A stretch of DNA of 56,724 nt, from NCBI GenBank assembly GCA_025463905.1, contig JAODBJ010000325.1, positions 1 to 56,724 on the forward strand. The letters are read 5' to 3'. This stretch comes from Actinomycetes bacterium. Lineage in GTDB: Bacteria > Actinomycetota > Acidimicrobiia > IMCC26256 > PALSA-610. The position numbers and the translations under genes are program-made. The notes beneath the pieces were generated by a model that saw only the letters and a list, made by a program, of their open reading frames with translations, had not been told where the DNA came from and searched no databases. Below are positions 1-56,724 of the stretch, in pieces; within the stretch, counting starts at the first letter, position 1, and every line of letters starts with the position of its first letter.

Positions 1-49
1 GCCTCCGCGTGTGCGGAAGGCCGGCCGGAACGCGTGATCAAGCGGAGGA

Positions 50-613
50 TTACTGCTTGACCGCTTCCACCTCGAGGTTGAGGTGAACCTTGTCGGACAC
101 CACGAAGCCGCCCGTTTCGAGGGCAACGTTCCACGTGAGGCCCCAGTCTTTACGGTTCACGTCAACGCTGGCGCTGAAGCCGGCGCGCGTGCCGCCCCAC
201 GGGTCCTTCACGGTGCCCTCGTACTGGAGGTCCCACGTGACGGGACGGGTGACGCCGTGCACGGTGAGATCGCCGATGAGCTCGTAGTGGCCGTCACCGA
301 CGTCTACGACGTTCGTCGAGACGAAGTCGATCGTCGGGTACTTGTCGACCTCGAAGAAGTCGGACGAACGCAGGTGCTCGTCGCGCTTGTCGTCGCCGCT
401 GAGGACGGACGCGACCTCGACGCTCGCGCGTACCGACGACTCAAGCGGCTTTTCGGCGATGGTGATGGTGCCTTCGACGTTGGCGAAGTGGCCGCGCACC
501 TTGGTGACCATGAGATGGCGGGCAACGAACTCGATGGACGAGTGCGATGCATCGAAGATCCAGGTGCCGGGCTCGATAACGGTGCCCACCTGGGGGGAAT
601 TGGTGGTGGTCAT
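50..613 (-). CDS. YceI-family (polyisoprenoid-binding-like) protein
   Basis: ORF 50..934 trimmed to the ATG at 613 (MTTTNSPQVG...), preceded by GGAGGA. The body (SSIEFVARHLMVTKVRGHF, DKRDEHLRSSDFF, YPTIDF, LTVHGVTRPV) is typical of the YceI domain. The upstream part of the ORF is Arg/Gly-rich shadow sequence. Confidence 0.85.
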   Translation of the reverse strand: MTTTNSPQVGTVIEPGTWIFDASHSSIEFVARHLMVTKVRGHFANVEGTITIAEKPLESSVRASVEVASVLSGDDKRDEHLRSSDFFEVDKYPTIDFVSTNVVDVGDGHYELIGDLTVHGVTRPVTWDLQYEGTVKDPWGGTRAGFSASVDVNRKDWGLTWNVALETGGFVVSDKVHLNLEVEAVKQ

Positions 614-644
614 GTGAGGTTCCTCCGCTTGAAGATTCCAGAAG

Positions 645-689
645 TATTTGCGATTGCAAGGGTACCCAAGATGATTGCGAACGCAAATA
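645..689. promoter_or_regulatory. Candidate MarR operator pair in the yceI/marR divergent region
   Basis: Inverted repeat: TATTTGCGATTGCAA (645-659) against TTGCGAACGCAAATA (675-689), 13 of 15 matching. It is centred on GGGTACCC. Each half contains a TTGC(G)..(C)GCAA mini-palindrome. The right half overlaps the marR ATG at 671. This is an AT-rich patch in a GC-rich genome. Confidence 0.45.
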
Positions 690-1240
690 TTCCGGCCTTT
701 GAGGGGCGGTACGATTCCGAAGTGGGCGAAACCGACGAAATTCCGTGGCTCGACGAGAGCGAGCAGCGCGTTTGGCGGTCGCTGATCGGCGCCACCGGCG
801 AGCTGATGGCGACTCTCGACGCCGAACTTCAGGCGGCGCACGGTCTCTCCGGGGCCGACTACGAGGTGCTCGTCAACCTTTCCGAGGCGCCCGATCGCCG
901 CATGCGGATGACCGACCTCGCGATCGCCCTGCACCTTTCTCCGAGCGGTCTCACCCGCCGGCTCGACGTGCTCGCCCGGCGGGGTTGGGTTCGGCGCGAA
1001 CGGTGCCCTTCAGACCGCCGCGGCACCTTCGCGGTGCTCACCGACGACGGATACGAGCAGATCGTGCAGGCCGCGCCCACGCATGTGCGCGGCGTGCGCG
1101 AGCACTTCATCAACCGCCTCACACCGCGCCAGCTCGCGAACCTCGGCGCGGCACTGAGCATCGTGGCCCCCGACGGCGGGCGCGGTGTCGCCGCGTGTGC
1201 CGAAGCGCACGAGGGTGCCAAGCCGAGTCGCCGCCGCTAA
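671..1240 (+). CDS. MarR-family transcriptional regulator
   Basis: C-terminal 189 aa of ORF 83..1240, starting at the ATG at 671. Winged-HTH pattern: GLSGADYEVLVNLSEAPDRRMRMTDLAIALHLSPSGLTRRLDVLARRGWVRRERCPSDRRGTFAVLTDDG. Divergent from yceI. Confidence 0.8.
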   Translation: MIANANIPAFEGRYDSEVGETDEIPWLDESEQRVWRSLIGATGELMATLDAELQAAHGLSGADYEVLVNLSEAPDRRMRMTDLAIALHLSPSGLTRRLDVLARRGWVRRERCPSDRRGTFAVLTDDGYEQIVQAAPTHVRGVREHFINRLTPRQLANLGAALSIVAPDGGRGVAACAEAHEGAKPSRRR

Positions 1241-1248
1241 CCCACTGG

Positions 1249-1296
1249 TTTTGATCGCAGAAAAGCACCGAACGCGGCTGGTTTCTGAGATCAAAA
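1249..1296 (+). repeat. 48-bp palindromic intergenic element, copy 1
   Basis: TTTTGATCGCAGAAA (1249-1263), loop AGCACCGAACGCGGCTGG, then TTTCTGAGATCAAAA (1282-1296). The 15-bp arms carry one mismatch. The CGAG flank is shared with copy 3. It lies between the convergent marR and acyl-CoA dehydrogenase stop codons. Confidence 0.8.
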
Positions 1297-1303
1297 CGAG
1301 TTC

Positions 1304-2497
1304 TCAGCGGCGGGGGAGGCCGAGGACGCGTTCGGCGATGATGTTGCGCTGGATCTCGCTCGTGCCGCCGGGGATGGTGCCGGCAAACGAGTAGAGGTAC
1401 TGCTGGCCCCACGGTCGTTCACCATGATGGAACAACGTGTCGCCGCCGAGTTCGAGTGCGTCGGGACCGAGCAGGTCGACGACCGACAAGATGGCTCGCT
1501 GGATTGATTCGCTGCCGAACAACTTCAGCAGCGAGTGTTCGGGAGCGGCCCGCCCGTGGCTGAACTTCGAGAACCCGCGGTAGCCGATGCACCGCAACGC
1601 TTCGGCGTCGACGTGCGCGTTCGCGATCGCGTCTCGGAAGTGCACGTCGGCGCCGAGCCGCGTGCCGTCGGTGGCGACGTGGTCGGCGAGGCCGCGCATC
1701 GTGTCGACGATGCGGTCCATGGAGTACGCGTAGTCGATCCACAACATCGATCGCTCGTGCGCGAGTGAACCCTGCGTGAGGGGCCACCCCTGGTGCAGCT
1801 CACCCAGGAGATTGGCTCGTGGCACCCGAACGTCGGTGAAGAACACCTCGTTGAAATCCGTGCGTTCGCGGTCGAGCAGGTCGGGGAAGGGGCGGCGTTC
1901 GACGCCCGGCGACGTCGTGTCGATGATCAACGCGCTGATGCCCTTGTGCTTCGGCACATTCGGGTCGGTGCGGACGAAGCACAGGCACCAGTCGGCGTGG
2001 TGCGCTCCCGACGTCCAAATCTTCTGCCCGTTCACGACGAACTCGTCGCCTTCGAGTACCGCTCGTGTCTGCAGACCGGCGAGGTCGCTCCCCGCGTTCG
2101 GCTCGCTCATCCCGAGGCACCACGAGATCTCGGCCCGCAACGTCGGGAGAAGGAACTGCTCCTGTTGTTCCGGCGTGCCGTAGTCGCGGATCGACGGGGC
2201 GATGATGCCAAGTCCTTGCGGGTTCGCGCTGCGGGTGATGTGCCGGCCCGACAACTCCTCGAAGTAGATCATCTGTTGCACGGGAGTGGCGTTACGGCCG
2301 CCGAGTTCCGGTGGCCAACCCGGCACGAGCCAGCCGGCATCGAAGAGCGTGCGCTGCCACTGGCGTACCCACGGCACGAGGTCCGCGCTCGAGCGCGGCT
2401 CCGGGTGTCGTGCCGACTCCGGTGGGTAGTTCGCTTCGAGCCACGCGTCCAACTCGGCGCGGAACGCTTCCTCGGCTTCCCCGTACTTGAGTTTCAC
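1304..2497 (-). CDS. Acyl-CoA dehydrogenase family protein
   Basis: 397-aa ORF with ACAD-like segments: GLGIIAPSIRDYGTPEQQEQFLLPTLRAEISWCLGMSEPNAGSDLAGLQTRA, VVNGQKIWTSGAHHADW, and C-terminal GGTSEIQRNIIAERVLGLP. Confidence 0.9.
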   Translation of the reverse strand: MKLKYGEAEEAFRAELDAWLEANYPPESARHPEPRSSADLVPWVRQWQRTLFDAGWLVPGWPPELGGRNATPVQQMIYFEELSGRHITRSANPQGLGIIAPSIRDYGTPEQQEQFLLPTLRAEISWCLGMSEPNAGSDLAGLQTRAVLEGDEFVVNGQKIWTSGAHHADWCLCFVRTDPNVPKHKGISALIIDTTSPGVERRPFPDLLDRERTDFNEVFFTDVRVPRANLLGELHQGWPLTQGSLAHERSMLWIDYAYSMDRIVDTMRGLADHVATDGTRLGADVHFRDAIANAHVDAEALRCIGYRGFSKFSHGRAAPEHSLLKLFGSESIQRAILSVVDLLGPDALELGGDTLFHHGERPWGQQYLYSFAGTIPGGTSEIQRNIIAERVLGLPRR

Positions 2498-2522
2498 GCA
2501 GTCATGCTCGCCCAGCGCCGAG

Positions 2523-3356
2523 TCAACGCGCCAACGCAGCGACGGTCATGAGGTCGTGGGCGAGCACCACTTCACCGTCGAAATGCGCGGCGGCCAGCGC
2601 GACCCACTCGTCTTCGGTGCCCGGTGCCGGCGGCGGTACGGGGTGGGTCAGCACGAGGGTGCGGACGCCCGCTTTCGCGGCGGTGCGTCCCGCGTCTTCC
2701 ACCGACGAGTGGTAGTCGAGGATGTCGTGCAAGCGCGGCGACGGCACGGATCGCACGAGGTCGGTGCGGATCACTGTCTGCACGTACACGTCGGCACCTT
2801 CGCACAGTCGCGTAAGACTGTCGCAGGGGACGGTGTCGCCCGCGATGACCACCGCGGCACCGTCGTGTTCGATGCGATAGCCGACCGTTGGCGAGACGGG
2901 CCGATGATCCGTGGGCGCCGCGACGACGCGCACGCCGTCGGCCTCCCACGCGACGCCTTCGGTCAGTTCGTGCACCTCGCACGCCGGTTCCCATGTGAGG
3001 TCGGCGTGGTGCGCGACGCGAAATCCGATGTCGGCGACCAGCATGTCGATCGTGCGGTCGATGAAGGCTTTGGTACCGGGGGGACCGATCACCGGCAAGA
3101 GATTGGGGGTGGGCGACATCGCCCAGCGCATCGTGATGACGTCGTTCACGTCGGTGATGTGATCGCTGTGAAGGTGCGTGAGAAACAGGCGCGACAGGAA
3201 CGCCGGCGACGGGAGCCCCGCGCCGGCGAGGCGCATCAGCACTCCACGACCCGCGTCGAACAACAACGCATGGCCACCGGCGCGTACGAGCGTGGCGGGC
3301 CCCGCCCGGTTCGGGTCGGGGAGAGGGCAACCGGTTCCGAGCAACGTCACGTCCAT
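2523..3356 (-). CDS. MBL-fold metallo-hydrolase (RNase Z/BN-like)
   Basis: 277 aa. N-terminus MDVTLLGTGCPLPDP and metal motif THLHSDHITD. Its ATG overlaps the upstream stop codon (ATGA at 3354-3358). Confidence 0.85.
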   Translation of the reverse strand: MDVTLLGTGCPLPDPNRAGPATLVRAGGHALLFDAGRGVLMRLAGAGLPSPAFLSRLFLTHLHSDHITDVNDVITMRWAMSPTPNLLPVIGPPGTKAFIDRTIDMLVADIGFRVAHHADLTWEPACEVHELTEGVAWEADGVRVVAAPTDHRPVSPTVGYRIEHDGAAVVIAGDTVPCDSLTRLCEGADVYVQTVIRTDLVRSVPSPRLHDILDYHSSVEDAGRTAAKAGVRTLVLTHPVPPPAPGTEDEWVALAAAHFDGEVVLAHDLMTVAALAR

Positions 3357-4270
3357 CAGGAGGTCGCCTTCACAAAGTCGGCGACGACCTCCGCGAGGAC
3401 TTCACCGCGATCTTCTTGCAGGAAGTGGCCACCGCCCTCGATGGTCGTGTGGGCCTGGCCGCTGCACCCCGGCACCTCGCGCTGGAAGACGCCGTCTCCA
3501 CCGCGGGTTATCGCGTCCTGGTCTGAGAACGCGGTGAGGAACGGCTTCTTCCATTGCCGCAGCACGTCCCATGCTCTGCGATTCGGCTCCGTCGCCGGGT
3601 CCGTATCGCTCGTCGGTACGAGCATGGGAAATTGGCGCGCGCCGGCCTTGGCGCGGTCGTCGGGGAACGGCGCATCGTACGCGGCGACAACCTCCGGCGG
3701 CAGTTCGGTTGCGCAGCCCGTCGCCACGATGAAGCCGACCGCGAAGTCTTCGACATCTTGTGAGAACCGTTGCCACCGCAGGAATGCCTCGCCCGCGCCG
3801 GCGTCGCCAGTAGGGAGGAAGGTGTTCGCGGCCACCACTCGCGCGAACCGATCGGGCATCGCGGTGACGAGCCGCAGCCCGATCAAGCCACCCCAGTCCT
3901 GACCTACGAACGTGACGTCCTGCAGGTCGAGTTGCTCCAGTACCGAGGTCATCCAATCAACGTGGCGCTGGTACGTGTAGTCGGAACGCACGGTCGGCTT
4001 GTCGGAGCGCCCGAAGCCCACGAGGTCGGGAGCGATGCACCGCAGCCCGGCACTCACGAGCACCGGAATCATCTTGCGGTAGAGATAGCTCCACGATGGC
4101 TCGCCGTGCATGAGCAGGACCGGAGCCGCGTCTCGTGGACCTTCGTCGAGGTAGTGCACGCGCAACGTCGCGCCATCGCCGTCGCCGGCCGGCACGTCGA
4201 CGTACTGCGGAGCGAAGTCGTAACCCGGGAGGTCGGCGAAGCGTTCGTCGGGAGTGCGGTAGACGTCCAT
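3356..4270 (-). CDS. dhmA: Haloalkane dehalogenase (alpha/beta hydrolase, HLD-I type)
   Basis: ORF 3356..4342 trimmed to the ATG at 4270 (MDVYRTPDERFADLPGYDFAPQYVDV...), with GGAG 7 nt upstream. HGEPSWSYLYRKMIP, FGRSDKP and the nucleophile elbow GQDWGG match my recollection of mycobacterial DhmA. The stop overlaps the MBL gene start. Confidence 0.82.
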   Translation of the reverse strand: MDVYRTPDERFADLPGYDFAPQYVDVPAGDGDGATLRVHYLDEGPRDAAPVLLMHGEPSWSYLYRKMIPVLVSAGLRCIAPDLVGFGRSDKPTVRSDYTYQRHVDWMTSVLEQLDLQDVTFVGQDWGGLIGLRLVTAMPDRFARVVAANTFLPTGDAGAGEAFLRWQRFSQDVEDFAVGFIVATGCATELPPEVVAAYDAPFPDDRAKAGARQFPMLVPTSDTDPATEPNRRAWDVLRQWKKPFLTAFSDQDAITRGGDGVFQREVPGCSGQAHTTIEGGGHFLQEDRGEVLAEVVADFVKATS

Positions 4271-4375
4271 CGAGGCTCCAAAGAGTGCGTGATTCATCTC
4301 TTGTACGCATAGGTCAACATGTAGTGGCAAATATAGTTGCACGTTGAGTGCGACTATTGCCTATCATGATTGCCG

Positions 4376-4981
4376 ATGACGCGCAACGGTGACGCCGCAG
4401 TCGACGGGCGGGTGCGGCGAGGGGAGCGAAACCGCGACGCGATCGTCGATGCATTGCTCGAGCTGCTGGCCGAAGGTGTCCCGAAGCCGCCAGTACGCGA
4501 AATCGCAGCCCGCGCCGGCGTGTCGGTGCGATCAGTGTTCCAGCACTTCGACGATCTCGAGACGCTCTACTCGGCACTCGTCGACCGTCAACTCGGGAGG
4601 GTGCGCGAACTTGCGACGCCCATCGACGCGGGGGTGCCGTTCGCGGCCCGGCTCGATCGTTACGTGTTGACCCGGTCGGATATCTACGAACACGTCACGC
4701 CGGTCCGACGGGCGACGCTTCTTGCCGCCGCCGCTTCTCCAACGTTGCAACGCGGCCTCGCGGATGCCGCTCGCGACCATGCTCGCGACGTGACGGCTGT
4801 GTTCAAGCCCGAACTCGCCGCGTTCGATCACCCCGGCGACACTCGAGCCGCGCTGATCGTGGCGACCGCGTGGGAGACATGGGACGGTTTACGGCGCACC
4901 CAGCGCGTGTCCGTGACCGCCGCTCGACGCGTGATCACGTCGATCGTGTCTGCCGTGCTCGCCCCACCTGCGAAGCAGTAG
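4376..4981 (+). CDS. TetR-family transcriptional regulator
   Basis: N-terminal HTH RNRDAIVDALLELLAEGVPKPPVREIAARAGVSVRSVFQHFDDLETLY. Start is the ATG at 4376, or the TTG at 4370 as in the ORF track. Divergent from the dehalogenase operon. Confidence 0.85.
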   Translation: MTRNGDAAVDGRVRRGERNRDAIVDALLELLAEGVPKPPVREIAARAGVSVRSVFQHFDDLETLYSALVDRQLGRVRELATPIDAGVPFAARLDRYVLTRSDIYEHVTPVRRATLLAAAASPTLQRGLADAARDHARDVTAVFKPELAAFDHPGDTRAALIVATAWETWDGLRRTQRVSVTAARRVITSIVSAVLAPPAKQ

Positions 4982-5014
4982 CCCACGCACCCGCTGCGGT
5001 ACCGTCGCGGAACG

Positions 5015-5944
5015 GTGCCCGACCAAGCACACGACCAAGCCGGTGCGCATAAACACGGCGCGACGCTTACGGATCGCCGGGCGAACGCATTGGCGTTCGC
5101 ACTCGTCGCGAACGCGCTGTTCCTCGTCGTGGAGCTGGTCGGGGGCCTGGTCTTCGGTTCGTTGGCCCTGCTCGCTGACGCCGCGCACATGGTGTCCGAC
5201 GTCTTCGCGCTGACCCTCGCGCTCATCGCGCAGATCCTCTCCACCCGACCGCCGACGGAGCGCCACACGTACGGGTTCGTGCGGGCCGAGGTGCTCGCCG
5301 CGCAAGCGAACGGGGTGTTGCTGTTCGCGGGGGCGATCGCGGTCGGGGTCGAGGCGGTGCGCCGGCTGCAGCACGCGCATCACCTCCACGCGTGGCCGGT
5401 GCTCGTCGTGGGTGTGCTCGGCTTCGCCGTGAATCTCGTGAGCGGCTATGTGCTCGGGCGGGAGGCCCGCGGCAGCCTCAACCTGCGCGCCGCCATGTGG
5501 CATCTGGCGTTCGATGCGCTCGGATCGGTCGCGGTGGTCGTCGCGGCGGTCGGGGTGCTCGTGGCCGATGCCACCTGGCTCGACCCGATCGCCTCGCTCG
5601 TGATCACCGTGTTGGTGGTGGGCGCCGCGTGGCACTTACTACGCGGAACGACACGCGTGTTGCTCGAGGGCGCACCGCGCGGCATCGACGTCGCCGCGGT
5701 GCGCGAAGCGCTGGCGGTCGAGCCCGACGTCGAGACGGTGCACCACGTACACGTGTGGTCGCTGGCGTCGGAGGTGCCTGCGTTGTCGGCCCACATCGTG
5801 CTCGCAGGTGAGGATTGGACCCTCCACGACGCGCAAGTGCGCATGGATGCGTTGAAACAGATGCTCGCCGATCGCTTCGGCATCGTGCACGCGACACTCG
5901 AGGTGGAATGCCATGCGTGCGAAGCGGAGCGCGAGCACACGTGA
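5015..5944 (+). CDS. Cation diffusion facilitator (CDF) family metal efflux transporter
   Basis: 309 aa with a GTG start. LVANALFLVVELVGGLVFGSLALLADAAHMVSDVFAL and TYGFVRAEVLAAQANG are CzcD/ZitB-like TM motifs. His-rich termini. Confidence 0.85.
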   Translation: MPDQAHDQAGAHKHGATLTDRRANALAFALVANALFLVVELVGGLVFGSLALLADAAHMVSDVFALTLALIAQILSTRPPTERHTYGFVRAEVLAAQANGVLLFAGAIAVGVEAVRRLQHAHHLHAWPVLVVGVLGFAVNLVSGYVLGREARGSLNLRAAMWHLAFDALGSVAVVVAAVGVLVADATWLDPIASLVITVLVVGAAWHLLRGTTRVLLEGAPRGIDVAAVREALAVEPDVETVHHVHVWSLASEVPALSAHIVLAGEDWTLHDAQVRMDALKQMLADRFGIVHATLEVECHACEAEREHT

Positions 5945-5953
5945 GCAGCGTCA

Positions 5954-5989
5954 CGTCCGAAAACAGTGCCGCGTCCGAAAACAGCGCCG
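5954..5989 (+). repeat. 18-bp tandem duplication just downstream of the CDF gene
   Basis: CGTCCGAAAACAGTGCCG (5954-5971) followed directly by CGTCCGAAAACAGCGCCG (5972-5989), 17 of 18 identical. The following CGGACG (5990-5995) can pair with CGTCCG. Confidence 0.6.
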
Positions 5990-6183
5990 CGGACGAGGGC
6001 CGGGCGGGCACCGCCCTCGCCCGCAGCGATGTTGTTTGATACCCACGACGGGTGCCGGATCCACCTACACATTTCGACCCATTTCGTGGAGCGGGTTCGT
6101 GCTTGGCAACGTCACGCGCGCACCACTCACTATGGTGCATAGACGCCGCGGGCGGTCGCGGCGCACGCAGGCGGAGGACCCCG

Positions 6184-6522
6184 TTGAATTCACCGGACAC
6201 GACGCGGGGAACACCCAGCCTTCGGCTCGCTCGCTTGCCAGATGATGGCGCGCCTGTACTGGTGGTAACGGGCGAAGTCGACGTGTACGAAGCGCCGGCG
6301 TTCCGCCACGAACTCCTCGGGATCATCGACGAGGGTCACGAGAGGATCGTGGTCGATTGTTCGGGGATGCGGTTCATCGATTCCGCCGGCCTTGCATCGC
6401 TCGTCGATGCGCAGCGCCGTATGAGCGCGCGCGACGGCACGATCGTGTTGCGGGGCATGCGGCCCGCAGCGAGGCGAATCTTCGAGATCACCGACCTCAA
6501 GTCGTTGTTCGCCTTCGACTGA
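6184..6522 (+). CDS. STAS-domain anti-sigma-factor antagonist (STAS-1)
   Basis: C-terminal part of ORF 6052..6522. Proposed TTG start at 6184, 5 nt after GGAGGA (6173-6178). VLVVTGEVDVYEAPAFRHEL...VVDCSGMRFIDSAGLASLV carries the SpoIIAA/RsbV-type DS.G phospho-serine motif. The upstream ORF sequence is Arg-rich and not protein-like. Confidence 0.75.
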   Translation: MNSPDTTRGTPSLRLARLPDDGAPVLVVTGEVDVYEAPAFRHELLGIIDEGHERIVVDCSGMRFIDSAGLASLVDAQRRMSARDGTIVLRGMRPAARRIFEITDLKSLFAFD

Positions 6523-6525
6523 CGG

Positions 6526-8082
6526 TTACATCCGGGCTTGCAACGCGGTGTCGACGTCGTCGAGTTGGCGATCGAGCCATTTCTGCACGCTGTTGTGCCG
6601 CACGATCTCCACACCGGCTTGGCGGCGGATCCGGCGTTCCTCGAGGGGCATGGTGAGGGCTTCGTAGATGGCGTGCGCCTGTTGGTCGATGTCGAAGGGT
6701 GAGAGCGTCACTGCGACCGCCCCCAGTTCTTCGTAGGCACCCGTGTTCTCGGACAAGGCCAGCACGCCGTCGCGCGCATTCACGACGATGGCTTCCTTGG
6801 AGACCAGGTTCATGCCGTCGAAGACCGCGTTCACCATGAGCACATCGAACAGGCGGTACGCGGCGACAGCGAGTGGCAAGTTGTCGCCGAAGCGAAGGTC
6901 GACCGGCTGCCATTCGTCCGTTCCGAACCGTTCGTTTACGTGATCGACGGCGCGGTTGATGTCGTCGACGTACGCCACATACTGCGGCACGTCTTGGCGG
7001 CTCGGTTGTAGAAGCGCGAGGAACGTAACGCGCTCGTGTAGCTCCGGGTGGAGTTCGAGCATGCGTTCGTAGGCGCGGAAACCGCGCACGATGTTCTTCG
7101 ACGGGTCGGTTCGGTCGACGCGTAACACGAGGTGCTCACGTCGTTCACGAGCTAGCGCTTCTTCGTGCCGGGAGGCTTCGGGTGTGTCGGCCAGTTCGAG
7201 GAGTGTCGACGTGTCGACGGAGATCGGGTAGAAGCGGACGGCGACCTCGCGCTCGCCGTAGTGCACGACGCCGCGTTCGAAGTCGACGCTCAGGCCGAGC
7301 AGTTCCTGGCACGACAGCAGGAAGTTGCGGACGTACCGCTCGGTGTGGAACGCCACGATGTCGCTACCCAATAGCCCTTCCATGATCTGTTCGCGGAGCG
7401 CCGCAGGCAGGATGCGCCACGAGTCGGGCTGGGGCCACGGTATGTGCACGAAGAAGTGGAGAAATACGTCGAGTCCGGCGTCGCGTACGAGTTTTGGGAC
7501 CAGGTAGAAGTGATAGTCGTGCACCATCACGATGGAACCCGACGGCACCGCCGACGCCGTCTCGATCACCGCGTCGGCGAAGCGACGGTTCACCTCGACA
7601 TAGCCGTTGTTCCACGCGTCGATCTCGCGGCTGGTGATGTCGGGCGCGCACGCGTGGTCCCACAGGTAGTGCTGGATAAACCAGAGCAAGGGATTCGCGA
7701 TCACCGCATAGAAGTCGTGGTGCGCGTTCGGCTCGATGGAGAGCATCCGCACCGTGCAGGTGCGATCGGCGACGACGTCGTTGGATTCGAACGGTCCTTC
7801 GGCGGCAGCGGCGTGGTCTTCGTCGGTCGATGCGGCGCACACCCAGGTGGTTCGACCGCCGTGGCGCACGAGATCGCGTAACGCCGTGACCAAGCCGCCA
7901 CCTCCTCGGCGGGCGCGGCGCTCGCCTCCCTCGGATTCGAACTGCACCGGTCCTCGGTGCGAGACGAGTACCAGTTCCCGTTGAGGTCTTTGGGGCTCGT
8001 CGCCGCGATCGACCTCTATGCCGCCTATAGCGGGTTCGCCGTGTTCATCCGGAGTTGGTCGAACCAGCACGCTCCCAGCCAC
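6526..8082 (-). CDS. otsA: Alpha,alpha-trehalose-phosphate synthase (GT20)
   Basis: ORF 6526..8448 trimmed. Segments LVLVSHRGPVQFE, GGLVTALRDL, NPLLWFIQHYLWD, VHDYHFYLVPKLVR, FVHIPWPQPD and DGMNLVSKE are OtsA-like. Start proposed at the GTG at 8082 (alternative GTG at 8070), 8 nt after a GGGTAC -10-like element. No ATG is available in this region. Confidence 0.88.
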   Translation of the reverse strand: MAGSVLVRPTPDEHGEPAIGGIEVDRGDEPQRPQRELVLVSHRGPVQFESEGGERRARRGGGGLVTALRDLVRHGGRTTWVCAASTDEDHAAAAEGPFESNDVVADRTCTVRMLSIEPNAHHDFYAVIANPLLWFIQHYLWDHACAPDITSREIDAWNNGYVEVNRRFADAVIETASAVPSGSIVMVHDYHFYLVPKLVRDAGLDVFLHFFVHIPWPQPDSWRILPAALREQIMEGLLGSDIVAFHTERYVRNFLLSCQELLGLSVDFERGVVHYGEREVAVRFYPISVDTSTLLELADTPEASRHEEALARERREHLVLRVDRTDPSKNIVRGFRAYERMLELHPELHERVTFLALLQPSRQDVPQYVAYVDDINRAVDHVNERFGTDEWQPVDLRFGDNLPLAVAAYRLFDVLMVNAVFDGMNLVSKEAIVVNARDGVLALSENTGAYEELGAVAVTLSPFDIDQQAHAIYEALTMPLEERRIRRQAGVEIVRHNSVQKWLDRQLDDVDTALQARM

Positions 8083-8090
8083 ATCCGCGT

Positions 8091-8116
8091 GTACCCCGAG
8101 TCGAGCGCGGCGACAC
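8091..8116 (-). promoter_or_regulatory. SigF-type promoter candidate for otsA (one mismatch in -35)
   Basis: Minus strand reads GTGT-N16-GGGTAC, then 8 nt, then the GTG at 8082. Confidence 0.35.
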
Positions 8117-8143
8117 CCGGGCGCGGCGTTTGCGACACCCGGG
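8110..8143 (+). repeat. 12-bp direct repeat GCGACACCCGGG x2 in the otsA/nuoF-like divergent region
   Basis: Identical 12-mers at 8110-8121 and 8132-8143, 22 bp apart (about two helical turns). They overlap the -35 and spacer of both candidate promoters. Confidence 0.6.
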
Positions 8144-8152
8144 AACGGGTAG
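8128..8152 (+). promoter_or_regulatory. SigF-type promoter candidate for the NuoF-like gene
   Basis: GCGTTT (GTTT at 8128-8131), N15, GGGTAG (8147-8152), then 9 nt to the GTG at 8162. Confidence 0.5.
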
Positions 8153-8161
8153 GCGCGTTCG

Positions 8162-9592
8162 GTGAGTTCGGTCGGTTCGATGACGAAAGACGGATTGCTC
8201 GCGAATGTCGCAACGTTCGACGAGTACCGCGCCAGTGGAGGCGGCAATGGCGTCGTCGCCACGACCGCGCTCGGGAGCGAAGCGACGATCCGGGAAGTCG
8301 AACAGTCGGGACTCAGGGGCCGGGGCGGAGGTGGGTTTCCGACGGGGCGCAAGTGGCGCGCGGTGCGCGACGCAGGCGGCTCGCGTCGCTTCGTCGTGGT
8401 GAACGGCGCCGAGGGCGAACCGGGCACGTTCAAGGACCGCGCCATCATGCGCGCGAACCCCTACCAGGTGATCGAAGGCGTCGCGGTCGCCGCACTCGCC
8501 GTTGGCGCGTCGGACGTGTACTTCGCGATCAAAGCGTCGTTCACTCGCGAGATCGAGCGGGTAGCGCAAGCCGCGGCGGACATGGCAGCCGCGGGCCTGC
8601 TCGGCGACCTCAGCTTCACGATCGCTCGAGGCCCCGACGAGTACCTCTTCGGTGAAGAGAAGGCGATGCTGGAGGTGATCGAAGGCAACGATCCACTGCC
8701 GAGAGTTCTCCCTCCGTACCTCCACGGATTGTTCGCCACGATGCCGCAGCCCGGCTGGGACGCACACGCGAGCGTGAACGACATCGACACCGGCACCGGC
8801 ACCGGCACCGGCACTGACGGTTCCAATCCCACGTTGGTCAACAACGTGGAGACCCTCGCACACGTCGCGTCGATCCTGGACCGCGGTGCATCATGGTTCC
8901 GGTCGCGCGGCACGCCGCGCTCGCCCGGCACGATGGTGTTCACGGTGGTGGGTGACGTCGCCCGACCTTGCGTTGCCGAGTTGGAGATGGGGACGCCGTT
9001 GCGGGTCCTCGTGGAAGACGTCGGCGGCGGCACCGCATCGGGGCGGCCGGTGAAGATGGTGTGCTCCGGCGTGGCCAATGCCGTACTGCCCGGAGACCGG
9101 CTCGACGTTCCGATGCATTTCGACGCGCTGGCGAACGCCGGCGGCGGCCTCGGATCCGGAGGGTTCGTCGTGTACGGCGACGACGTCTGCGCGCTCGCGG
9201 TTGCGCACGCGTACTCCAACTTCCTTTGGGTGGAATCGTGCGGCCAATGCCCGGCGTGCAAACTCGGCAGCGGCGCGATTACCGCCGCGCTCGCAGACCT
9301 GGAAGCGCGCGGTGACGCCGACCAACTTGCGGTGTTGCAGCGCGCGCTCGCGACCGTCACGGACGGCAGCCGGTGTGGGCTACCGGCCGAGGAGCAGAAG
9401 GTGGTTGGCAGCTTGCTGCGTCGGTTCCCGGAAGACGTGGTGGCACACGAAGAAGGTGACGGGCGGCATTGCGCGCTGGGTCACGACGTCATCGTGCCGA
9501 AGGTCGTCGATCTGGAGGACGGCGCCGTCACGTACGACCTACGGCAGCAATACAAACGTCCCGACTGGACGTACGCAGAACCGGCCGCGTGA
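8162..9592 (+). CDS. Orphan NuoF-like (complex I 51-kDa-type) FMN/NADH and 4Fe-4S flavoprotein
   Basis: 476 aa. GLRGRGGGGFPTGRKW, FVVVNGAEGEPGTFKDRAIM and C-terminal ESCGQCPACKLGS are NuoF hallmarks. No nuoE or nuoG lies nearby. Start is the GTG at 8162 (leaderless model) or the ATG at 8180. Confidence 0.85.
   Translation: MSSVGSMTKDGLLANVATFDEYRASGGGNGVVATTALGSEATIREVEQSGLRGRGGGGFPTGRKWRAVRDAGGSRRFVVVNGAEGEPGTFKDRAIMRANPYQVIEGVAVAALAVGASDVYFAIKASFTREIERVAQAAADMAAAGLLGDLSFTIARGPDEYLFGEEKAMLEVIEGNDPLPRVLPPYLHGLFATMPQPGWDAHASVNDIDTGTGTGTGTDGSNPTLVNNVETLAHVASILDRGASWFRSRGTPRSPGTMVFTVVGDVARPCVAELEMGTPLRVLVEDVGGGTASGRPVKMVCSGVANAVLPGDRLDVPMHFDALANAGGGLGSGGFVVYGDDVCALAVAHAYSNFLWVESCGQCPACKLGSGAITAALADLEARGDADQLAVLQRALATVTDGSRCGLPAEEQKVVGSLLRRFPEDVVAHEEGDGRHCALGHDVIVPKVVDLEDGAVTYDLRQQYKRPDWTYAEPAA
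8788..8814 (+). repeat. In-frame hexanucleotide microsatellite (CACCGG)x4.5 inside the NuoF-like gene
   Basis: caccggcaccggcaccggcaccggcac encodes DTGTGTGTGTD. Confidence 0.9.
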
Positions 9593-9593
9593 C

Positions 9594-9917
9594 ATGGGGC
9601 AGGGCGCGGACACGATCATGAAAGTCCTCGACGAGTACGAGCAAGCGGGTTACCGCGGTCAGTTCCGCGTTCTCGAGGGGGCCCGGCTGCAATGCCTGAC
9701 CTGCCGCCACGAGGTCGACGCGAACACCGTGAGGCTCGAACGCCTGCATCGCCTCGAAGGGGCCTCGGACCCGGCCGACATGCTTGCCGTCGCCGGCCTT
9801 CGGTGCCCGAACTGCTCGACGCTCGGGACCGTCGTGCTCAATTACGGGCCCGAGTCGCCGCTGGAAGACGCCGACGTGTTGCTCGCACTCGACGACGAAC
9901 GCACCGGCCCCGAATAG
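9594..9917 (+). CDS. Small hypothetical protein with two Cys pairs (zinc-ribbon-like)
   Basis: C-terminal part of ORF 9078..9917. The ATG at 9594 sits 1 nt after the NuoF-like stop codon (alternative ATG at 9618). It contains QCLTC and RCPNC pairs and an acidic tail. I recognise no family. Confidence 0.6.
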   Translation: MGQGADTIMKVLDEYEQAGYRGQFRVLEGARLQCLTCRHEVDANTVRLERLHRLEGASDPADMLAVAGLRCPNCSTLGTVVLNYGPESPLEDADVLLALDDERTGPE

Positions 9918-9944
9918 CCGCCGCCCGCTCTGGTACGGACGGGA

Positions 9945-10703
9945 TCAGGCGTCGAGGGTTTCGAGCCGGTCTCGCAAGATGCTGAGCGTGCGCGCCAGGA
10001 GGCGCGACACGTGCATCTGGCTGATCCCGACCTTCTGCGCGATTTCGGTCTGGGTCATCTCCTGGAAGAACCGCAGCCGGATGATCATCTGTTCGCGCTC
10101 AGGTAGTTCTTCGATAACGCGCTCGAGCAACACGCGGTGTTCCGCGAGGTCGAACCCGTGATCGTCTTCACCGAGCCGGCCCTCGAGCGTGAGCATCTCG
10201 CTGTTCTCGCTCGGGCGCGAGTCGATCGACGTCGAGCGGTACGCGCCGCCCACTTCCATCGCTTCGAGGACATCTTCTTCGGCGACGCCGAGTTCCTCGG
10301 CGAGTTCAGGGATACGCGGCGGTCGTTGCAACCGTTGCGAGAGTTCGTTGATCGTGTTGCCGAGACGCAGGTGCAGCTCTTGTGGGCGTCGCGGTACGCG
10401 CACGGACCAGGTGCGGTCGCGGAAATGTCGTTTGAGCTCACCTTCGACGGTCGCCGTCGCGAACGTCGAGAACTCGAGTTGGCGGTCGGGATCGAATCGC
10501 TCTACTGCTTTCAACATCCCGAGGTATGCGACCTGCAGCAGATCGTCGAACGGTTCGCCACGGTTCGCGAAGCGTCGCGCGAGGTGCATCGCCAACGACT
10601 TGTGCGCTTCGATCAGCTCATTGCGGAGATGCCGATCGTGCGAGTGGCGGAACTCGACGAATTTGCGGCGGAGTTTCTCGCGCTCCTGCGCGGAGAGCGC
10701 CAT
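9945..10703 (-). CDS. sigF: Group-3 alternative sigma factor, SigF/SigB type
   Basis: ORF 9945..11021 trimmed to the ATG at 10703 (MALSAQEREK...). ARRFANRGEPFDDLLQVAYLGMLKAVERFDP, HFRDRTWSVRVPRRPQELHLRL and MTQTEIAQKVGISQMHVSRLLARTL closely resemble mycobacterial SigF. Confidence 0.9.
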   Translation of the reverse strand: MALSAQEREKLRRKFVEFRHSHDRHLRNELIEAHKSLAMHLARRFANRGEPFDDLLQVAYLGMLKAVERFDPDRQLEFSTFATATVEGELKRHFRDRTWSVRVPRRPQELHLRLGNTINELSQRLQRPPRIPELAEELGVAEEDVLEAMEVGGAYRSTSIDSRPSENSEMLTLEGRLGEDDHGFDLAEHRVLLERVIEELPEREQMIIRLRFFQEMTQTEIAQKVGISQMHVSRLLARTLSILRDRLETLDA

Positions 10704-10704
10704 G

Positions 10705-11127
10705 TCAGTTCGACAGTCGCTTGAAGCAACGGAACCGGGCCGTGCCGGATTGTGCTTCGACCCCGTACTCGTCGACAACTGCCGCCAGGATTTGCTTGGT
10801 GAGATCGTCGATCGCGTATTCGCCGGGCGAGCCGGAGAAGGCGACGGTGCCTTCCATCGCGAGACCGTCTGATCTCGACGTGAATACGAGTTCGAGGTCG
10901 CCGCCGTTCGCGGCCTCGACCAGGATGCTCGACAACTCGTCGATCGCGACGCGTAGGTCTTCGATCTCCTCGACGTCGAAGCCGATCCGCGTCGCGACGC
11001 CCGACGCGGTGAGACGTGCAATACGCACGAACTCGAGTGCGGCTGGGATCGTCAAGCGCACCGTTTCCGGTTCCGCGACGCCCATCCCACTCGCGATCAC
11101 GCCGGTTCCGCCCGTCAGGTCCGCCAT
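10705..11127 (-). CDS. rsbW: Anti-sigma-F factor, RsbW/UsfX-like
   Basis: C-terminal 140 aa of ORF 10705..11745 from the ATG at 11127 (RBS GAGAGGA). EDLRVAIDELSSILVE parallels the DLRLAVDEVCTRLI segment of M. tuberculosis UsfX. The stop lies 1 nt before the sigF ATG. Confidence 0.78.
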   Translation of the reverse strand: MADLTGGTGVIASGMGVAEPETVRLTIPAALEFVRIARLTASGVATRIGFDVEEIEDLRVAIDELSSILVEAANGGDLELVFTSRSDGLAMEGTVAFSGSPGEYAIDDLTKQILAAVVDEYGVEAQSGTARFRCFKRLSN

Positions 11128-11208
11128 CGATCGATCCTCTCGCGTCCACACAGCGCCGTGCCCAGGCGCTCGCGAAGACGTATGTGCCCGCTCCGTTGAA
11201 CGGAAACG

Positions 11209-11234
11209 GTACCCCGTCGGCGGATTCGACAAAC
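11209..11234 (-). promoter_or_regulatory. SigF-type (autoregulatory) promoter of the rsbW-sigF operon
   Basis: Minus strand reads GCGTTT (GTTT = 11234..11231), N16, GGGTAC (11214..11209). A leader of about 81 nt runs to the ATG at 11127. Confidence 0.6.
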
Positions 11235-11237
11235 GCG

Positions 11238-11264
11238 GTTGGCCACCTACGTGGTTCGGGGTAC
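11238..11264 (+). promoter_or_regulatory. SigF-type promoter candidate for the 11285-13890 operon (one mismatch in -35)
   Basis: GTTG (11238-11241), N17, GGGTAC (11259-11264). RBS GAGGAAG and the ATG at 11285 follow. It sits back-to-back with the rsbW-sigF promoter. Confidence 0.4.
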
Positions 11265-11284
11265 ACCCACGGTGAGGAAGCACC

Positions 11285-11713
11285 ATGGGACTCGACGACG
11301 ACACCTTTCGAGATGAGTTCGAGCAGCGGCTGCCGGCAACGACCCGCAGCCTCGCCGAACTCCGGCACGCCGTCCGGGAGTGGGCTGCCCGCGCCACCGA
11401 CGACGAGGACCGAATGGCCGACATCGTGTTGGCCGCCTCGGAGATGGGGGCGGCCGCGATGCGCGTGGCGCCGCCAACGGCAACGGTGGTGCTGGCGGCG
11501 TGGGTCGACCGGGCCTGCGTGGTGATCGAGTCGCGAGTTGAGACCTCGCGAGATGCCCACGCCCCGCACGCCAACGACGACGATGGTGACGAGCGAGGGT
11601 TTTCGATTGTCGCTGCACTCTCCGACGTGATTGCGGTGCGCGACTCGTCGTCCGGCGTCGTCGTTCGAGCCCGGCTCCGGCGGCGCGGCTTCGACGTCGC
11701 CGTCGCCGGGTAG
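11285..11713 (+). CDS. RsbW/SpoIIAB-like anti-sigma regulatory factor paralog (degenerate HATPase fold)
   Basis: 142 aa. LAELRHAVREWAARA...DIVLAASEMGAAAMRVA and ERGFSIVAALSDVIAV follow the layout of anti-sigma kinases. The N-box Asn and the Gly-rich lid are not evident. Confidence 0.6.
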   Translation: MGLDDDTFRDEFEQRLPATTRSLAELRHAVREWAARATDDEDRMADIVLAASEMGAAAMRVAPPTATVVLAAWVDRACVVIESRVETSRDAHAPHANDDDGDERGFSIVAALSDVIAVRDSSSGVVVRARLRRRGFDVAVAG

Positions 11714-11731
11714 CGATACTCCGAGGCCATT

Positions 11732-12865
11732 GTGGAGCGCGACAACGCTGTCGGAACATCGGTTGACTCGGTTGCGGAGGCGTTGCAGCGGAGTCTGCTC
11801 CCGGACGACGTTCACGACGGGCCGACGGTCGACCTGCGAACTAGGTATCGACCCGGCGGTAGCGCTCGAGTCGGCGGCGATTGGTACGACGTCGTGTTGC
11901 TGCAGAATGGCAGCCTCGGTCTGGTGATCGGCGACGTCGCCGGCCACGGAGTTCTCGCGGCCGCGGTGATGGGGCAGGTGCGCAACGCGTTGCGCGCGTT
12001 CGCGGGTGAGGGGTATCCGCCAAGCGCGATGGTCGAACGCTTGAATCACTTCGTGTTCGAGAACGGGCCGAGCGAGATGGCAACCCTGTGCTTTGCCGCG
12101 CTCGATCCCACGACCGGCGGGTTCGAAATGATTTCGGCCGGTCATCCGCCGCCGCTCCTCGTTCGCGCCGGTGGTGAGGTCGAATGGTGTGCCGGAACGA
12201 GCGGGCCACCTGTCGGCATCGATCCGCACAGCCGGTACCACCAGATCGATGCCGTGCTCGCGCCCGGCGACGTCGTTGTGCTCTACACCAACGGCCTCGT
12301 CGCGCGTCGGCACGAATCGCTCGACGTCGGGCTCGAACGTCTTCGCAATGCCGCCACGACGATCGCGCCGGAAACCGACCTCGACGGCATATGTGATCAC
12401 CTCCTGTCGACGCTGCTCGGAGACATCTCGACCGACGACGACGTCGCCGTTCTCGCGCTCCGCTATGCAGGGAATGTGCCCGGGACGTTGCGGTGGCGGC
12501 GCCCGGCGCGGGCCTCCGAACTCGGCCCGATGCGCCGCGTACTGTCGGCATGGCTCCAAGACGCGGGTGTGAACGCCGAGGATGTCACCGTGATCGCGGT
12601 CGCCGTGAGCGAGGCGGCGACGAATGCGATCGAGCACGCCTATACGAACCAAGAAGGTTGGGTCGACCTCGAAGCCGACGTTGACGACGAAGCGGTGACG
12701 CTCATGGTTCGAGACGGCGGGCGTTTTCGCCCGAAGGCGCCCGGCGGTGGGGGCCGTGGGCTCGGATTAATCGGACGATTGATGGACGAATTCGAGTTGC
12801 GGCGCAGCAATGAGGGAACGGAAGTATGGATGCGGCGAATGCGGAACGGGAGGACCGGAACGTGA
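11732..12865 (+). CDS. SpoIIE/PP2C phosphatase fused to an RsbW-type serine kinase (HATPase_c)
   Basis: 377 aa with a GTG start after GAGG. PP2C motifs: GGDWYDVV, GLVIGDVAGHGVLAAAVMGQVRNAL, ISAGHPPPLL, VLYTNGLVARR and DDVAVLALRY. Kinase N-box VSEAATNAIEHAY and G-box GGGGRGLGLIGRLMDEF. Confidence 0.9.
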   Translation: MERDNAVGTSVDSVAEALQRSLLPDDVHDGPTVDLRTRYRPGGSARVGGDWYDVVLLQNGSLGLVIGDVAGHGVLAAAVMGQVRNALRAFAGEGYPPSAMVERLNHFVFENGPSEMATLCFAALDPTTGGFEMISAGHPPPLLVRAGGEVEWCAGTSGPPVGIDPHSRYHQIDAVLAPGDVVVLYTNGLVARRHESLDVGLERLRNAATTIAPETDLDGICDHLLSTLLGDISTDDDVAVLALRYAGNVPGTLRWRRPARASELGPMRRVLSAWLQDAGVNAEDVTVIAVAVSEAATNAIEHAYTNQEGWVDLEADVDDEAVTLMVRDGGRFRPKAPGGGGRGLGLIGRLMDEFELRRSNEGTEVWMRRMRNGRTGT

Positions 12866-13221
12866 GCGATCTCGTGGAGGTCGTGGCCCGGCAGGACCGT
12901 TCGGTGCCCGTGTGTGAACTGCGAGGCGAACTCGACGCGTCCAACGTCGATCGCGTCCAGACGGCACTGCTCGACTGCGTGACGAAGGACGTGCCCGGTC
13001 TCGTGCTCGACCTGACCGACACGTCGTACCTCGACAGTGCAGGCGTGCGAATTCTCTTCGACTTGGCCCGCCGCTTACGGGCCCGCCGTCAGGAGTTGCG
13101 GCTCGTGGTCCCGCCCGACGGCGTGGTGCGTCGAGTGCTGGTGCTCACGGCACTGGCCGACGTCGTGCCCGTGGACGAAGAAACCGACGACGCAGTCCGC
13201 GCCTTGCGGGCGCGCCGATGA
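12862..13221 (+). CDS. STAS-domain anti-sigma-factor antagonist (STAS-2)
   Basis: The GTG at 12862 overlaps the upstream TGA (GTGA) and follows GGAGGA by 7 nt. ELRGELDASNVDRV...LVLDLTDTSYLDSAGVRILFDLARRL. A close paralog of STAS-5. Confidence 0.85.
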   Translation: MSDLVEVVARQDRSVPVCELRGELDASNVDRVQTALLDCVTKDVPGLVLDLTDTSYLDSAGVRILFDLARRLRARRQELRLVVPPDGVVRRVLVLTALADVVPVDEETDDAVRALRARR

Positions 13222-13230
13222 GGAGTTGAC

Positions 13231-13890
13231 GTGGAACGCGGAAGCACGCAGCACTCCGGGCGCATGGACGATGCGCTCGCCGAAGAGGTTGAGCCGCTGG
13301 TCCGCAGCGGGCATGAGACCCGTGCCAACGAAGACCGGGAGCACGAGCCGCCGGCGGACGACGAACCCTTGCCGGACGTGCGTATCGCCGGCGAGGACGT
13401 ACCGATGCCCGGGCTCCTCGACCTCGATGAGATCCAAGCGCGTTCGACGCTCGCGACATCGTTGCGGCCGAGTGTGTTCCCCGCGGACAGAGAGCACCTG
13501 CTCGAAGTGGCCAACGAGCAGTACGCCCCGCCCGACGTGCTGGAAGCGCTCGAGACCCTGCCGCCGCGCCGTCGCTTCGTAAACGTCCAGCAGGTGTGGG
13601 AGGCACTCGGCGGCGACCGAGAGCGACGCGACACCGCCGCGGCATCGGTGCCGACCGCCGCCGAACTGCCGGTCGAGGAACCGTTGGCTGCGGAACGGTC
13701 GGTGGCGGAACCGCGCGTGACGGAAGCGTCAGTGACGAGAACGTTGCCCAATCCGGTGGGCGAACACGAGGTCGGTGACGGCGAGGCGTGGTGGGTGCCA
13801 CCGCTGCGCACCGGCGTCGCGCTCGCGGCGTTGCCGCTGCGGATTGGGATCGGCGTGCTGCGCGCCGTTCGGAGTCGCTTGCCGCGTTGA
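13231..13890 (+). CDS. DUF2795-domain protein with a hydrophobic C-terminal tail
   Basis: GTG start 5 nt after GAGGAG. FPADREHLLEVANEQYAPPDVLEALETLPPRRRFVNVQQVWEAL matches the DUF2795 pattern. Acidic N-terminal half. C-terminus WWVPPLRTGVALAALPLRIGIGVL. Confidence 0.72.
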   Translation: MERGSTQHSGRMDDALAEEVEPLVRSGHETRANEDREHEPPADDEPLPDVRIAGEDVPMPGLLDLDEIQARSTLATSLRPSVFPADREHLLEVANEQYAPPDVLEALETLPPRRRFVNVQQVWEALGGDRERRDTAAASVPTAAELPVEEPLAAERSVAEPRVTEASVTRTLPNPVGEHEVGDGEAWWVPPLRTGVALAALPLRIGIGVLRAVRSRLPR

Positions 13891-13910
13891 GCGCTACCGG
13901 CGGGTGTGAC

Positions 13911-14225
13911 TCAAGGCGCTGAGAGATCGCTGAGCACGCCGGCGATCTCGAGGACCTGCTGCACTGCGCCGGATGCTTCTGCAAGCATGAGGCGACCACC
14001 CGTGTCGCGCAGTCGCCGCGACGCGCCGATGATCGTGCGGATGCCGCTCGAATCCAGGAACTCGACATCGCCGAGCCGTAGCAGGATCAACCCGGCGCCG
14101 TCGTCGATGAGCTTGTCCAGCTTCGCTTGGAGTTGCGGTGCGGTTGCGAGGTCGAGCGTGCCGCGAGCCGTAACCGAATACGCGCCGGGCGACTCGTTCG
14201 ACGACGTCAGGTCGACGAAGGGCAT
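13911..14225 (-). CDS. STAS-domain anti-sigma-factor antagonist (STAS-3)
   Basis: From the ATG at 14225 within ORF 13911..14645. VTARGTLDLATAPQLQAKL...LRLGDVEFLDSSGIRTIIG. Confidence 0.85.
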   Translation of the reverse strand: MPFVDLTSSNESPGAYSVTARGTLDLATAPQLQAKLDKLIDDGAGLILLRLGDVEFLDSSGIRTIIGASRRLRDTGGRLMLAEASGAVQQVLEIAGVLSDLSAP

Positions 14226-14238
14226 GCCCGCACCACTA

Positions 14239-14583
14239 TCACTCGGAACTGGCTGCCGGAACACCAAAGTGCTCGCGCAGGCCCGTGATCTCGAGCAGCC
14301 GCAGCACTGGCTCGCTTGCCTCGCGCAACTCGAGCCGGCCACCGCTACCTTCGAGCCGGCGGTGCACCGTGAGGAGCGCGCGCAAACCCGACGAGTCGAG
14401 GAACGCGGTCTGCGACAGGTCGAGCAGTAATTCCTTCGTTTGCTCGGCCAGCAGCGCCGCGATGTGGTCTTCGAGCGCGGGCGCGGTGTACGCGTCCAGC
14501 TCCCCCTGTACTGCGAGCACAACCTGGTCACCGTTGCGGTCCGTTGTGAGGACCAGCTCGGGCCCAACCACCTGTTCGTCCAC
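14239..14583 (-). CDS. STAS-domain anti-sigma-factor antagonist (STAS-4)
   Basis: 114 aa. GTG start with GGGAGGAC upstream. LAVQGELDAYTAPALEDHI...LLLDLSQTAFLDSSGLRALL. Confidence 0.85.
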   Translation of the reverse strand: MDEQVVGPELVLTTDRNGDQVVLAVQGELDAYTAPALEDHIAALLAEQTKELLLDLSQTAFLDSSGLRALLTVHRRLEGSGGRLELREASEPVLRLLEITGLREHFGVPAASSE

Positions 14584-14620
14584 GCGCCAAGTCCTCCCGC
14601 CAAATTGCCTGCCCCAGTAG

Positions 14621-14647
14621 ATACCCGGGTTCGGCCCGTCCGCAAAC
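14621..14647 (-). promoter_or_regulatory. SigF-type promoter of the STAS-4/STAS-3 pair
   Basis: Minus strand reads GCGTTT (GTTT = 14647..14644), N17, GGGTAT (14626..14621). A leader of about 30 nt carries a GGGAGGAC RBS before the GTG at 14583. Confidence 0.6.
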
Positions 14648-14675
14648 GCGGCTTTCGAACCGGCTGTTTAGGGCA

Positions 14676-15245
14676 TCAACTCACGCGTTGACGAACTCGT
14701 TTCACCGCGCCCCGACCGGCATCGAGCGCACGATCGACGAACGCGAAGGCGGGGCCGGCCGCGAGGTTGAGCGGCGGTTCGTCGGGCGCGCCTGGATGCG
14801 GGTGCGTCGGCGCGGACTTCTTGGCCGCTTGCATCATCTCGCCGAGCTCACGCAACTCGTTCCGCGTGAGCGCCTGGCGCAGGGCCGGGAAGAGATCCTT
14901 CTCTTCTTCCTTCACATGGTGTCGCACCAACTCAGTGAGCACCGTCACCTTCGCGTCGAAACGCGGGTCCTCGGGCGACATGCGCTCGAGCATCGAGAGT
15001 TCGAGCTTCACGAGGAGATGTTCCTCGAGCGATTCCATCGCCATGTCGGCGAGCTTTTCGGCGCGCTCGCGCGCGACGGGGTACAGAAACTGCTCCTCGA
15101 TCGCGGCGTGGACCGACAACTCGCGCACGATCTTGTCGACCGTTGTCCGCTTCGATTTCGCGGCGCGCTCGCCGAGCGCTTCATATTTTTTGAACAGTTG
15201 CTCGACCGTGTGGTGGTCTTCGCGCAGCAGTGTGATTGCGTCCAT
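14676..15245 (-). CDS. Hemerythrin (HHE cation-binding) domain protein
   Basis: 189 aa. DAITLLREDHHTVEQLFKKYE, HAAIEEQFLYP, VRHHVKEEEKDLFPAL. Confidence 0.85.
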   Translation of the reverse strand: MDAITLLREDHHTVEQLFKKYEALGERAAKSKRTTVDKIVRELSVHAAIEEQFLYPVARERAEKLADMAMESLEEHLLVKLELSMLERMSPEDPRFDAKVTVLTELVRHHVKEEEKDLFPALRQALTRNELRELGEMMQAAKKSAPTHPHPGAPDEPPLNLAAGPAFAFVDRALDAGRGAVKRVRQRVS

Positions 15246-15254
15246 GTATGCGCG

Positions 15255-15280
15255 TTACCCGCGGTTGCTCGCGCCAAAAC
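15255..15280 (-). promoter_or_regulatory. SigF-type promoter immediately upstream of the hemerythrin gene, inside the 3' end of the Rieske gene
   Basis: Minus strand reads GTTT (15280..15277), N16, GGGTAA (15260..15255), then 9 nt to the ATG at 15245. No Shine-Dalgarno sequence is present, which fits a leaderless mRNA. Confidence 0.5.
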
Positions 15281-16196
15281 GGTCGCTTGTGAGCGGGGCC
15301 TCGTCCAGCACCACGTCGGGGCTCGCGCCGTCCTGCAGCGGCCCGCGCACTTCCACCATGTCGCCGCGGATGCGCGCGTCGTAGACGGGTTGCGGCGTGG
15401 TCGCGGGCCCGCGCACCACCGCACCGTCGCGCAGCGCGTATTCGCTTCCGTGCCATGGGCAGCGCAATGCGCCGCGGTCGACGGATCCTTCGTCGAGCGG
15501 ACCACCGGCGTGCGAGCACACTGCGGCAAGGGCGTGAACGATGGCGCCGCGCCGAACCAGCGCAATGCGCGCACCGTCAACGACGACGCCCTTGGGTTCG
15601 TTGTCGCGCAGTTCATTCGCGGCACACACCGCCTGCCACGTCGGGATGTCGACGACCGGTACTTCGACGTCGACGCCAACCCTTTGGTTGAAGACGAGAT
15701 GACCGCCCAGGTATCCGCCAACCGCAGTCGCGCCGAGTCCGATCATGCTCAGCGCGCTGCCGCGCAGGCGATGCCCTCTCCCGCGCGCCCGCCACGACGC
15801 CAATTGCAACGTGAGCGCGGTGACGTTCGCGGTTGCGTGCACCACACCGACGCGCTTGTCTTCGCCGAAGCTGTCGTGCCAGTCGGAGAGGCCGGCCGCG
15901 GCAGTTGGGAGTGACGCCAAGATCCCTACGCCCACGAGTCGCCGCGACGCGAGGCGCCCCGCGCGGCCACCGAGTACGTCGAGGACCGTTGCACTCGTCC
16001 AGGCGCCGATCGGTATGTCGGTGAGCATCGGGTGCAGCCGGTGACCGAGCCACGATCCTGAGAGCAGCCGCTTCACGTCGTCTCGGCGGGTCAACGTTTC
16101 CGACAACGAAGAGAGGGGGCGCGCGATCTGGTCGAGCCGTTCGTCCTTACCGGCTCGGTCCACGAGCGCGCGCACACGCCGGGTGATTTCATCCAT
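15255..16196 (-). CDS. DUF2231 membrane domain fused to a Rieske [2Fe-2S] domain
   Basis: 313 aa. N-terminal half LGHRLHPMLTDIPIGAW plus hydrophobic segments. C-terminal Rieske motifs CSHAGGPL and CPWHGSEY. Confidence 0.85.
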   Translation of the reverse strand: MDEITRRVRALVDRAGKDERLDQIARPLSSLSETLTRRDDVKRLLSGSWLGHRLHPMLTDIPIGAWTSATVLDVLGGRAGRLASRRLVGVGILASLPTAAAGLSDWHDSFGEDKRVGVVHATANVTALTLQLASWRARGRGHRLRGSALSMIGLGATAVGGYLGGHLVFNQRVGVDVEVPVVDIPTWQAVCAANELRDNEPKGVVVDGARIALVRRGAIVHALAAVCSHAGGPLDEGSVDRGALRCPWHGSEYALRDGAVVRGPATTPQPVYDARIRGDMVEVRGPLQDGASPDVVLDEAPLTSDRFGASNRG

Positions 16197-16262
16197 CGCG
16201 AACCTCCGATTGGTCTCGGGCCTCTTCCCGCGGGGTGCGTACCCAAACGGCCAGCCGGCTGA

Positions 16263-16610
16263 TCAGGCGAGGTCGCCGAGTGCGCTTTCGACGGTCGTGT
16301 GCAGGGGCACCTCGTCGTCGAGCTTGGTGAGCAAGATCACCCGCCGCACGAGTGCCTGATCGGTGACGACCAGGGCCAGCTGCTGACGCCGGGCCTGCAG
16401 GCGTTCCGCGAGGTCGAACAGCAGCCGGATGCCGCTGCTGTCGAGGTAGGTGGTCGCGGACAGGTCGAGGACCACCCGTGCGATGTTGCTCGCGACGCGT
16501 GCGGTCACCTCGTTGCGGATGTCGTCGACGTTCGAGAGATCGATTTCGCCTTTGACCCGAACGATCAGCGCTCGCGGCAGTTCTTCGAAATCGATGTGGG
16601 CGAGGTTCAC
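16263..16610 (-). CDS. STAS-domain anti-sigma-factor antagonist (STAS-5)
   Basis: 115 aa. The GTG at 16610 overlaps the upstream TGA (GTGA at 16607-16610). VKGEIDLSNVDDIRNEV...VVLDLSATTYLDSSGIRLLFDLAERL. Confidence 0.85.
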   Translation of the reverse strand: MNLAHIDFEELPRALIVRVKGEIDLSNVDDIRNEVTARVASNIARVVLDLSATTYLDSSGIRLLFDLAERLQARRQQLALVVTDQALVRRVILLTKLDDEVPLHTTVESALGDLA

Positions 16611-19303
16611 GCCGGCGGGCCTCCGCTCGCCAGCGCTCGGGTCATGCGCACGGTGGTCCCGTCATTCGTCGTCTCGATCGACACGTCGTCCATGAGGTCG
16701 CGGATCAAGATCAACCCTCGGCCGCCGCCCACACCGGGACGATCGGGTCGCCAGCGCCCAAAGTCTCGCACCCGCACGTCGACCACGCCAGCACCCGATC
16801 GGACACCGGACGCCGTCGCGGTCACCTCGATCCGCGCGTCGCCGGGACCATACGCGTGTTCTACGGCGTTGGCCGCAGCTTCGTTCACGGCCAGCACGAT
16901 GGCATCGCACTCGTCCACCGATGCGCCGGCGCGCGCGGCCCACTCGCCGATCCCGCGGCGGAGCCTCGCGAGTTCGCGTGGGAACGCGTCGAGGCGCATT
17001 GAGAACTCGGTGAGTTCGGCTTCGAATCGCACCACGAGGAGTGCGACGTCGTCGGTGGGCGGGCTACTCGCAGAGAGCTTCTCGATCACGTGATCTGCGA
17101 GTGCCTCGACTGTGTCGGGGCCGTCGCGCAGGGCGACTGCGAGCCGTTCGAATCCGTCGTCGAGGGGTTCGTGACGACGCTCGACGAGGCCGTCGGTGTA
17201 GAGAAGAAGTGTCGCTCCCGCCGTGATGAGCACTTCGGTTTCTTCGTATATGGCTCGCGGCGAGGCGCACACCGGCATGCCCCGCGCCGGGTCGAGATAA
17301 TGCACATGACCATCGGGTTCGCGTAGGAGTGGCGGGAGGTGTCCCGCACTGGCCAAACGTGCTCGGCGTGTCCGTGGTTCGTACACGAGCAGGCCGATGG
17401 TCGCCATGTCGGCGTCGGCGAACGAACAGAAATGGCGGTTGAGGTTGGTGAGGATGTCGGCCGGCGACGCGTTGTCGACGGCGTAGATCTCGAGCGCGTT
17501 GCGCAGACGCCCCATTGAAGACGCCGCCCGCACTCCGTGGCCCACGACGTCGCCGATCGCGAGGAACAGCCGGCCGTCGGTGAGCACGAGCGCGTCGTAC
17601 CAGTCGCCACCGATGCGCAACCCGGCCGCACCCGGGATATAGCGGCCGGTGATCGCGATGCCTGGGACTTCCGGCAGCGCGGCCGGCAACAATGTGCGTT
17701 GCAGCACCTCGATCATTTCCCGGTTGTCGGCGTAACGCTGCGCGTTCTCTACCGCCGGCGCGACACGTCGCGCGATCTCGAGCGCGACGGGAATGTCTTC
17801 GGGCTGGTAACGCCGCCCCGACGCGCTGTACCCGAATCCCAGTGCACCGATAGGCCCGTTCTCACCGAACATCGGCACCGCGAGGTACGACCGCAGCGGA
17901 TTGCCGTTCCCGGTGGCGCGCACATTGATGCCGGCGACCATTTCGTCGGCGGCTGGGCCCGGCAGTTCTTCCACGAGGACTGCGCGCCCGGTGCGTACCG
18001 CTTCGCACGGCGGCACGTCGGCGTCGAGTCCGTGCGACGGGAACGCGGCGCGCTCGAGCGCGGCCTGAACTTGCGGGTCCGAGTGCCCGGCGGCCACGAG
18101 GTTGAGGACGCCGTTCTCGACGAGGTACACGCCGGTCCCGTCGGCGAATTCCGGGAGCAACAGCCGAGCGACCCGGCGCAACCGTTGCGCGAGGTCGAGC
18201 TCGATCTTGAGCAATTCGCCGACGCGCGCGAGAAGCTGCAATCGCGCCGCGGCTCGCGCGGCATCGCCGGCGAGCCGCACGCTTTCGAGGACTTGCGCGA
18301 TACGGCGGCCGAGCTCGCGTGCGATCTCGATGTCGGCGTCGCGGTATTGCCGCTTGCTCGTCGACGTGTAGAGGAACGCGACCGCGCCGGCGACGCGACC
18401 GCCCACACCGAGCGGCACCGTGATCGACGATTTGCCGGCGAGCACTTCGAGGTACTCGAGATACTCCTCGTTTTGTGCCGCGGCGCGCCGGGCTTCTTCG
18501 TCGACGATCTCGAAGAATTGGACCTCGCCAGTGCGTATTGCGGTCGCGGCAGGCCCAAAAGGAGTCGGAGGCGGCAGTTGCGCCGACATCGCGCGCAGAT
18601 CCCGTTCCATGTCGGGATCGCAATGCGTGATCGTCGCGCGGCGGACCGAGCCGTTTGCCGTCGGCATGAACACGATGCACACATCGGCGAACGTGGGCAG
18701 CGCGAGCCGAGCCACCTGCTCGATCGCCTCGTCGAATGTGAGGTCGACCGCGAAGAGGTTGCTGGCGCGCGCTAAGAGCTCGATCTCCTGCTCGGCGCGT
18801 TTGCGTTCGGTGATATCCACCACGAGCGCCCCGAGCCCGATCGGCGCCTCGCCGGGTTTCCCCGCGTCTCGCTGCACCGGGAAAAGACTCGCGAGCCAAT
18901 GCTGCTCGACGCCGGGTTCCGAGCGGATCCGGCCCGATACCTCGAGATCGACGATCGGCTGGCCCGTCGTCTGCACCTGCTCGAACAGTGGCTCGACTCG
19001 AACCCAGATACTCGGCAACGCATCAGCGACCCGCCGGCCCGTCAGTTGATCGGCGCGGTATCCGAAGAGCGCGGCGAACGTGTCGTTGACGCGCGTGATC
19101 GTGCCGTCCGGCTCGAAGAACGCGAACGCGACGGGCGAGCGAGCGAGAAGCGTGTCGAGGCGCGCCGCCGTCGTACGCAGTTCCTCGCCCGCCCGTACCG
19201 CGCTCCGCCAGCGCGTGGAGCGGCGGCGCGCCGCCGTTCCAGCCACGGCCGCCGCCGCGCCACTGACGCCCACCAACCAACGACGAGCGAGACTTCGACG
19301 CAC
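16607..19303 (-). CDS. PAS-GAF-GAF sensor fused to a SpoIIE/PP2C phosphatase and an RsbW-type kinase
   Basis: 898 aa with a GTG start. PAS-like SPVAFAFFEPDGTITRVNDTFAALFGY. Two GAF-like blocks. PP2C motifs GGDWYDAL, LAIGDVVGHGVRAASSMGRLRNAL, SAGHLPPLL, LLLYTDGLVERR and DDVALLVVRF. Kinase N-box VNEAAANAVEHAY and G-box GGGRGLILIRDLMDD. Confidence 0.9.
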   Translation of the reverse strand: MRRSLARRWLVGVSGAAAAVAGTAARRRSTRWRSAVRAGEELRTTAARLDTLLARSPVAFAFFEPDGTITRVNDTFAALFGYRADQLTGRRVADALPSIWVRVEPLFEQVQTTGQPIVDLEVSGRIRSEPGVEQHWLASLFPVQRDAGKPGEAPIGLGALVVDITERKRAEQEIELLARASNLFAVDLTFDEAIEQVARLALPTFADVCIVFMPTANGSVRRATITHCDPDMERDLRAMSAQLPPPTPFGPAATAIRTGEVQFFEIVDEEARRAAAQNEEYLEYLEVLAGKSSITVPLGVGGRVAGAVAFLYTSTSKRQYRDADIEIARELGRRIAQVLESVRLAGDAARAAARLQLLARVGELLKIELDLAQRLRRVARLLLPEFADGTGVYLVENGVLNLVAAGHSDPQVQAALERAAFPSHGLDADVPPCEAVRTGRAVLVEELPGPAADEMVAGINVRATGNGNPLRSYLAVPMFGENGPIGALGFGYSASGRRYQPEDIPVALEIARRVAPAVENAQRYADNREMIEVLQRTLLPAALPEVPGIAITGRYIPGAAGLRIGGDWYDALVLTDGRLFLAIGDVVGHGVRAASSMGRLRNALEIYAVDNASPADILTNLNRHFCSFADADMATIGLLVYEPRTRRARLASAGHLPPLLREPDGHVHYLDPARGMPVCASPRAIYEETEVLITAGATLLLYTDGLVERRHEPLDDGFERLAVALRDGPDTVEALADHVIEKLSASSPPTDDVALLVVRFEAELTEFSMRLDAFPRELARLRRGIGEWAARAGASVDECDAIVLAVNEAAANAVEHAYGPGDARIEVTATASGVRSGAGVVDVRVRDFGRWRPDRPGVGGGRGLILIRDLMDDVSIETTNDGTTVRMTRALASGGPPA

Positions 19304-19329
19304 GCCGTGATATTTGCAGGCTCAGCGTG

Positions 19330-19377
19330 TTTTGATCGCAGAAACACACCGAAAACGGCCGCTTTCTGCGATCAAAA
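19330..19377 (+). repeat. 48-bp palindromic intergenic element, copy 2
   Basis: TTTTGATCGCAGAAA (19330-19344), loop CACACCGAAAACGGCCGC, then TTTCTGCGATCAAAA (19363-19377). The 15-bp arms are perfect. It abuts the stop codon (19381) of the small acidic gene and lies 27 nt upstream of the GTG at 19303. Confidence 0.85.
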
Positions 19378-19380
19378 CGA

Positions 19381-19584
19381 TTAGGGGAGGCGGCCCTCGC
19401 CCTTCTGGTTGGCGCCTCGCTCGGCCATTTCCTGGTAATGCTTCGCCGCCTCTTCGTCAGGTTCGAGGGTGTCGGCGACCGCTTCTTCTTCGGGCGTCGG
19501 CATCCGATCCGGCCCGGAGTGGGTTTCGGCCTCGGCGCGTTCAGCCGCTTTGGTCTGGTCGTTCGGCCGCGTTCGGTCAGTCAT
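19381..19584 (-). CDS. Small acidic hydrophilic protein (67 aa), unknown function
   Basis: AGGAG lies 6 nt upstream of the ATG at 19584. MTDRTRPNDQTKAAERAEAE...PEEEAVADTLEPDEEAAKHYQEMAERGANQKGEGRLP has no hydrophobic core. It lies 21 nt downstream of sodA. Confidence 0.55.
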   Translation of the reverse strand: MTDRTRPNDQTKAAERAEAETHSGPDRMPTPEEEAVADTLEPDEEAAKHYQEMAERGANQKGEGRLP

Positions 19585-19605
19585 GTCAATCTCCTGGGTC
19601 GTGGA

Positions 19606-20241
19606 TCAGGCCATCGCAAGCAGCGAGGAACTCAAGGACGAACGGGCGTGATCGAAGCGCGCCGCGACGCGTTCCCAGTTGACGATGTTCCAGAACGCGT
19701 TGATCCACTCGTCCTTGCGGTTCTCGTACTGCAGGTAGTACGCGTGTTCCCACCCGTCGATCACGAGCAGTGGGAGGTTGGCCGGCGACATGTTCGCCTG
19801 GTGGTCGTAGATCTGCTGCACCATGACCTTCCCGGCCATCGGTTCCCACACGAGCGCGCCCCAGCCGGAACCGAACAAGGTTGTGGTGGCGAGGCCGAGC
19901 TGCTTCTTCAATGTGTCGACGGAACCGAACGCCTCGACGATTGCAGCCTTGAGTTCGCCGTCGGGTTCTCCACCGCCGTCGGGTCGCATGCTCGGCCAGA
20001 ACAGCGAGTGCAAGAGGTGGCCCGACACGTTGAACGCCAGCGCCCGCTCCAAACCGCGCAGCTGCTCCGAATCGCTCGCGCCTTGCTGTCGGAATACATC
20101 GAAGGAGGCCAGCGCGTCGTTCGCGCCCTTCACGTACGCCGCGTGATGCTTGTCGTGGTGAAGCTCAACTTGGCGCGCGGAGTAGTGCGGTTCGAGTGCG
20201 CCGTATTCGTAGGGCAGGTCAGGCAGTTCGTAGGTCGGCAT
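19606..20241 (-). CDS. sodA: Fe/Mn superoxide dismutase
   Basis: ORF 19606..20979 trimmed to the ATG at 20241 (RBS GGAGAA). MPTYELPDLPYEYGALEPHYSARQVELHHDKHHAAYV, GHLLHSLFW, DGWEHAYYLQYENRKDEW. Confidence 0.92.
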   Translation of the reverse strand: MPTYELPDLPYEYGALEPHYSARQVELHHDKHHAAYVKGANDALASFDVFRQQGASDSEQLRGLERALAFNVSGHLLHSLFWPSMRPDGGGEPDGELKAAIVEAFGSVDTLKKQLGLATTTLFGSGWGALVWEPMAGKVMVQQIYDHQANMSPANLPLLVIDGWEHAYYLQYENRKDEWINAFWNIVNWERVAARFDHARSSLSSSLLAMA

Positions 20242-20710
20242 CTGTTCTCCTCGGTTGGGCGCCGGTTCTCGAAAGACTGCGCAATCACGCGAACGCTCGG
20301 GTCTCGCGCAATCTTCCCCTCGGCAATCGACCGAGGAAGGAGCACCGGCCCAGGTGCTGAGAGTGAGAAACGTGCCGGCAGGGCGTGCGGGCCGGGCGGG
20401 CATCGCCCGCACGCCCCGGCCGGCCAAATGGTCCGAGCAGCCGGATGGGGGGTTCCTTGCCGATTCCGCCGGGACCTGCTGATTCGGGTTCCCGCTCGAT
20501 AGCGGGACCAAACCTGGCGGAGGAAAGTTTTCTTGAACGCAGTGTGATGCCCGGTTCGCGCCGCTCAAAAGCGCGATCGTGGTGGGTACAGCGTTGTTCG
20601 CGTGGCGGACGCCTCGGGTAACCACTGCGGCCGACCAGCAACGCACCAACGCTGGAGCGCTCCAACCAGTACGCATCCGATACCAGCCGTCCGAAACGAG
20701 GGCGAGGCCA

Positions 20711-22669
20711 GTGCAACCCAACGAACCGCAGCGAGTCGCGGTCGAACACGCGGTACCCGATGTCGACGGTGGCGAGTTCGCGGTCAAACGGGTCGTGGGC
20801 GACGATGTGACCGTCGAAGCGGTCGTCTTCGCCGACGGGCACAACCTGGTCGCCGCGAACGTCGAGTACCGCCACGCCAACGAACGCGACTGGCGAACCG
20901 CGCCGATGGGACCACTCGGCAACGACCAGTGGGCAGCGGCATTCCGCGTCGAGCGAGCCGGCGAGTACCGATTTCGCATCGTCGCGTGGATCGATCACCT
21001 CGCGACCTGGCAGCAAGGGTTCCTCCGCAAGGTCGAGGCCGGCCAAGACGTCACACTCGACCGCGAGGAAGGCGCGGCGTTGGTGGAGGAGATCGCGAAG
21101 CGCGCAGGGGAGCGCGACGCCGACGCGCTCGAAACGTTCGCCGAACGGCTGCGTCACAGCTCCGACAAGCGAACACTCACGCGCTTGGCACGCATCGTCG
21201 AGCTCACACGCGACTACCCGGATCGGGCGCACGCCACCGTGCGCGACACCACGTCGCCGATCTGGGTCGACCAGCCGCTCGCGATATGCGGCGCGTGGTA
21301 CGAGCTGTTCCCGCGCTCGACGAGCCTCGACCGCGCGCGACCCGGCACGCTGCGGGACGTCATCGAACGGCTGCCCTACGTCGCCGAACTCGGCTTCGAC
21401 GTGCTCTACCTCCCACCGATCCACCCCATCGGCACCACCCACCGCAAAGGTGCCAACAATGCGCGCGAAGCCAAGCCCGGCGAACCGGGGAGCCCGTGGG
21501 CGATCGGCTCGGCCCGCGGTGGGCACACCGCGGTCGACCCGGACCTCGGCACGCTCGGCGACGTCCAGCAGCTCGTGCGCGCCGCGCGCAAACAGGGATT
21601 AGAAGTCGCGCTCGACATCGCGTTCCAGTGCTCGCCCGACCACCCGTGGATCCGCGAGCACCCCCAATGGTTCCGCCACCGCCCCGATGGTTCCATCGCG
21701 TACGCGGAGAACCCCCCGAAGAAGTACGAAGACATCGTCCCACTCGACTTCGATACCGAAGACTGGCCCGCGCTGTGGGAAGCACTCGCCGACGTCGTGC
21801 GGTTCTGGATCGGCCACGGCGTTCGCGTGTTCCGTGTCGACAACCCCCACACGAAGCCCTTCCCGTTTTGGGAATGGCTGATCGCCGAAATACACGCGAC
21901 CAACCCCAACATCTTGTTCCTGGCCGAGGCGTTCACGCGCCCGCACGTGATGCACCGCCTCGCGAAGATCGGCTTCTCGCAGTCGGTCACATACTTCACG
22001 TGGCGCAACTCGAAGTGGGAGCTCACCGAGTACTTCGAAGAGCTCGCCCACGGCCCCGGCGCCGAGTACTTCCGGCCGAACGTGTGGCCGAACACTCCCG
22101 ACATCCTGCACGAAACCCTTCAGCACGGCAGCCGCGGCACGTTCATGGTTCGCTTCGTCCTCGCCGCGTGTCTGAGCGCGGCCTACGGCATCTACGGGCC
22201 GGTGTTCGAGCTGATGGTGCGAGAAGCGCGCGAGGAGGGCAGCGAGGAGTACCTCGACTCCGAGAAGTACGAGATACACCACTGGGACCTCGACGCGCCG
22301 TGGAGCCTGCGCCATTTCATCGCGCGCGTCAACGCGATCCGGCGGGCGCACCCCGCGTTGCAACGCAACTCCTCGTTGCGTTTCCATAGCGTCGACAACG
22401 ATCAACTGCTCTGTTGGAGCAAACGAAGTGGAGATGGAAGCGACATCGTGTTGTGCGTGGTGAACCTCGATCCCTGGCACGCCCAAGCCGGTTGGACGCA
22501 CGTGGATCTGGGCGCGCTGGGCTTGGACTGGGAGCAGCCGTTCGAGGCCCGCGATCTCCTCACCGAAGCGCGCTACACGTGGTCCGGACCCGACAACTTC
22601 GTGTCACTCGACCCGAGGTCGACGCCCGCACACGTCCTCGCGCTCACGCCGCTCGGCGGCGCGGAATGA
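20711..22669 (+). CDS. glgE: Alpha-1,4-glucan:maltose-1-phosphate maltosyltransferase
   Basis: ORF 20579..22669. [79 protein letters not shown]. The start is uncertain. The GTG at 20711 gives an N-terminus of the length seen in mycobacterial GlgE. The GTG at 20579 is the longest option. Confidence 0.9.
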
Positions 22670-25600
22670 GCCGCGTCGCATCGTCCCGCGGCACCGATAC
22701 GGGCCCGCTGCTGATGCCCGACCCGACCTGGTACAAGGACGCGGTCATCTACGAGCTACACGTGCGCGCGTTCTACGACAGCGACGCCGATGGCGTCGGC
22801 GACTTCGCCGGGCTCACGCAGAAGCTCGACTATCTGCAAGACCTCGGCGTGACCGCGCTGTGGTTGTTGCCGTTCTACCCATCGCCGTTGCGCGACGAGG
22901 GTTACGACACCGCCGACTACCGCGGCATCAACCCCGCATACGGCACGTTGCGACAGTTCCGGCGGTTCCTCGACGAAGCGCACAAACGCGGGTTGCGGGT
23001 GATCACCGAGTTGGTGCTCAACCACACCTCCGACCAGCACCCGTGGTTCCAACGGGCGCGCCGTTCACCGAAGGGGTCGCGTCAGCGCGACTGGTACGTG
23101 TGGAGCGACGACCCCAAGCGCTACGGCGACGCGCGCATCATCTTCCGCGACTTCGAGCAGTCGAACTGGGCGTGGGATGCGGTCGCGAACCAGTACTACT
23201 GGCATCGTTTCTACAGTCACCAGCCCGATTTGAACTACGACAACCCCGAGGTGCGGCGCGAGATGCTGCGCACCGTCGAATACTGGCTCGACACGGGCGT
23301 CGATGGGTTGCGCCTCGACGCGGTGCCGTACCTGTTCGAGCGCGAAGGCACGTCGTGCGAGAACCTGCCCGAGACGCACGACTTCTTGCGCGAGCTGCGC
23401 CGCTACGTCGACACGCGTTTCGAAGGTCGCATGTTGCTCGCGGAGGCGAACCAGTGGCCGGAAGACGCAGTCGAGTACTTCGGCGAAGGCGACGAGTGCC
23501 AGATGGCATTCCACTTTCCGGTGATGCCGCGCTTGTTCATGGGACTGCGGATGGAAGATCGGTTCCCGATCAGCGACATTCTCCGCCAGACTCCCGAGCC
23601 TCCACCCGGATGCCAGTGGGCGGTGTTCCTGCGCAACCACGACGAGTTGACCCTCGAAATGGTCACCGACGAAGAGCGCGACTACATGTACCGCGCGTAC
23701 GCGCACGACCCGCAGATGCGCATCAACCTCGGTATCCGGCGACGTCTCGCGCCCCTGCTGCACAACCACCGCCAGAAGATCGAGTTGATGCACGGGCTGC
23801 TGTGCTCGTTGCCGGGAACGCCGGTGCTGTACTACGGCGACGAGATCGGGATGGGCGACAACGTCTATCTCGGTGACCGCGACGGTGTGCGCACGCCGAT
23901 GCAATGGAGCGCGGACCGCAATGCCGGCTTCTCCACCTGTAATCCCCAACGCCTGTACCTGCCGGCGGTCATCGACCCCGAGTACCACTACGAGACCGTC
24001 AACGTCGAGGCGCAACTCGACAACCCCGACTCGCTCCTGTGGTGGGTACGGCGGTTGATCGCGCTACGGAAACGTCACCGCGTCTTCGGTCGGGGGACAG
24101 TGGAGCTCCTGTCGCCCGACAATCACCGGGTGCTCGCGTTCTTGCGGCGAGCGCAACCCGACATGGACGACAGTGCAAGCGACCGGGACCGAACGGTGCT
24201 CGTCGTCGCGAACCTCTCGCGCTTCGCGCAGTACGTGGAACTCGACCTCTCGGAGTTTCGCGGGCGCCGGCCGGTGGAGCTCTTCGGTCACACCACGTTC
24301 CCCGCGATCGGTGACCTTCCCTACTTGCTCACGCTCGGGCCGCACGCGTTCTACTGGCTCGCGCTCGACCCCGCGCGTGTCGAAGTGACGATGACCGACA
24401 CGAACGCGATGCCGGGCCTCGCCGCGCCGGGGCCGTGGACGGCGTTGTTCGAGCGTCGAAATCGCCGGCCGTTCGAAAGCGTGTTACCGCGTTTGTTGCG
24501 CACCCGCCGCTGGTTCGGTGGGAAGAACCGAACCATCACGGGCGCGCACATCGACGACTCCTTCGCGTTGCCCTTGCCGTACGGGTGGGTGGGCGACGAC
24601 GAGGCGGCCGCGAATCCCGAACCCGCGCTCGCGCTGTTCGTGCGGGTCGAATACCTCGACGGCGAACCGGAAACGTACGTGATGCCGGTGACGTTCCTTG
24701 CCGGCGCGGCCGGGCAACGGCTCGTAGAGGACCAGCCGGCCGCGGCCCTCGCGATCCTGCGCCCGGCCGAGAGCGAGGCGGGGTTGCTGGTCGACGCGCA
24801 TTGGGTGCCCGGCTTCGGCGTGGCGCTCGCGCAGTTGATCGCGCGCCGCCGCCAACTGCGGGGCGAGCACGGTGCGGTGGTGGGCGTGCCGAGCGCCGCC
24901 GGCACGGAGTATGTGTCGCGCACCCTCACCGAGGCACCAACGGTGAACGTGCTGCGCGGCGACCAGTCGAATACGTCGCTCGCGTTCGGCGAACGCATGA
25001 TCATGAAGACGCTCAGACGGGTCGAGCCGGGCGAGAACCCGGAGCTCGAGATGAGCCGTGTCCTCACGGACGAGGTGCACTTCCCGAATGCGCCCGCGCT
25101 CGTGGGCGCGCTCGTGTACCGAAGGGAGCGCACCGCCGACGCGACGCTCGCCGTCGTACATCGCTACGTACCCCATGAGAGTGACGCCTGGTCCTGGTTC
25201 CTCGAGTTCGTCGGCCGGTATTACGACGAAGTGCTCGCGCATCCCGACGCGCCGCTCGCCGTGGCGCTCGGACACCCGCTGTCGCTCGTGCGAGGACAGA
25301 CTTCGCAGCCGCTCGAACAGTTGACGCCGGGCGTGCTCGTGACCGCGGAACTACTCGGTTTACGTGTCGGGGAATTGCACCGCGCGCTCGCCAGTTCGCA
25401 CGGCCCTGCGTTCGTGCCCGAACCGGCGAACAGCCTCTCGCAACGCTCGGCGTACCAGACGATGCGTAACGGAGCGTCGCGCGCGTTGCGCGAACTCGAA
25501 CGGGCGATGCCGACGTTGTCGGAAGACGCGGCCGCCGACGCGGCCACCGTGCTGGCGAACTCGGAGGTCCTTTTCGATCGGCTGCGCGCGCTGCTCTCGG

Positions 25601-26118
25601 TGCGGGATGGCCTCCGCATTCGTGTGCACGGCGACTTGCACCTCGGCCAAGTGTTGTCGACCGGAAACGACTTCGTCATCCTCGATTTCGAAGGCGAACC
25701 CAGCCGAAGCCTGAGTGAGCGGCGGCTGAAGCGTTCGGCGTTGCGCGACGTGGCCGGGATGTTGCGGTCGTTCCACTACGCGGCGTACACGGCGATTCCC
25801 GAGGCGGTCGAACGAGGCCAGGTTCGCGAGGAACAGCGCCGAGAACTTCTCGAAGATGCGGCGGAACGGTGGGTGTCGAGCGTGTCGGCTGCCTTCCTGC
25901 GTGGGTATCTCGAGACGGTTGAAGGAACCGATCTTCTGCCCCGCGACCTGGGTGCGTTGCGCATTTCGCTCGACGCGCATCTGCTCGAGAAGGCGTGTTA
26001 CGAGATCCGGTACGAGCTCGATCATCGTCCCGATTATGTGGAGGTGCCGATCGCCGGTGTGCGGCGGCTCCTCATGCCCGACGAAGACACCAGCGACTTG
26101 GAAGGTGCCCTGCCGTGA
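22666..26118 (+). CDS. treS: Trehalose synthase fused to maltokinase (TreS-Pep2/Mak)
   Basis: The ATG at 22666 overlaps the glgE TGA (ATGA). N-terminal GH13 TreS motifs: [64 protein letters not shown]. The C-terminal half, about 450 aa, is maltokinase-like ([10 protein letters not shown]). Confidence 0.92.
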
Positions 26119-28112
26119 GTTCCCGCGTGCGGGCGCTGCGTGCGCTCGCCAAGGCATACGGGGTGCAACGGCAATGGCGAGCAAGCGACGGGAACCGCGC
26201 GACCGTGAGCGATGACACGTTGCTGGTGCTCGTCCGGCTCCTCGGCGCGCAGCTCGACGACGCCGCGGGCGCACCCGACGCACTGCGCGCGTTCGAGGCC
26301 GAGCGCGCCGCGCGTGTCGTGGAACCGGTTGCGGTGCAGTGGGGCGACGAAAGGGTTTCACTCGAGGTCCGCATGCCGGCCGCGGCGCGCGACGCCGACG
26401 TGCAATGCACGGTGGAACTCGACGACGGCACGACGCGTGCATGGTCGGTACGAGGTGGCGACCTCTCCACGGAACCGTCAGGTGGGGCGAACGTGCGACG
26501 CGTGCGTCTCCCGGAGGCACTCCCGATCGGCGTGCACACCCTGCGAGTGGATGCCGCGCGAGCCTCGGCGGCCGCGACCCTGCTCGCGGCGCCCGCCCGT
26601 CTTCCGGTCGGTCGAAAGCAGTGGGGTGTGTTCGTACCGATGTACGCGCTCAGGCCCGACGACCGACCCGCCACCGGCGACCTCGCCACCTTCGAACGGT
26701 TCGCGCGTTGGGCGGGTTCGTTGGGCGCCGGTGTGCTCGGGACCTTGCCGTTGCTGGCGACGTTCTTCGGTGCGGGCCAAGAACCGAACGACCCGAGCCC
26801 GTACGCCCCGGTGACACGGCGGCACTGGAACGAGGTGTACCTCGACCTGAGCGCGGTGCCCGAAGTGGAGCCCGGCACGACGGTGGAAGAACCTTCGCCG
26901 GGCGAGTTCGTCGACCTGCCGGCACTCGCCGCGCGTAAGCGCGTCGTTCTCGAGCACGCCGCGACCCGGCTGGAGCAGCGCCCGGCGCGACGCGACGCGT
27001 TCGCGCGTTTCCTCGAAGAACGCCCCGACGTCGTCGCGTACGCGCAGTTCCGTGCCGGGGTGGAGCTCGGCGGCCCCGGTCCGGCTTCGCCGGTGCGCGT
27101 CGGAATCGAGCACCCGGTGGTGAGGTACCACGCGTACGCGCAGTGGCTGGTGGAAACACAGCTCGAAGCGCTGGCGCACGGGCTGCGGAAGCGCGACCAA
27201 GAGCTGTACCTGGACCTTCCCATCGGCGCGCACCCCGACGGTTTCGACGTCGCGGCGGAAGCGGACTTGTTTGCCCATGGCGCGTCGGTGGGTGCGCCGC
27301 CGGACCTTTTCTTCTCCGACGGGCAGTGCTGGGGGTTCCCGCCCGTACTTCCCCAGGTCGCCCGGGCCACCGGGCATCGGTACCTGCGCGAGTGCATCGG
27401 TGCTCACTTACGAATGGCTCGCTGGCTGCGCGTGGATCACGTCATCGGTTTCCACCGCATGTGGTGGGTGCCGAATGGCGCGTCTCCCCGCGACGGTGCG
27501 TACGTGTCGTATCCCGCGGAGGAGCAGTACGCGGTGCTCGCGATCGGTGCGGCTCGCGCCGGCGGCCATGTGGTGGGCGAGAATCTCGGAACCGTGCCGC
27601 CGGAAACGAACCGGGCGTTGCGACGCCACGGGATGCTCGGCATGCACGTCGTGCAGTTCGAGCTCGACCCTCGCGCCGAGCCTCCGCTGCGTCCGCCGGG
27701 CCCGCGCGAGCTCACCTGTCTCGATACGCACGACACCGCGACGTTCGCCGCGTTCTGGCGGGACCTCGATGCCGAATGCCGGGACGTGTTGCTGCGTACG
27801 TTGCGCGAGGCAGGTTGCCTGGACGCAACGGAAGGCGAGCCGCCCGCGGGAGACGTGCTTTCCGGGCTGCTCGCGTACCTCGGTGGAACGCGGGCCGAGG
27901 TAGTGCTCGCATCACTCGAAGATCTCTGGCTCGAGACGGAGCCGCAGAACGTTCCCGGCACCACGCCGGAACAACGACCGAACTTTCGGCGGCGCGCCGC
28001 TCGATCGCTCGCCGACCTCGAGTCGTCGACCGTGGAGCGCGACATCTTGCGTCGTCTCGACCGCGCGCGGGGCAGGCCGCGGCACGCCCCGGGTAGAGGA
28101 GTCAGGACATGA
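26115..28112 (+). CDS. malQ: 4-alpha-glucanotransferase (GH77, amylomaltase)
   Basis: The GTG at 26115 overlaps the treS TGA (GTGA). [36 protein letters not shown]. Confidence 0.88.
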
Positions 28113-30004
28113 CGGATATGGACGAAGTTATAAGCGCCGACGACATCTACCTGTTCAACGAAGGCCGTCACTTCCGCCTCTACGAACATCTCGGCGCGCA
28201 CTGTTCGGACGGCGGTGTGACATTCGCGGTGTGGGCACCGAATGCGTCATCGGTGTCGGCGGTGGGGGACCGCAACGGCTGGACGCCGCACGCCGATGAG
28301 CTGCAGCCCTGCCAGTCGTCGGGGATCTGGGTGGGTGAGCTCGCCGGTTGGGGTGTCGGCGACCGTTACAAGTTCCACATCGAGGCGCGTAGCGGCTACC
28401 GCGTCGACAAGGCGGACCCGTTCGCATTCCAATCGGAGGAACCGCCGGCGACCGCTTCCGTCGTCGCGGACCTCGGTTACGAGTGGCACGACGACGACTG
28501 GATGGCGGCGCGCGGCGAGCACCACCGACTCGACGGGCCGATTTCGATCTACGAAGTGCACCTGGGTTCGTGGCGCCGCAACGCGAACGGCGACTTCCTC
28601 AGTTATCGCGAGATGGCACCGTTGCTCGCGCAGCACGCAAAGGAGCACGGCTTCACGCACGTGGAACTGCTCCCGATCATGGAGCATCCCTTCTACGGGT
28701 CGTGGGGGTACCAGACGACTGGCTACTTCGCGCCGACGCGCCGCTACGGCACGGCCACCGACTTCAAGGAGTTCGTCGACCACATGCACCACGAGGGGAT
28801 CGGCGTGATCCTCGACTGGGTGCCGTCGCACTTTCCTTCCGACGAGCATGCGCTCGGCTACTTCGACGGGACGCATCTCTTCGAGCATGCCGACCCGCGC
28901 CAAGGCTTCCATCCCGATTGGAACAGCCTCATCTTCAACTACGGGCGACCGGAAGTGCGTTCGTTTCTCATCAGCAGCGCCTGCTTCTGGCTCGACGCCT
29001 ATCACGGCGACGGCATACGCGTCGACGCGGTCGCGTCGATGCTCTACCTCGATTACTCGCGCAAAGCCGGCGAGTGGATACCGAACAAGTACGGCGGCCG
29101 CGAGAACCTCGAAGCGATCTCGTTCCTTCGCGAGTTGAACGAGGCCGTCTACGGCGGCTTCCCCGACGTGCATACGTACGCGGAGGAATCGACCGCGTGG
29201 CCAATGGTGTCGCGGCCCACGTACCTCGGCGGTCTCGGCTTCGGCATGAAGTGGGACATGGGCTGGATGCACGACACGCTGCTGTACATGTCGCGCGATC
29301 CGGTGCATCGTCGCTTCCACCACGACGAGCTCACGTTCCGGGCGATCTACGCGGGCAGCGAGAACTACGTGTTGCCCCTGTCGCACGACGAAGTGGTGCA
29401 TGGGAAGGGTTCGCTCGTCACGAAGATGCCGGGCGACGCGTGGCAGAAGCTCGCGAATCTCCGGCTGCTGCTTGCGTACCAGTGGGCGCTGCCGGCCAAG
29501 AAGCTGTTGTTCATGGGTGGCGAGATCGGTCAATGGCGCGAGTGGGACCACGAGAGCAGCCTCGAATGGCACCTGCTCGACGACGACGCGCACGCCGGCG
29601 TGGCGAGGCTCGTCGGCGACCTGAATCGTCTGCTCATTGCACAGCCGGCGCTGCACGAACGAGACACTGATCCTCACGGCTTCGGTTGGGCGGTCGCCGA
29701 CGACGCCGACCACAGCACGCTCGCGTTCCTCAGGTACGCGAACGACGGTTCGCCGCTGCTCTGGGTGGGGAATTTCACACCGATGCCTCAGTACAACTTC
29801 CGCACGCCGGTACCGCAGGGCGGACACTGGGTGGAAGCGTGCAACACCGATGCCGCGTCGTACGGCGGGAGCGGCGTCGGGAACCTCGGCGAGGTGGAGG
29901 CGTTGCCAGTGCCGGTCGGCGAGCACTACTGGTCCCTCACCCTCACCCTCCCGCCCCTCGGCGCCATCCTCCTCCACCCGCGTGCGTCGATAGGGGACAA
30001 ATAA
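28109..30004 (+). CDS. glgB: 1,4-alpha-glucan branching enzyme
   Basis: The ATG at 28109 overlaps the malQ TGA (ATGA). FAVWAPNASSVSAVGDRNGW, YEVHLGSWRR, VILDWVPSHFP, GIRVDAVASMLYLDY, EESTAWPMV, LPLSHDEVVHGKGS. Confidence 0.93.
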   Translation: MTDMDEVISADDIYLFNEGRHFRLYEHLGAHCSDGGVTFAVWAPNASSVSAVGDRNGWTPHADELQPCQSSGIWVGELAGWGVGDRYKFHIEARSGYRVDKADPFAFQSEEPPATASVVADLGYEWHDDDWMAARGEHHRLDGPISIYEVHLGSWRRNANGDFLSYREMAPLLAQHAKEHGFTHVELLPIMEHPFYGSWGYQTTGYFAPTRRYGTATDFKEFVDHMHHEGIGVILDWVPSHFPSDEHALGYFDGTHLFEHADPRQGFHPDWNSLIFNYGRPEVRSFLISSACFWLDAYHGDGIRVDAVASMLYLDYSRKAGEWIPNKYGGRENLEAISFLRELNEAVYGGFPDVHTYAEESTAWPMVSRPTYLGGLGFGMKWDMGWMHDTLLYMSRDPVHRRFHHDELTFRAIYAGSENYVLPLSHDEVVHGKGSLVTKMPGDAWQKLANLRLLLAYQWALPAKKLLFMGGEIGQWREWDHESSLEWHLLDDDAHAGVARLVGDLNRLLIAQPALHERDTDPHGFGWAVADDADHSTLAFLRYANDGSPLLWVGNFTPMPQYNFRTPVPQGGHWVEACNTDAASYGGSGVGNLGEVEALPVPVGEHYWSLTLTLPPLGAILLHPRASIGDK

Positions 30005-30024
30005 TGTCCCCTATCGACGCACGC
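29980..30024 (+). other. Perfect 20-bp inverted repeat (RNA hairpin) spanning the glgB stop codon and treZ start codon
   Basis: GCGTGCGTCGATAGGGGACA (29980-29999), loop AATAA (30000-30004), then TGTCCCCTATCGACGCACGC (30005-30024). All 20 pairs were checked base by base. The loop holds the TAA stop and the A of the ATG. The left arm holds the only SD-like sequence (AGGGGA). Confidence 0.9.
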
Positions 30025-31899
30025 CTCCCGGGGGCGCACGTCGTGCGGGGGCGGACGCGGTTTTCGGTCTGGGCGCCGAATCACGATCGCGTCCAACTCG
30101 CGTTGGACGGCGGCGAATCGGTCGAGATGGTGCCGCGTGTCGACGGCTGGTTCGACGTGTCGCTCGACGGCGAGCGGCACGGCGTGCGTTACCGGTACCG
30201 CGTCGGCGAACAAGACCTCGCCGACCCCGCATCGCGCTTTCAGCCCGACGGTGTGGACGGACCGTCGGCGGTACACGCGCCCCGGTTCGAGTGGAGTGAC
30301 GTGGGATGGCGCGGCCGCCCGTTGCACGACTACGTGATCTCGGAAGTGCATATCGGTACCTACACCGACGATGGCACGTTCGACGCGGCGATCGCGCATC
30401 TCGGGGAGTTGGTCGACCTCGGCGTTACCGCGGTGGAACTGATGCCGGTCGCGCAGTTTCCGGGTGCGCGCAACTGGGGTTACGACGGCGTGTTCCCGTA
30501 CGCGGTGCAGAACACCTACGGCGGTCCCGATTCGCTCAAGCGATTCGTCGACGCCGCGCATCGCCTCGGCCTGTGCGTCGTGCTCGATGTCGTGTACAAC
30601 CACCTCGGGCCCGAGGGCGACGTGCTGCGCGAGTTCGGCCCGTACTTCACCGACCGGTACCGCACGCCGTGGGGCGACGCGTTGAACTTCGACGGTCCCG
30701 AAAGTGACCCGGTGCGCGCCTTCTTCGTGCACAACGCACGCCAGTGGGTGCTCGAGTTCCACATCGACGCGCTGCGGCTTGACGCCGTGCATGCGATCGT
30801 CGACGGCAGCGCGTATCCGTTCGTCGAGCAACTCGCCGCGGCGGTGCACGAAGTGGCCCACGAGAGCGGACGGCACGTGTACACGATTGCCGAGAGCGCC
30901 GAGAATGATGCGCGCGTTATACGCGAGCCGAGGCAGGGCGGCATCGGGTGCGACGCGCAGTGGAGCGACGACTTCCACCACGCACTGCATGCGTTGCTCA
31001 CCGGCGAAGCCGCTGAGTACTACGCCGACTTCGGTTTGGTGAGCGACCTCTCGACCGCGTTTCGCGACGGTTATACGTTCGAGGGTCGCTATTCGCGGTT
31101 CCGACGGCGGACGTTCGGTCGCAGCGCCGCGGGGATCCCAGGCGAACGCTTCGTCGTGTTCGCGCAGAACCACGATCACATCGGCAATCGCGCCCGCGGC
31201 GAGCGCCTGAGCGCGCTGATCGACACTGACGGTCTGAAAGTGGCCGCCGCGACCGTGCTGTGCTCGCCGTTCGTACCGTTGCTCTTCATGGGCGAGGAGT
31301 ACGGAGAGAGCGCGCCGTTCCCCTATTTCGTGAGCCATTCCAATCCCGCGCTGGTTGACGCGGTGCGGAGAGGCCGGCAGGCGGAATTCGCGCAGTTCCA
31401 TGCCGCCGATGGCGCCGATGGCGCCGATGGCGCCGAGCGCGTGCCGGATCCGCAAGACGAAGCCACCTTCCGAATGGCGATCCTCGATCGGCGCCAACGC
31501 GAGAAGGAGCCGCACGCCGCGTTGCTCGACTGGCACCGCGATCTGCTGACGATGCGGCGAGCGGTGCCCGCGTTGGCGGCGCTCGACCCCGCGCACACCA
31601 CGACGGAGGTGCACGAAGACACGCGTGCACTCGTGGTGCGGCGTCGCGCGGTTCCCACCGAGGCCGCTGACGTGGCCGCGGGTGAAGCTGCGGAGGAAGC
31701 CGTCGACGAGGCAATGGTGGTGTTGACGTTCGGGCTCGACGACCTGGACGTGTCGATACCTGTTGCGCTCGGCGCCGGCCGCGAGTGGCGCGTGCTCCTC
31801 GACTCGCACCCGGGCCGGTTGCCGGCCGAGATCGGCGGTGACGCGATCGATCTCGTGCGGCCGGCCCGGTCGGTGCTCGTGCTCCGGCGCGCCGCGTGA
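30004..31899 (+). CDS. treZ: Malto-oligosyltrehalose trehalohydrolase
   Basis: ORF 29686..31899 trimmed to the ATG at 30004 (TAATG junction with glgB). RFSVWAPNHDRV, YVISEVHIGTYT, NWGYDGVFPYAVQNTYGGP, VVLDVVYNHLGPEG, IDALRLDAVHAI, FAQNHDHIGNR. Confidence 0.9.
   Translation: MSPIDARLPGAHVVRGRTRFSVWAPNHDRVQLALDGGESVEMVPRVDGWFDVSLDGERHGVRYRYRVGEQDLADPASRFQPDGVDGPSAVHAPRFEWSDVGWRGRPLHDYVISEVHIGTYTDDGTFDAAIAHLGELVDLGVTAVELMPVAQFPGARNWGYDGVFPYAVQNTYGGPDSLKRFVDAAHRLGLCVVLDVVYNHLGPEGDVLREFGPYFTDRYRTPWGDALNFDGPESDPVRAFFVHNARQWVLEFHIDALRLDAVHAIVDGSAYPFVEQLAAAVHEVAHESGRHVYTIAESAENDARVIREPRQGGIGCDAQWSDDFHHALHALLTGEAAEYYADFGLVSDLSTAFRDGYTFEGRYSRFRRRTFGRSAAGIPGERFVVFAQNHDHIGNRARGERLSALIDTDGLKVAAATVLCSPFVPLLFMGEEYGESAPFPYFVSHSNPALVDAVRRGRQAEFAQFHAADGADGADGAERVPDPQDEATFRMAILDRRQREKEPHAALLDWHRDLLTMRRAVPALAALDPAHTTTEVHEDTRALVVRRRAVPTEAADVAAGEAAEEAVDEAMVVLTFGLDDLDVSIPVALGAGREWRVLLDSHPGRLPAEIGGDAIDLVRPARSVLVLRRAA
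31405..31436 (+). repeat. In-frame 9-bp tandem repeat (GCCGATGGC)x3.5 inside treZ
   Basis: gccgatggc gccgatggc gccgatggc gccga encodes ADGADGADGAE. Confidence 0.9.
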
Positions 31900-34409
31900 C
31901 GGCATTCACGTCCACGTACAGGGTGCAGCTCCACAAAGACTTCGGCCTCGACGACGCGCGGGCCCTCTCGCAGTACTGGCGCGATCTCGGCATTGGCGCG
32001 TGTTACACGTCGCCGGTGTTCGCGGCGCAGCCTGGCAGCATGCACGGCTACGACGTGACCGACCCGACGGTGATCAACCCGGAGCTCGGCGGCCGCGCCG
32101 CGTTCGATCGGTTCGCGGAGGCGCTGCGCGACGCGAACCTCGGCCTTCTGCTCGACATCGTGCCGAACCACCAGGCCGCAACGACTCGCAACCCCAGTTG
32201 GTACGCGATGCTCGCGGGCGGACCCGCTTCCGACGCGGCGCGCACCTTCGACGTCGACTGGTCGGGGAACGACGGCGAACCGGGACGCTTGGTCTGGCCG
32301 CTGCTCGGCGATGACATCCGCGCCGAGATCGCGGCCGGGAACCTGCGCCTCGAACCCGCGCCCGACGGCTCATGGAGGGTCCGGTACTTCGACGAGTTGC
32401 TCCCCGTGAACGGCCCGGTCGACGACCCGTCGAACATCGAGGACGTACTCGCCGCGCAGCACTACAAGCTCGTGGATTGGCGCACGGGCGCGCGGTCGCG
32501 CAACTACCGCCGTTTCTTCGACGTGTCGACACTCGCAGGCGTGCGAGTGGAAGACGAGCAAGTGTTCCGGGCGACGCATGCGCTCGTGTTCGACTTGGTC
32601 AACTCAGGCGCGGTCACCGGTTTGCGGGTCGACCATATCGACGGGCTCGCCGAGCCGCAGCGCTATCTCGATCGGCTCGCGGCGGCCACTGGTGGCGTAT
32701 ACACCGTCGTCGAGAAGATCCTTGCCGCCGACGAGCTGCTGCCCGACGACTGGGCCGCGCACGGCACCACTGGCTACGACGCGCTCGATGAGTTGTGCAG
32801 CGTCTTCATCGAGCCGGCCGGACGCGCGGTGCTCGAAGATCGTTTTTTTGCTGAGAGCGGCGGGGCGCGGTTCCCGTCGGTCCAGCGCGCCGCGAAACGG
32901 CAAGTGCTCGAACAGCTCTTCGAACCGGAGTGGGCGCGCCTGCGTCGGACGTTGGTGGAAACCGCGAAGGCGGCCGGCGTCGACGTCGGCGAGCACGAGG
33001 GCGCGGCAGCGCTCGCCGCTGCGACCATCGCGTTGCGCGTGTACCGCACGTACATCCTCGAAGGTCGGGCGCGCGGCGAAGACCGTCGACGGCTCGCGGA
33101 AGCGCTCGCCGGTGCGCGTACCGAGCCCGGCGGCAACGACGATGACGCGCTCGCGGCCGTGGCGCGGATAGTGCTCGGCGACGACCTGGCCGTCGGCTCC
33201 GATGAGGCCCGTGGCCGGCTGCTGCGGCAGTGGCACCAGCTCAGCGGGCCCATCATGGCAAAGGGACACGAAGACACCGCCTGCTATCGCTACCCGGTAT
33301 TGCTCGCGCAGGCGGAAGTAGGTGGCGATCCCGGCGATCCGGCAACCGACGCGCTGCCTCGCTTTCACCGCCGCACGATCGAGCGCCACACGAGCAACCA
33401 ACAAGGTCTGGTCGCGACGTCCACGCACGACACGAAGCGCAGCGAAGACGTGCGCGCTCGTCTCGCCGTGCTGTCCGAACTACCGGCCGACTTCGAGCTG
33501 GCACTCGAACATTGGCGCAATGGTCTGGGGCGCCTCGACGAAGTGACGCCGGCCGAGCTTCGGTTCGTGGCGCAAACGCTTCTCGGTTCCTGGCCGCTCG
33601 AGGTCGACGAGCACCACGGGCTCGCGTCGTATGAGCGGCGCATCGCCGCGTACCTGCAGAAGGCGCTGCGCGAAGCCAAGCAACAAACGTCGTGGCTCGA
33701 ACCCAATGAGCAGCACGAAGCGGCGGTGATCTCGGTGGCGCGACGCTCGATCGCCGACAACGGCCGCGAGTTCCTCGGTTCGTTCGGTGCACTCGCCGAT
33801 GTCATGGCATTCCACGGTGCGTGCAACTCGCTGGCCCAGATCCTTCTCAAGGTGGCGTTGCCCGGGCTGCCCGACGTGTACCAGGGCACGGAGTTGTGGG
33901 ACTTCAGCCTCGTCGACCCGGATAACCGCCGGCCGGTCGACTACGGGCGCCGGCGCTTGCTGCTCGAAGAGCTCGACGCCTACGAAGGCTCGTCGGAGCG
34001 ACTGTGCGGGTCGTTGCGGCTCGACTGGCGCAGCGGCGCAATCAAGTTGTTCGTGTTGTCGCGTGCCTTGCGAGCGCGACGAGCGCGTGCCGAATTGTTC
34101 GTCGACGGTCAATACAGCCCACTCGCTGTCTCCGGCGCATACGCAGCGCACGCGGTCGCATTCGCGCGCCGCTTCGGCGATCAGTGGGCGATCGCGGTCG
34201 TTCCGCGTGTCACGACTCGCATTGCGAACGCGCCACAGTTCCCGGTCGGCATCGAAGCATGGCGCGACACGGCGGTGCGGTTGCCCGCCGGCGCGCCGAG
34301 CGAATGGCGTGACGCGCTCTGCCCGGCGAGCATCGTGACGTCCGAACGTGAATTGGTTGTCGGCGAAGCGCTCAGCGGCTTGCCCGTCGGGCTCGTCGTC
34401 TCTTCCTAA
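31896..34409 (+). CDS. treY: Malto-oligosyltrehalose synthase
   Basis: The GTG at 31896 overlaps the treZ TGA (GTGA). STYRVQLHKDFGLDDA, GACYTSPVFAAQPGSMHGYDVTDP, LLLDIVPNH, GLRVDHIDGL, STHDTKRSEDVRAR. Confidence 0.9.
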   Translation: MTAFTSTYRVQLHKDFGLDDARALSQYWRDLGIGACYTSPVFAAQPGSMHGYDVTDPTVINPELGGRAAFDRFAEALRDANLGLLLDIVPNHQAATTRNPSWYAMLAGGPASDAARTFDVDWSGNDGEPGRLVWPLLGDDIRAEIAAGNLRLEPAPDGSWRVRYFDELLPVNGPVDDPSNIEDVLAAQHYKLVDWRTGARSRNYRRFFDVSTLAGVRVEDEQVFRATHALVFDLVNSGAVTGLRVDHIDGLAEPQRYLDRLAAATGGVYTVVEKILAADELLPDDWAAHGTTGYDALDELCSVFIEPAGRAVLEDRFFAESGGARFPSVQRAAKRQVLEQLFEPEWARLRRTLVETAKAAGVDVGEHEGAAALAAATIALRVYRTYILEGRARGEDRRRLAEALAGARTEPGGNDDDALAAVARIVLGDDLAVGSDEARGRLLRQWHQLSGPIMAKGHEDTACYRYPVLLAQAEVGGDPGDPATDALPRFHRRTIERHTSNQQGLVATSTHDTKRSEDVRARLAVLSELPADFELALEHWRNGLGRLDEVTPAELRFVAQTLLGSWPLEVDEHHGLASYERRIAAYLQKALREAKQQTSWLEPNEQHEAAVISVARRSIADNGREFLGSFGALADVMAFHGACNSLAQILLKVALPGLPDVYQGTELWDFSLVDPDNRRPVDYGRRRLLLEELDAYEGSSERLCGSLRLDWRSGAIKLFVLSRALRARRARAELFVDGQYSPLAVSGAYAAHAVAFARRFGDQWAIAVVPRVTTRIANAPQFPVGIEAWRDTAVRLPAGAPSEWRDALCPASIVTSERELVVGEALSGLPVGLVVSS

Positions 34410-34415
34410 GCGGGG

Positions 34416-36689
34416 CTACTGCTCGCTCATGATCGCTTGGTACTCGGCCTCCGGGTCGCGGTGCGGTGTGCCCGCGACCTCCACCACTACCCGGGTAAGG
34501 CCCGCATTCCACGGGAACGGCACCTCGTACTCGTCGGAGATCGGCGGTCCGACCTCGTACCCGATGCTCAGGCCGGCACCCGTGATCGAAAAGCGCACCG
34601 GCGTGAAGAACGGTATGTCGCCATCGCCCACCGGTTCGTCGTCGATCAGCAATGTCGCGTGGCCCGCGAATTCGGCGGTCTTCTCGAACCGCATGCCCAC
34701 ATGGCGCGTGCCCGGGGGGATCACCGCGTCGGCGGCAACGCGATTGCGTTCTCTGCCCGCGAGGTTGTGCACGTATCGCAAGCGTCCTTCGTGTGCGTAG
34801 AGCACCCAGCCGCCGAGCACGGAACCCAGCGCGATCAGGACGCCTTCGGGCACCACGCCCGCGGCAACATCGATCTCCGCGGTGATGAGGTGCGTCCGGT
34901 TCCGCACGTTCACCGCGACCGTCTCCGGCACCACCGCGCCGTTCGGGTAGTACACGTAACGGTCGCGTTCGGCGCGTCCCGTCGGCCGCGGGTTCAACAA
35001 CGCGGCGAGCGGCCGGTTGTCGAGAGGAAGCACGTCGTTGCGGCGCGCTTCCTCCCACCACTTGTGCTCCAGGTCGCGTAGCCGTTCGGGCTCCGCGGCC
35101 GCGAGGTTGTTCGTTTCCGACAGGTCTTCCGCGACGTGATACAGCTCCCACTCGTCGTCTTCGAACGCCGCGTCGGGATCGAGGCCGTCGTCGTACATCG
35201 CGCCGAGCGGCTTGAACGTCACGGCCTTCCAGCCGCGGTGGTAGATCGCCCGTGATCCGAGCATCTCGAAGTACTGCGTCTCGTGACGCTCCGGCGCGGC
35301 CGGCTCGTCGAGCGCGTACGCGAAGCTCGTCCCGTCGATGTCCCCTCCGGCGGCCTCGGGATCCACCCCGGTGAGTTCGAGGATCGTCGGCATGACGTCG
35401 ATCGCGTGCGTGAACTGGCGCCGAACGTCGCCGCCTCGCCACCGCTCACCCCACGACACGATGCAGGGGTCGGCGACACCGCCCTCGTGTACTTCGCGCT
35501 TCCACCGCTTGAATGGCGTGTTGCCCGCCATCGTCCAACCCCACGGGTAGTTGTTGTGCGCGGTTGGCGTTCCGAGTTCGTCGACGCGCGCCGCGAGTTC
35601 ACGCCGCCCGGCGGGGATGCCGTTCCACATGCGCACATCGTTGATCGACCCGAGCGCCCCGCCCTCGGCGCTCGCGCCGTTGTCGGAGACGAGCATCACC
35701 AACGTGTCGTCCAGGTCGCCTATCTCTTCGAGATACGCGAGCACGCGGCCGATCTGGGCGTCGGCGTGCGACAAGAAGCCGGCGAAGCACTCCATGAACC
35801 GCGCCGACACCCGCTGTTCGCGTTCGGGCAGCGAATCCCATGCCGGCACCCATGGCGGTCGCGGGGAGAGTCGCGTCCCACCCGGTAGTACGCCGGTTTC
35901 GAGCTGCCTCGCGAACACTTCGTCGCGCCAGCGGTCCCAACCGAGGTCGAAGTGACCGCGGTACTGCTCGATCCATTCGGCCGGCGCGTGATGAGGTGAA
36001 TGGCACGCGCCGGTCGCGAAGTAGAGGAAGAACCGCTGATCGGTGTCGACGTTGCGCAGATCGCTCACGAACTCGATCGCCCGGTCGGCCAGGTCTTCGC
36101 TCAGGTGATAGCCGGCCGCGACCGTGCGCGGCGGGCGCACCGAATGGTTGTCGTGGAACAGCGCGGGCACGAACTGGTGCGTTTCTCCGCCATGGAACCC
36201 GTACCAGCGGTCGAAGCCGCGCCCGAGGGGCCAACTCGAACGCGGCGCCGCCATGTGCGTTTCGTCTTCCGGCGTGAGATGCCATTTGCCGACTGCGTAC
36301 GTCGCGTAACCGTGCTCGCGCAGCGCCTCGCTCACGAATGGGTTCTCCGCCGGGACGCGGCCCGAGTAGCCCGGGAACCCGACCGCCAAGTCCGCGACGC
36401 GGCCCATGCCGTTGCGGTGGTGGTTGCGCCCCGTCATGAGGCACGCGCGCGTCGGAGAACAGAGCGCGGTGGTGTGGAAATTCGCGAACCGAACGCCTTT
36501 GGTCGCGAGACGGTCGATGTTCGGCGTTGCGATGTCGGATCCGTAACACCCGAGCTGGGCGAACCCGACGTCGTCGAGCACGATCAGCAAGACGTTCGGC
36601 GCGCCCACCGGTGGTGCCGGTTCTGGTGGCCACCATGGGGTAGAGGTCCGCCAGTCGTCGCCGATAATTCCGCCGAACGGTTGTTGCAT
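34416..36689 (-). CDS. Arylsulfatase (formylglycine-dependent, Cys-type)
   Basis: 757 aa. PNVLLIVLDDVGFAQLGCYGS and the signature CSPTRACLMTGRNHH. The large size resembles mycobacterial AtsA. Its start lies 12 nt downstream of the glgX stop. Confidence 0.9.
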   Translation of the reverse strand: MQQPFGGIIGDDWRTSTPWWPPEPAPPVGAPNVLLIVLDDVGFAQLGCYGSDIATPNIDRLATKGVRFANFHTTALCSPTRACLMTGRNHHRNGMGRVADLAVGFPGYSGRVPAENPFVSEALREHGYATYAVGKWHLTPEDETHMAAPRSSWPLGRGFDRWYGFHGGETHQFVPALFHDNHSVRPPRTVAAGYHLSEDLADRAIEFVSDLRNVDTDQRFFLYFATGACHSPHHAPAEWIEQYRGHFDLGWDRWRDEVFARQLETGVLPGGTRLSPRPPWVPAWDSLPEREQRVSARFMECFAGFLSHADAQIGRVLAYLEEIGDLDDTLVMLVSDNGASAEGGALGSINDVRMWNGIPAGRRELAARVDELGTPTAHNNYPWGWTMAGNTPFKRWKREVHEGGVADPCIVSWGERWRGGDVRRQFTHAIDVMPTILELTGVDPEAAGGDIDGTSFAYALDEPAAPERHETQYFEMLGSRAIYHRGWKAVTFKPLGAMYDDGLDPDAAFEDDEWELYHVAEDLSETNNLAAAEPERLRDLEHKWWEEARRNDVLPLDNRPLAALLNPRPTGRAERDRYVYYPNGAVVPETVAVNVRNRTHLITAEIDVAAGVVPEGVLIALGSVLGGWVLYAHEGRLRYVHNLAGRERNRVAADAVIPPGTRHVGMRFEKTAEFAGHATLLIDDEPVGDGDIPFFTPVRFSITGAGLSIGYEVGPPISDEYEVPFPWNAGLTRVVVEVAGTPHRDPEAEYQAIMSEQ

Positions 36690-36701
36690 ACGCCCGATAT
36701 A

Positions 36702-38942
36702 TCAGGTGTCGACGTGTTGCAGCAGCACGAACGAGCGGTCCGTGACCGACAGCGCCTCGCCGGGCTTCACCGGCACGACCTCGAGTTCTGTGTCGTCGCG
36801 TGCGGTGTCGAGCACGTAGCCCCACTCTTGGCCCCACCGCTCGCTCGGAAGCGTGAACTCGATCGTCTCGCTATGAGCGTTGAAGATCATGAAGAAGCTG
36901 CCGCTGCGCACGGGATGACCCCGCGTATCGAGCCAGGGGAGCGCGTCGCCGTTGAGGAACACGCCGAGCGACTTCGCGAAGCTCGCCCGCCAATCGTCGT
37001 CGTTCATCAACGTGCCGTCGGGGCGGAACCATGCGATGTCGACGACGTCGGTGCCGTGAATCGGTCGGCCCTGAAAGAACCGGTGGCGACGGAACACTGC
37101 ATGCGAGCGGCGGATGTGGGTGAGCCGGCATACGAACGCGAGCATGTCTTCGTCGACGTGCTCCCAGTCGACCCACGACATCTCGTTGTCTTGGCAGTAC
37201 GCGTTGTTGTTGCCTTGTTGGGTGCGTCCGATCTCGTCGCCGGCGAGCAACATCGGCACGCCCTGCGACAACATCAACGTCGCGATGAAGTTCTTCTGTT
37301 GACGACGCCGGAGCGCGGCGACCTCTGGATCGTCGGTGTCGCCCTCGACGCCACAGTTCCACGAACGGTTGTCGTCGGCACCGTCGCGGTTCTGCTCGCC
37401 GTTCACCTCGTTGTGCTTGTCGTTGAACGACACGAGATCGCGCAACGTGAAGCCGTCGTGGCAGGTGACGAAATTGATGCTCGCCGACGGGCGCCGGCCG
37501 GTCGCTTCGTAGAGGTCGGATGAGCCCGTGAGACGGGCCGCGAACTCGCCGATCTGCTGGTCTTGGCCGCGCCAGTAGTCGCGCACCGTGTCGCGGTACT
37601 GGCCGTTCCACTCGGACCACAACGGCGGGAAGTTTCCGACCTGGTATCCACCTTCGCCGACGTCCCATGGTTCCGCGATCAACTTCACCTGGCTGATCAC
37701 CGGATCCTGTTGGATCACGTCGAAGAACGCCGAGAGGCGATCGACTTCGTGGAGAGTGCGCGCGAGCGTGGAGGCGAGGTCGAATCGGAAGCCGTCGACG
37801 TGCATCTCGAGCACCCAGTAGCGCAGGCTGTCCATGATGAGTTGCAGCACGTGGGGGTGCCGCATGTTCAACGTGTTGCCGGTGCCCGTGTAGTCGACGT
37901 AGCGGCGGCGGTCGTCTTCGGCGAGCCGGTAGAACGCCTCGTTGTCGATCCCTTTGAACGACAGCATCGGCCCGAGACGGTTGCCTTCGGCGGTGTGGTT
38001 GTAGACGACATCGAGGATCACCTCGATGCCCGCCTGGTGCAGGGTCTTCACCATCTGCTTGAACTCCTGCACCTGCTGACCGAGTTCACCACTCGCGGCG
38101 TACTCGCTGTGCGGGGCGAGGTAGCAGATGGAGTTGTAACCCCAGTAGTTGCGAAGGCCGCGTCGCATGAGGAAGTGGTCGTGCACGAACTGGTGCACGG
38201 GCATGAGCTCCACCGCGGTCACGCCGAGGCCGAGGAGCCAGTCGACAACTTCGGGCACTGCGAGGCCGGCGTACTTGCCGCGCAGGTTTGGGGGCACACC
38301 CGGATGCTGTTGGGTGAAGCCTTTGACGTGCGCCTCGTACACGACCGTGTCGTTCCACGGGATCGCAGGCGGCCGGTCGTTCCCCCAGTCGAAGTAGGGG
38401 TTGACCACAACGGTCTTCGGCATGGCTCGCGCGCTGTCGCTCGTACTGATGCGGTTCTCGTCACCGAAGCGATACGGGTACACGCTCTGGCCCCATTGCA
38501 CCGCGGACGTCACGGCCTTGCCGTAGGGGTCGAGGAGCAACTTGCTCGCGTTGCAGCGCTTGCCATTCGCCGGCGCCCACGGTCCGTGCACGCGAAAGCC
38601 ATAACGCTGCCCCGGGCCGACACCAGGTACAGAGACGTGGTGAATGAACGCGCTCTGTTCGCGCATAGAGATGCGAGTCTCGTGGCCGGCGTTGTCGAAG
38701 AGGCACAACTCGACCCGTTCGCCCACTTCGGAGAACACCGAGAAGTTCGTGCCGATGCCGTCCCACGTCGCGCCGAGCGGGAACGGATGGCCGGGCCACA
38801 CGGCGAGGTTCTCGACGCTCGGGGCGGCGTCCTGCGACCGGGGGAGCCTCGGTGTGCGGCGGGCAGCGTCTTGCGGGCGCGCCGAACCGGCTGTCTCCAT
38901 GGCCAGCCGTGTGTACAGCGGCCCTTCGTACCCTCCCGGCAT
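36702..38942 (-). CDS. glgX: Glycogen debranching enzyme GlgX/TreX
   Basis: 746 aa. PFPLGATWDGIGTNFSVFS, VELCLFD, LLLDPYGKAV, VILDVVYNHTAEG, VDGFRFDLASTL, LIAEPWD, FVTCHDGFTLRD. The ATG at 38942 has GGGAG 7 nt upstream. Confidence 0.9.
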   Translation of the reverse strand: MPGGYEGPLYTRLAMETAGSARPQDAARRTPRLPRSQDAAPSVENLAVWPGHPFPLGATWDGIGTNFSVFSEVGERVELCLFDNAGHETRISMREQSAFIHHVSVPGVGPGQRYGFRVHGPWAPANGKRCNASKLLLDPYGKAVTSAVQWGQSVYPYRFGDENRISTSDSARAMPKTVVVNPYFDWGNDRPPAIPWNDTVVYEAHVKGFTQQHPGVPPNLRGKYAGLAVPEVVDWLLGLGVTAVELMPVHQFVHDHFLMRRGLRNYWGYNSICYLAPHSEYAASGELGQQVQEFKQMVKTLHQAGIEVILDVVYNHTAEGNRLGPMLSFKGIDNEAFYRLAEDDRRRYVDYTGTGNTLNMRHPHVLQLIMDSLRYWVLEMHVDGFRFDLASTLARTLHEVDRLSAFFDVIQQDPVISQVKLIAEPWDVGEGGYQVGNFPPLWSEWNGQYRDTVRDYWRGQDQQIGEFAARLTGSSDLYEATGRRPSASINFVTCHDGFTLRDLVSFNDKHNEVNGEQNRDGADDNRSWNCGVEGDTDDPEVAALRRRQQKNFIATLMLSQGVPMLLAGDEIGRTQQGNNNAYCQDNEMSWVDWEHVDEDMLAFVCRLTHIRRSHAVFRRHRFFQGRPIHGTDVVDIAWFRPDGTLMNDDDWRASFAKSLGVFLNGDALPWLDTRGHPVRSGSFFMIFNAHSETIEFTLPSERWGQEWGYVLDTARDDTELEVVPVKPGEALSVTDRSFVLLQHVDT

Positions 38943-39054
38943 ACCGATGCTCCCGAATGGTCCCCGCCCCGTAGCCTCTCCACGCTAGGCGGCGGGTAGC
39001 CCTCGCCGGAGCCGGGACTCGCGGTTTTCGCGACATTCGCGTGGAGGTGTGTGC

Positions 39055-39474
39055 ATGAGCAGCCGGAGCCGGGCAATGCGAGCAGCGACCGCGGCCGTGG
39101 TCGTGTTGTTTGCGTTGGCGCTCGTAGCCGGGTGCTCGAGCAAAACGAACCACGACATCAGTGTGGCGGCGAAGTCGGCCGCCAACGACATCAAAAGGGC
39201 GGCCACGACCCACGAAGCCGAGGTCGTCGCGCAAGCATTCCGCGCCGACGTCAAGGTGCGCGCCGAGCAGAACAAGCGCAGCGCTCGGAGCGTCAACCTG
39301 TTGCGGGCCGCCGCGCACGATATGAGCGGGATGAAGGTCACCGGCATCACCGACACGAACAAGGATCACCTCGACGACGACTGCAAAGTGCAGATCCAGG
39401 CGGCGAACGGATTCGCTTGCGTCACGATCACGCCCGACGGCAACAACACCAGCGTCAAGGGCGGCAAGTGCTGA
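39055..39474 (+). CDS. Putative lipoprotein
   Basis: Signal peptide plus lipobox AAVVVLFALALVAGCSS. No recognisable domain. Start is the ATG at 39055 or the GTG at 39049. Confidence 0.62.
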   Translation: MSSRSRAMRAATAAVVVLFALALVAGCSSKTNHDISVAAKSAANDIKRAATTHEAEVVAQAFRADVKVRAEQNKRSARSVNLLRAAAHDMSGMKVTGITDTNKDHLDDDCKVQIQAANGFACVTITPDGNNTSVKGGKC

Positions 39475-39500
39475 GCCGGCGGCCACTGCCGAGAGACAGC

Positions 39501-39526
39501 GTTTCGCTCCGCGCACGACGGGGGAC
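39501..39526 (+). promoter_or_regulatory. Weak SigF-type promoter candidate (one mismatch in -10) for the 39536 small gene
   Basis: GTTT (39501-39504), N16, GGGGAC (39521-39526), then 9 nt to the GTG at 39536. Confidence 0.3.
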
Positions 39527-39535
39527 ACCCGCACC

Positions 39536-39733
39536 GTGACGTCGCCTCCAGATCCCGAACGAGTCGAGTCGCGCGCCGAGGCGCTGTTGCCCGAAGAGGA
39601 ACAGGCCGGCAGCGACAACCCGCGTGCCCAGGCCGAAGCGCTCCTCGAGGAATCGGAGGAGCGCACGCTGGATCCCGACACGGGGCCCGGCAGCGAGCAC
39701 CGCAGGAGCGAAGACACCGTCGATCCGACGTAG
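39536..39733 (+). CDS. Small acidic hydrophilic protein (65 aa), unknown function
   Basis: GTG start with no SD. MTSPPDPERVESRAEALLPEEEQAGSDNPRAQAEALLEESEERTLDPDTGPGSEHRRSEDTVDPT. Its composition resembles the 19381-19584 protein. It ends 8 nt before the DUF72 gene. Confidence 0.45.
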   Translation: MTSPPDPERVESRAEALLPEEEQAGSDNPRAQAEALLEESEERTLDPDTGPGSEHRRSEDTVDPT

Positions 39734-39741
39734 CGGGCGAC

Positions 39742-40521
39742 GTGCTCTACGTCGGTACGTCCGGATGGCAATACCGCCATTGGCGGGGTCGCTTCTATCC
39801 CGACGGTCTGCCGGCACGCCGCTGGCTGGAGCACTACACGCAGCGCTTCGCAACGGTCGAGATCAACAACACCTTCTACCGGCTTCCACCGCGCGAAACG
39901 TTCGAGCAGTGGGCGGAGCGCTTCCCGGCCGACTTCGTCGTCGCGATGAAGGCGAGTCGCTATCTCACGCACGTGAAGCGATTGCAGGAACCCGAAGAGC
40001 CCGTGCAACGGTTGCTCGCGCACGCGCAACCGTTGCGAGCCCGTCTCGGGCCGGTACTCGTGCAATTACCGCCAACCTTGACCGCAAAGCCGGACCGGCT
40101 CGACGAGACGCTGCGCGCCTTCGGGACCAGCGTGCGGGTCGCGGTGGAACCGCGTCACCCGTCGTGGTTCGAAGATTCGGCGCGGCTGCGAGAGGTGCTT
40201 GAACGTCACGATGCGGCGTTGTGTCTTGCCGACCGAGGCTCGCGTCTGATCACGCCGTTCTGGCGTACTGCCGAATGGGGATATGTCAGGTTCCACCACG
40301 GTCGTGGTCGACCGCGTTCGTGTTACGGGCGAGAAGCGCTCGCGCACTGGGCCGAGCGAATCGCGACTACGTGGAGTCCGAGTGACGACGTGTTCGCGTA
40401 CTTCAACAACGACGGGGAAGGCTGCGCGGTGCGCGACGCCGTTGTATTCGCGCACCTCGCCGAGAAACGCGGCCTGCATCCCACGCGCGTTCCCGACATC
40501 AGCGAAGCGCCAGTCGGCTGA
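39742..40521 (+). CDS. DUF72 (YecE-like) domain protein
   Basis: 259 aa. LYVGTSGWQYRHWRGRFYP, VEINNTFYRLP, VLVQLPP, AVEPRHPSWF, YVRFHHG, FAYFNND. Confidence 0.85.
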   Translation: MLYVGTSGWQYRHWRGRFYPDGLPARRWLEHYTQRFATVEINNTFYRLPPRETFEQWAERFPADFVVAMKASRYLTHVKRLQEPEEPVQRLLAHAQPLRARLGPVLVQLPPTLTAKPDRLDETLRAFGTSVRVAVEPRHPSWFEDSARLREVLERHDAALCLADRGSRLITPFWRTAEWGYVRFHHGRGRPRSCYGREALAHWAERIATTWSPSDDVFAYFNNDGEGCAVRDAVVFAHLAEKRGLHPTRVPDISEAPVG

Positions 40522-40540
40522 GGGATGACAATTCCGCGAC

Positions 40541-41989
40541 TCAGCCCTCGCGCACCACTTCTTCGGGACGCTTGTCGTCGCGTATCCCGATGAACGCCGG
40601 GTGGCGTACGGCGCCGCCGCTCGTCCATTCGGTGAAGTGCACTTCCACCACGACCACCGGATCCACCCACACGGCGTCGCGCGGTGGTCGACCGCTGCTG
40701 AACGGGCTCGATTCCCGGCGGTGCGGTTCGAGCATCGTTTTGAGCAATTCGAGGTCGGCCTCGTTGAAACCCGTGCCGACCTTCCCCGCGTACTTCAGCG
40801 CACCGTCTTCGTAGTAGCCGATGAGCAATGCACCGATGGCGCCCTCACGTTTGCCCGCGCCGAGCGTGTACCCGCCGACCACGAACTCCTGGCGCAATTC
40901 GTTCTTCACTTTGAGCCACTCGCGCGTGCGCTTTCCGGGCCGGTACGGCGAGGTCAGGCGCTTCGCCACTACACCTTCCAACCCGAAGCGCTTGCTCACC
41001 TCGATTGTCGCAGCGCCGTCACCCACTTCGTGCGGCGGCGTCTGCCACGACGCGCCGGTGAGCCCGAGCCCGAGCAGCGTCGCGCGGCGCGATTCGTACG
41101 GCTGTTCCATCACCGAATGGCCGTCGAGCCAGAGCAGGTCGAAGAGCACGTACACGACGGGTAGCTCGCGCGCGAGCCGACGGATCGCCGTCTCGTTGTC
41201 GACGTGCATGCGCCGTTGGAGCAGCTGGAAGTCGGGGCGGCCGGCGGCGTCGAACGTGACGATCTCACCGTCGAGCACCGCGTCGCGCGCTCCGAGTTCG
41301 GCGCCGAGCGCGCGCAGCTCCGGGTAGCGGCGCGTCACTTCGTTCCCGTTACGGGTCACGAACCGGCAGCGTCCGCCGTCGACGTAACAGAGCGCCCGGA
41401 TGCCGTCCCACTTGAGTTCCCACGACCAGCCGGCGCCGGTCGGCGGAGTGGGGACGAGCGTTGCGAGCATCGGCTGCAAGTCGGGCGGCGGGCTACGCCG
41501 GTCCGGGTCTTGCGGCGGGCTCATGCGATGAATGATCCAGTTCTTGTCCTTGGTGTGGATCAACGCGTACTTGCCTTCGACGCGCTTCCCGTGCAACGTC
41601 ACGATCACTTCGTTCGGCTCGAACTTCTCGACCTCGTAGGTGCCCGTGTCCCACACGCGCATCGAGCCGCCGCCGTACTCGCCCGCGGGGATGTCGCCGG
41701 CGAAGGTGAGGTACTCGAGTGGGTGATCCTCCGTGTGCACCGCGAGGTGATTCTTCTTCGGTGTTGGCGGAATCCCCTTCGGTACCGCCCACGACACGAG
41801 CACGCCGTCGCGCTCGAGGCGAAGATCCCAGTGCAAGGCGCGCGCATGATGTTCCTGCACGACGAACCGCTTGCCGGCGGGCGTCTCGGTCGGTGCCGAT
41901 TCCCCCGATGGTTCGGGTGTGGTCGAGAAGTCGCGTTTCGCGTTGTAGTCGGAGAGCGTCTCCGGCGCTTCGGTCCGACGGCGTGCCAC
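40541..41989 (-). CDS. ligD: LigD-type ATP-dependent DNA ligase with an N-terminal 3'-phosphoesterase domain and no polymerase domain
   Basis: 482 aa with a GTG start. PE domain: RFVVQEHHARALHWDLRLERDGVLVSWAVPKG. Ligase: adenylation motif ELKWDGIR, LDGEIV, EGVVAKR, WLKVK. Confidence 0.87.
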   Translation of the reverse strand: MARRRTEAPETLSDYNAKRDFSTTPEPSGESAPTETPAGKRFVVQEHHARALHWDLRLERDGVLVSWAVPKGIPPTPKKNHLAVHTEDHPLEYLTFAGDIPAGEYGGGSMRVWDTGTYEVEKFEPNEVIVTLHGKRVEGKYALIHTKDKNWIIHRMSPPQDPDRRSPPPDLQPMLATLVPTPPTGAGWSWELKWDGIRALCYVDGGRCRFVTRNGNEVTRRYPELRALGAELGARDAVLDGEIVTFDAAGRPDFQLLQRRMHVDNETAIRRLARELPVVYVLFDLLWLDGHSVMEQPYESRRATLLGLGLTGASWQTPPHEVGDGAATIEVSKRFGLEGVVAKRLTSPYRPGKRTREWLKVKNELRQEFVVGGYTLGAGKREGAIGALLIGYYEDGALKYAGKVGTGFNEADLELLKTMLEPHRRESSPFSSGRPPRDAVWVDPVVVVEVHFTEWTSGGAVRHPAFIGIRDDKRPEEVVREG

Positions 41990-42026
41990 GACCCTCGACG
42001 CTATCCGTGCGCGCGAGGCGCCGCGT

Positions 42027-42452
42027 TCACGCCACCGGCTGGCGGCGTTTGAACGCGAGCACTCGTCGGGCGACGTCGTGGAGGGTGACCTCGTCGAGCA
42101 GTTCGGCGAGCCGGGGGAACAGGTCCTCTTCCTCCCACCGCATGTGCACGTCGACGTCGTAGCGCAATTCGAAGATCAACTCGTCGAGCGCGTCACCCCG
42201 GGTGTCCTCCGCCTCGGCGACGAAGTCCTTCACCTTCTCGTGATCATCTTCCGCCTCGTACGCCAACCGCTGCCCTCCGACGAGCGCGGTGCGCACGAGC
42301 GGGTACAGGAACGCCTCCTCGACGCAGGCGTGCAGAACGAGCGCGTCGCCGAGCCGCATCGCGACCTCGGGAGTACGCGACGCTTCGTAGTCGTCGAAGA
42401 GCGAAGTGATGATCCGGTGGTCGTCCATGAGCATCTGGATGATCGTCGCCAT
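42027..42452 (-). CDS. Hemerythrin-like domain protein (second copy)
   Basis: ORF 42027..43178 trimmed to the ATG at 42452. QMLMDDHRIITSLFDDYE, LHACVEEAFLYPLV, HMRWEEEDLFPRL. It lies 37 nt upstream of ligD on the same strand. Confidence 0.8.
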   Translation of the reverse strand: MATIIQMLMDDHRIITSLFDDYEASRTPEVAMRLGDALVLHACVEEAFLYPLVRTALVGGQRLAYEAEDDHEKVKDFVAEAEDTRGDALDELIFELRYDVDVHMRWEEEDLFPRLAELLDEVTLHDVARRVLAFKRRQPVA

Positions 42453-42765
42453 CGGCTGCCTTTCCGGTCGTTCTCCAACCTTGCTGGTCGCTACCCCATG
42501 GCACCCGTCTCCACGCATCCGCCTCACAACGCGTTGTGTATCGCATTCTTCGCAAAGAAGAAACGCATGGAGTGGGCGGTTTTCGTGTACAACAGGTTGA
42601 GCGGAGGTGTCGTAAGACACGAGCGGACCCTGTCCGGTCCCCCTGCAGGGGCGGCGGGGATCGAATGAGGTGTCGGCGCCGGTCGTCGCAGGCGTACGCA
42701 ACGCGGCGACCGGGCGCCACTCCCCGTTGCGAGTGTTGCACTCAGTGCGCGGCGCGCGTCCTGGC

Positions 42766-43887
42766 ATGATCGGACAGATGGTCACGGTCCACCCGCGCGT
42801 ACGTGAGCAGATGAACGCGTTCGGCGTCGACGTCGTCGTGTTATGTGGCGAGAACAATGTGGCGTACGCGACCGGAACGATTGCTCCGTCGCAGGAGCCC
42901 GGGCGCGCGGGCGCGACGCGCAGCGTCGCGCTGATCTCCCGCGATGAGCACGTGTTGCTGCGACCGTCGCCGCTCGACCTCGTCGACAACGCACGTGAAC
43001 TCGGCCGGGCGCTGACCGACTTCCCAGGTGTGGTTGCCATCGATGAGTACCCGTCGCTCCCGGTGCGCGACGCGTTGCGGGGCCGCACCCCGACCGACGC
43101 GAGCACGCTGCTGGCCCGGGCGAAGATCGTGAAGACCGGAACCGAAGTCGACCTCATCCGACGGGCGCAACGCATCAACGAATTGGCAATGGATGTCGTG
43201 CGGCCGCTGGCCGTCCCAGGCGCGAGTCAGTGCGATCTCACCTCGGCGTTCTTCCGCGCGATCTTCGAGCTGGGCGCGACGGGTAACACAGTGGACCCGG
43301 TGTGGGACATCGTGCCGCCCGAGCTCGCTCAGCTGTCGTGCACGCTCACGGGTCACCTGCCGTTTCCTGTACCGAGCGCGGATCGTGTGCTCGCCGACGG
43401 CGACGTGATCTTCAACGACACCGGCATCGATCTACAGGGCTGGGCGAGCGACTTCGGCCGGACGTGGACCGTCGGCCGGGCGCCCACCGCGCGTCAACTC
43501 GATCAGTTCGACCGTTGGTGCGCGGTCCTCAACACATGTATGGCGGCGATCAAGCCCGGTGCAACTGCGGCCGATGTCGCGCGCGCGGCAACCGAAGCGA
43601 ACCGCGGTGAACGGCCATGGTTTCCGCACCTCTATGTCGCGCACGGGCTCGGCACCGACAGCGCCGAGTTGCCGTTCTGCGGCACGGACCTTGGGCCGGC
43701 AGTGGAGGATCAGATAGTGCTCGCGCCCGGCATGGTCCTGGTGCTCGAACCGGTGATCTGGGACGACGGCTTCGGTGGCTACCGCGCCGAAGAAATCGTG
43801 TTGGTCACCGACGACGGCTGCGAACGTCTCACCGATTACACGTATGCGCCGTACACGAGTGCGCCCGTGCGGTCGGCCACCGCATGA
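42766..43887 (+). CDS. M24-family metallopeptidase (Xaa-Pro peptidase/creatinase fold)
   Basis: ORF 42670..43887, with the ATG at 42766. Metal-ligand pattern is present: NDTGIDLQGWASDFGRTW, HGLGTD, VLVLEP, YRAEEIVLVTDDG. Confidence 0.83.
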   Translation: MIGQMVTVHPRVREQMNAFGVDVVVLCGENNVAYATGTIAPSQEPGRAGATRSVALISRDEHVLLRPSPLDLVDNARELGRALTDFPGVVAIDEYPSLPVRDALRGRTPTDASTLLARAKIVKTGTEVDLIRRAQRINELAMDVVRPLAVPGASQCDLTSAFFRAIFELGATGNTVDPVWDIVPPELAQLSCTLTGHLPFPVPSADRVLADGDVIFNDTGIDLQGWASDFGRTWTVGRAPTARQLDQFDRWCAVLNTCMAAIKPGATAADVARAATEANRGERPWFPHLYVAHGLGTDSAELPFCGTDLGPAVEDQIVLAPGMVLVLEPVIWDDGFGGYRAEEIVLVTDDGCERLTDYTYAPYTSAPVRSATA

Positions 43888-44789
43888 CCGGATTGGCCCG
43901 TGTGCTCGACGCGATGCAGCGGCAAGGCGTCGACGTATTGTTGCTCGGTCGTGAACCGAACGCCCGCTTCGTATCGGGCGCGGCACGGTTGTTCCTCGCC
44001 GGCGAACGGGCATTCGCTCCGGGCTGCGTCGTTGTCGGCGCGACCGGCGCCGTCCATCTGCTTGCAGTGGGCGACGCGGGGATGCCGTCGCACGTACCGC
44101 GCACGAACCTCTATCCGATTTCGTGGAACCCCGGATCGCTCATGGCCGAGATCGCCCGCATGCCCAGCGTCGCGATGGCTCGCCGCATCGGTGTCGACGG
44201 CCTCACGCCGCTCTTCGAGCGCCTCATCGAGGCGTCGTTCCCGGCCGCCGACCTGATCGACGGTGAGGCGTTGATGCGCGCGGTTCGGCGCGTGAAGTCG
44301 GACGACGAGATCGCGACGATCCGGGGCGCGGTCGTCGTGGCCGAAGCGGCGATGCAGGCGGCGAGAGGTCGCGCGCGGGCGGGCGCAAGCGAGCCGGAGG
44401 TCGTGGCCGCCGCGATGGAAGCGATGGCCCTAGCGCGTGTGACCACCGCGTCGTTCGAGCCGCGTGTGCGCCGTGTCGACGGCATGACCGCGATCGACGT
44501 CGGGGTCCTCCTCGACGGTTGTGAGGGCGGCGTCGCGCGCACCGAGCCGGGAAGCGAGCAGCCCGCGGAACAACGCGACGCCATCGCACGATGCGTCGTC
44601 GGCACTCCGGCCGCGGAGGTCGCGCCAACCGGTTCGGTGCATGGGATCGGCTTCGGCTACGAGGTTCTCGAATCCGAGGCCAAATGCGAGGCCGGCATGG
44701 TGCTCTCGGTCGCGACCGGCGTCGTACGCGACCTCGTGCTCGTCACCGACGGTGCACCCGACGTTCTCACGACTGCGCCGTACGCGTGA
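43884..44789 (+). CDS. M24-like paralog, probably catalytically degenerate
   Basis: The ATG at 43884 overlaps the upstream TGA (ATGA). Creatinase-like N-terminus: QRQGVDVLLLGREPNARFVSG. The C-terminal pita-bread region lacks the Glu-Pro and Glu ligand positions (SVATGVVRDLVLVTDG). Confidence 0.68.
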   Translation: MTGLARVLDAMQRQGVDVLLLGREPNARFVSGAARLFLAGERAFAPGCVVVGATGAVHLLAVGDAGMPSHVPRTNLYPISWNPGSLMAEIARMPSVAMARRIGVDGLTPLFERLIEASFPAADLIDGEALMRAVRRVKSDDEIATIRGAVVVAEAAMQAARGRARAGASEPEVVAAAMEAMALARVTTASFEPRVRRVDGMTAIDVGVLLDGCEGGVARTEPGSEQPAEQRDAIARCVVGTPAAEVAPTGSVHGIGFGYEVLESEAKCEAGMVLSVATGVVRDLVLVTDGAPDVLTTAPYA

Positions 44790-44846
44790 GTAGGCCGCCC
44801 CCGAGCGTCGACCGCTCAGCCTGCGTCGAACCTTGGTGAATTCCGC

Positions 44847-45497
44847 GTGACAGGATGCACACGAGTGGAACAGGGCAGCGAGGATCCGGGCAACGACGAA
44901 CCGGGGCCCGAGAGGGATTCCGCGCCAGATAGCCCCGACCGTCCCGACCGTGCCGCCCGGCTGCGCCAGCGGCGCCGGCGCGGTGTTCGCCAGACGATCG
45001 AATGGGTGATCCTGATCGGTGGCGCGCTTCTCGTCGCGCTGATCGTGAAAACCTTCCTGTTTCAGGCCTTCTACATCCCCTCCGACTCGATGGTGCCGAC
45101 GCTCAAGCGGCACGACCGGGTGCTCGTGAACAAGCTGTCGTACAAGCTCCATGCGGTTCACCGAGGCGACATCGTCGTGTTCAAGAAACCGCCGAAGGAA
45201 TCGCTCGACATCAAAGACCTCGTGAAGCGCGTCGTCGGTCTCCCCGGCGAGACGGTCGAAGCGCACGACAACCACGTCTACGTCAACGGAAAGCAATTGA
45301 AGGAGTCTTACCTGCCGGTCGGCACCGTGCAGCGCGCCTTCTCGCCGCAGACGGTGCCGCGTGACTCGATATGGGTGATGGGCGACAACCGCGAAGGATC
45401 AGAAGACTCACGCGTTTTCGGCCCGATCAAGAAGTCGAGCATCGTCGGGCGCGTGTTCGTGCGGATATGGCCGCTCAACCGCCTGCACTTCTTCTGA
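44847..45497 (+). CDS. lepB: Signal peptidase I
   Basis: 216 aa. TM segment WVILIGGALLVALIV. Catalytic Ser box IPSDSMVPTL. RGDIVVFK, KRVVGLPGE and GDNREGSEDSR. Confidence 0.9.
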   Translation: MTGCTRVEQGSEDPGNDEPGPERDSAPDSPDRPDRAARLRQRRRRGVRQTIEWVILIGGALLVALIVKTFLFQAFYIPSDSMVPTLKRHDRVLVNKLSYKLHAVHRGDIVVFKKPPKESLDIKDLVKRVVGLPGETVEAHDNHVYVNGKQLKESYLPVGTVQRAFSPQTVPRDSIWVMGDNREGSEDSRVFGPIKKSSIVGRVFVRIWPLNRLHFF

Positions 45498-45519
45498 TCA
45501 GCGCGCTCGCTGCGCTCGC

Positions 45520-46944
45520 TCAGCCTCGCGCGCAGGACGCGCCGAGTGTCCGGTCGGTGGCGGTCCATCCGGGCGCGTCGCCCTCGGGCCAGTAGTCGCC
45601 GGTGTTCGGATCTTGGGTGTACTCGACCGGCGCGGGCGCTCCACTCGCGATTTCGGTGACCGCACGTAAGAGCCCATCGATGTCGGTAACGGTCGTCGAG
45701 AGACCGGCACTGGCACGGATAGCACCCGGCACGCTGCGGCGATCGCCGCGCAAGACGTCGTCCCGATAGCTCGCGATCTCCTCGTCTGACAGGTCGAGCA
45801 ACCGCATCAGGTACGGGTGCGCGCAGAAGCAGCCGTGCCTCACACCGATGCCGTACTCGGCACTCAATCGCGCGGCCACGAGTGCGTGTGAGAGGCCGTC
45901 GATCACGAACGTGGCGATCGGCAGCGTGTCGACGTCGAGACCTGGCCCGAGCAGGCGCAGGCCGGGAACGGCGGCCAGGCCGCGGCGAAGCTGCTGCGCG
46001 AGTGCATCGTCGTGCGCGGTGATCGCGTCCCACCCGTAGCCGGTGAGCGCGTCGATTGCAACGCGCAGCGCGACGGCGCCGAGGACGTTGGGCGAGCCGG
46101 CTTCTTCACGTTCGGGCGGGTCGGTCCACGCGACTTCGTCGAGGTCGACCAGATCGACGGCGCCGCCACCGGCGAGGAACGGGTCGCCCTCGGTGAACGT
46201 CGCGCGCGGTCCGACGAGCATGCCCGAACCGAACGGCGCGTACATCTTGTGCCCGCTCCACGCGACGTAGTCGGCATCGGCCGGGAGCGCGCGGTGGGGC
46301 GCGAGTTGTGCGCCGTCGACGAACACCGGTACGCCGCGTTCGTGCGCCGCCGCAACGATGTCGTCGATCGGTGGAAGCCAACCGGTGACGTTCGACGCGC
46401 CGGTGATGGCGAGTAGGCGCGGTCGCGGATTCGCGTCGAGGGCCACGACGACGTCTTCCACGCTGAACGTGCCGTCGAGCGAGCACGGCACGAACCGCCG
46501 CTCGCAAACGCGCGCCCAGGGCAGAAGGTTCGCGTGGTGCTCGACCACGGTCGTCGCGATCACGTCGTGCGGATCGAGACGCAGCCGGTACGCGAGGTGG
46601 TTGATCGCCTCCGTGGTGTTGCGCACGATGATCGCGATGTCGGTGCCGCCAGCGACCCGTCCGGCGAACGACAGCGCGCTCGCGCGGGCCTCTTCGTACG
46701 CAGTGGTGGCGAAGCGCGACTTGTAACCCGCGCCGCGGTGCACGCTCGAGTACCACGGGAGGAACGCTTCGACCGCCCGTGCGACGGCGGGGAGCGCATT
46801 CGTCGACGCGGCCGAGTCGAGGTTCACATACGGACGCTCGCGGCCGTCGATGCACGGTACGAGCACATGATCGCCGACCAGCGCGATGTCGATCCCGGCA
46901 GCGTAGACATGTTTTCCGCTGTCCCGTGTGCGATGGCATGGCAC
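45520..46944 (-). CDS. Aminotransferase class V-fold PLP-dependent enzyme (cysteine desulfurase-like)
   Basis: ORF 45520..47046. [49 protein letters not shown], and [12 protein letters not shown] (PLP lysine). The start is uncertain. The GTG at 46944 avoids overlap with the divergent hydrolase gene. Confidence 0.82.
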
Positions 46945-46973
46945 TCGGGGTGCGCAGCGATCAGACTCGGCGG

Positions 46974-47702
46974 ATGGCTGAGGTGCATATCCCGATCGAC
47001 GGCGGAATGCCGGCGTATTTCGCGGTGCCGTCCGGCGAGGGCCCATGGCCGGGCGTGGTCGTGATCCACGACGCGCTGGGCATGAGTCGCGACGCGCGTA
47101 ACCAGGCCGACTGGCTGGCGAGCGAGGGATACCTCGCGGTTGCGCCCGACTTGTTCTATCGGGGCCGCCGGATCACGTGCATCCGTTCGGTGATTCGCGA
47201 CCTGCGCGCCCGGGAAGGCCGGTCCTTCGACGACATCGAAGCGGCGCGCACCTGGCTGAACGTCGACGACCGCTGCACGGGCAAGATCGGCGTCATCGGT
47301 TTCTGCATGGGCGGCGGGTTCGCGCTGCTCCTCGCGCCCGGTCACGGGTTCGCCGCGTCGAGCGTGAACTACGGCGCGCTCCCGCGAGACGCCGCCACAT
47401 TCTTCGCCGGCGCGTGCCCGATCGTCGGGAGCTTCGGCGCGAAGGATCGCGGTCTGCGCGGCGCGGCCGCGAAGCTCGAGGAGGCGCTCACCGCGAACAA
47501 CGTGGAACACGACGTCAAGGAGTACGCCGACGCGGGGCATTCGTTCCTCAACGACCACGCCGGTGATGCTCAGCCGCTCATGTTCGTGCTGCTCGGCAAG
47601 TTCGTGGCCGCCGGCTACCACGAACCGTCGGCGCAGGACGCCCGCCGCCGCATCACCTCATTCTTCGCAACGCACCTGCGCCACGACCCCCACTCGTTTT
47701 GA
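46974..47702 (+). CDS. Dienelactone hydrolase family protein
   Basis: ORF 46779..47702 trimmed to the ATG at 46974. [26 protein letters not shown], nucleophile motif [13 protein letters not shown], and YADAGHSF. The stop codon lies inside repeat copy 3. Confidence 0.85.
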
Positions 47703-47744
47703 TCTCAGAAACCAACCGCTTTCGGTGTCCTTCTGAGATCAAAA
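47697..47744 (-). repeat. 48-bp palindromic intergenic element, copy 3 (inverted orientation)
   Basis: TTTTGATCTCAGAAA (47697-47711), loop, then TTCTGAGATCAAAA (47731-47744). The reverse complement reads TTTTGATCTCAGAAGGACACCGAAAGCGGTTGGTTTCTGAGATCAAAACGAGTG. That is identical to copy 1 over GGTTTCTGAGATCAAAACGAGT. Confidence 0.85.
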
Positions 47745-47748
47745 GGAG

Positions 47749-48141
47749 TCAGCCACGGGCGTTGACGGTGTCGGGTTCGATGGTGATGACCCAACGGACA
47801 GTGCCGGGCGGGTCGTGGCTCCCCGCATCGTCCGAGTACTTCTCGCCGATCTTGTTCTGCAAGACGAGACCTTCATCGACGGCGGCGGTCGCGGTGCCAC
47901 GAACTTCGAGGGTCCGTTGCGCGTTTGCAGGGTCGATGAACAGCAACGTCACTCGAGGATCAGCCTGGAGGTTCCGAAGCTTCTTGCGGGTACCGGCCGA
48001 TGAGATCTTGAGCTTGCCGTCGTCGTCGAGCAGGTACCAGATCGCGGTCGACTGCAGCGGTCCTGCCGGCGTGACGGTGGTGAGCACGGCGACGCCGGGT
48101 GCGTCGAGCAGGTCTTTGTGGGAAGCGGGGAACGAGGCCAT
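47749..48141 (-). CDS. PPOX-class (pyridoxamine 5'-phosphate oxidase-like, probably F420-dependent) protein
   Basis: ORF 47749..48552 trimmed to the ATG at 48141 (RBS GGAG). SHKDLLDAPGVAVLTTVTPAGPLQSTAIWY, KISSAGTRKKLRNLQADPRVTLL. Confidence 0.75.
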   Translation of the reverse strand: MASFPASHKDLLDAPGVAVLTTVTPAGPLQSTAIWYLLDDDGKLKISSAGTRKKLRNLQADPRVTLLFIDPANAQRTLEVRGTATAAVDEGLVLQNKIGEKYSDDAGSHDPPGTVRWVITIEPDTVNARG

Positions 48142-48259
48142 GGATCTCCTTCGATCGGCGTAACACCCAAACCCGTAACCGCGGCGCGGTGCGCTTCGAT
48201 TCCTTGTCACGATTACATCAACGTCACATACGACACGATTCGAGTACGGTCCGGCCCCG

Positions 48260-49618
48260 ATGCCTGAGCGGATCGATGCGGACGTTTGCGTCGTCGGAGC
48301 CGGGTATGCCGGACTCACGTCCGCCCGGCGTCTGAGCCAAAACGGCAAGTCGGTCGTGGTGCTCGAAGCGCGTGACCGCGTTGGCGGCCGGATCTGGACG
48401 CAGCATCTGTCCGACGGCTCACCGGTTGACCGCGGCGGCGCGTGGCTCGGTCCCAAGCACGATGCGATCTTCGCCCTCGCGCACGAGGTCGGCGTGTCGA
48501 CGTACAAGACGTGGGTGAAGGGTGCGCACCTGCTCGTCGAAGGCGATCGCACGCGCCGTTATACGGGCCTCATCCCGAAGATCAGTCCCCTCGCGATCGC
48601 GACGCTCGCGTTGGCGCAGGCGAAGATCGATCGGCTCTCGAAGCAGGTTCCGCTTGACGCACCGTGGACGGCGAAGCGCGCCGCCGAATGGGACGCGCGT
48701 TCGGTGGCCTGGTGGCTCGAGCGATCCGGCATCCGAACCACCATCGCACGCGACCTGTTCGAAATGGCCGTGCGCGGGTTGTTCACCGGTGACCTCAACG
48801 ACACATCGTTCCTGCATTTGCTGTTTCTCGTGCGCGGGCACGGAAGCATCAACACGCTCTTCTCGATCAAAGGCGGCTCGCAGGAAAACATGGTCGACGG
48901 TGGCGCTGGATCAATTGCGCAACGGGTCGCCGGCGACTTGGGAGACGCGGTGCGCTTGAACGCACCTGTCCGTTCGATCACGCAACACGACGATCACGTC
49001 GTCGTCGAGGCCGGCGACGTGGTGGTGTCCGCTCGCCATGCGGTCGTCTCGGTTCCGCCGGCACTCGCCGGCGACATCGAATTTGATCCGGTTCTCCCGG
49101 CTGATCGCGTGGCGCTGTACCGCGCCGCTATCGCCGGTCCGGAGTCGAAGACGCTCGTGGTGTATGACGAGCCGTTCTGGCGCGCCGACGGCTTCAGCGG
49201 CCAAACGTCCCAGCCGGGCTCGGCCGCCGAAGTGACCCTCGACGCGTCACCAGCATCCGGAAGCCCCGGTGTCATTGCATCGTTCACATTCGGGCCGGTT
49301 GCAACCCGGTTCGACGCACTCGATCCGACCGAACGCCGGCGCGCGGTACTCGCCGCGCTCACCGCGAGGCTCGGGCCCCGTGCGGCATCACCCACGGAAT
49401 TCGTCGAGACGGCGTGGTGGTCGGAAGAGTGGACGCGCGGCTGCTCGATGGCGCACTTTCCGCCTGGGATTCTCACGCGCTACGGACCTCTGCTGCGCGA
49501 GCCGTTCGGACGGGTGCACTGGGCCGGCACGGAAACGTCGACGACATCGCACGGTTCGATCGACGGCGCGGTCCGCTCCGGCGAACGCACCGCCGCCGAA
49601 ATCCTCGACCGCACATAA
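48260..49618 (+). CDS. Flavin monoamine oxidase family protein (FAD-dependent amine oxidase)
   Basis: 452 aa. Dinucleotide fold DVCVVGAGYAGLTSARRL...VVVLEARDRVGGR. C-terminal VHWAGTETSTTSHGSIDGAVRSGERTAAEI. Confidence 0.88.
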   Translation: MPERIDADVCVVGAGYAGLTSARRLSQNGKSVVVLEARDRVGGRIWTQHLSDGSPVDRGGAWLGPKHDAIFALAHEVGVSTYKTWVKGAHLLVEGDRTRRYTGLIPKISPLAIATLALAQAKIDRLSKQVPLDAPWTAKRAAEWDARSVAWWLERSGIRTTIARDLFEMAVRGLFTGDLNDTSFLHLLFLVRGHGSINTLFSIKGGSQENMVDGGAGSIAQRVAGDLGDAVRLNAPVRSITQHDDHVVVEAGDVVVSARHAVVSVPPALAGDIEFDPVLPADRVALYRAAIAGPESKTLVVYDEPFWRADGFSGQTSQPGSAAEVTLDASPASGSPGVIASFTFGPVATRFDALDPTERRRAVLAALTARLGPRAASPTEFVETAWWSEEWTRGCSMAHFPPGILTRYGPLLREPFGRVHWAGTETSTTSHGSIDGAVRSGERTAAEILDRT

Positions 49619-49676
49619 GCGACGCCAACAGCCGACGAACGGCCGGACACGAGTACCCGTTGGGGGACCGGCAGCG

Positions 49677-50075
49677 TCAGGTGGTTGGCCGCAGCGTGGC
49701 GACGCGGCGATTCAAGGCATCTACGCCGTATACGCCATCGCGTTCGCCGAGGACGCGCACCGCCACGCGTGAGCCGTCGGTCAGGAGCAGCGTTGCCGTC
49801 GCCGGGCGGAGGAACGCAAAGATGCCGGCGGTCTCAGTGGTGACGAATCGGTCGACCTGCTCGAGTGGGATCACCTTGACGGCCTGCGGAAAGTTGCGGA
49901 TCTCCACGCCGGCCGAGGTGATCCGCAACGAGCTCAACCGCACGAACACGAACGAAGCGACCACGGCCGCGCCGATAAGGATGAGCGGAAGGAACAGCAG
50001 CCAGAACACGCAAGAAATATTGCACCATGCTGTCGTGCCCGCTGGTTGCCGTTCGTCGTCATGATGGAACGGCAC
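49677..50075 (-). CDS. Small membrane-anchored hypothetical protein (bacterial PH-domain-like)
   Basis: 132 aa. One hydrophobic stretch (VFWLLFLPLILIGAAVVASFVFV) is followed by a beta-rich soluble part. The start is uncertain because only 14 nt separate it from the divergent YCII gene. Confidence 0.5.
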   Translation of the reverse strand: MPFHHDDERQPAGTTAWCNISCVFWLLFLPLILIGAAVVASFVFVRLSSLRITSAGVEIRNFPQAVKVIPLEQVDRFVTTETAGIFAFLRPATATLLLTDGSRVAVRVLGERDGVYGVDALNRRVATLRPTT

Positions 50076-50089
50076 TACGAGGAGGACCT

Positions 50090-50443
50090 ATGCGATACCT
50101 GTTGATGATCTGCACGGACGAAACCTGGCTGGGCGCGCTGAGCCCCGAAGAGAGCGCCGCGATGTCGGCCGAATACGGCAAGTTCAACGAAGAGATTGGC
50201 GGTCGCGGCCAGCTCCAGGGCGGCGAACGCTTGCACCCGACGACGACTGCCACGTCGGTGCAGGTACGTGACGGCGATGTCATCGTCTCCGACGGGCCGT
50301 TCGCCGAGACCAAGGAACAGATGGGCGGCTACTACCTCGTCGACTGCAAGGACGCCGACGAGGCGATCGAGATCGCCGCGAAGATCCCGGGCGCCCGCTA
50401 CGGCACGATCGAAGTGCGACCCATATGGGAATTCCAGATGTAA
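50090..50443 (+). CDS. YCII-related (DGPF) domain protein
   Basis: ORF 50027..50443 trimmed to the ATG at 50090, after GGAGGA. MRYLLMICTDE, VSDGPFAETKEQMGGYYLVDCKDADEAIEIAAKIP. Confidence 0.85.
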   Translation: MRYLLMICTDETWLGALSPEESAAMSAEYGKFNEEIGGRGQLQGGERLHPTTTATSVQVRDGDVIVSDGPFAETKEQMGGYYLVDCKDADEAIEIAAKIPGARYGTIEVRPIWEFQM

Positions 50444-50512
50444 TCGCGGCGAGGCCTGGGGCGTCGGCGGGCGGGTGCGCCCTAGTCTCGCGACACCAGG
50501 AGAAGGGGCGGT

Positions 50513-51508
50513 ATGAGCGACGCGACGAAGGTCAGCGCGGCGGCTGAGGATCTCGGGTTCGAACAGCACCGGGCCGAACTGACCGGCTACTGCTACCGGA
50601 TGCTCGGATCCGTGTTCGAGGCCGAGGACGCGGTGCAAGAGACGCTGGTCCGCGCGTGGCGCGCCTTCGACAGTTTCGAGGGTCGCGCCGCGGTACGGAC
50701 GTGGCTCTATCGCATCGCGACGAACGTGTGTCTCACGATGTTGCAGGGCCGGCAGCGCCGCGCGCTCCCGATGGATCTCACACCGTCGTGGCGCGGCGAC
50801 GGCCCGGTCGACGGTCCGCTTCCGGAGAACACGTGGATCCAGCCGATCCCCGACAGCCAGCTGCGCGCGCTCGATGCAGATCCCGCTGAGCAAGCCGTCG
50901 CGCGCGAAACGATCCGCATTGCGTTCGTCGCCGCGCTGCAGCATCTCCCACCGCGCCAACGTGCGGTGCTGATTCTGCGCGAGGTGCTGCGGTGGCAGGC
51001 GACCGAAGTTGCCGAGTTGCTCGACACCACGGTCGTGTCGGTCAATAGCGCGCTGCAACGCGCTCGGACGACTCTTGCCGCGAGCAACGTCACTTCCGAC
51101 GATGCGGCCGCACCGATGGACGAAGAGCAGCGCGTGTTGCTGGCGCGTTACCTCGAAGCGTTCGAGCGGTTCGATGTCGACGCGCTCGTGTCGTTGCTCC
51201 ACGAGGACGCGACCTTGTCGATGCCGCCGTTCGCGCTGTGGCTGCAGGGCCACGCCGAGATCCGCAAATGGTGGTTCGGCGAAGGCGCAGGGTGCCGCGG
51301 ATCGCGGCTCGCGCCGACGATGGCGAATGGTTCACCCGCGTTCGGGCAGTGGCGGCCGAGCGGCCCCGACGGCGCCTTCGAACCGTGGTCGATCCACGTC
51401 CTCGACATTGCGGGCGGCCGGATCCGCTCGGTCGAGTACTTCGTCGACGAGAAGCTGTTCCCGCTCTTCGATCTCGCTCAGCCGATGGTTACGGGGTGCG
51501 GCTCGTAA
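50513..51508 (+). CDS. ECF-type sigma-70 factor with a C-terminal NTF2/SnoaL-like extension (ECF41-like)
   Basis: 331 aa. Region 2: HRAELTGYCYRMLGSVFEAEDAVQETLVRAWRAFDSF...RTWLYRIATNVCL. Region 4: LPPRQRAVLILREVLRWQATEVAELLDTTVVSVNSALQRAR. The C-terminal 130 aa are SnoaL-like. Confidence 0.87.
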   Translation: MSDATKVSAAAEDLGFEQHRAELTGYCYRMLGSVFEAEDAVQETLVRAWRAFDSFEGRAAVRTWLYRIATNVCLTMLQGRQRRALPMDLTPSWRGDGPVDGPLPENTWIQPIPDSQLRALDADPAEQAVARETIRIAFVAALQHLPPRQRAVLILREVLRWQATEVAELLDTTVVSVNSALQRARTTLAASNVTSDDAAAPMDEEQRVLLARYLEAFERFDVDALVSLLHEDATLSMPPFALWLQGHAEIRKWWFGEGAGCRGSRLAPTMANGSPAFGQWRPSGPDGAFEPWSIHVLDIAGGRIRSVEYFVDEKLFPLFDLAQPMVTGCGS

Positions 51509-51592
51509 AGCGCGATCGGCACGCCGGCGAAGCCGATGAAGTTGAGGCCGTCGCCGAAGGCCGGCTGCGCCGCCGCGCCGCGTGAACCTCGG

Positions 51593-52063
51593 TTAAGACT
51601 CGACGGCCTCGATGTCGAGGTGTGCGGCGATGTCGCGGTAGCGGCTCGCGTCGGCTCGCAACTCCGCAAGGAACCCGTGCAGTAGTCCGAGTTTCTCTTC
51701 GACCTCGTATTGCATCCGCGCGTTGAGGTCCATTGCCTCGCGAGCCATCTCGCGCCGCCGGGCGGCCGAGATGCCACGCTGTGCTTCGGCGCGCAGTTCC
51801 GCGAGACGGTCCTCGGTTTGCAGGATGAGACGGATCCGTTCGAGATCGAATCCCATGACGTCGCGGAGTTCGAGGATGCGTCGCAGGCGCTCGACATCGG
51901 CGTCGGAGTACAGCCGGTTGCCTCGCCGCGTCACGCCTGACGGATGGAGCAAACCCATCTCTTGGTAGTAGCGCAGGGTTCGCGTCGTCACACCGGCTCG
52001 GCTCGCGATCTCACCGATCGCGTGGAGCGCGGCGTCGTCTGCTTGCCGTGCTCGAGCCGTCAT
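51593..52063 (-). CDS. MerR-family transcriptional regulator
   Basis: From the ATG at 52063, which overlaps the MFS stop (ATGA). HAIGEIASRAGVTTRTLRYYQEMGLLHPSGVTRRGNRLYSDADVERLRRILELR. Confidence 0.88.
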   Translation of the reverse strand: MTARARQADDAALHAIGEIASRAGVTTRTLRYYQEMGLLHPSGVTRRGNRLYSDADVERLRRILELRDVMGFDLERIRLILQTEDRLAELRAEAQRGISAARRREMAREAMDLNARMQYEVEEKLGLLHGFLAELRADASRYRDIAAHLDIEAVES

Positions 52064-53850
52064 GCCGGCACCCATTCTTCGGGCTCCGGCGCCTCGTCGC
52101 CGTGGGGGCCGGGTTCGAGTGGTGCGCCGAACGGACCGACCGGTTCGGGTCCACCTTCTGCGCCCGCGGCGACGTAGCGACTGCCCCGCAACCACGACGC
52201 CGCACCCGCGACGATGCACATGATCAGCGACGCGAGGAACGCGATGCGCAGGCCGCGCATGAACGGGTTCGCGATCAGGTGCGGGAAGAACGTCTTGCCC
52301 GTAATGTGGTGGAACTGTGCCGGCGAGACGCCGGCCTTCGACGCGCTGCCCAGCAATTTCTGCATCGGGTTGTAGCCGAGGAACGCGGCGAAGAGGCTGC
52401 CGACCGGCGGCAAGGACGCAATCTCGTGTGCCTTCGCCGGCGCAACGCCGTTCGCCTGCAACGCGGTCGACATCGAATTCGGGAGGGTCGCCGACAATCC
52501 GACGATCATGAGCGAGAAGAACACGCCGACCGAGAGCACCATCCCGCTGTTTTGAAAGGTTGCTCGCATTCCGGAAGCGGCACCGCGGTTCTCCGCCGGA
52601 ACGCTGTTCATGATCCCCGTCATGTTCGGCGCGGCGAACAGCCCCATGCCGATCCCGTTCATGAGCAGCAGCGCGGCGAAGACCGGGAACGCAAAGTTGG
52701 CGGGGAGGAACGTCAGCAAGCCGAAGCTCGCGGCGGCAACGATCATGCCGCCGGTCGCGAACGGCCGCGCGCCGTACCGGTCGGACAACCAACCCGCGAG
52801 AGGTCCGGCGAGCAGGAACCCGCCGGTCAACGGCAGCATGTAGATGCCGGCCCACAATGGCGTCCGTTCGAAGCTGTAACCGTGAAGTGGCAACCAGATG
52901 CCTTGCAGCCAGATGATCAGCACGAACTGCAAACCACCGCGCCCGATCGACGACAACAGACCGGCGACGTTGCCCATCGCGAACGCGCGGATGCGAAACA
53001 GGTCGAGTTGGAACATCGGTTCCTCAACCCGTGTCTCGATCCATGCGAACAGCGCGAGGAACGCCGCCCCGCCGATGAGCTCGAACAGCACCCACGGGCC
53101 CGTCCAACCCATCGTGCGCCCGCCGTGCGGCAACAAGCCGTAGGTCAAGCCGATGAGGACCATCACGAGACCGACGCCGAAGGTCACGTTGCCCCACCAG
53201 TCGATGCGCGACTTCTTCTGGATGCCGAGCTCGCGCAACTTGAGGTACGCCCACACTGTGCCGAACACGCCGATCGGGACGTTGACCCAGAACACCGCAC
53301 GCCAGTCGACGTCGGCAAGCACACCACCGACGATCAGACCGATGAACGCGCCGGCCATTCCGGCGATGACGCTGACGCCGATCGCGAAGCCGCGCTGCGT
53401 CGACGGGAATGCGTCGGTGAGGATCGCGGCCGAGTTCGCCGTGAGCAGCGCGCCGCCGATGCCCTGCACCACCCGCCAGACGATCAACCACATCGCGCCC
53501 TTCGAGCCGTACCACGGACACAACGAGAGCGCGAGTGACGCGGCGCTGAACACCGCGAAGCCGGCGTTGTACATGCGGACGCGGCCGTACATATCGCCGA
53601 GCCGGCCGAACGTGACCACGAGCACCGCGGTGACCACGAGGTAGCCCATAAGCATCCAGAGCAGGTAGCCGACGTTCGCCGGCTGCAGCGGGTCGAGGCG
53701 GATGCCGCGGAAGATCGCGGGCAGAGAGATCAGCACGATCGACGAATCGAGCGACGCCATGAACACCCCGAGGGTCGTGTTCGACAGCGCGACCCATTTG
53801 TACCGGTCGTTCGCAGGAGCGCTCGGAGCGTCAGTGACGAGGGCCGCCAT
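52060..53850 (-). CDS. MFS transporter, DHA2 (EmrB/QacA-like, 14-TM) drug:H+ antiporter family
   Basis: ORF 52060..53871. LGVFMASLDSSIVLISLPAI, FGRLGDMYGRVRMY. I prefer the ATG at 53850 (MAALVTD...) because GGGAGG lies 8 nt upstream. The ATG at 53871 has no RBS. Confidence 0.88.
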   Translation of the reverse strand: MAALVTDAPSAPANDRYKWVALSNTTLGVFMASLDSSIVLISLPAIFRGIRLDPLQPANVGYLLWMLMGYLVVTAVLVVTFGRLGDMYGRVRMYNAGFAVFSAASLALSLCPWYGSKGAMWLIVWRVVQGIGGALLTANSAAILTDAFPSTQRGFAIGVSVIAGMAGAFIGLIVGGVLADVDWRAVFWVNVPIGVFGTVWAYLKLRELGIQKKSRIDWWGNVTFGVGLVMVLIGLTYGLLPHGGRTMGWTGPWVLFELIGGAAFLALFAWIETRVEEPMFQLDLFRIRAFAMGNVAGLLSSIGRGGLQFVLIIWLQGIWLPLHGYSFERTPLWAGIYMLPLTGGFLLAGPLAGWLSDRYGARPFATGGMIVAAASFGLLTFLPANFAFPVFAALLLMNGIGMGLFAAPNMTGIMNSVPAENRGAASGMRATFQNSGMVLSVGVFFSLMIVGLSATLPNSMSTALQANGVAPAKAHEIASLPPVGSLFAAFLGYNPMQKLLGSASKAGVSPAQFHHITGKTFFPHLIANPFMRGLRIAFLASLIMCIVAGAASWLRGSRYVAAGAEGGPEPVGPFGAPLEPGPHGDEAPEPEEWVPA

Positions 53851-53883
53851 GCGCAAGACCTCCCGAAGCATTTCGCAGGGTGA

Positions 53884-53899
53884 TTGACGTGAACGTCAA
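53884..53899. promoter_or_regulatory. Palindrome TTGACGT-GA-ACGTCAA, candidate MerR operator and -35 element of the MFS-merR operon
   Basis: 7-bp perfect arms (53884-53890 and 53893-53899). On the minus strand it begins with a TTGACG -35-like hexamer, about 45 nt upstream of the ATG at 53850. Confidence 0.4.
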
Positions 53900-53994
53900 C
53901 GTACGATACCGCGAGGAGTCCGGGACGGCGCTACCGGCGCAAGCGTGGTGCCGGCGTGAGCAATGATGCGGGGAGAACCGTGGGGGGATGGAAC

Positions 53995-54534
53995 ATGAGC
54001 GTCGAGATGCAACCGGCCGAAGTGTCGACGAGTCGCACCGCGTTGCTGGACCTGGTCGCGACCTTCCTGCCGTTGATCGCGCTAGTGATGATCCTGGGCA
54101 ACGTCGTCCAGGTCTTCGGCCTGAGGGGCTTTTCGGCGCGGGAGGGCTTCTACCTTGCCGCGCTCGACGTCTCGAGTCCGATTCCGGCGTTGGTGGCGCT
54201 CGCGGCCGTTGTCATTCTTGGTGCGGGCGATCGCCGCGCCGACAACCGGATGACCACGCTGACTCGTGCTGGCGCCGAAGCACTTTCGCTCCTCGTCGTC
54301 GTTGCCGCGGTCGCCACGATCTGGCACGCCTTGACCGTGCACGTACACATCCCCGGACCAAACTCGACGAACACCGCCAGCCTGACGTTCGGCTTGGGAG
54401 ACGGGGTGTGGGCATACCGCCTCGAGCAAGCACTCCGTGCGCTGTCCGCCGCCGTCCCCGCCGGTCTGACGTTGTACGTTTCGCGACGCCAGCGAACGGT
54501 TGAACGAGACAGAGTCAACGCGCCGTCTTCGTGA
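53995..54534 (+). CDS. Hypothetical integral membrane protein
   Basis: ORF 53956..54534. Three or four hydrophobic segments (LDLVATFLPLIALVMILGNVV, IPALVALAAVVILGA, ALSLLVVVAAVATIW). Start is the ATG at 53995 or the GTG at 53956. Confidence 0.5.
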   Translation: MSVEMQPAEVSTSRTALLDLVATFLPLIALVMILGNVVQVFGLRGFSAREGFYLAALDVSSPIPALVALAAVVILGAGDRRADNRMTTLTRAGAEALSLLVVVAAVATIWHALTVHVHIPGPNSTNTASLTFGLGDGVWAYRLEQALRALSAAVPAGLTLYVSRRQRTVERDRVNAPSS

Positions 54535-54547
54535 CCGGTCTGCGAGA

Positions 54548-55939
54548 TCACCGCGCGCACAAGTAGAACGTGGTCCGGGCGCAGCGGAGCGTCGAGTGGC
54601 CTTCCGTCGCCACAATGCGCGAGACCTCAGGGCGTTCTCCGCGCCAGAAGAAAACGAAGAGGTGCCGGGGTCCGATGGGGATGTCGCTGTTGGTGCCGTC
54701 GTTCCAGACGACGCGTAGATCGCGAATGTCTGCCGCCGTGATGCCCGCGAGGACGTTGTAGCCCGCTGCGCTGTGACCCTGGGCGAGGACGTCGATGGGG
54801 ACGAGCGCTTTGAAGACGTCCATTGGCGGGCCGCACGAATAGTTCGCCGGTTCGTCGCCGGACGACGTGTCACCGTCTCCGCTCGGGTTCAAAGCTGGGT
54901 CGAAGACGAACGCGTTGCAAACGCCGCCGTTCGTCGCCGGCGACTGTACGAATTGCCAATACACACCGTTCCGCGTGCCTGCCGCCCCTTGTTTCCAGCG
55001 CCCGGTCGGATCAGGCAGTTGGGTCGTCAGCTCGCCCGGCGTGACGTCGTTCGCAGGCGGAGCATCGACTGAGACGCCGACGCCGAAGTGCGAGAAATGC
55101 AACGTCTCGCGGAACGGATGTCTCGCTCCGCGGACTTCTTCGCTTTGGCTGAGCGTGACCTTGACGAGGTGGCGTCGACCATCGACCCAATAGTCGAGGA
55201 CGATCGGTCCGGTGCCGTCTCGGGGGCCGAGCAGCGCGCGACTGAGGGCCGCCGTAACTCGCTTCGACTGGCTGGTGACGCGCTTGTGGACGACAGGAAC
55301 GCCGTCGAGACGTTCGTTTCCGATCGTCACGGCGGTGCTCGGTACCGCGTCGAATGCTCGGAGGAGCGATGCCACGTTGGGCAGGGCGACGAACGCGGGG
55401 CCCGACGCCGTGCCGGCGGGAAGTGGTCCGGGATTGTAGCGGGTCCATGTGCCAAATGTGGACCCAGCGGCCCCGATGCGGATGTAGATGACGCCATCTA
55501 GCCAGCGGACCTGGAGAGCGGGCCTTGCCGGGAGCACGGTCGAGTGGGCGCCCTCCGGTGTGCTGGCGGCGCCGGTCAGTTCACCTACCCCGTGCTCGAA
55601 GTCCACCGATCCAGCAAGCTGTACGTCGCCCTGGGCGTTGCTCTGGATGGCGATGTCGAGGCGCGCTGTCCCGGCCCGCGATGTCGTAGCCGCCGCGGTA
55701 CGAAGCTGCGTCGCGGCGACCGCCTCGATGTTCGTGGTTGAGCCGTGGCGGTCGACGGCAGCAGCCGTCGCGACGCCCGCGCTGACGAGCAGTAGGGCGA
55801 CTACCACGCGGGCGGAGCGACGCCGCTGCCGGCGGCCGCGCCCGGCGCGGACGATCGACGCCAGCGCGTCGTCGGAGCGGCCGGTAGGCGCCGCGGCTGC
55901 GAGGACGTGCAGGCCGCGTTGCAGTTCGTCAGTTCGCAT
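54548..55939 (-). CDS. Membrane-anchored extracytoplasmic protein co-transcribed with an ECF sigma factor (putative anti-sigma or regulon partner)
   Basis: ORF 54548..55993 trimmed to the ATG at 55939, which overlaps the sigma gene end by 11 nt. Arg-rich cytoplasmic tail, one TM segment (VVVALLLVSAGVATAAAV), then about 400 aa outside. No zinc-binding anti-sigma motif is seen. Confidence 0.6.
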   Translation of the reverse strand: MRTDELQRGLHVLAAAAPTGRSDDALASIVRAGRGRRQRRRSARVVVALLLVSAGVATAAAVDRHGSTTNIEAVAATQLRTAAATTSRAGTARLDIAIQSNAQGDVQLAGSVDFEHGVGELTGAASTPEGAHSTVLPARPALQVRWLDGVIYIRIGAAGSTFGTWTRYNPGPLPAGTASGPAFVALPNVASLLRAFDAVPSTAVTIGNERLDGVPVVHKRVTSQSKRVTAALSRALLGPRDGTGPIVLDYWVDGRRHLVKVTLSQSEEVRGARHPFRETLHFSHFGVGVSVDAPPANDVTPGELTTQLPDPTGRWKQGAAGTRNGVYWQFVQSPATNGGVCNAFVFDPALNPSGDGDTSSGDEPANYSCGPPMDVFKALVPIDVLAQGHSAAGYNVLAGITAADIRDLRVVWNDGTNSDIPIGPRHLFVFFWRGERPEVSRIVATEGHSTLRCARTTFYLCAR

Positions 55940-56402
55940 CGACTGCGACCTCCGCTTCGGTGGCGTCCACGCGCATTCGGCGAAGAGCCGCATGCAAGGT
56001 GGACTTCGCGGTGCCCAGCGCGCATCCCATGGCTTCGGCGACGCCTTCCAGCGGAAGGTCGGCCAGGTACCGCAAGGTGACAGCGAGGCGTTGGCGTGGT
56101 GGGAGCGCCGCTAGTAGCGCGGCGACGTCGTGAGTGGCGACGACCGCGTCAGCGTGGTCGGCTGCAGGCTCGTCGTTGGAGGTCAACATCGGGCGCCGTC
56201 GTCGGGCATAGCGGACGGCCGCGATGTAGACCCACCCCGCTGGGCGGTCCATCGAGCCAACGCGTCGCCAGTGCGCGAACGCGTCTGCGAACGCTTCTTG
56301 CGCGGCGTCCTCGGCGAGGCGATCGTCGGCGAGCGCGACGACCAGGGCGCGCCGGACCGACTCGTACTCGGCGCCGTAAAACTCGTCGAACAGGAACGCC
56401 AT
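55929..56402 (-). CDS. ECF sigma factor (minimal region 2 plus region 4)
   Basis: ORF 55929..56432 trimmed to the ATG at 56402. AEDAAQEAFADAFAHWRRV, AGWVYIAAVRYARR, LPPRQRLAVTLRYLADLPLEGVAEAMGCALGTAKSTLHAALRRM. Confidence 0.85.
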   Translation of the reverse strand: MAFLFDEFYGAEYESVRRALVVALADDRLAEDAAQEAFADAFAHWRRVGSMDRPAGWVYIAAVRYARRRRPMLTSNDEPAADHADAVVATHDVAALLAALPPRQRLAVTLRYLADLPLEGVAEAMGCALGTAKSTLHAALRRMRVDATEAEVAVDAN

Positions 56403-56446
56403 CACCTCTCCCAATAGGGATCCGGCGCCCAAGAAGGTTCAGCGCG

Positions 56447-56467
56447 GGACGACATTAGGCGTCGTCC
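56447..56467. promoter_or_regulatory. Inverted repeat GGACGAC-N7-GTCGTCC in the ECF/TetR divergent region
   Basis: 7-bp perfect arms at 56447-56453 and 56461-56467. Confidence 0.35.
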
Positions 56468-56508
56468 GGCGACGAGCGGCCCGCTCGGACCGGCTCTTCC
56501 GTTCGTGT

Positions 56509-56524
56509 GAGTGAGGACTCACTC
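56509..56524. promoter_or_regulatory. 16-bp palindrome GAGTGAG-GA-CTCACTC, candidate TetR operator
   Basis: 7-bp perfect arms, directly upstream of the truncated TetR gene. Confidence 0.35.
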
Positions 56525-56588
56525 GCTACTCTCGATCCCTGTGAGCTCCCCGGTGACAGCAGTGACGAAGGCGAAGCGGGCGACCGCG

Positions 56589-56724
56589 ATGCCTCCGGAC
56601 GAGCGACGGTCGATGATCGTCGCCGCGACGCTGCCCTTGCTGCTCGAGCACGGCGATCGCGTCACCAGCCGCCAGATCGCGGAAGCGGCCGGGATCGCCG
56701 AGGGCACCATTTTTCGGGCCTTCG
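56589..56724 (+). CDS. TetR-family regulator, 5' fragment (runs off the window end)
   Basis: Not in the ORF track because it has no stop codon in the window. The frame opening at 56511 reads ...MPPDERRSMIVAATLPLLLEHGDRVTSRQIAEAAGIAEGTIFRAF, a typical TetR HTH. I chose the ATG at 56589. GTG alternatives lie at 56541, 56553 and 56562. Confidence 0.7.
   Translation, partial: MPPDERRSMIVAATLPLLLEHGDRVTSRQIAEAAGIAEGTIFRAF

Follow-up and report, generated by a model that had tools for sequence, protein, structure and literature searches.

Positions 6184-19303 of the window, the 56,724-nucleotide stretch of DNA from an uncultured soil actinobacterium that we analyzed, encode an accumulation of partner-switching proteins around one sigma factor gene, which raises the question whether these proteins form a single network and which of them act upon each other. 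Based on Pfam and NCBIfam matches, this 13-kb interval contains one SigB/F/G-family sigma factor, two small RsbW-like proteins, two PP2C-HATPase fusions and five single-domain STAS proteins, and every part listed in a preceding sequence-only reading was recovered at, or a few bases from, the position given for it there. Six to seven genes inside the interval do not belong to the switch (OtsA-like GT20, NuoF-like, a 106-aa ORF, DUF2795, hemerythrin and DUF2231-Rieske).

Some points of that reading did not hold. The density of components had been called exceptional; the window does rank first among 81 loci, yet it lies on a continuum, and such density is ordinary for Actinomycetota, as S. coelicolor possesses 45 RsbW, 17 RsbV and 44 PP2C homologues (PMC8346170). 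The cluster is a tidy but by no means unusual instance of a familiar mode of regulation. The mycobacterial SigF framing was likewise not borne out, since the best matches of the sigma factor are in uncultured Acidimicrobiia-type soil MAGs (identity of at most 87%), while those of Geodermatophilaceae are only 54% identical. The host is not a mycobacterium and probably belongs to the Acidimicrobiia.

The sigma factor and two degenerate RsbW proteins

9945-10703, minus strand: group-3 sigma factor of the SigB/SigF/SigG family, 252 aa (TIGR02980 SigB/F/G, 271.6 bits, cutoff 234.35)
10705-11127, minus strand: RsbW1, anti-sigma factor, 140 aa, degenerate GHKL domain (HATPase_c_2, 23.9 bits, below the 27.4 cutoff)
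11285-11713, plus strand: RsbW2, second kinase-dead RsbW paralogue, 142 aa (HATPase_c_2, 43 bits)

The sigma factor satisfies the SigB/F/G model at the family level only. With 262.8 bits against a cutoff of 372 for the SigF-specific PRK07122, the names SigF and UsfX apply by analogy only. A single nucleotide separates rsbW1 from the sigma start that follows it (junction TGA-c-ATG), and RsbW1 is the only partner whose gene is translationally coupled to that of the sigma factor. It is found near almost every locus (77 RsbW1 versus 96 sigma tblastn matches over 80 loci, some with two pairs); in L082, the sigma gene is preceded by a predicted gene of 140 aa. Among PDB entries, RsbW1 matches RsbW (6m36, 1.2e-8) and the mycobacterial anti-sigma-F RsbW (8jzt/8ih8, ~1e-4).

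RsbW1 lacks the N-box Asn as well as the G1 and G2 boxes, and the Asn is kept in none of 77 RsbW1-like homologues. RsbW2 has neither the Asn nor the G boxes, and the Asn is missing from its orthologues in L002-L004 too. Hence, the word degenerate was apt for both small proteins. Judged by these motifs, the RsbW1-type anti-sigma factor is kinase-dead throughout the clade, so phosphorylation of the antagonists would have to come from elsewhere.

Two fusion enzymes and five STAS proteins

11732-12865, plus strand: PPK377, PP2C(SpoIIE)-HATPase_c_2 fusion, 377 aa (SpoIIE, 167.5 bits; HATPase_c_2, 94 bits)
16607-19303, minus strand: PPK898, sensor enzyme with PAS-GAF-GAF-SpoIIE(PP2C)-HATPase_c_2 domains by Pfam/NCBIfam, 898 aa
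6184-6522, plus strand: STAS1, single-domain antagonist (TIGR00377, 65.8 bits; DSAG; TTG start preceded by the SD GGAGGA)
12862-13221, plus strand: STAS2, beginning with a GTG that overlaps the stop codon of PPK377 (GTGA)
13911-14225 (alternatively to 14240), minus strand: STAS3 (TIGR00377, D-S-x-G)
14239-14583, minus strand: STAS4, RsbV-equivalent antagonist (TIGR00377, D-S-x-G, orthologue synteny)
16263-16610, minus strand: STAS5, beginning with a GTG that overlaps the stop codon of PPK898 (GTGA)
13231-13890, plus strand: DUF2795 protein, 9 nt past STAS2 (SD GGAG)

The two fusions are the only proteins nearby with intact kinase boxes (N and G), which RsbW1 and RsbW2 lack. PPK898 also retains all four PP2C metal motifs and has a full-length orthologue in L001, the closest relative (67% identity). 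PPK377 is devoid of a sensor domain, and its residues 31-365 align to the phosphatase-kinase structure of Rv1364c (3KE6, E=1.3e-41). Since its TDG metal motif reads TNG, a D→N replacement, its phosphatase activity is uncertain.

All five STAS proteins match the anti-sigma factor antagonist model TIGR00377 (65.8-78.4 bits, cutoff 53.45), and in their alignment D, S and G of the D-S-[A/S]-G motif are invariant, in line with the claim that each keeps the phospho-serine motif. STAS2 and STAS5 form a subfamily of their own (44% mutual identity, 23-31% to the other three). STAS3, encoded 13 nt downstream of STAS4, is 36% identical to the latter and retained beside it in L001 only (77% identity). STAS1 is an outlying member adjoining the OtsA and CDF genes, a site that it also occupies in L001 (67% identity).

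Conservation of gene order

It had been stated that the wiring of the STAS proteins cannot be inferred from sequence. Gene order nevertheless supplies most of it. From conserved neighborhoods and coupling, STAS2 can be matched with PPK377, STAS5 with PPK898 and STAS4 with RsbW1: the GTGA overlaps indicate translational coupling of either fusion to its STAS gene, a STAS2-type gene directly follows a PPK gene in 9 of 12 loci, STAS5 neighbors the PPK898 orthologues of L001 and L033, and STAS4 orthologues lie directly upstream of RsbW1 in 16/26 loci (e.g. L006-L018, L034). STAS2 and STAS5 are therefore the predicted cognate substrates of PPK377 and PPK898, respectively. The PPK377-STAS2 pairing is not obligatory, as L001 keeps STAS2 while PPK377 and RsbW2 are absent. 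By its synteny, STAS4(-STAS3) with RsbW1-Sig is the ancestral core of the rsbV-rsbW-sigB type.

In the synteny comparison, which covered 80 related genome loci, the cluster was not conserved as a whole: what persists is the STAS4-RsbW1-Sig core alone, and the accessory modules vary among relatives. One such module is the divergent operon RsbW2-PPK377-STAS2-DUF2795, with RsbW2 first and the DUF2795 gene last; the latter and STAS2 are co-located in L002-L005 and L021. In distant metagenome loci, a STAS gene follows the PPK gene in 62 of 72 cases, and in all but one of those listed that exceed 10 kb no sigma or RsbW1 homologue was found near the pair. STAS2 and STAS5 may hence have outputs other than this sigma factor. 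Of the network proposed earlier, a multi-component switch on one SigB/F/G-type sigma factor is supported, whereas a joint action of the five STAS proteins on it is not, because the distant pairs usually stand alone.

Putative sigma-dependent promoters and regulon

8128-8151, plus strand: exact motif GTTT-N15-GGGTA, 11 nt before the start codon of the NuoF-like gene; also at the L001 NuoF orthologue
8162-9592, plus strand: NuoF-like stand-alone flavoprotein (Complex1_51K, SLBB, NADH_4Fe-4S), predicted regulon member
11210-11234, minus strand: exact motif GTTT-N16-GGGTA, 83 nt upstream of rsbW1
14622-14647, minus strand: exact motif GTTT-N17-GGGTA, 39 nt upstream of STAS4
14676-15245, minus strand: hemerythrin-domain protein, predicted regulon member
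15256-15280, minus strand: exact motif GTTT-N16-GGGTA, located in the 3'-terminal part of the Rieske gene, 11 nt before the hemerythrin start codon
15255-16196, minus strand: DUF2231 membrane domain and Rieske [2Fe-2S] protein (domain matches)
6526-8082, minus strand: GT20 trehalose-6-phosphate synthase-like protein (OtsA; Glyco_transf_20, 372.5 bits), candidate regulon member
19606-20241, minus strand: Fe/Mn superoxide dismutase (SOD), tentative regulon member

The exact SigB-type motif GTTT-N15-17-GGGTA occurs five times in the window (0.40 expected). Four of these sites are in the cluster, each pointing at a gene start shortly downstream (three intergenic, one within the 3' end of the Rieske gene); they precede rsbW1-sig, STAS4(-STAS3) and the hemerythrin and NuoF-like genes and recur at orthologous sites in relatives. 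The rsbW1 motif has equally placed counterparts in L001-L005, L019, L023 and L024, that of STAS4 at its orthologues in L007, L008, L019, L022, L023, L026, L029 and L034, and that of the hemerythrin gene in L003, L021 and L031. Autoregulation of rsbW1-sig is predicted from these sites, the NuoF-like transcript is probably leaderless given its promoter spacing, and the hemerythrin protein is a possible O2/H2O2 input (literature lead PMC4295536).

Matches with one mismatch were not found to be enriched, and the divergent operon and the OtsA, Rieske and SOD genes have only such or variant matches. The promoter assignment of OtsA (tentative GTG start at 8082, 9 nt after a 1-mismatch motif at 8092-8116) is thus tentative. 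GTTT-N15-GGGAA lies 29 nt upstream of the Rieske gene (16225-16248; also at the L003 and L021 orthologues) and GTTT-N16-GGGAA 248 nt upstream of SOD (20489-20513), with a similar motif 142 nt upstream of the L001 SOD gene.

A modular partner switch and its alternatives

Based on these comparisons, we consider it fairly probable that a modular partner switch controls one SigB/F/G-type stress sigma factor in an Acidimicrobiia-like host, with a predicted redox/oxidative-stress regulon partly interleaved. RsbW1 would sequester the sigma factor, and unphosphorylated STAS proteins would bind RsbW1 and free it. Since RsbW1 appears unable to phosphorylate them, phosphorylation of the STAS proteins would be governed in trans by the pair of bifunctional fusions, of which PPK898 may integrate signals sensed by its PAS/GAF domains, while PPK377, lacking a sensor and carrying the D→N replacement, may lean towards kinase activity. 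The divergently encoded, kinase-dead RsbW2 would most likely be a decoy or a heterodimer partner of RsbW1, comparable to M. smegmatis RsbW3, and the promoters upstream of rsbW1-sig and STAS4 would provide feedback. The fusion kinase domains could also bind the sigma factor themselves, as has reportedly been proposed for Rv1364c. Precedents exist in M. smegmatis, with a kinase-dead RsbW1, separate kinase RsbW2, decoy RsbW3 and a GTTT-N17-GGGTAA promoter (PMC7693655) and with RsfB acted on by a PP2C enzyme (PMC10950880), and in PA3346, which has kinase and phosphatase activity towards its STAS neighbor PA3347 (PMC8256260).

The same genes might instead constitute independent switches side by side, with STAS4(/STAS3)-RsbW1-Sig alone controlling the sigma factor, PPK377-STAS2 and PPK898-STAS5 being self-contained with non-sigma outputs, similar to SypE/SypA or further STAS-only regulators, and RsbW2 serving another partner. 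The wide spread of the two-gene module, with no sigma or RsbW homologue seen nearby in all but one of the long loci listed, the persistence of the core while accessory modules come and go, the separate STAS2/STAS5 subfamily and documented STAS-only proteins with non-sigma outputs (PMC8256260) all agree with this reading, which we nonetheless regard as rather unlikely. In both Acidimicrobiia-type MAGs and Geodermatophilaceae, a PPK377-type gene lies near, upstream of and divergent to rsbW-sig, and linkage kept despite 54% sigma identity argues for a maintained functional link. Moreover, STAS4 retains its phospho-serine although RsbW1 appears kinase-dead clade-wide, so a trans-acting kinase would be needed, and the fusions carry the only intact ones nearby. 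Sigma-type motifs with one mismatch also precede RsbW2 and PPK377, and exact ones occur at comparable sites in L002-L005, L019 and L023.

It is less probable still that the HATPase domains of both fusions and RsbW2 each sequester the sigma factor, in parallel, and are each relieved by the adjacent STAS protein. While the fusion HATPase_c_2 domains are nearer to RsbW/SpoIIAB than RsbW1 is, and each fusion has its own coupled STAS, M. smegmatis SigF is bound by RsbW1 only and not by RsbW2 or RsbW3 (PMC7693655), the coupling and near-ubiquity described above single out RsbW1, and most distant PPK-STAS pairs have no detected sigma homologue nearby. That unrelated regulatory genes came together by chance or through a chimeric assembly might be suspected for an uncultured source whose exact sigma protein was found elsewhere only on two short JGI metagenome contigs, but is extremely improbable. 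L001 shares the order GlgE-SOD-PPK898-STAS5-STAS4-STAS3-STAS2-RsbW1-Sig-NuoF-OtsA-STAS1-CDF over ~14 kb, which effectively refutes chance; in addition, more than 20 independent MAGs share sub-arrangements, the GC content is uniform over the window and gene pairs are joined by start/stop codon overlaps.

Comparison with known partner-switching systems

The proposed modular switch with RsbW1 as anti-sigma factor resembles several characterized systems. As in B. subtilis RsbV-RsbW-SigB and S. coelicolor RsbB-RsbA-SigB, simpler relatives (L006-L018) show the STAS-RsbW-sigma core order, and sigma-dependent autoregulation, predicted for the cluster, and the GTTT…GGGTA promoter type are shared (PMC8346170). 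In contrast to these operons, the RsbW1 of the cluster apparently cannot be a kinase, the core in the window is split by the inserted divergent operon, and RsbR/S/T stressosome genes were not encountered.

P. aeruginosa HsbR/HsbA (PA3346/PA3347) and V. fischeri SypE/SypA also combine an RsbW-type kinase and PP2C in one protein with a single-domain STAS target (PMC8256260, PMC10120452), which in P. aeruginosa is encoded by the neighboring gene. However, HsbR and SypE are under receiver domain and phosphorelay control and act on FlgM/sigma-28 or biofilm genes, whereas the cluster enzymes have PAS/GAF inputs or none, and the output next to them is an RsbW-SigB-type pair. M. tuberculosis Rv1364c (PAS-PP2C-GHKL kinase-STAS fusion; 3KE6) shares the order PP2C, HATPase and then STAS substrate, and with PPK898 the N-terminal PAS sensor; unlike in Rv1364c, STAS is a separate coupled gene, PPK898 has two extra GAF domains, and PPK377 has no sensor domain and TNG in place of TDG.

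M. smegmatis SigF (RsbW1, RsbW2, RsbW3, RsfA, RsfB, RsfS/RsfR; PMC7693655, PMC10950880) likewise comprises a SigB/F/G-family sigma factor, an anti-sigma factor without kinase activity, a D-S-x-G serine that, as predicted for the cluster, is phosphorylated by a different GHKL kinase and dephosphorylated by a PP2C enzyme, more than one STAS antagonist, an additional kinase-dead RsbW paralogue, the GTTT-N-GGGTA promoter type and a link to respiration and oxidative stress. The cluster differs in its host lineage, in a sigma factor that fails the SigF-specific model, in two fused kinase-phosphatases where M. smegmatis has RsbW2 on its own and a REC-PP2C protein, RsfR, controlled by a histidine kinase, in five rather than two STAS proteins, and in its location at one 13-kb locus rather than three.

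Gene content of the cluster

The G+C content is about 67% all along the window, so that six-frame ORF lists are crowded with spurious frames. Genes were picked in the window by third-position GC and then verified against Pfam and NCBIfam. The sequence-only reading of this DNA had counted five STAS proteins (the single-domain anti-sigma-factor antagonists STAS1 to STAS5), two PP2C(SpoIIE)-HATPase fusions (PPK377 and PPK898, of 377 and 898 aa), two small RsbW-like proteins (RsbW1 beside the sigma gene, and its paralogue RsbW2 at the head of the divergent operon) and one sigma factor. This inventory proved correct, and the coordinates of the components were accurate.

Table. Genes of the cluster 6184-19303 (coordinates, strand, assignment)
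6184-6522, +, STAS1 (Pfam/NCBIfam)
6526-8082, -, GT20 OtsA-like gene (Pfam/NCBIfam)
8162-9592, +, stand-alone NuoF-like gene (Pfam/NCBIfam)
9597-9917, +, 106-aa ORF between the NuoF-like gene and the sigma gene
9945-10703, -, SigB/F/G-family sigma factor (Pfam/NCBIfam)
10705-11127, -, RsbW1
11285-11713, +, RsbW2 (HATPase_c_2)
11732-12865, +, PPK377, PP2C-HATPase fusion
12862-13221, +, STAS2
13231-13890, +, DUF2795 gene
13911-14225, -, STAS3
14239-14583, -, STAS4
14676-15245, -, hemerythrin gene
15255-16196, -, DUF2231-Rieske gene
16263-16610, -, STAS5
16607-19303, -, PPK898, PAS-GAF-GAF-PP2C-HATPase gene

Five further long ORFs, namely 8461-9360(-), 9078-9917(+), 10613-12652(-), 13906-14430(+) and 19438-20502(+), were judged to be spurious high-GC frames because they lack Pfam hits and clash with better-supported genes. 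The 106-aa ORF at 9597-9917(+) likewise gave no Pfam hit; it contains two Cys-x-x-Cys pairs (LQCLTCRH…LRCPNCST) and resembles a zinc ribbon, and on an independent metagenome contig (L081) a gene call of 107 aa occupies the matching position. Neither the Rfam scan nor the tRNA scan of the window gave a match.

Beyond the cluster lie an Fe/Mn SOD gene and then, directly beside the sigma cluster at 20579-38942, a long block for trehalose, glycogen and other alpha-glucan metabolism, which encodes GlgE, a TreS-like 1234-aa amylase-family protein, MalQ, GlgB-like and GlgX/isoamylase-like proteins and two more amylase-family proteins, possibly TreZ/TreY-like, and is broken by a sulfatase gene (34416-36689). 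Together with the OtsA-like gene at 6526-8082, this block suggests a trehalose and osmotic-stress neighbourhood. Elsewhere in the window, at 40541-41989(-), lies a gene unrelated to the cluster; it encodes an ATP-dependent DNA ligase of the LigD type (non-homologous end joining), which carries a 3'-phosphoesterase domain at its N terminus. A second, unrelated sigma-70-family protein at 50513-51508, preceded by a YCII-domain gene (50027-50443), combines regions 2 and 4 with a C-terminal SnoaL-like domain; by domain content it is ECF-like, and a separate anti-sigma gene is not evident.

Identity and lineage of the sigma factor

The sigma factor of the cluster, in which Sigma70_r2, r3 and r4 were all found, scores 271.6 bits on the SigB/SigF/SigG group 3 model TIGR02980 (cutoff 234.35) and only 262.8 bits on the SigF subfamily model PRK07122 of NCBIfam (cutoff 372). 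Relatives were sought with the sigma protein in one genome per GTDB species, and the 80 best loci were taken. The best 46 of these 80 belong to uncultured soil MAGs labelled 'Acidimicrobiia' or 'Actinomycetes', with a sigma identity of 87% in the closest genome (L001) and of 72-81% in about twenty other loci; Geodermatophilaceae come next at 54%, and mycobacteria are absent from the 80 best loci. Outside the window, the exact sigma protein turned up on two short JGI metagenome contigs only. With matches of at most 87% in Acidimicrobiia-type or 'Actinomycetes' MAGs and no mycobacteria among the 80 best loci, a mycobacterial origin was rejected. Since the subfamily model failed, only the family model was passed and the kin are Acidimicrobiia-type, the name mycobacterial SigF/UsfX that had been given to this pair holds as an analogy and not as an identification.

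Conservation among relatives

We placed 18 window proteins on the 80 loci by tblastn. In L001 the order is GlgE-SOD-PPK898-STAS5-STAS4-STAS3-STAS2-RsbW1-Sig-NuoF-OtsA-STAS1-CDF, so that all five STAS genes and PPK898 are present and ordered as in the window; RsbW2, PPK377, DUF2795, hemerythrin and Rieske gave no tblastn match in this locus. Six other relatives (L002-L005, L019, L023) keep the divergent module, consisting of PPK377 or a longer PPK and STAS2, beside RsbW1-Sig, and most of them also carry RsbW2 and/or DUF2795; STAS1 and STAS3 were missing from these six by tblastn. About fifteen more relatives (L006-L018, L034) retain STAS4-RsbW1-Sig alone, which is the classical rsbV-rsbW-sigB order. 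The synteny in the 80 loci thus marks the core as ancestral and stable and the accessory modules as mosaic: as for the question whether the cluster is conserved as a unit, this is true of STAS4-RsbW1-Sig and not of the accessory modules. Counting switch components other than sigma, the window holds nine and is the richest of 81 loci, followed by L001 with seven and six loci with six, in tblastn counts with window queries that under-detect divergent paralogues.

In more distant Acidimicrobiia-type MAGs (L024, L031-L036, L039-L045, L078) there are two RsbW-sigma pairs, which in most cases stand back to back with divergent transcription, and a STAS1-like gene lies downstream. There the RsbW-sigma module is duplicated, unlike the accretion of antagonists in the window.

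Catalytic residues of the switch proteins

A single STAS domain (TIGR00377/PF01740) was found in all five STAS proteins with 65.8-78.4 bits against a cutoff of 53.45. The phospho-serine motif D-S-x-G, said earlier to be kept by all five, aligns as D-S-[A/S]-G with D, S and G invariant, and in their unphosphorylated state these proteins would be expected to bind an RsbW-type anti-sigma factor.

RsbW2 scores 43 bits on HATPase_c_2 (PF13581); RsbW1, matched over its N-terminal half only, reaches 23.9 bits (cutoff 27.4). RsbW1 matches the RsbW structure 6m36 of the PDB at 1.2e-8 and a mycobacterial anti-sigma-F RsbW at about 1e-4. The four HATPase domains were aligned to a SpoIIAB reference sequence. 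In this alignment, PPK377 and PPK898 retain the N-box (…EAxxNAxEHAY) and the G boxes (RDxG, GGGRG), and the corresponding N-box regions of RsbW1 (DELSSILVEAA) and RsbW2 (SEMGAAAMRVA) are devoid of the catalytic asparagine; the G1/G2 boxes of the ATP lid are degenerate in both. None of 77 RsbW1-like homologues from related loci kept the N-box asparagine, and the description of both small RsbW proteins as degenerate is well founded.

Both fusions carry PP2C (SpoIIE) and then HATPase_c_2 within one polypeptide, and PPK377 matches the Rv1364c phosphatase-kinase structure 3KE6 over nearly its full length (E=1.3e-41). This PP2C-GHKL order is common to Rv1364c and the two fusions, whereas the STAS domain fused in Rv1364c is not present at the C terminus of PPK377 or PPK898; in the window the STAS protein has a gene of its own, whose start overlaps the stop codon of the fusion. 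The four PP2C metal motifs (GGDxYD, DxxGHG, TDG, DD) are intact in PPK898. In PPK377 the TDG motif reads YTNG (residues 186-189, window 12287-12298), where Rv1364c has YTDG; the closest PPK377 orthologues (L002-L005, L019, L023) carry TDG, and several Blastococcus homologues have independently acquired SNG. The recurrent D→N exchange may mark phosphatase-weakened, kinase-biased variants of the fusion family.

Gene order and predicted cognate pairs

The RsbW1 gene lies directly upstream of the sigma gene, with its stop and the sigma start 1 nt apart (TGA-c-ATG), and this adjacency recurs across related loci. The stop codon of PPK377 overlaps the start of STAS2 (GTGA), and that of PPK898 overlaps the start of STAS5 alike; STAS2 and STAS5 are mutual closest paralogues (44% identity). 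The spacers in RsbW2-PPK377-STAS2-DUF2795 are 18, -4 and 9 nt, and STAS4 and STAS3 are 13 nt apart. Among related genomes, a STAS4-type gene immediately precedes RsbW1 in 16 of 26 cases, and a STAS2-type gene immediately follows a PPK in 9 of 12. Partner pairs of the STAS proteins had been considered beyond what sequence alone could tell; owing to the physical clustering, with its overlaps and recurrent adjacencies, predicted cognate pairs are readable.

A metagenome scan with PPK377 confirmed at least 581 relatives, all of them distant homologues of at most 44% identity, so that a near-identical copy of the cluster, and with it a same-species replicate, was not found among these matches. In soil metagenomes (L083-L162), a short PP2C-HATPase fusion (about 370 aa) with a STAS gene after it is very common. 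Of 72 metagenome loci that could be evaluated, 62 have a STAS gene on the strand of the PPK and no more than 200 nt behind it, and 59 of these 62 genes are of the STAS2 or STAS5 type; hence PPK→STAS constitutes a widespread, self-contained kinase/phosphatase-substrate module.

Promoter motifs and predicted regulon

GTTT-N-GGGTA is the established promoter pattern of SigB in B. subtilis, of the SigB homologues in S. coelicolor and of SigF in M. smegmatis (PMC8346170, PMC7693655). We searched for exact GTTT-N13-18-GGGTA against 100 shuffles and obtained five matches in the window (0.40 expected), a number that none of the 100 shuffles reached. Four of the five lie in the cluster, each in the right orientation and a short way ahead of a gene start.

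Table. Exact promoter motifs in the cluster (gene, distance upstream of the start)
NuoF-like gene, 11 nt
rsbW1, 83 nt
STAS4, 39 nt
hemerythrin gene, 11 nt

The motif is also found at orthologous positions in relatives, upstream of RsbW1 in L001-L005, L019, L023 and L024, of STAS4 orthologues in eight loci, of hemerythrin orthologues in L003, L021 and L031, and of NuoF in L001. GGGAA variants precede the Rieske gene and, farther off, SOD in the window; the variant recurs upstream of Rieske orthologues in L003 and L021, and a similar motif upstream of SOD in L001. The motifs at interleaved genes suggest that the non-switch genes are best read as part of a predicted sigma regulon of redox and oxidative-stress flavour, and the sigma factor appears to be autoregulated.

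The fifth exact match, 48284-48306(+), was rejected as a promoter; it sits early in the coding sequence, at the 5' end, of a flavoprotein gene of the amine-oxidase/CrtI family (48260-49618), in the N-terminal NAD/FAD-binding stretch, and is probably due to chance, consistent with the 0.4 matches expected. The window has 37 one-mismatch matches, which show no enrichment in the cluster, and those upstream of OtsA, RsbW2 and PPK377 are tentative promoters. A sigma-70 promoter scan of the window returned zero promoter-like sites, and terminator-like sites did not exceed the shuffle expectation. The -10 elements of the predicted sigma-dependent promoters end 9-11 nt before the starts of the NuoF-like gene, the hemerythrin gene and tentatively OtsA (motif-to-start stretches 8128-8162, 15245-15280 and 8082-8116, respectively), and such short distances to the start codons imply leaderless mRNAs.

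Model of the switch and alternative explanations

We consider a modular partner switch, in which RsbW1 and sigma are controlled by STAS proteins whose states are set by the fusions, a reasonably probable reading of the cluster. Sigma would be sequestered by RsbW1 and released once unphosphorylated STAS proteins bind RsbW1. Since RsbW1 is predicted to be kinase-dead, the phosphorylation state of the STAS proteins would be set by the two bifunctional enzymes, of which PPK898 would respond to PAS/GAF signals, and RsbW2 might pair with RsbW1 as a decoy. For each of these proposed steps there is a counterpart established by experiment. The RsbW1 of M. smegmatis binds SigF without phosphorylating RsfB; Ser-63 of RsfB has RsbW2 as its sole kinase, and RsbW3 binds RsbW1 and raises SigF activity (PMC7693655). 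The PP2C phosphatase for RsfB is RsfR (PMC10950880). Kinase together with phosphatase activity is described for Rv1364c on its own STAS domain (summarised in PMC7693655) and for P. aeruginosa PA3346 on its STAS neighbour PA3347 (PMC8256260). A hemerythrin-like protein represses SigF in M. smegmatis (PMC4295536), and the clustered hemerythrin could therefore be an input to the switch as well as an output, a possibility that we offer as a lead.

Independent modules that merely lie side by side are an unlikely alternative, raised mainly by the PPK-STAS pairs of the metagenomes: among the matches listed, all but one of the long loci are without a sigma or RsbW1 homologue near the pair. That the fusions act as additional anti-sigma factors we hold to be quite improbable. 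The shared gene order in L001 leaves chance juxtaposition or a chimeric assembly as an explanation to which we give hardly any credence.

A more far-reaching version of the partner switch, which we regard as rather doubtful, is a 'disassembled Rv1364c' network. A constitutively kinase-dead anti-sigma factor would be titrated by a hierarchy of five STAS proteins, and two bifunctional enzymes of opposite bias would write and erase phosphorylation, PPK898 as a signal-gated phosphatase/kinase and PPK377, which lacks a sensor, chiefly as a kinase through D→N; a feedback loop that responds to O2 or redox state would be completed by the decoy RsbW together with a hemerythrin/Rieske/NuoF redox module induced by sigma. 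Were this version correct, the wiring of a multi-input partner switch in Acidimicrobiia could be drawn completely, and in testable form, from gene order alone.

Comparison with known systems

To our knowledge, there is no experimental study of sigma regulation in Acidimicrobiia. The cluster offers a compact natural test bed in which several STAS proteins and bifunctional kinase/phosphatases would share one kinase-dead anti-sigma factor, a question that also concerns mycobacterial SigF and the many SigB paralogues of Streptomyces. It extends the design of a kinase-dead RsbW plus a trans-acting kinase past Mycobacterium to Acidimicrobiia-type soil bacteria, and for an uncultured lineage it yields a promoter motif and a small regulon, both predicted, the latter made up of the hemerythrin, Rieske and NuoF-like genes and possibly SOD and OtsA. 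It reveals neither a new mechanism nor a new protein family and would not surprise a specialist; its usefulness is that of a compact model locus. All of the protein families, the kinase-dead design of the anti-sigma factor, bifunctional kinase/phosphatases acting on neighbouring STAS proteins, the autoregulatory promoter and large paralogue numbers are already known in Actinomycetota; S. coelicolor, for example, has 9 SigB, 45 RsbW, 17 RsbV and 44 PP2C homologues (PMC8346170). What sets the cluster apart from these known systems is its lineage and the degree of its physical clustering.

Follow-up and report, generated by a model that had tools for sequence, protein, structure and literature searches.

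Predicted SigB/SigF-type promoters around a partner-switching sigma factor locus of uncultured soil Acidimicrobiia

In Mycobacterium smegmatis, the sigma factor SigF uses promoters of the consensus GTTT-N15-17-GGGTA, is autoregulated and controls rsbW paralogues, antagonists and trehalose genes (PMC4694148, PMC7693655). Variants of the two boxes (GTGT, GTTG, GCTT and GGGAA) lie upstream of genes that are down-regulated in an M. smegmatis sigF mutant (PMC4694148, PMC7693655). There, a SigF-type promoter drives the sigma gene together with its anti-sigma gene. The genes for an RsbW paralogue and for anti-sigma antagonists also have promoters of this type, and their expression is lost when sigF is mutated. 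The sites described here share this consensus and these tolerated variants with the SigF-RsbW (UsfX)-RsfA/RsfB systems of M. smegmatis and M. tuberculosis. They surround a sigma factor gene in what we call the window, the whole 56.7-kb stretch of DNA that was analysed.

Sigma-B of Bacillus subtilis and Staphylococcus aureus, whose hosts are Firmicutes, recognizes GTTTWW-N14-GGGWAW, equivalent to GTTT-N16-GGGTA, and is encoded in an autoregulated rsbV-rsbW-sigB operon. According to a cryo-EM structure of the S. aureus sigma-B open complex, residues S235, Q236, M237 and R241 read GTTT, R97, R100 and R110 read the three G's, and a pocket takes up the flipped-out A at −11 (PMC11156646). Streptomyces coelicolor, a G+C-rich actinobacterial setting like the present one, has the SigB homologues SigB, F, G, H, I, K, L, M and N, promoters of the forms GTTTGC-N14-GGGTAC and GGGTAG, an autoregulated sigH operon and many RsbW, RsbV and PP2C paralogues (PMC8346170). 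The setting, the promoter forms, the predicted autoregulation and the set of RsbW, RsbV and PP2C paralogues have a likeness in the window.

The sigma factor and its gene neighbourhood

Genes were mapped from codon usage and annotated with Pfam and NCBIfam. A gene on the minus strand (9945..10703) encodes a sigma factor of 252 aa with regions 2, 3 and 4 (Pfam Sigma70_r2, r3 and r4) and without region 1.1, the architecture of group 3. The protein passed the model of the SigB/SigF/SigG subfamily (TIGR02980, 271.6 bits, cut-off 234.35) but failed that of actinobacterial SigF (NF005514/PRK07122, 262.8 bits, cut-off 372). Among 185,579 species genomes, its closest relatives are encoded by uncultured Acidimicrobiia MAGs (87% identity for the best, 72-81% for many), followed by Geodermatophilaceae at 54% identity. 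A preliminary description of this DNA had proposed a local SigF regulon with sites of the mycobacterial consensus. Membership of the SigB/F/G subfamily agrees with that proposal, but the host belongs to the Acidimicrobiia and is not mycobacterial, so that 'SigF' is a name by analogy.

Directly upstream and co-oriented, with its stop codon 1 nt from the start of the sigma gene, lies a gene for a putative RsbW/SpoIIAB-like anti-sigma factor (HATPase_c_2; 10705..11127, minus strand). Its protein scores below the Pfam cut-off (E=4.4e-5, 23.9 bits against 27.4) and far below that of NCBIfam RsbW (E=2.7e-13), and the position of the gene is kept in relatives. On the opposite strand, a divergent operon (11285-13890, plus strand) begins with a HATPase_c_2 protein (11285..11713, Pfam E=5.4e-11; NCBIfam RsbA family E=4.7e-13, below cut-off), a second RsbW/RsbA-like kinase or anti-sigma paralogue for which pairwise comparison with the rsbW-like protein gave no significant similarity. 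It is followed by a PP2C phosphatase (SpoIIE domain) fused to HATPase_c_2 (11783..12865; Pfam E-values of 3.7e-49 and 9.6e-27, respectively), a STAS anti-sigma antagonist with a DSAG phospho-serine motif (12826..13221) and, as the final gene, a DUF2795 protein (13231..13890).

Further regulators lie on the minus strand: two tandem STAS antagonists, both with DSSG (14239-14583 and 13911-14225), another STAS protein (16263-16610) and a PAS-GAF-PP2C-HATPase_c_2 sensor (16607-19276). The DS(S/A)G phospho-serine motif is present in all five STAS proteins of the window, two of which reach the TIGR00377 cut-off, and two SpoIIE-HATPase_c_2 fusions are encoded, one of them with PAS-GAF. Judged by its gene content, the locus is most likely a complete, classic partner-switching module. 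It differs from the mycobacterial system in carrying its PP2C phosphatases as fusions with HATPase_c_2 kinases, and from sigma-B in that the STAS antagonists of the window stand in a separate operon and the window has no RsbRST stressosome. In many relatives, however, a STAS-rsbW-sigma arrangement resembles rsbV-rsbW-sigB.

Perfect sites and their conservation

Four perfect matches to GTTT-N15-17-GGGTA were found in the window, where dinucleotide-preserving shuffles gave a mean of 0.24 and none of 100 shuffles gave four. All four are confined to 7.2 kb around the sigma gene, with none in the other 49 kb, and all are co-oriented with the next gene start. The first (GTTTG-N14-GGGTAG, 8128-8151, plus strand) precedes the gene for a NuoF-like flavoprotein (8162-9592, plus strand; Pfam Complex1_51K, SLBB and NADH_4Fe-4S; NCBIfam NuoF below cut-off), whose GTG at 8162 is 11 nt from the A of GGGTA; behind this gene lies one for a 107-aa protein of no known family (9594-9917, plus strand). 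The second (GTTTG-N15-GGGGTAC, 11234..11210, minus strand) is upstream of the anti-sigma/sigma operon, 83 nt from the ATG of the rsbW-like gene at 11127, with transcription predicted to start near 11199. This placement directly upstream of rsbW differs from that in M. smegmatis, where the promoter is upstream of chaB. The third (GTTTG-N16-GGGTAT, 14647..14622, minus strand) stands 39 nt before GTG 14583 of the tandem STAS genes. The fourth (GTTTT-N15-GGGTAA, 15280..15256, minus strand) overlaps the 3' end of a gene for a Rieske-DUF2231 protein (15255-16175, minus strand) and precedes a gene for a hemerythrin-domain protein, a predicted output of the regulon (14676..15245, minus strand; Pfam 1e-14; NCBIfam PA2171 family E=2.3e-30, below cut-off). 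The hemerythrin ATG at 15245 stands at exactly +11 relative to the A of GGGTA, and the hemerythrin transcript is therefore predicted to be leaderless.

The preliminary description had listed these four sites, each pointing at the adjacent gene, and had estimated less than one full match by chance in the window. All of this was borne out, although its coordinates carry one surplus base after GGGTA. It had also extended the first box to GCGTTT, which holds for three of the four sites but is not conserved in relatives.

Conservation was examined in 809 kb of Acidimicrobiia DNA (48 sequences, of which 13.4% is intergenic according to gene calls made here). They contain 56 perfect sites, 52 of them outside genes and 42 co-oriented and no more than 200 nt from a start codon; in this DNA the motif is therefore not equally frequent inside genes, the outcome that the preliminary description had set as speaking against its proposal. 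Because the related loci are phylogenetically dependent, these site counts exceed the number of independent events. In the same DNA, the controls, seven motifs made by permutation or reversal, yielded 1-15 sites each, and shifted variants of the motif lay mostly inside genes, with one exception. Per 100 kb, the sigma-centred loci had 6.9 sites; unrelated soil-metagenome loci (351 kb, G+C content 69%) had 0.28.

Individual promoters are conserved as well. In 24 of 29 loci (within L001-L034), the (STAS-)rsbW-sigma operon has a site with no more than one mismatch ahead of its first gene, the boxes being invariant and the spacers diverged. The N16 spacing of the rsbW promoter recurs in L001-L005 and L023, whose perfect sites stand 73-125 nt before the rsbW orthologue, and L019 has a perfect site at the same position as in the window. 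Perfect sites also stand before the hemerythrin orthologue in all three relatives compared (L003, L021, L031), before the STAS orthologue in L007, L008, L019, L022, L023, L026 and L029, and before the PP2C-kinase gene in L002-L005, L019 and L023. In L001, the NuoF-like orthologue is preceded by a perfect site that has an ATG at its +11 position, and the STAS orthologue has GTTT-N16-CGGTA at the same 39-nt distance. By contrast, neighbouring gene families taken as controls gave no site (CDF 0/16, hydrolase 0/16, TetR 0/4). In Geodermatophilaceae, 33 loci contain 27 perfect sites, of which 26 share the strand of the sigma gene and stand about 1 kb upstream, so that autoregulation appears to be ancestral across classes. 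The claim that the sigma operon is autoregulated thus holds as regards its cognate promoter, kept upstream of the operon in 24 of the 29 related loci and in Geodermatophilaceae; the feedback is predicted to be positive.

The form of the sites is also consistent across relatives. The spacer measures 16 nt in 29 of 39 sites, and the base after GGGTA is G or C in 34 of 39, which differs from the Y of the mycobacterial consensus. Over the 56 Acidimicrobiia sites, the start codons of long ORFs cluster most strongly at +11, counted from the A of GGGTA; the numbering of S. aureus sigma-B places the transcription start 11 nt after this A (PMC11156646). This peak fits leaderless transcripts and gives independent support to the predicted start sites. 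Many mycobacterial SigF promoters likewise lie 8-11 nt from the start codon. Elsewhere in the relatives, the motif occurs at genes for LigD (eight loci), CsbD-like, EncFtn-like and MEDS-HATPase proteins, which together resemble a general stress regulon; a CsbD-like gene is a point of likeness to the sigma-B regulon. Taken together, these comparisons support the view that the sites are real, conserved promoters of a SigB/SigF-type stress sigma factor.

Imperfect sites and back-to-back promoters

Over the whole window, one-mismatch sites were near chance (14 observed, about 9.2 expected). Within intergenic DNA with 30-nt margins (6,053 nt), however, 11 sites with at most one mismatch were observed against 1.31 expected, and none of 300 shuffles gave 11. 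One-mismatch sites are enriched as a group in intergenic DNA, and no single one is trustworthy by itself. The five that had been proposed earlier are all present as written, but they fared unequally: those before otsA and the operon from 11285 are conserved in relatives, the one before the small gene at 39536 is only possible, and those before yceI and glgE are not conserved.

The otsA site (GTGT-N16-GGGTAC, 8116..8092, minus strand) forms a back-to-back pair with the promoter of the NuoF-like gene, with 11 bp between the −35 elements, and GTGT-N16-GGGTA is also found before otsA in L001, L002 and L005, which supports its reading as a promoter. The gene encodes a trehalose-6-phosphate synthase (GT20; 6526..8082, minus strand; Pfam 5e-110). 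Its start is likely GTG 8082, which is in frame and at +10 from the A of GGGTA; the N-terminal extension is kept in frame with L001. Trehalose genes belong to the mycobacterial SigF regulon too.

At 39501..39525 (plus strand), GTTTC-N15-GGGGAC is followed exactly 11 nt after its A by GTG 39536, the start of an acidic ORF of 65 aa. A GGGGAC −10 element is known at promoters of S. coelicolor SigB homologues (PMC8346170), and the leaderless geometry fits a possible promoter. The relatives that a metagenome scan with the DUF72 protein brought up were all distant (no more than 62% identity), and none has the small acidic ORF.

The yceI site (688..663, minus strand) is missing in all eight relatives compared and lacks the G that R234 of the sigma factor (R241 in S. 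aureus) would contact. It lies within a palindrome that resembles the operator of a divergent MarR-like gene, and is probably a chance match. The first codon-usage gene call had started yceI at 934; it was replaced by ATG 613, with the MarR-like gene starting near 671, which makes the site intergenic. The glgE site (GTTC-N16-GGGTAA, 20596-20620, plus strand) is missing in all five relatives compared, falls in a stretch absent from L001, the closest relative, and is likewise probably fortuitous.

Two candidates were absent from the preliminary description. One (GTTTG-N15-GGGAAC, that is, GTTT-N16-GGGAAC; 20489..20513, minus strand) lies 248 nt upstream of sodA (19606-20241, minus strand); alignment with L001 shows GGTTT and GGGAAC retained and the spacer diverged, and the site is a likely promoter. 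The other, a likely internal promoter of the divergent operon (GCTT-N16-GGGTAG, 11688..11712, plus strand), lies 70 nt before the PP2C-kinase gene and ranks fourth among matches in the window to a position weight matrix (PWM); in L002-L005, perfect sites occur 43 nt before the corresponding gene. A PWM built from the relatives' sites and scanned over the window revealed nothing beyond the mismatch lists, and no site upstream of the window's own LigD and second hemerythrin genes. No sigma-70-like promoters were found at 7.9-16.4 kb, and Rfam gave no match in the window, the sodA leader included.

Two other matches were set aside. The site before the Rieske gene (GTTT-N15-GGGAA, 16248..16225) is intergenic and co-oriented, yet missing in all five relatives compared, and a site at 36619 has no gene downstream to point at.

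The promoter of the operon from 11285 (GTTG-N17-GGGTAC, one mismatch; 11238..11263, plus strand) faces away from that of the sigma operon, and only 3 bp separate the −35 elements at 11231-11234 (minus strand) and 11238-11241 (plus strand). L002-L005 have GGTTG or GGTTC followed by GGGTA opposite the rsbW promoter, 23-24 bp from its −35 element, and L019 and L023 have a perfect divergent site at 36-39 bp. The site of the 11285 operon is thereby supported as a promoter by comparison. The tight, near-symmetric core that had been described does exist here, and a divergent pair is kept in six relatives, but the tight core itself is not conserved.

This spacing bears on whether the pair at 11210-11263 could be a single regulatory unit, its 3-bp gap making two holoenzymes compete or cooperate. 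The closeness of the −35 elements invites this idea, as does the 11-bp gap of the second back-to-back pair (otsA and NuoF-like). However, relatives keep both promoters with −35 elements 23-39 bp apart; the tight spacing is not conserved and is therefore unlikely to be needed for function, and we consider such a unit improbable.

Recognition of the sites and the predicted circuit

When the sigma factor of the window was aligned with S. aureus sigma-B (about 40% identity over the aligned region, by eye), S228, Q229, M230 and R234 matched S. aureus S235, Q236, M237 and R241 within an identical SQMHVSR string, and R92, R95 and R105 matched R97, R100 and R110. All seven base-contacting residues for GTTT and GGG are kept. 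Of the pocket residues, S. aureus F86 is kept as F81, and F79 is replaced by R. With this homology and the gene neighbourhood as the link between protein and motif, it is very probable that the motif represents the promoter class read by the sigma factor of 9945-10703, which would drive its own operon, its regulators and stress genes. Sigma dependence, transcription start sites and feedback direction are all predicted from sequence.

Genuine SigB/F-type promoters might also be read, some or all of them, by a SigB-like paralogue encoded elsewhere, and the apparent autoregulation would then be cross-regulation. In several relatives (L024, L031-L045), two SigB/F-like sigma genes are adjacent, and nearly all promoters tested in S. 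coelicolor were recognized by at least two of the nine SigB homologues (PMC8346170). Yet unlike Streptomyces, with its nine cross-recognizing paralogues and their developmental role, the window has a single visible sigma factor of the SigB/F/G type, its other two sigma genes being ECF-type. The motif moreover accompanies the operon of this sigma factor across two Actinomycetota classes, and the protein lacks none of the residues known to contact the motif bases; we hold a reading by another paralogue to be unlikely. Less probable still is that the sites are transcription-factor binding sites or chance matches in G+C-rich DNA, an idea to which the near-expectation count of one-mismatch sites over the whole window and the MarR-operator-like palindrome around the yceI site lend some colour: two blocks with a 15-17-nt spacer free in sequence, strict orientation toward the downstream gene, a location outside genes for nearly all perfect sites of relatives and start codons peaking at +11 are properties of promoters and not of operators, and chance is excluded by the shuffles of the window and of its intergenic DNA, the controls in relatives and the density in unrelated loci.

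With the sigma factor of the window as the reader of the motif, the following circuit can be proposed. Region 4 of the sigma factor would read GTTT at −35 and regions 2 and 3 would read GGG(T)A at −15 to −11, and transcription would begin some 11 nt beyond this A, so that 5' ends are predicted at about 8162, 8081-8082, 11199, 11274, 14611 and 15245. The RsbW-like anti-sigma kinase, made from the same transcript, would keep the sigma factor inactive until unphosphorylated STAS antagonists free it, the antagonists being controlled in turn by the PP2C-kinase fusions, one of which has PAS-GAF sensor domains. Once free, the sigma factor would act on its own rsbW-sigma operon (positive autoregulation), on the regulators (the two STAS genes in tandem, and the divergent operon for HATPase, PP2C-kinase, STAS and DUF2795 proteins) and on stress outputs, namely hemerythrin, the NuoF-like flavoprotein, OtsA for trehalose and probably SodA, several of them from leaderless transcripts.

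This circuit is well known, and the locus is a further example of it in uncultured soil Acidimicrobiia; our understanding of how such systems work is unchanged by the finding. A search of the full-text literature for sigma-factor regulation in Acidimicrobiia found no study. There is a slight prospect that the locus offers the first inferable regulon of a general-stress sigma factor in this group and, jointly, that the regulon may be marked by mostly leaderless outputs (hemerythrin, NuoF-like, OtsA), by the NHEJ ligase LigD in relatives and by compact back-to-back promoter pairs with −35 gaps of 3 and 11 bp. If true, the sigma/anti-sigma operon and the operon for a decoy kinase and a phosphatase could be expressed in a coupled manner from such pairs, through competition or cooperation of two holoenzymes on one stretch of DNA.

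For the Acidimicrobiia, a lineage that is abundant in soil but of which few members have been cultured, the sites provide a concrete promoter model and a core regulon of the stress sigma factor. The GTTT/GGGTA recognition code and SigB/SigF autoregulation would accordingly extend across classes of the Actinomycetota, and in these MAGs the motif may serve to annotate the stress regulon and to correct the start codons of leaderless genes.

Promoter variants and apparent targets in relatives

The motif GTTT-N15-17-GGGTA, which we take as the promoter class read by the window's SigB/SigF/SigG-family sigma factor, takes a modified form in one subclade of relatives. There, at the autoregulatory promoter upstream of the STAS-rsbW-sigma operon, CGGTA replaces GGGTA, giving the conserved variant GTTT-N16-CGGTA (AACGCGGTA; loci L006, L009, L010, L012 and L014-L017). 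In seven more distant relatives (L036, L038, L041-L043, L045 and L078; sigma identity 55-59%), a STAS gene located downstream of the sigma gene starts 11-13 nt after GGTTC or GGTTG-N16-GGGTA. The gene is apparently another leaderless target. Of 71 distant DUF72 loci, five (the metagenome loci L083, L112, L128, L130 and L135) have a one-mismatch motif 10-14 nt upstream of the start of DUF72 (for example, ATTTGA...GGGGTAG). In other soil bacteria, DUF72 may belong to the leaderless targets of SigB/F type.

In the closest relative (L001), otsA appears to be split by a frameshift (12170-13848), either through an assembly error in the metagenome-assembled genome or because it is a pseudogene. Both the N-terminal part and the promoter, GTGT-N16-GGGTAC, are retained.

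Intergenic hairpin and palindrome

The leader of sodA contains a G+C-rich hairpin of ∼50 nt (GCCGGCCGGGGCGTGCGGGC...GCCCGCACGCCCTGCCGGC; 20374-20424, minus strand), located between the candidate sodA promoter (20489..20513) and the gene start. The hairpin is 84% conserved with positions 3610-3690 of L001, with two compensatory pair changes, and has no match in Rfam. Possible identities are an RNA leader structure, a palindromic operator and a REP-like element. A partial copy of the hairpin sequence (20 nt, 95% identical) was found at 5997-6016, in the interval that separates the CDF transporter gene from a STAS gene, and points tentatively to a dispersed repeat.

A large palindrome (TATTTGCGTTCGCAAT ... 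CTTGCAATCGCAAATA; 645-690) occupies the region between yceI, whose true start is the ATG at 613, and a divergent, easily overlooked MarR-like gene on the plus strand (671-1240, starting near 671). This palindrome is probably a MarR operator.

Metabolic and sigma factor genes of the window

Adjoining the stress sigma cluster, genes of trehalose and alpha-glucan metabolism form a large cluster (20711-38942) that contains glgE, malQ, glgB, a glgX-like isoamylase gene, two more amylase-family genes, possibly treZ and treY, and, at the place of the treS-mak fusion, a gene for an alpha-amylase-family protein of 1150 aa. This cluster also contains a sulfatase gene. The window further encodes two ECF-type sigma factors, one fused to a SnoaL-like domain (50513-51508) and the other at 55929-56414.

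Hemerythrin and LigD

The motif-driven hemerythrin (14676-15245) shows similarity to ribosome-binding persister proteins of the PA2171 family (NCBIfam NF053874); the match (E=2.3e-30) scores under the cut-off. The window encodes another hemerythrin (42027-42452), followed by the window's own LigD (phosphoesterase-ligase) gene (40541-41989), before which no site was detectable. A perfect motif was found upstream of LigD in eight relatives (L006, L010, L012 and L014-L018), at a distance of 133-155 nt in six of them; in L012, for instance, the motif at 7510-7535 stands before LigD at 7682-9154. The LigD motif in relatives suggests that NHEJ repair is part of the regulon.
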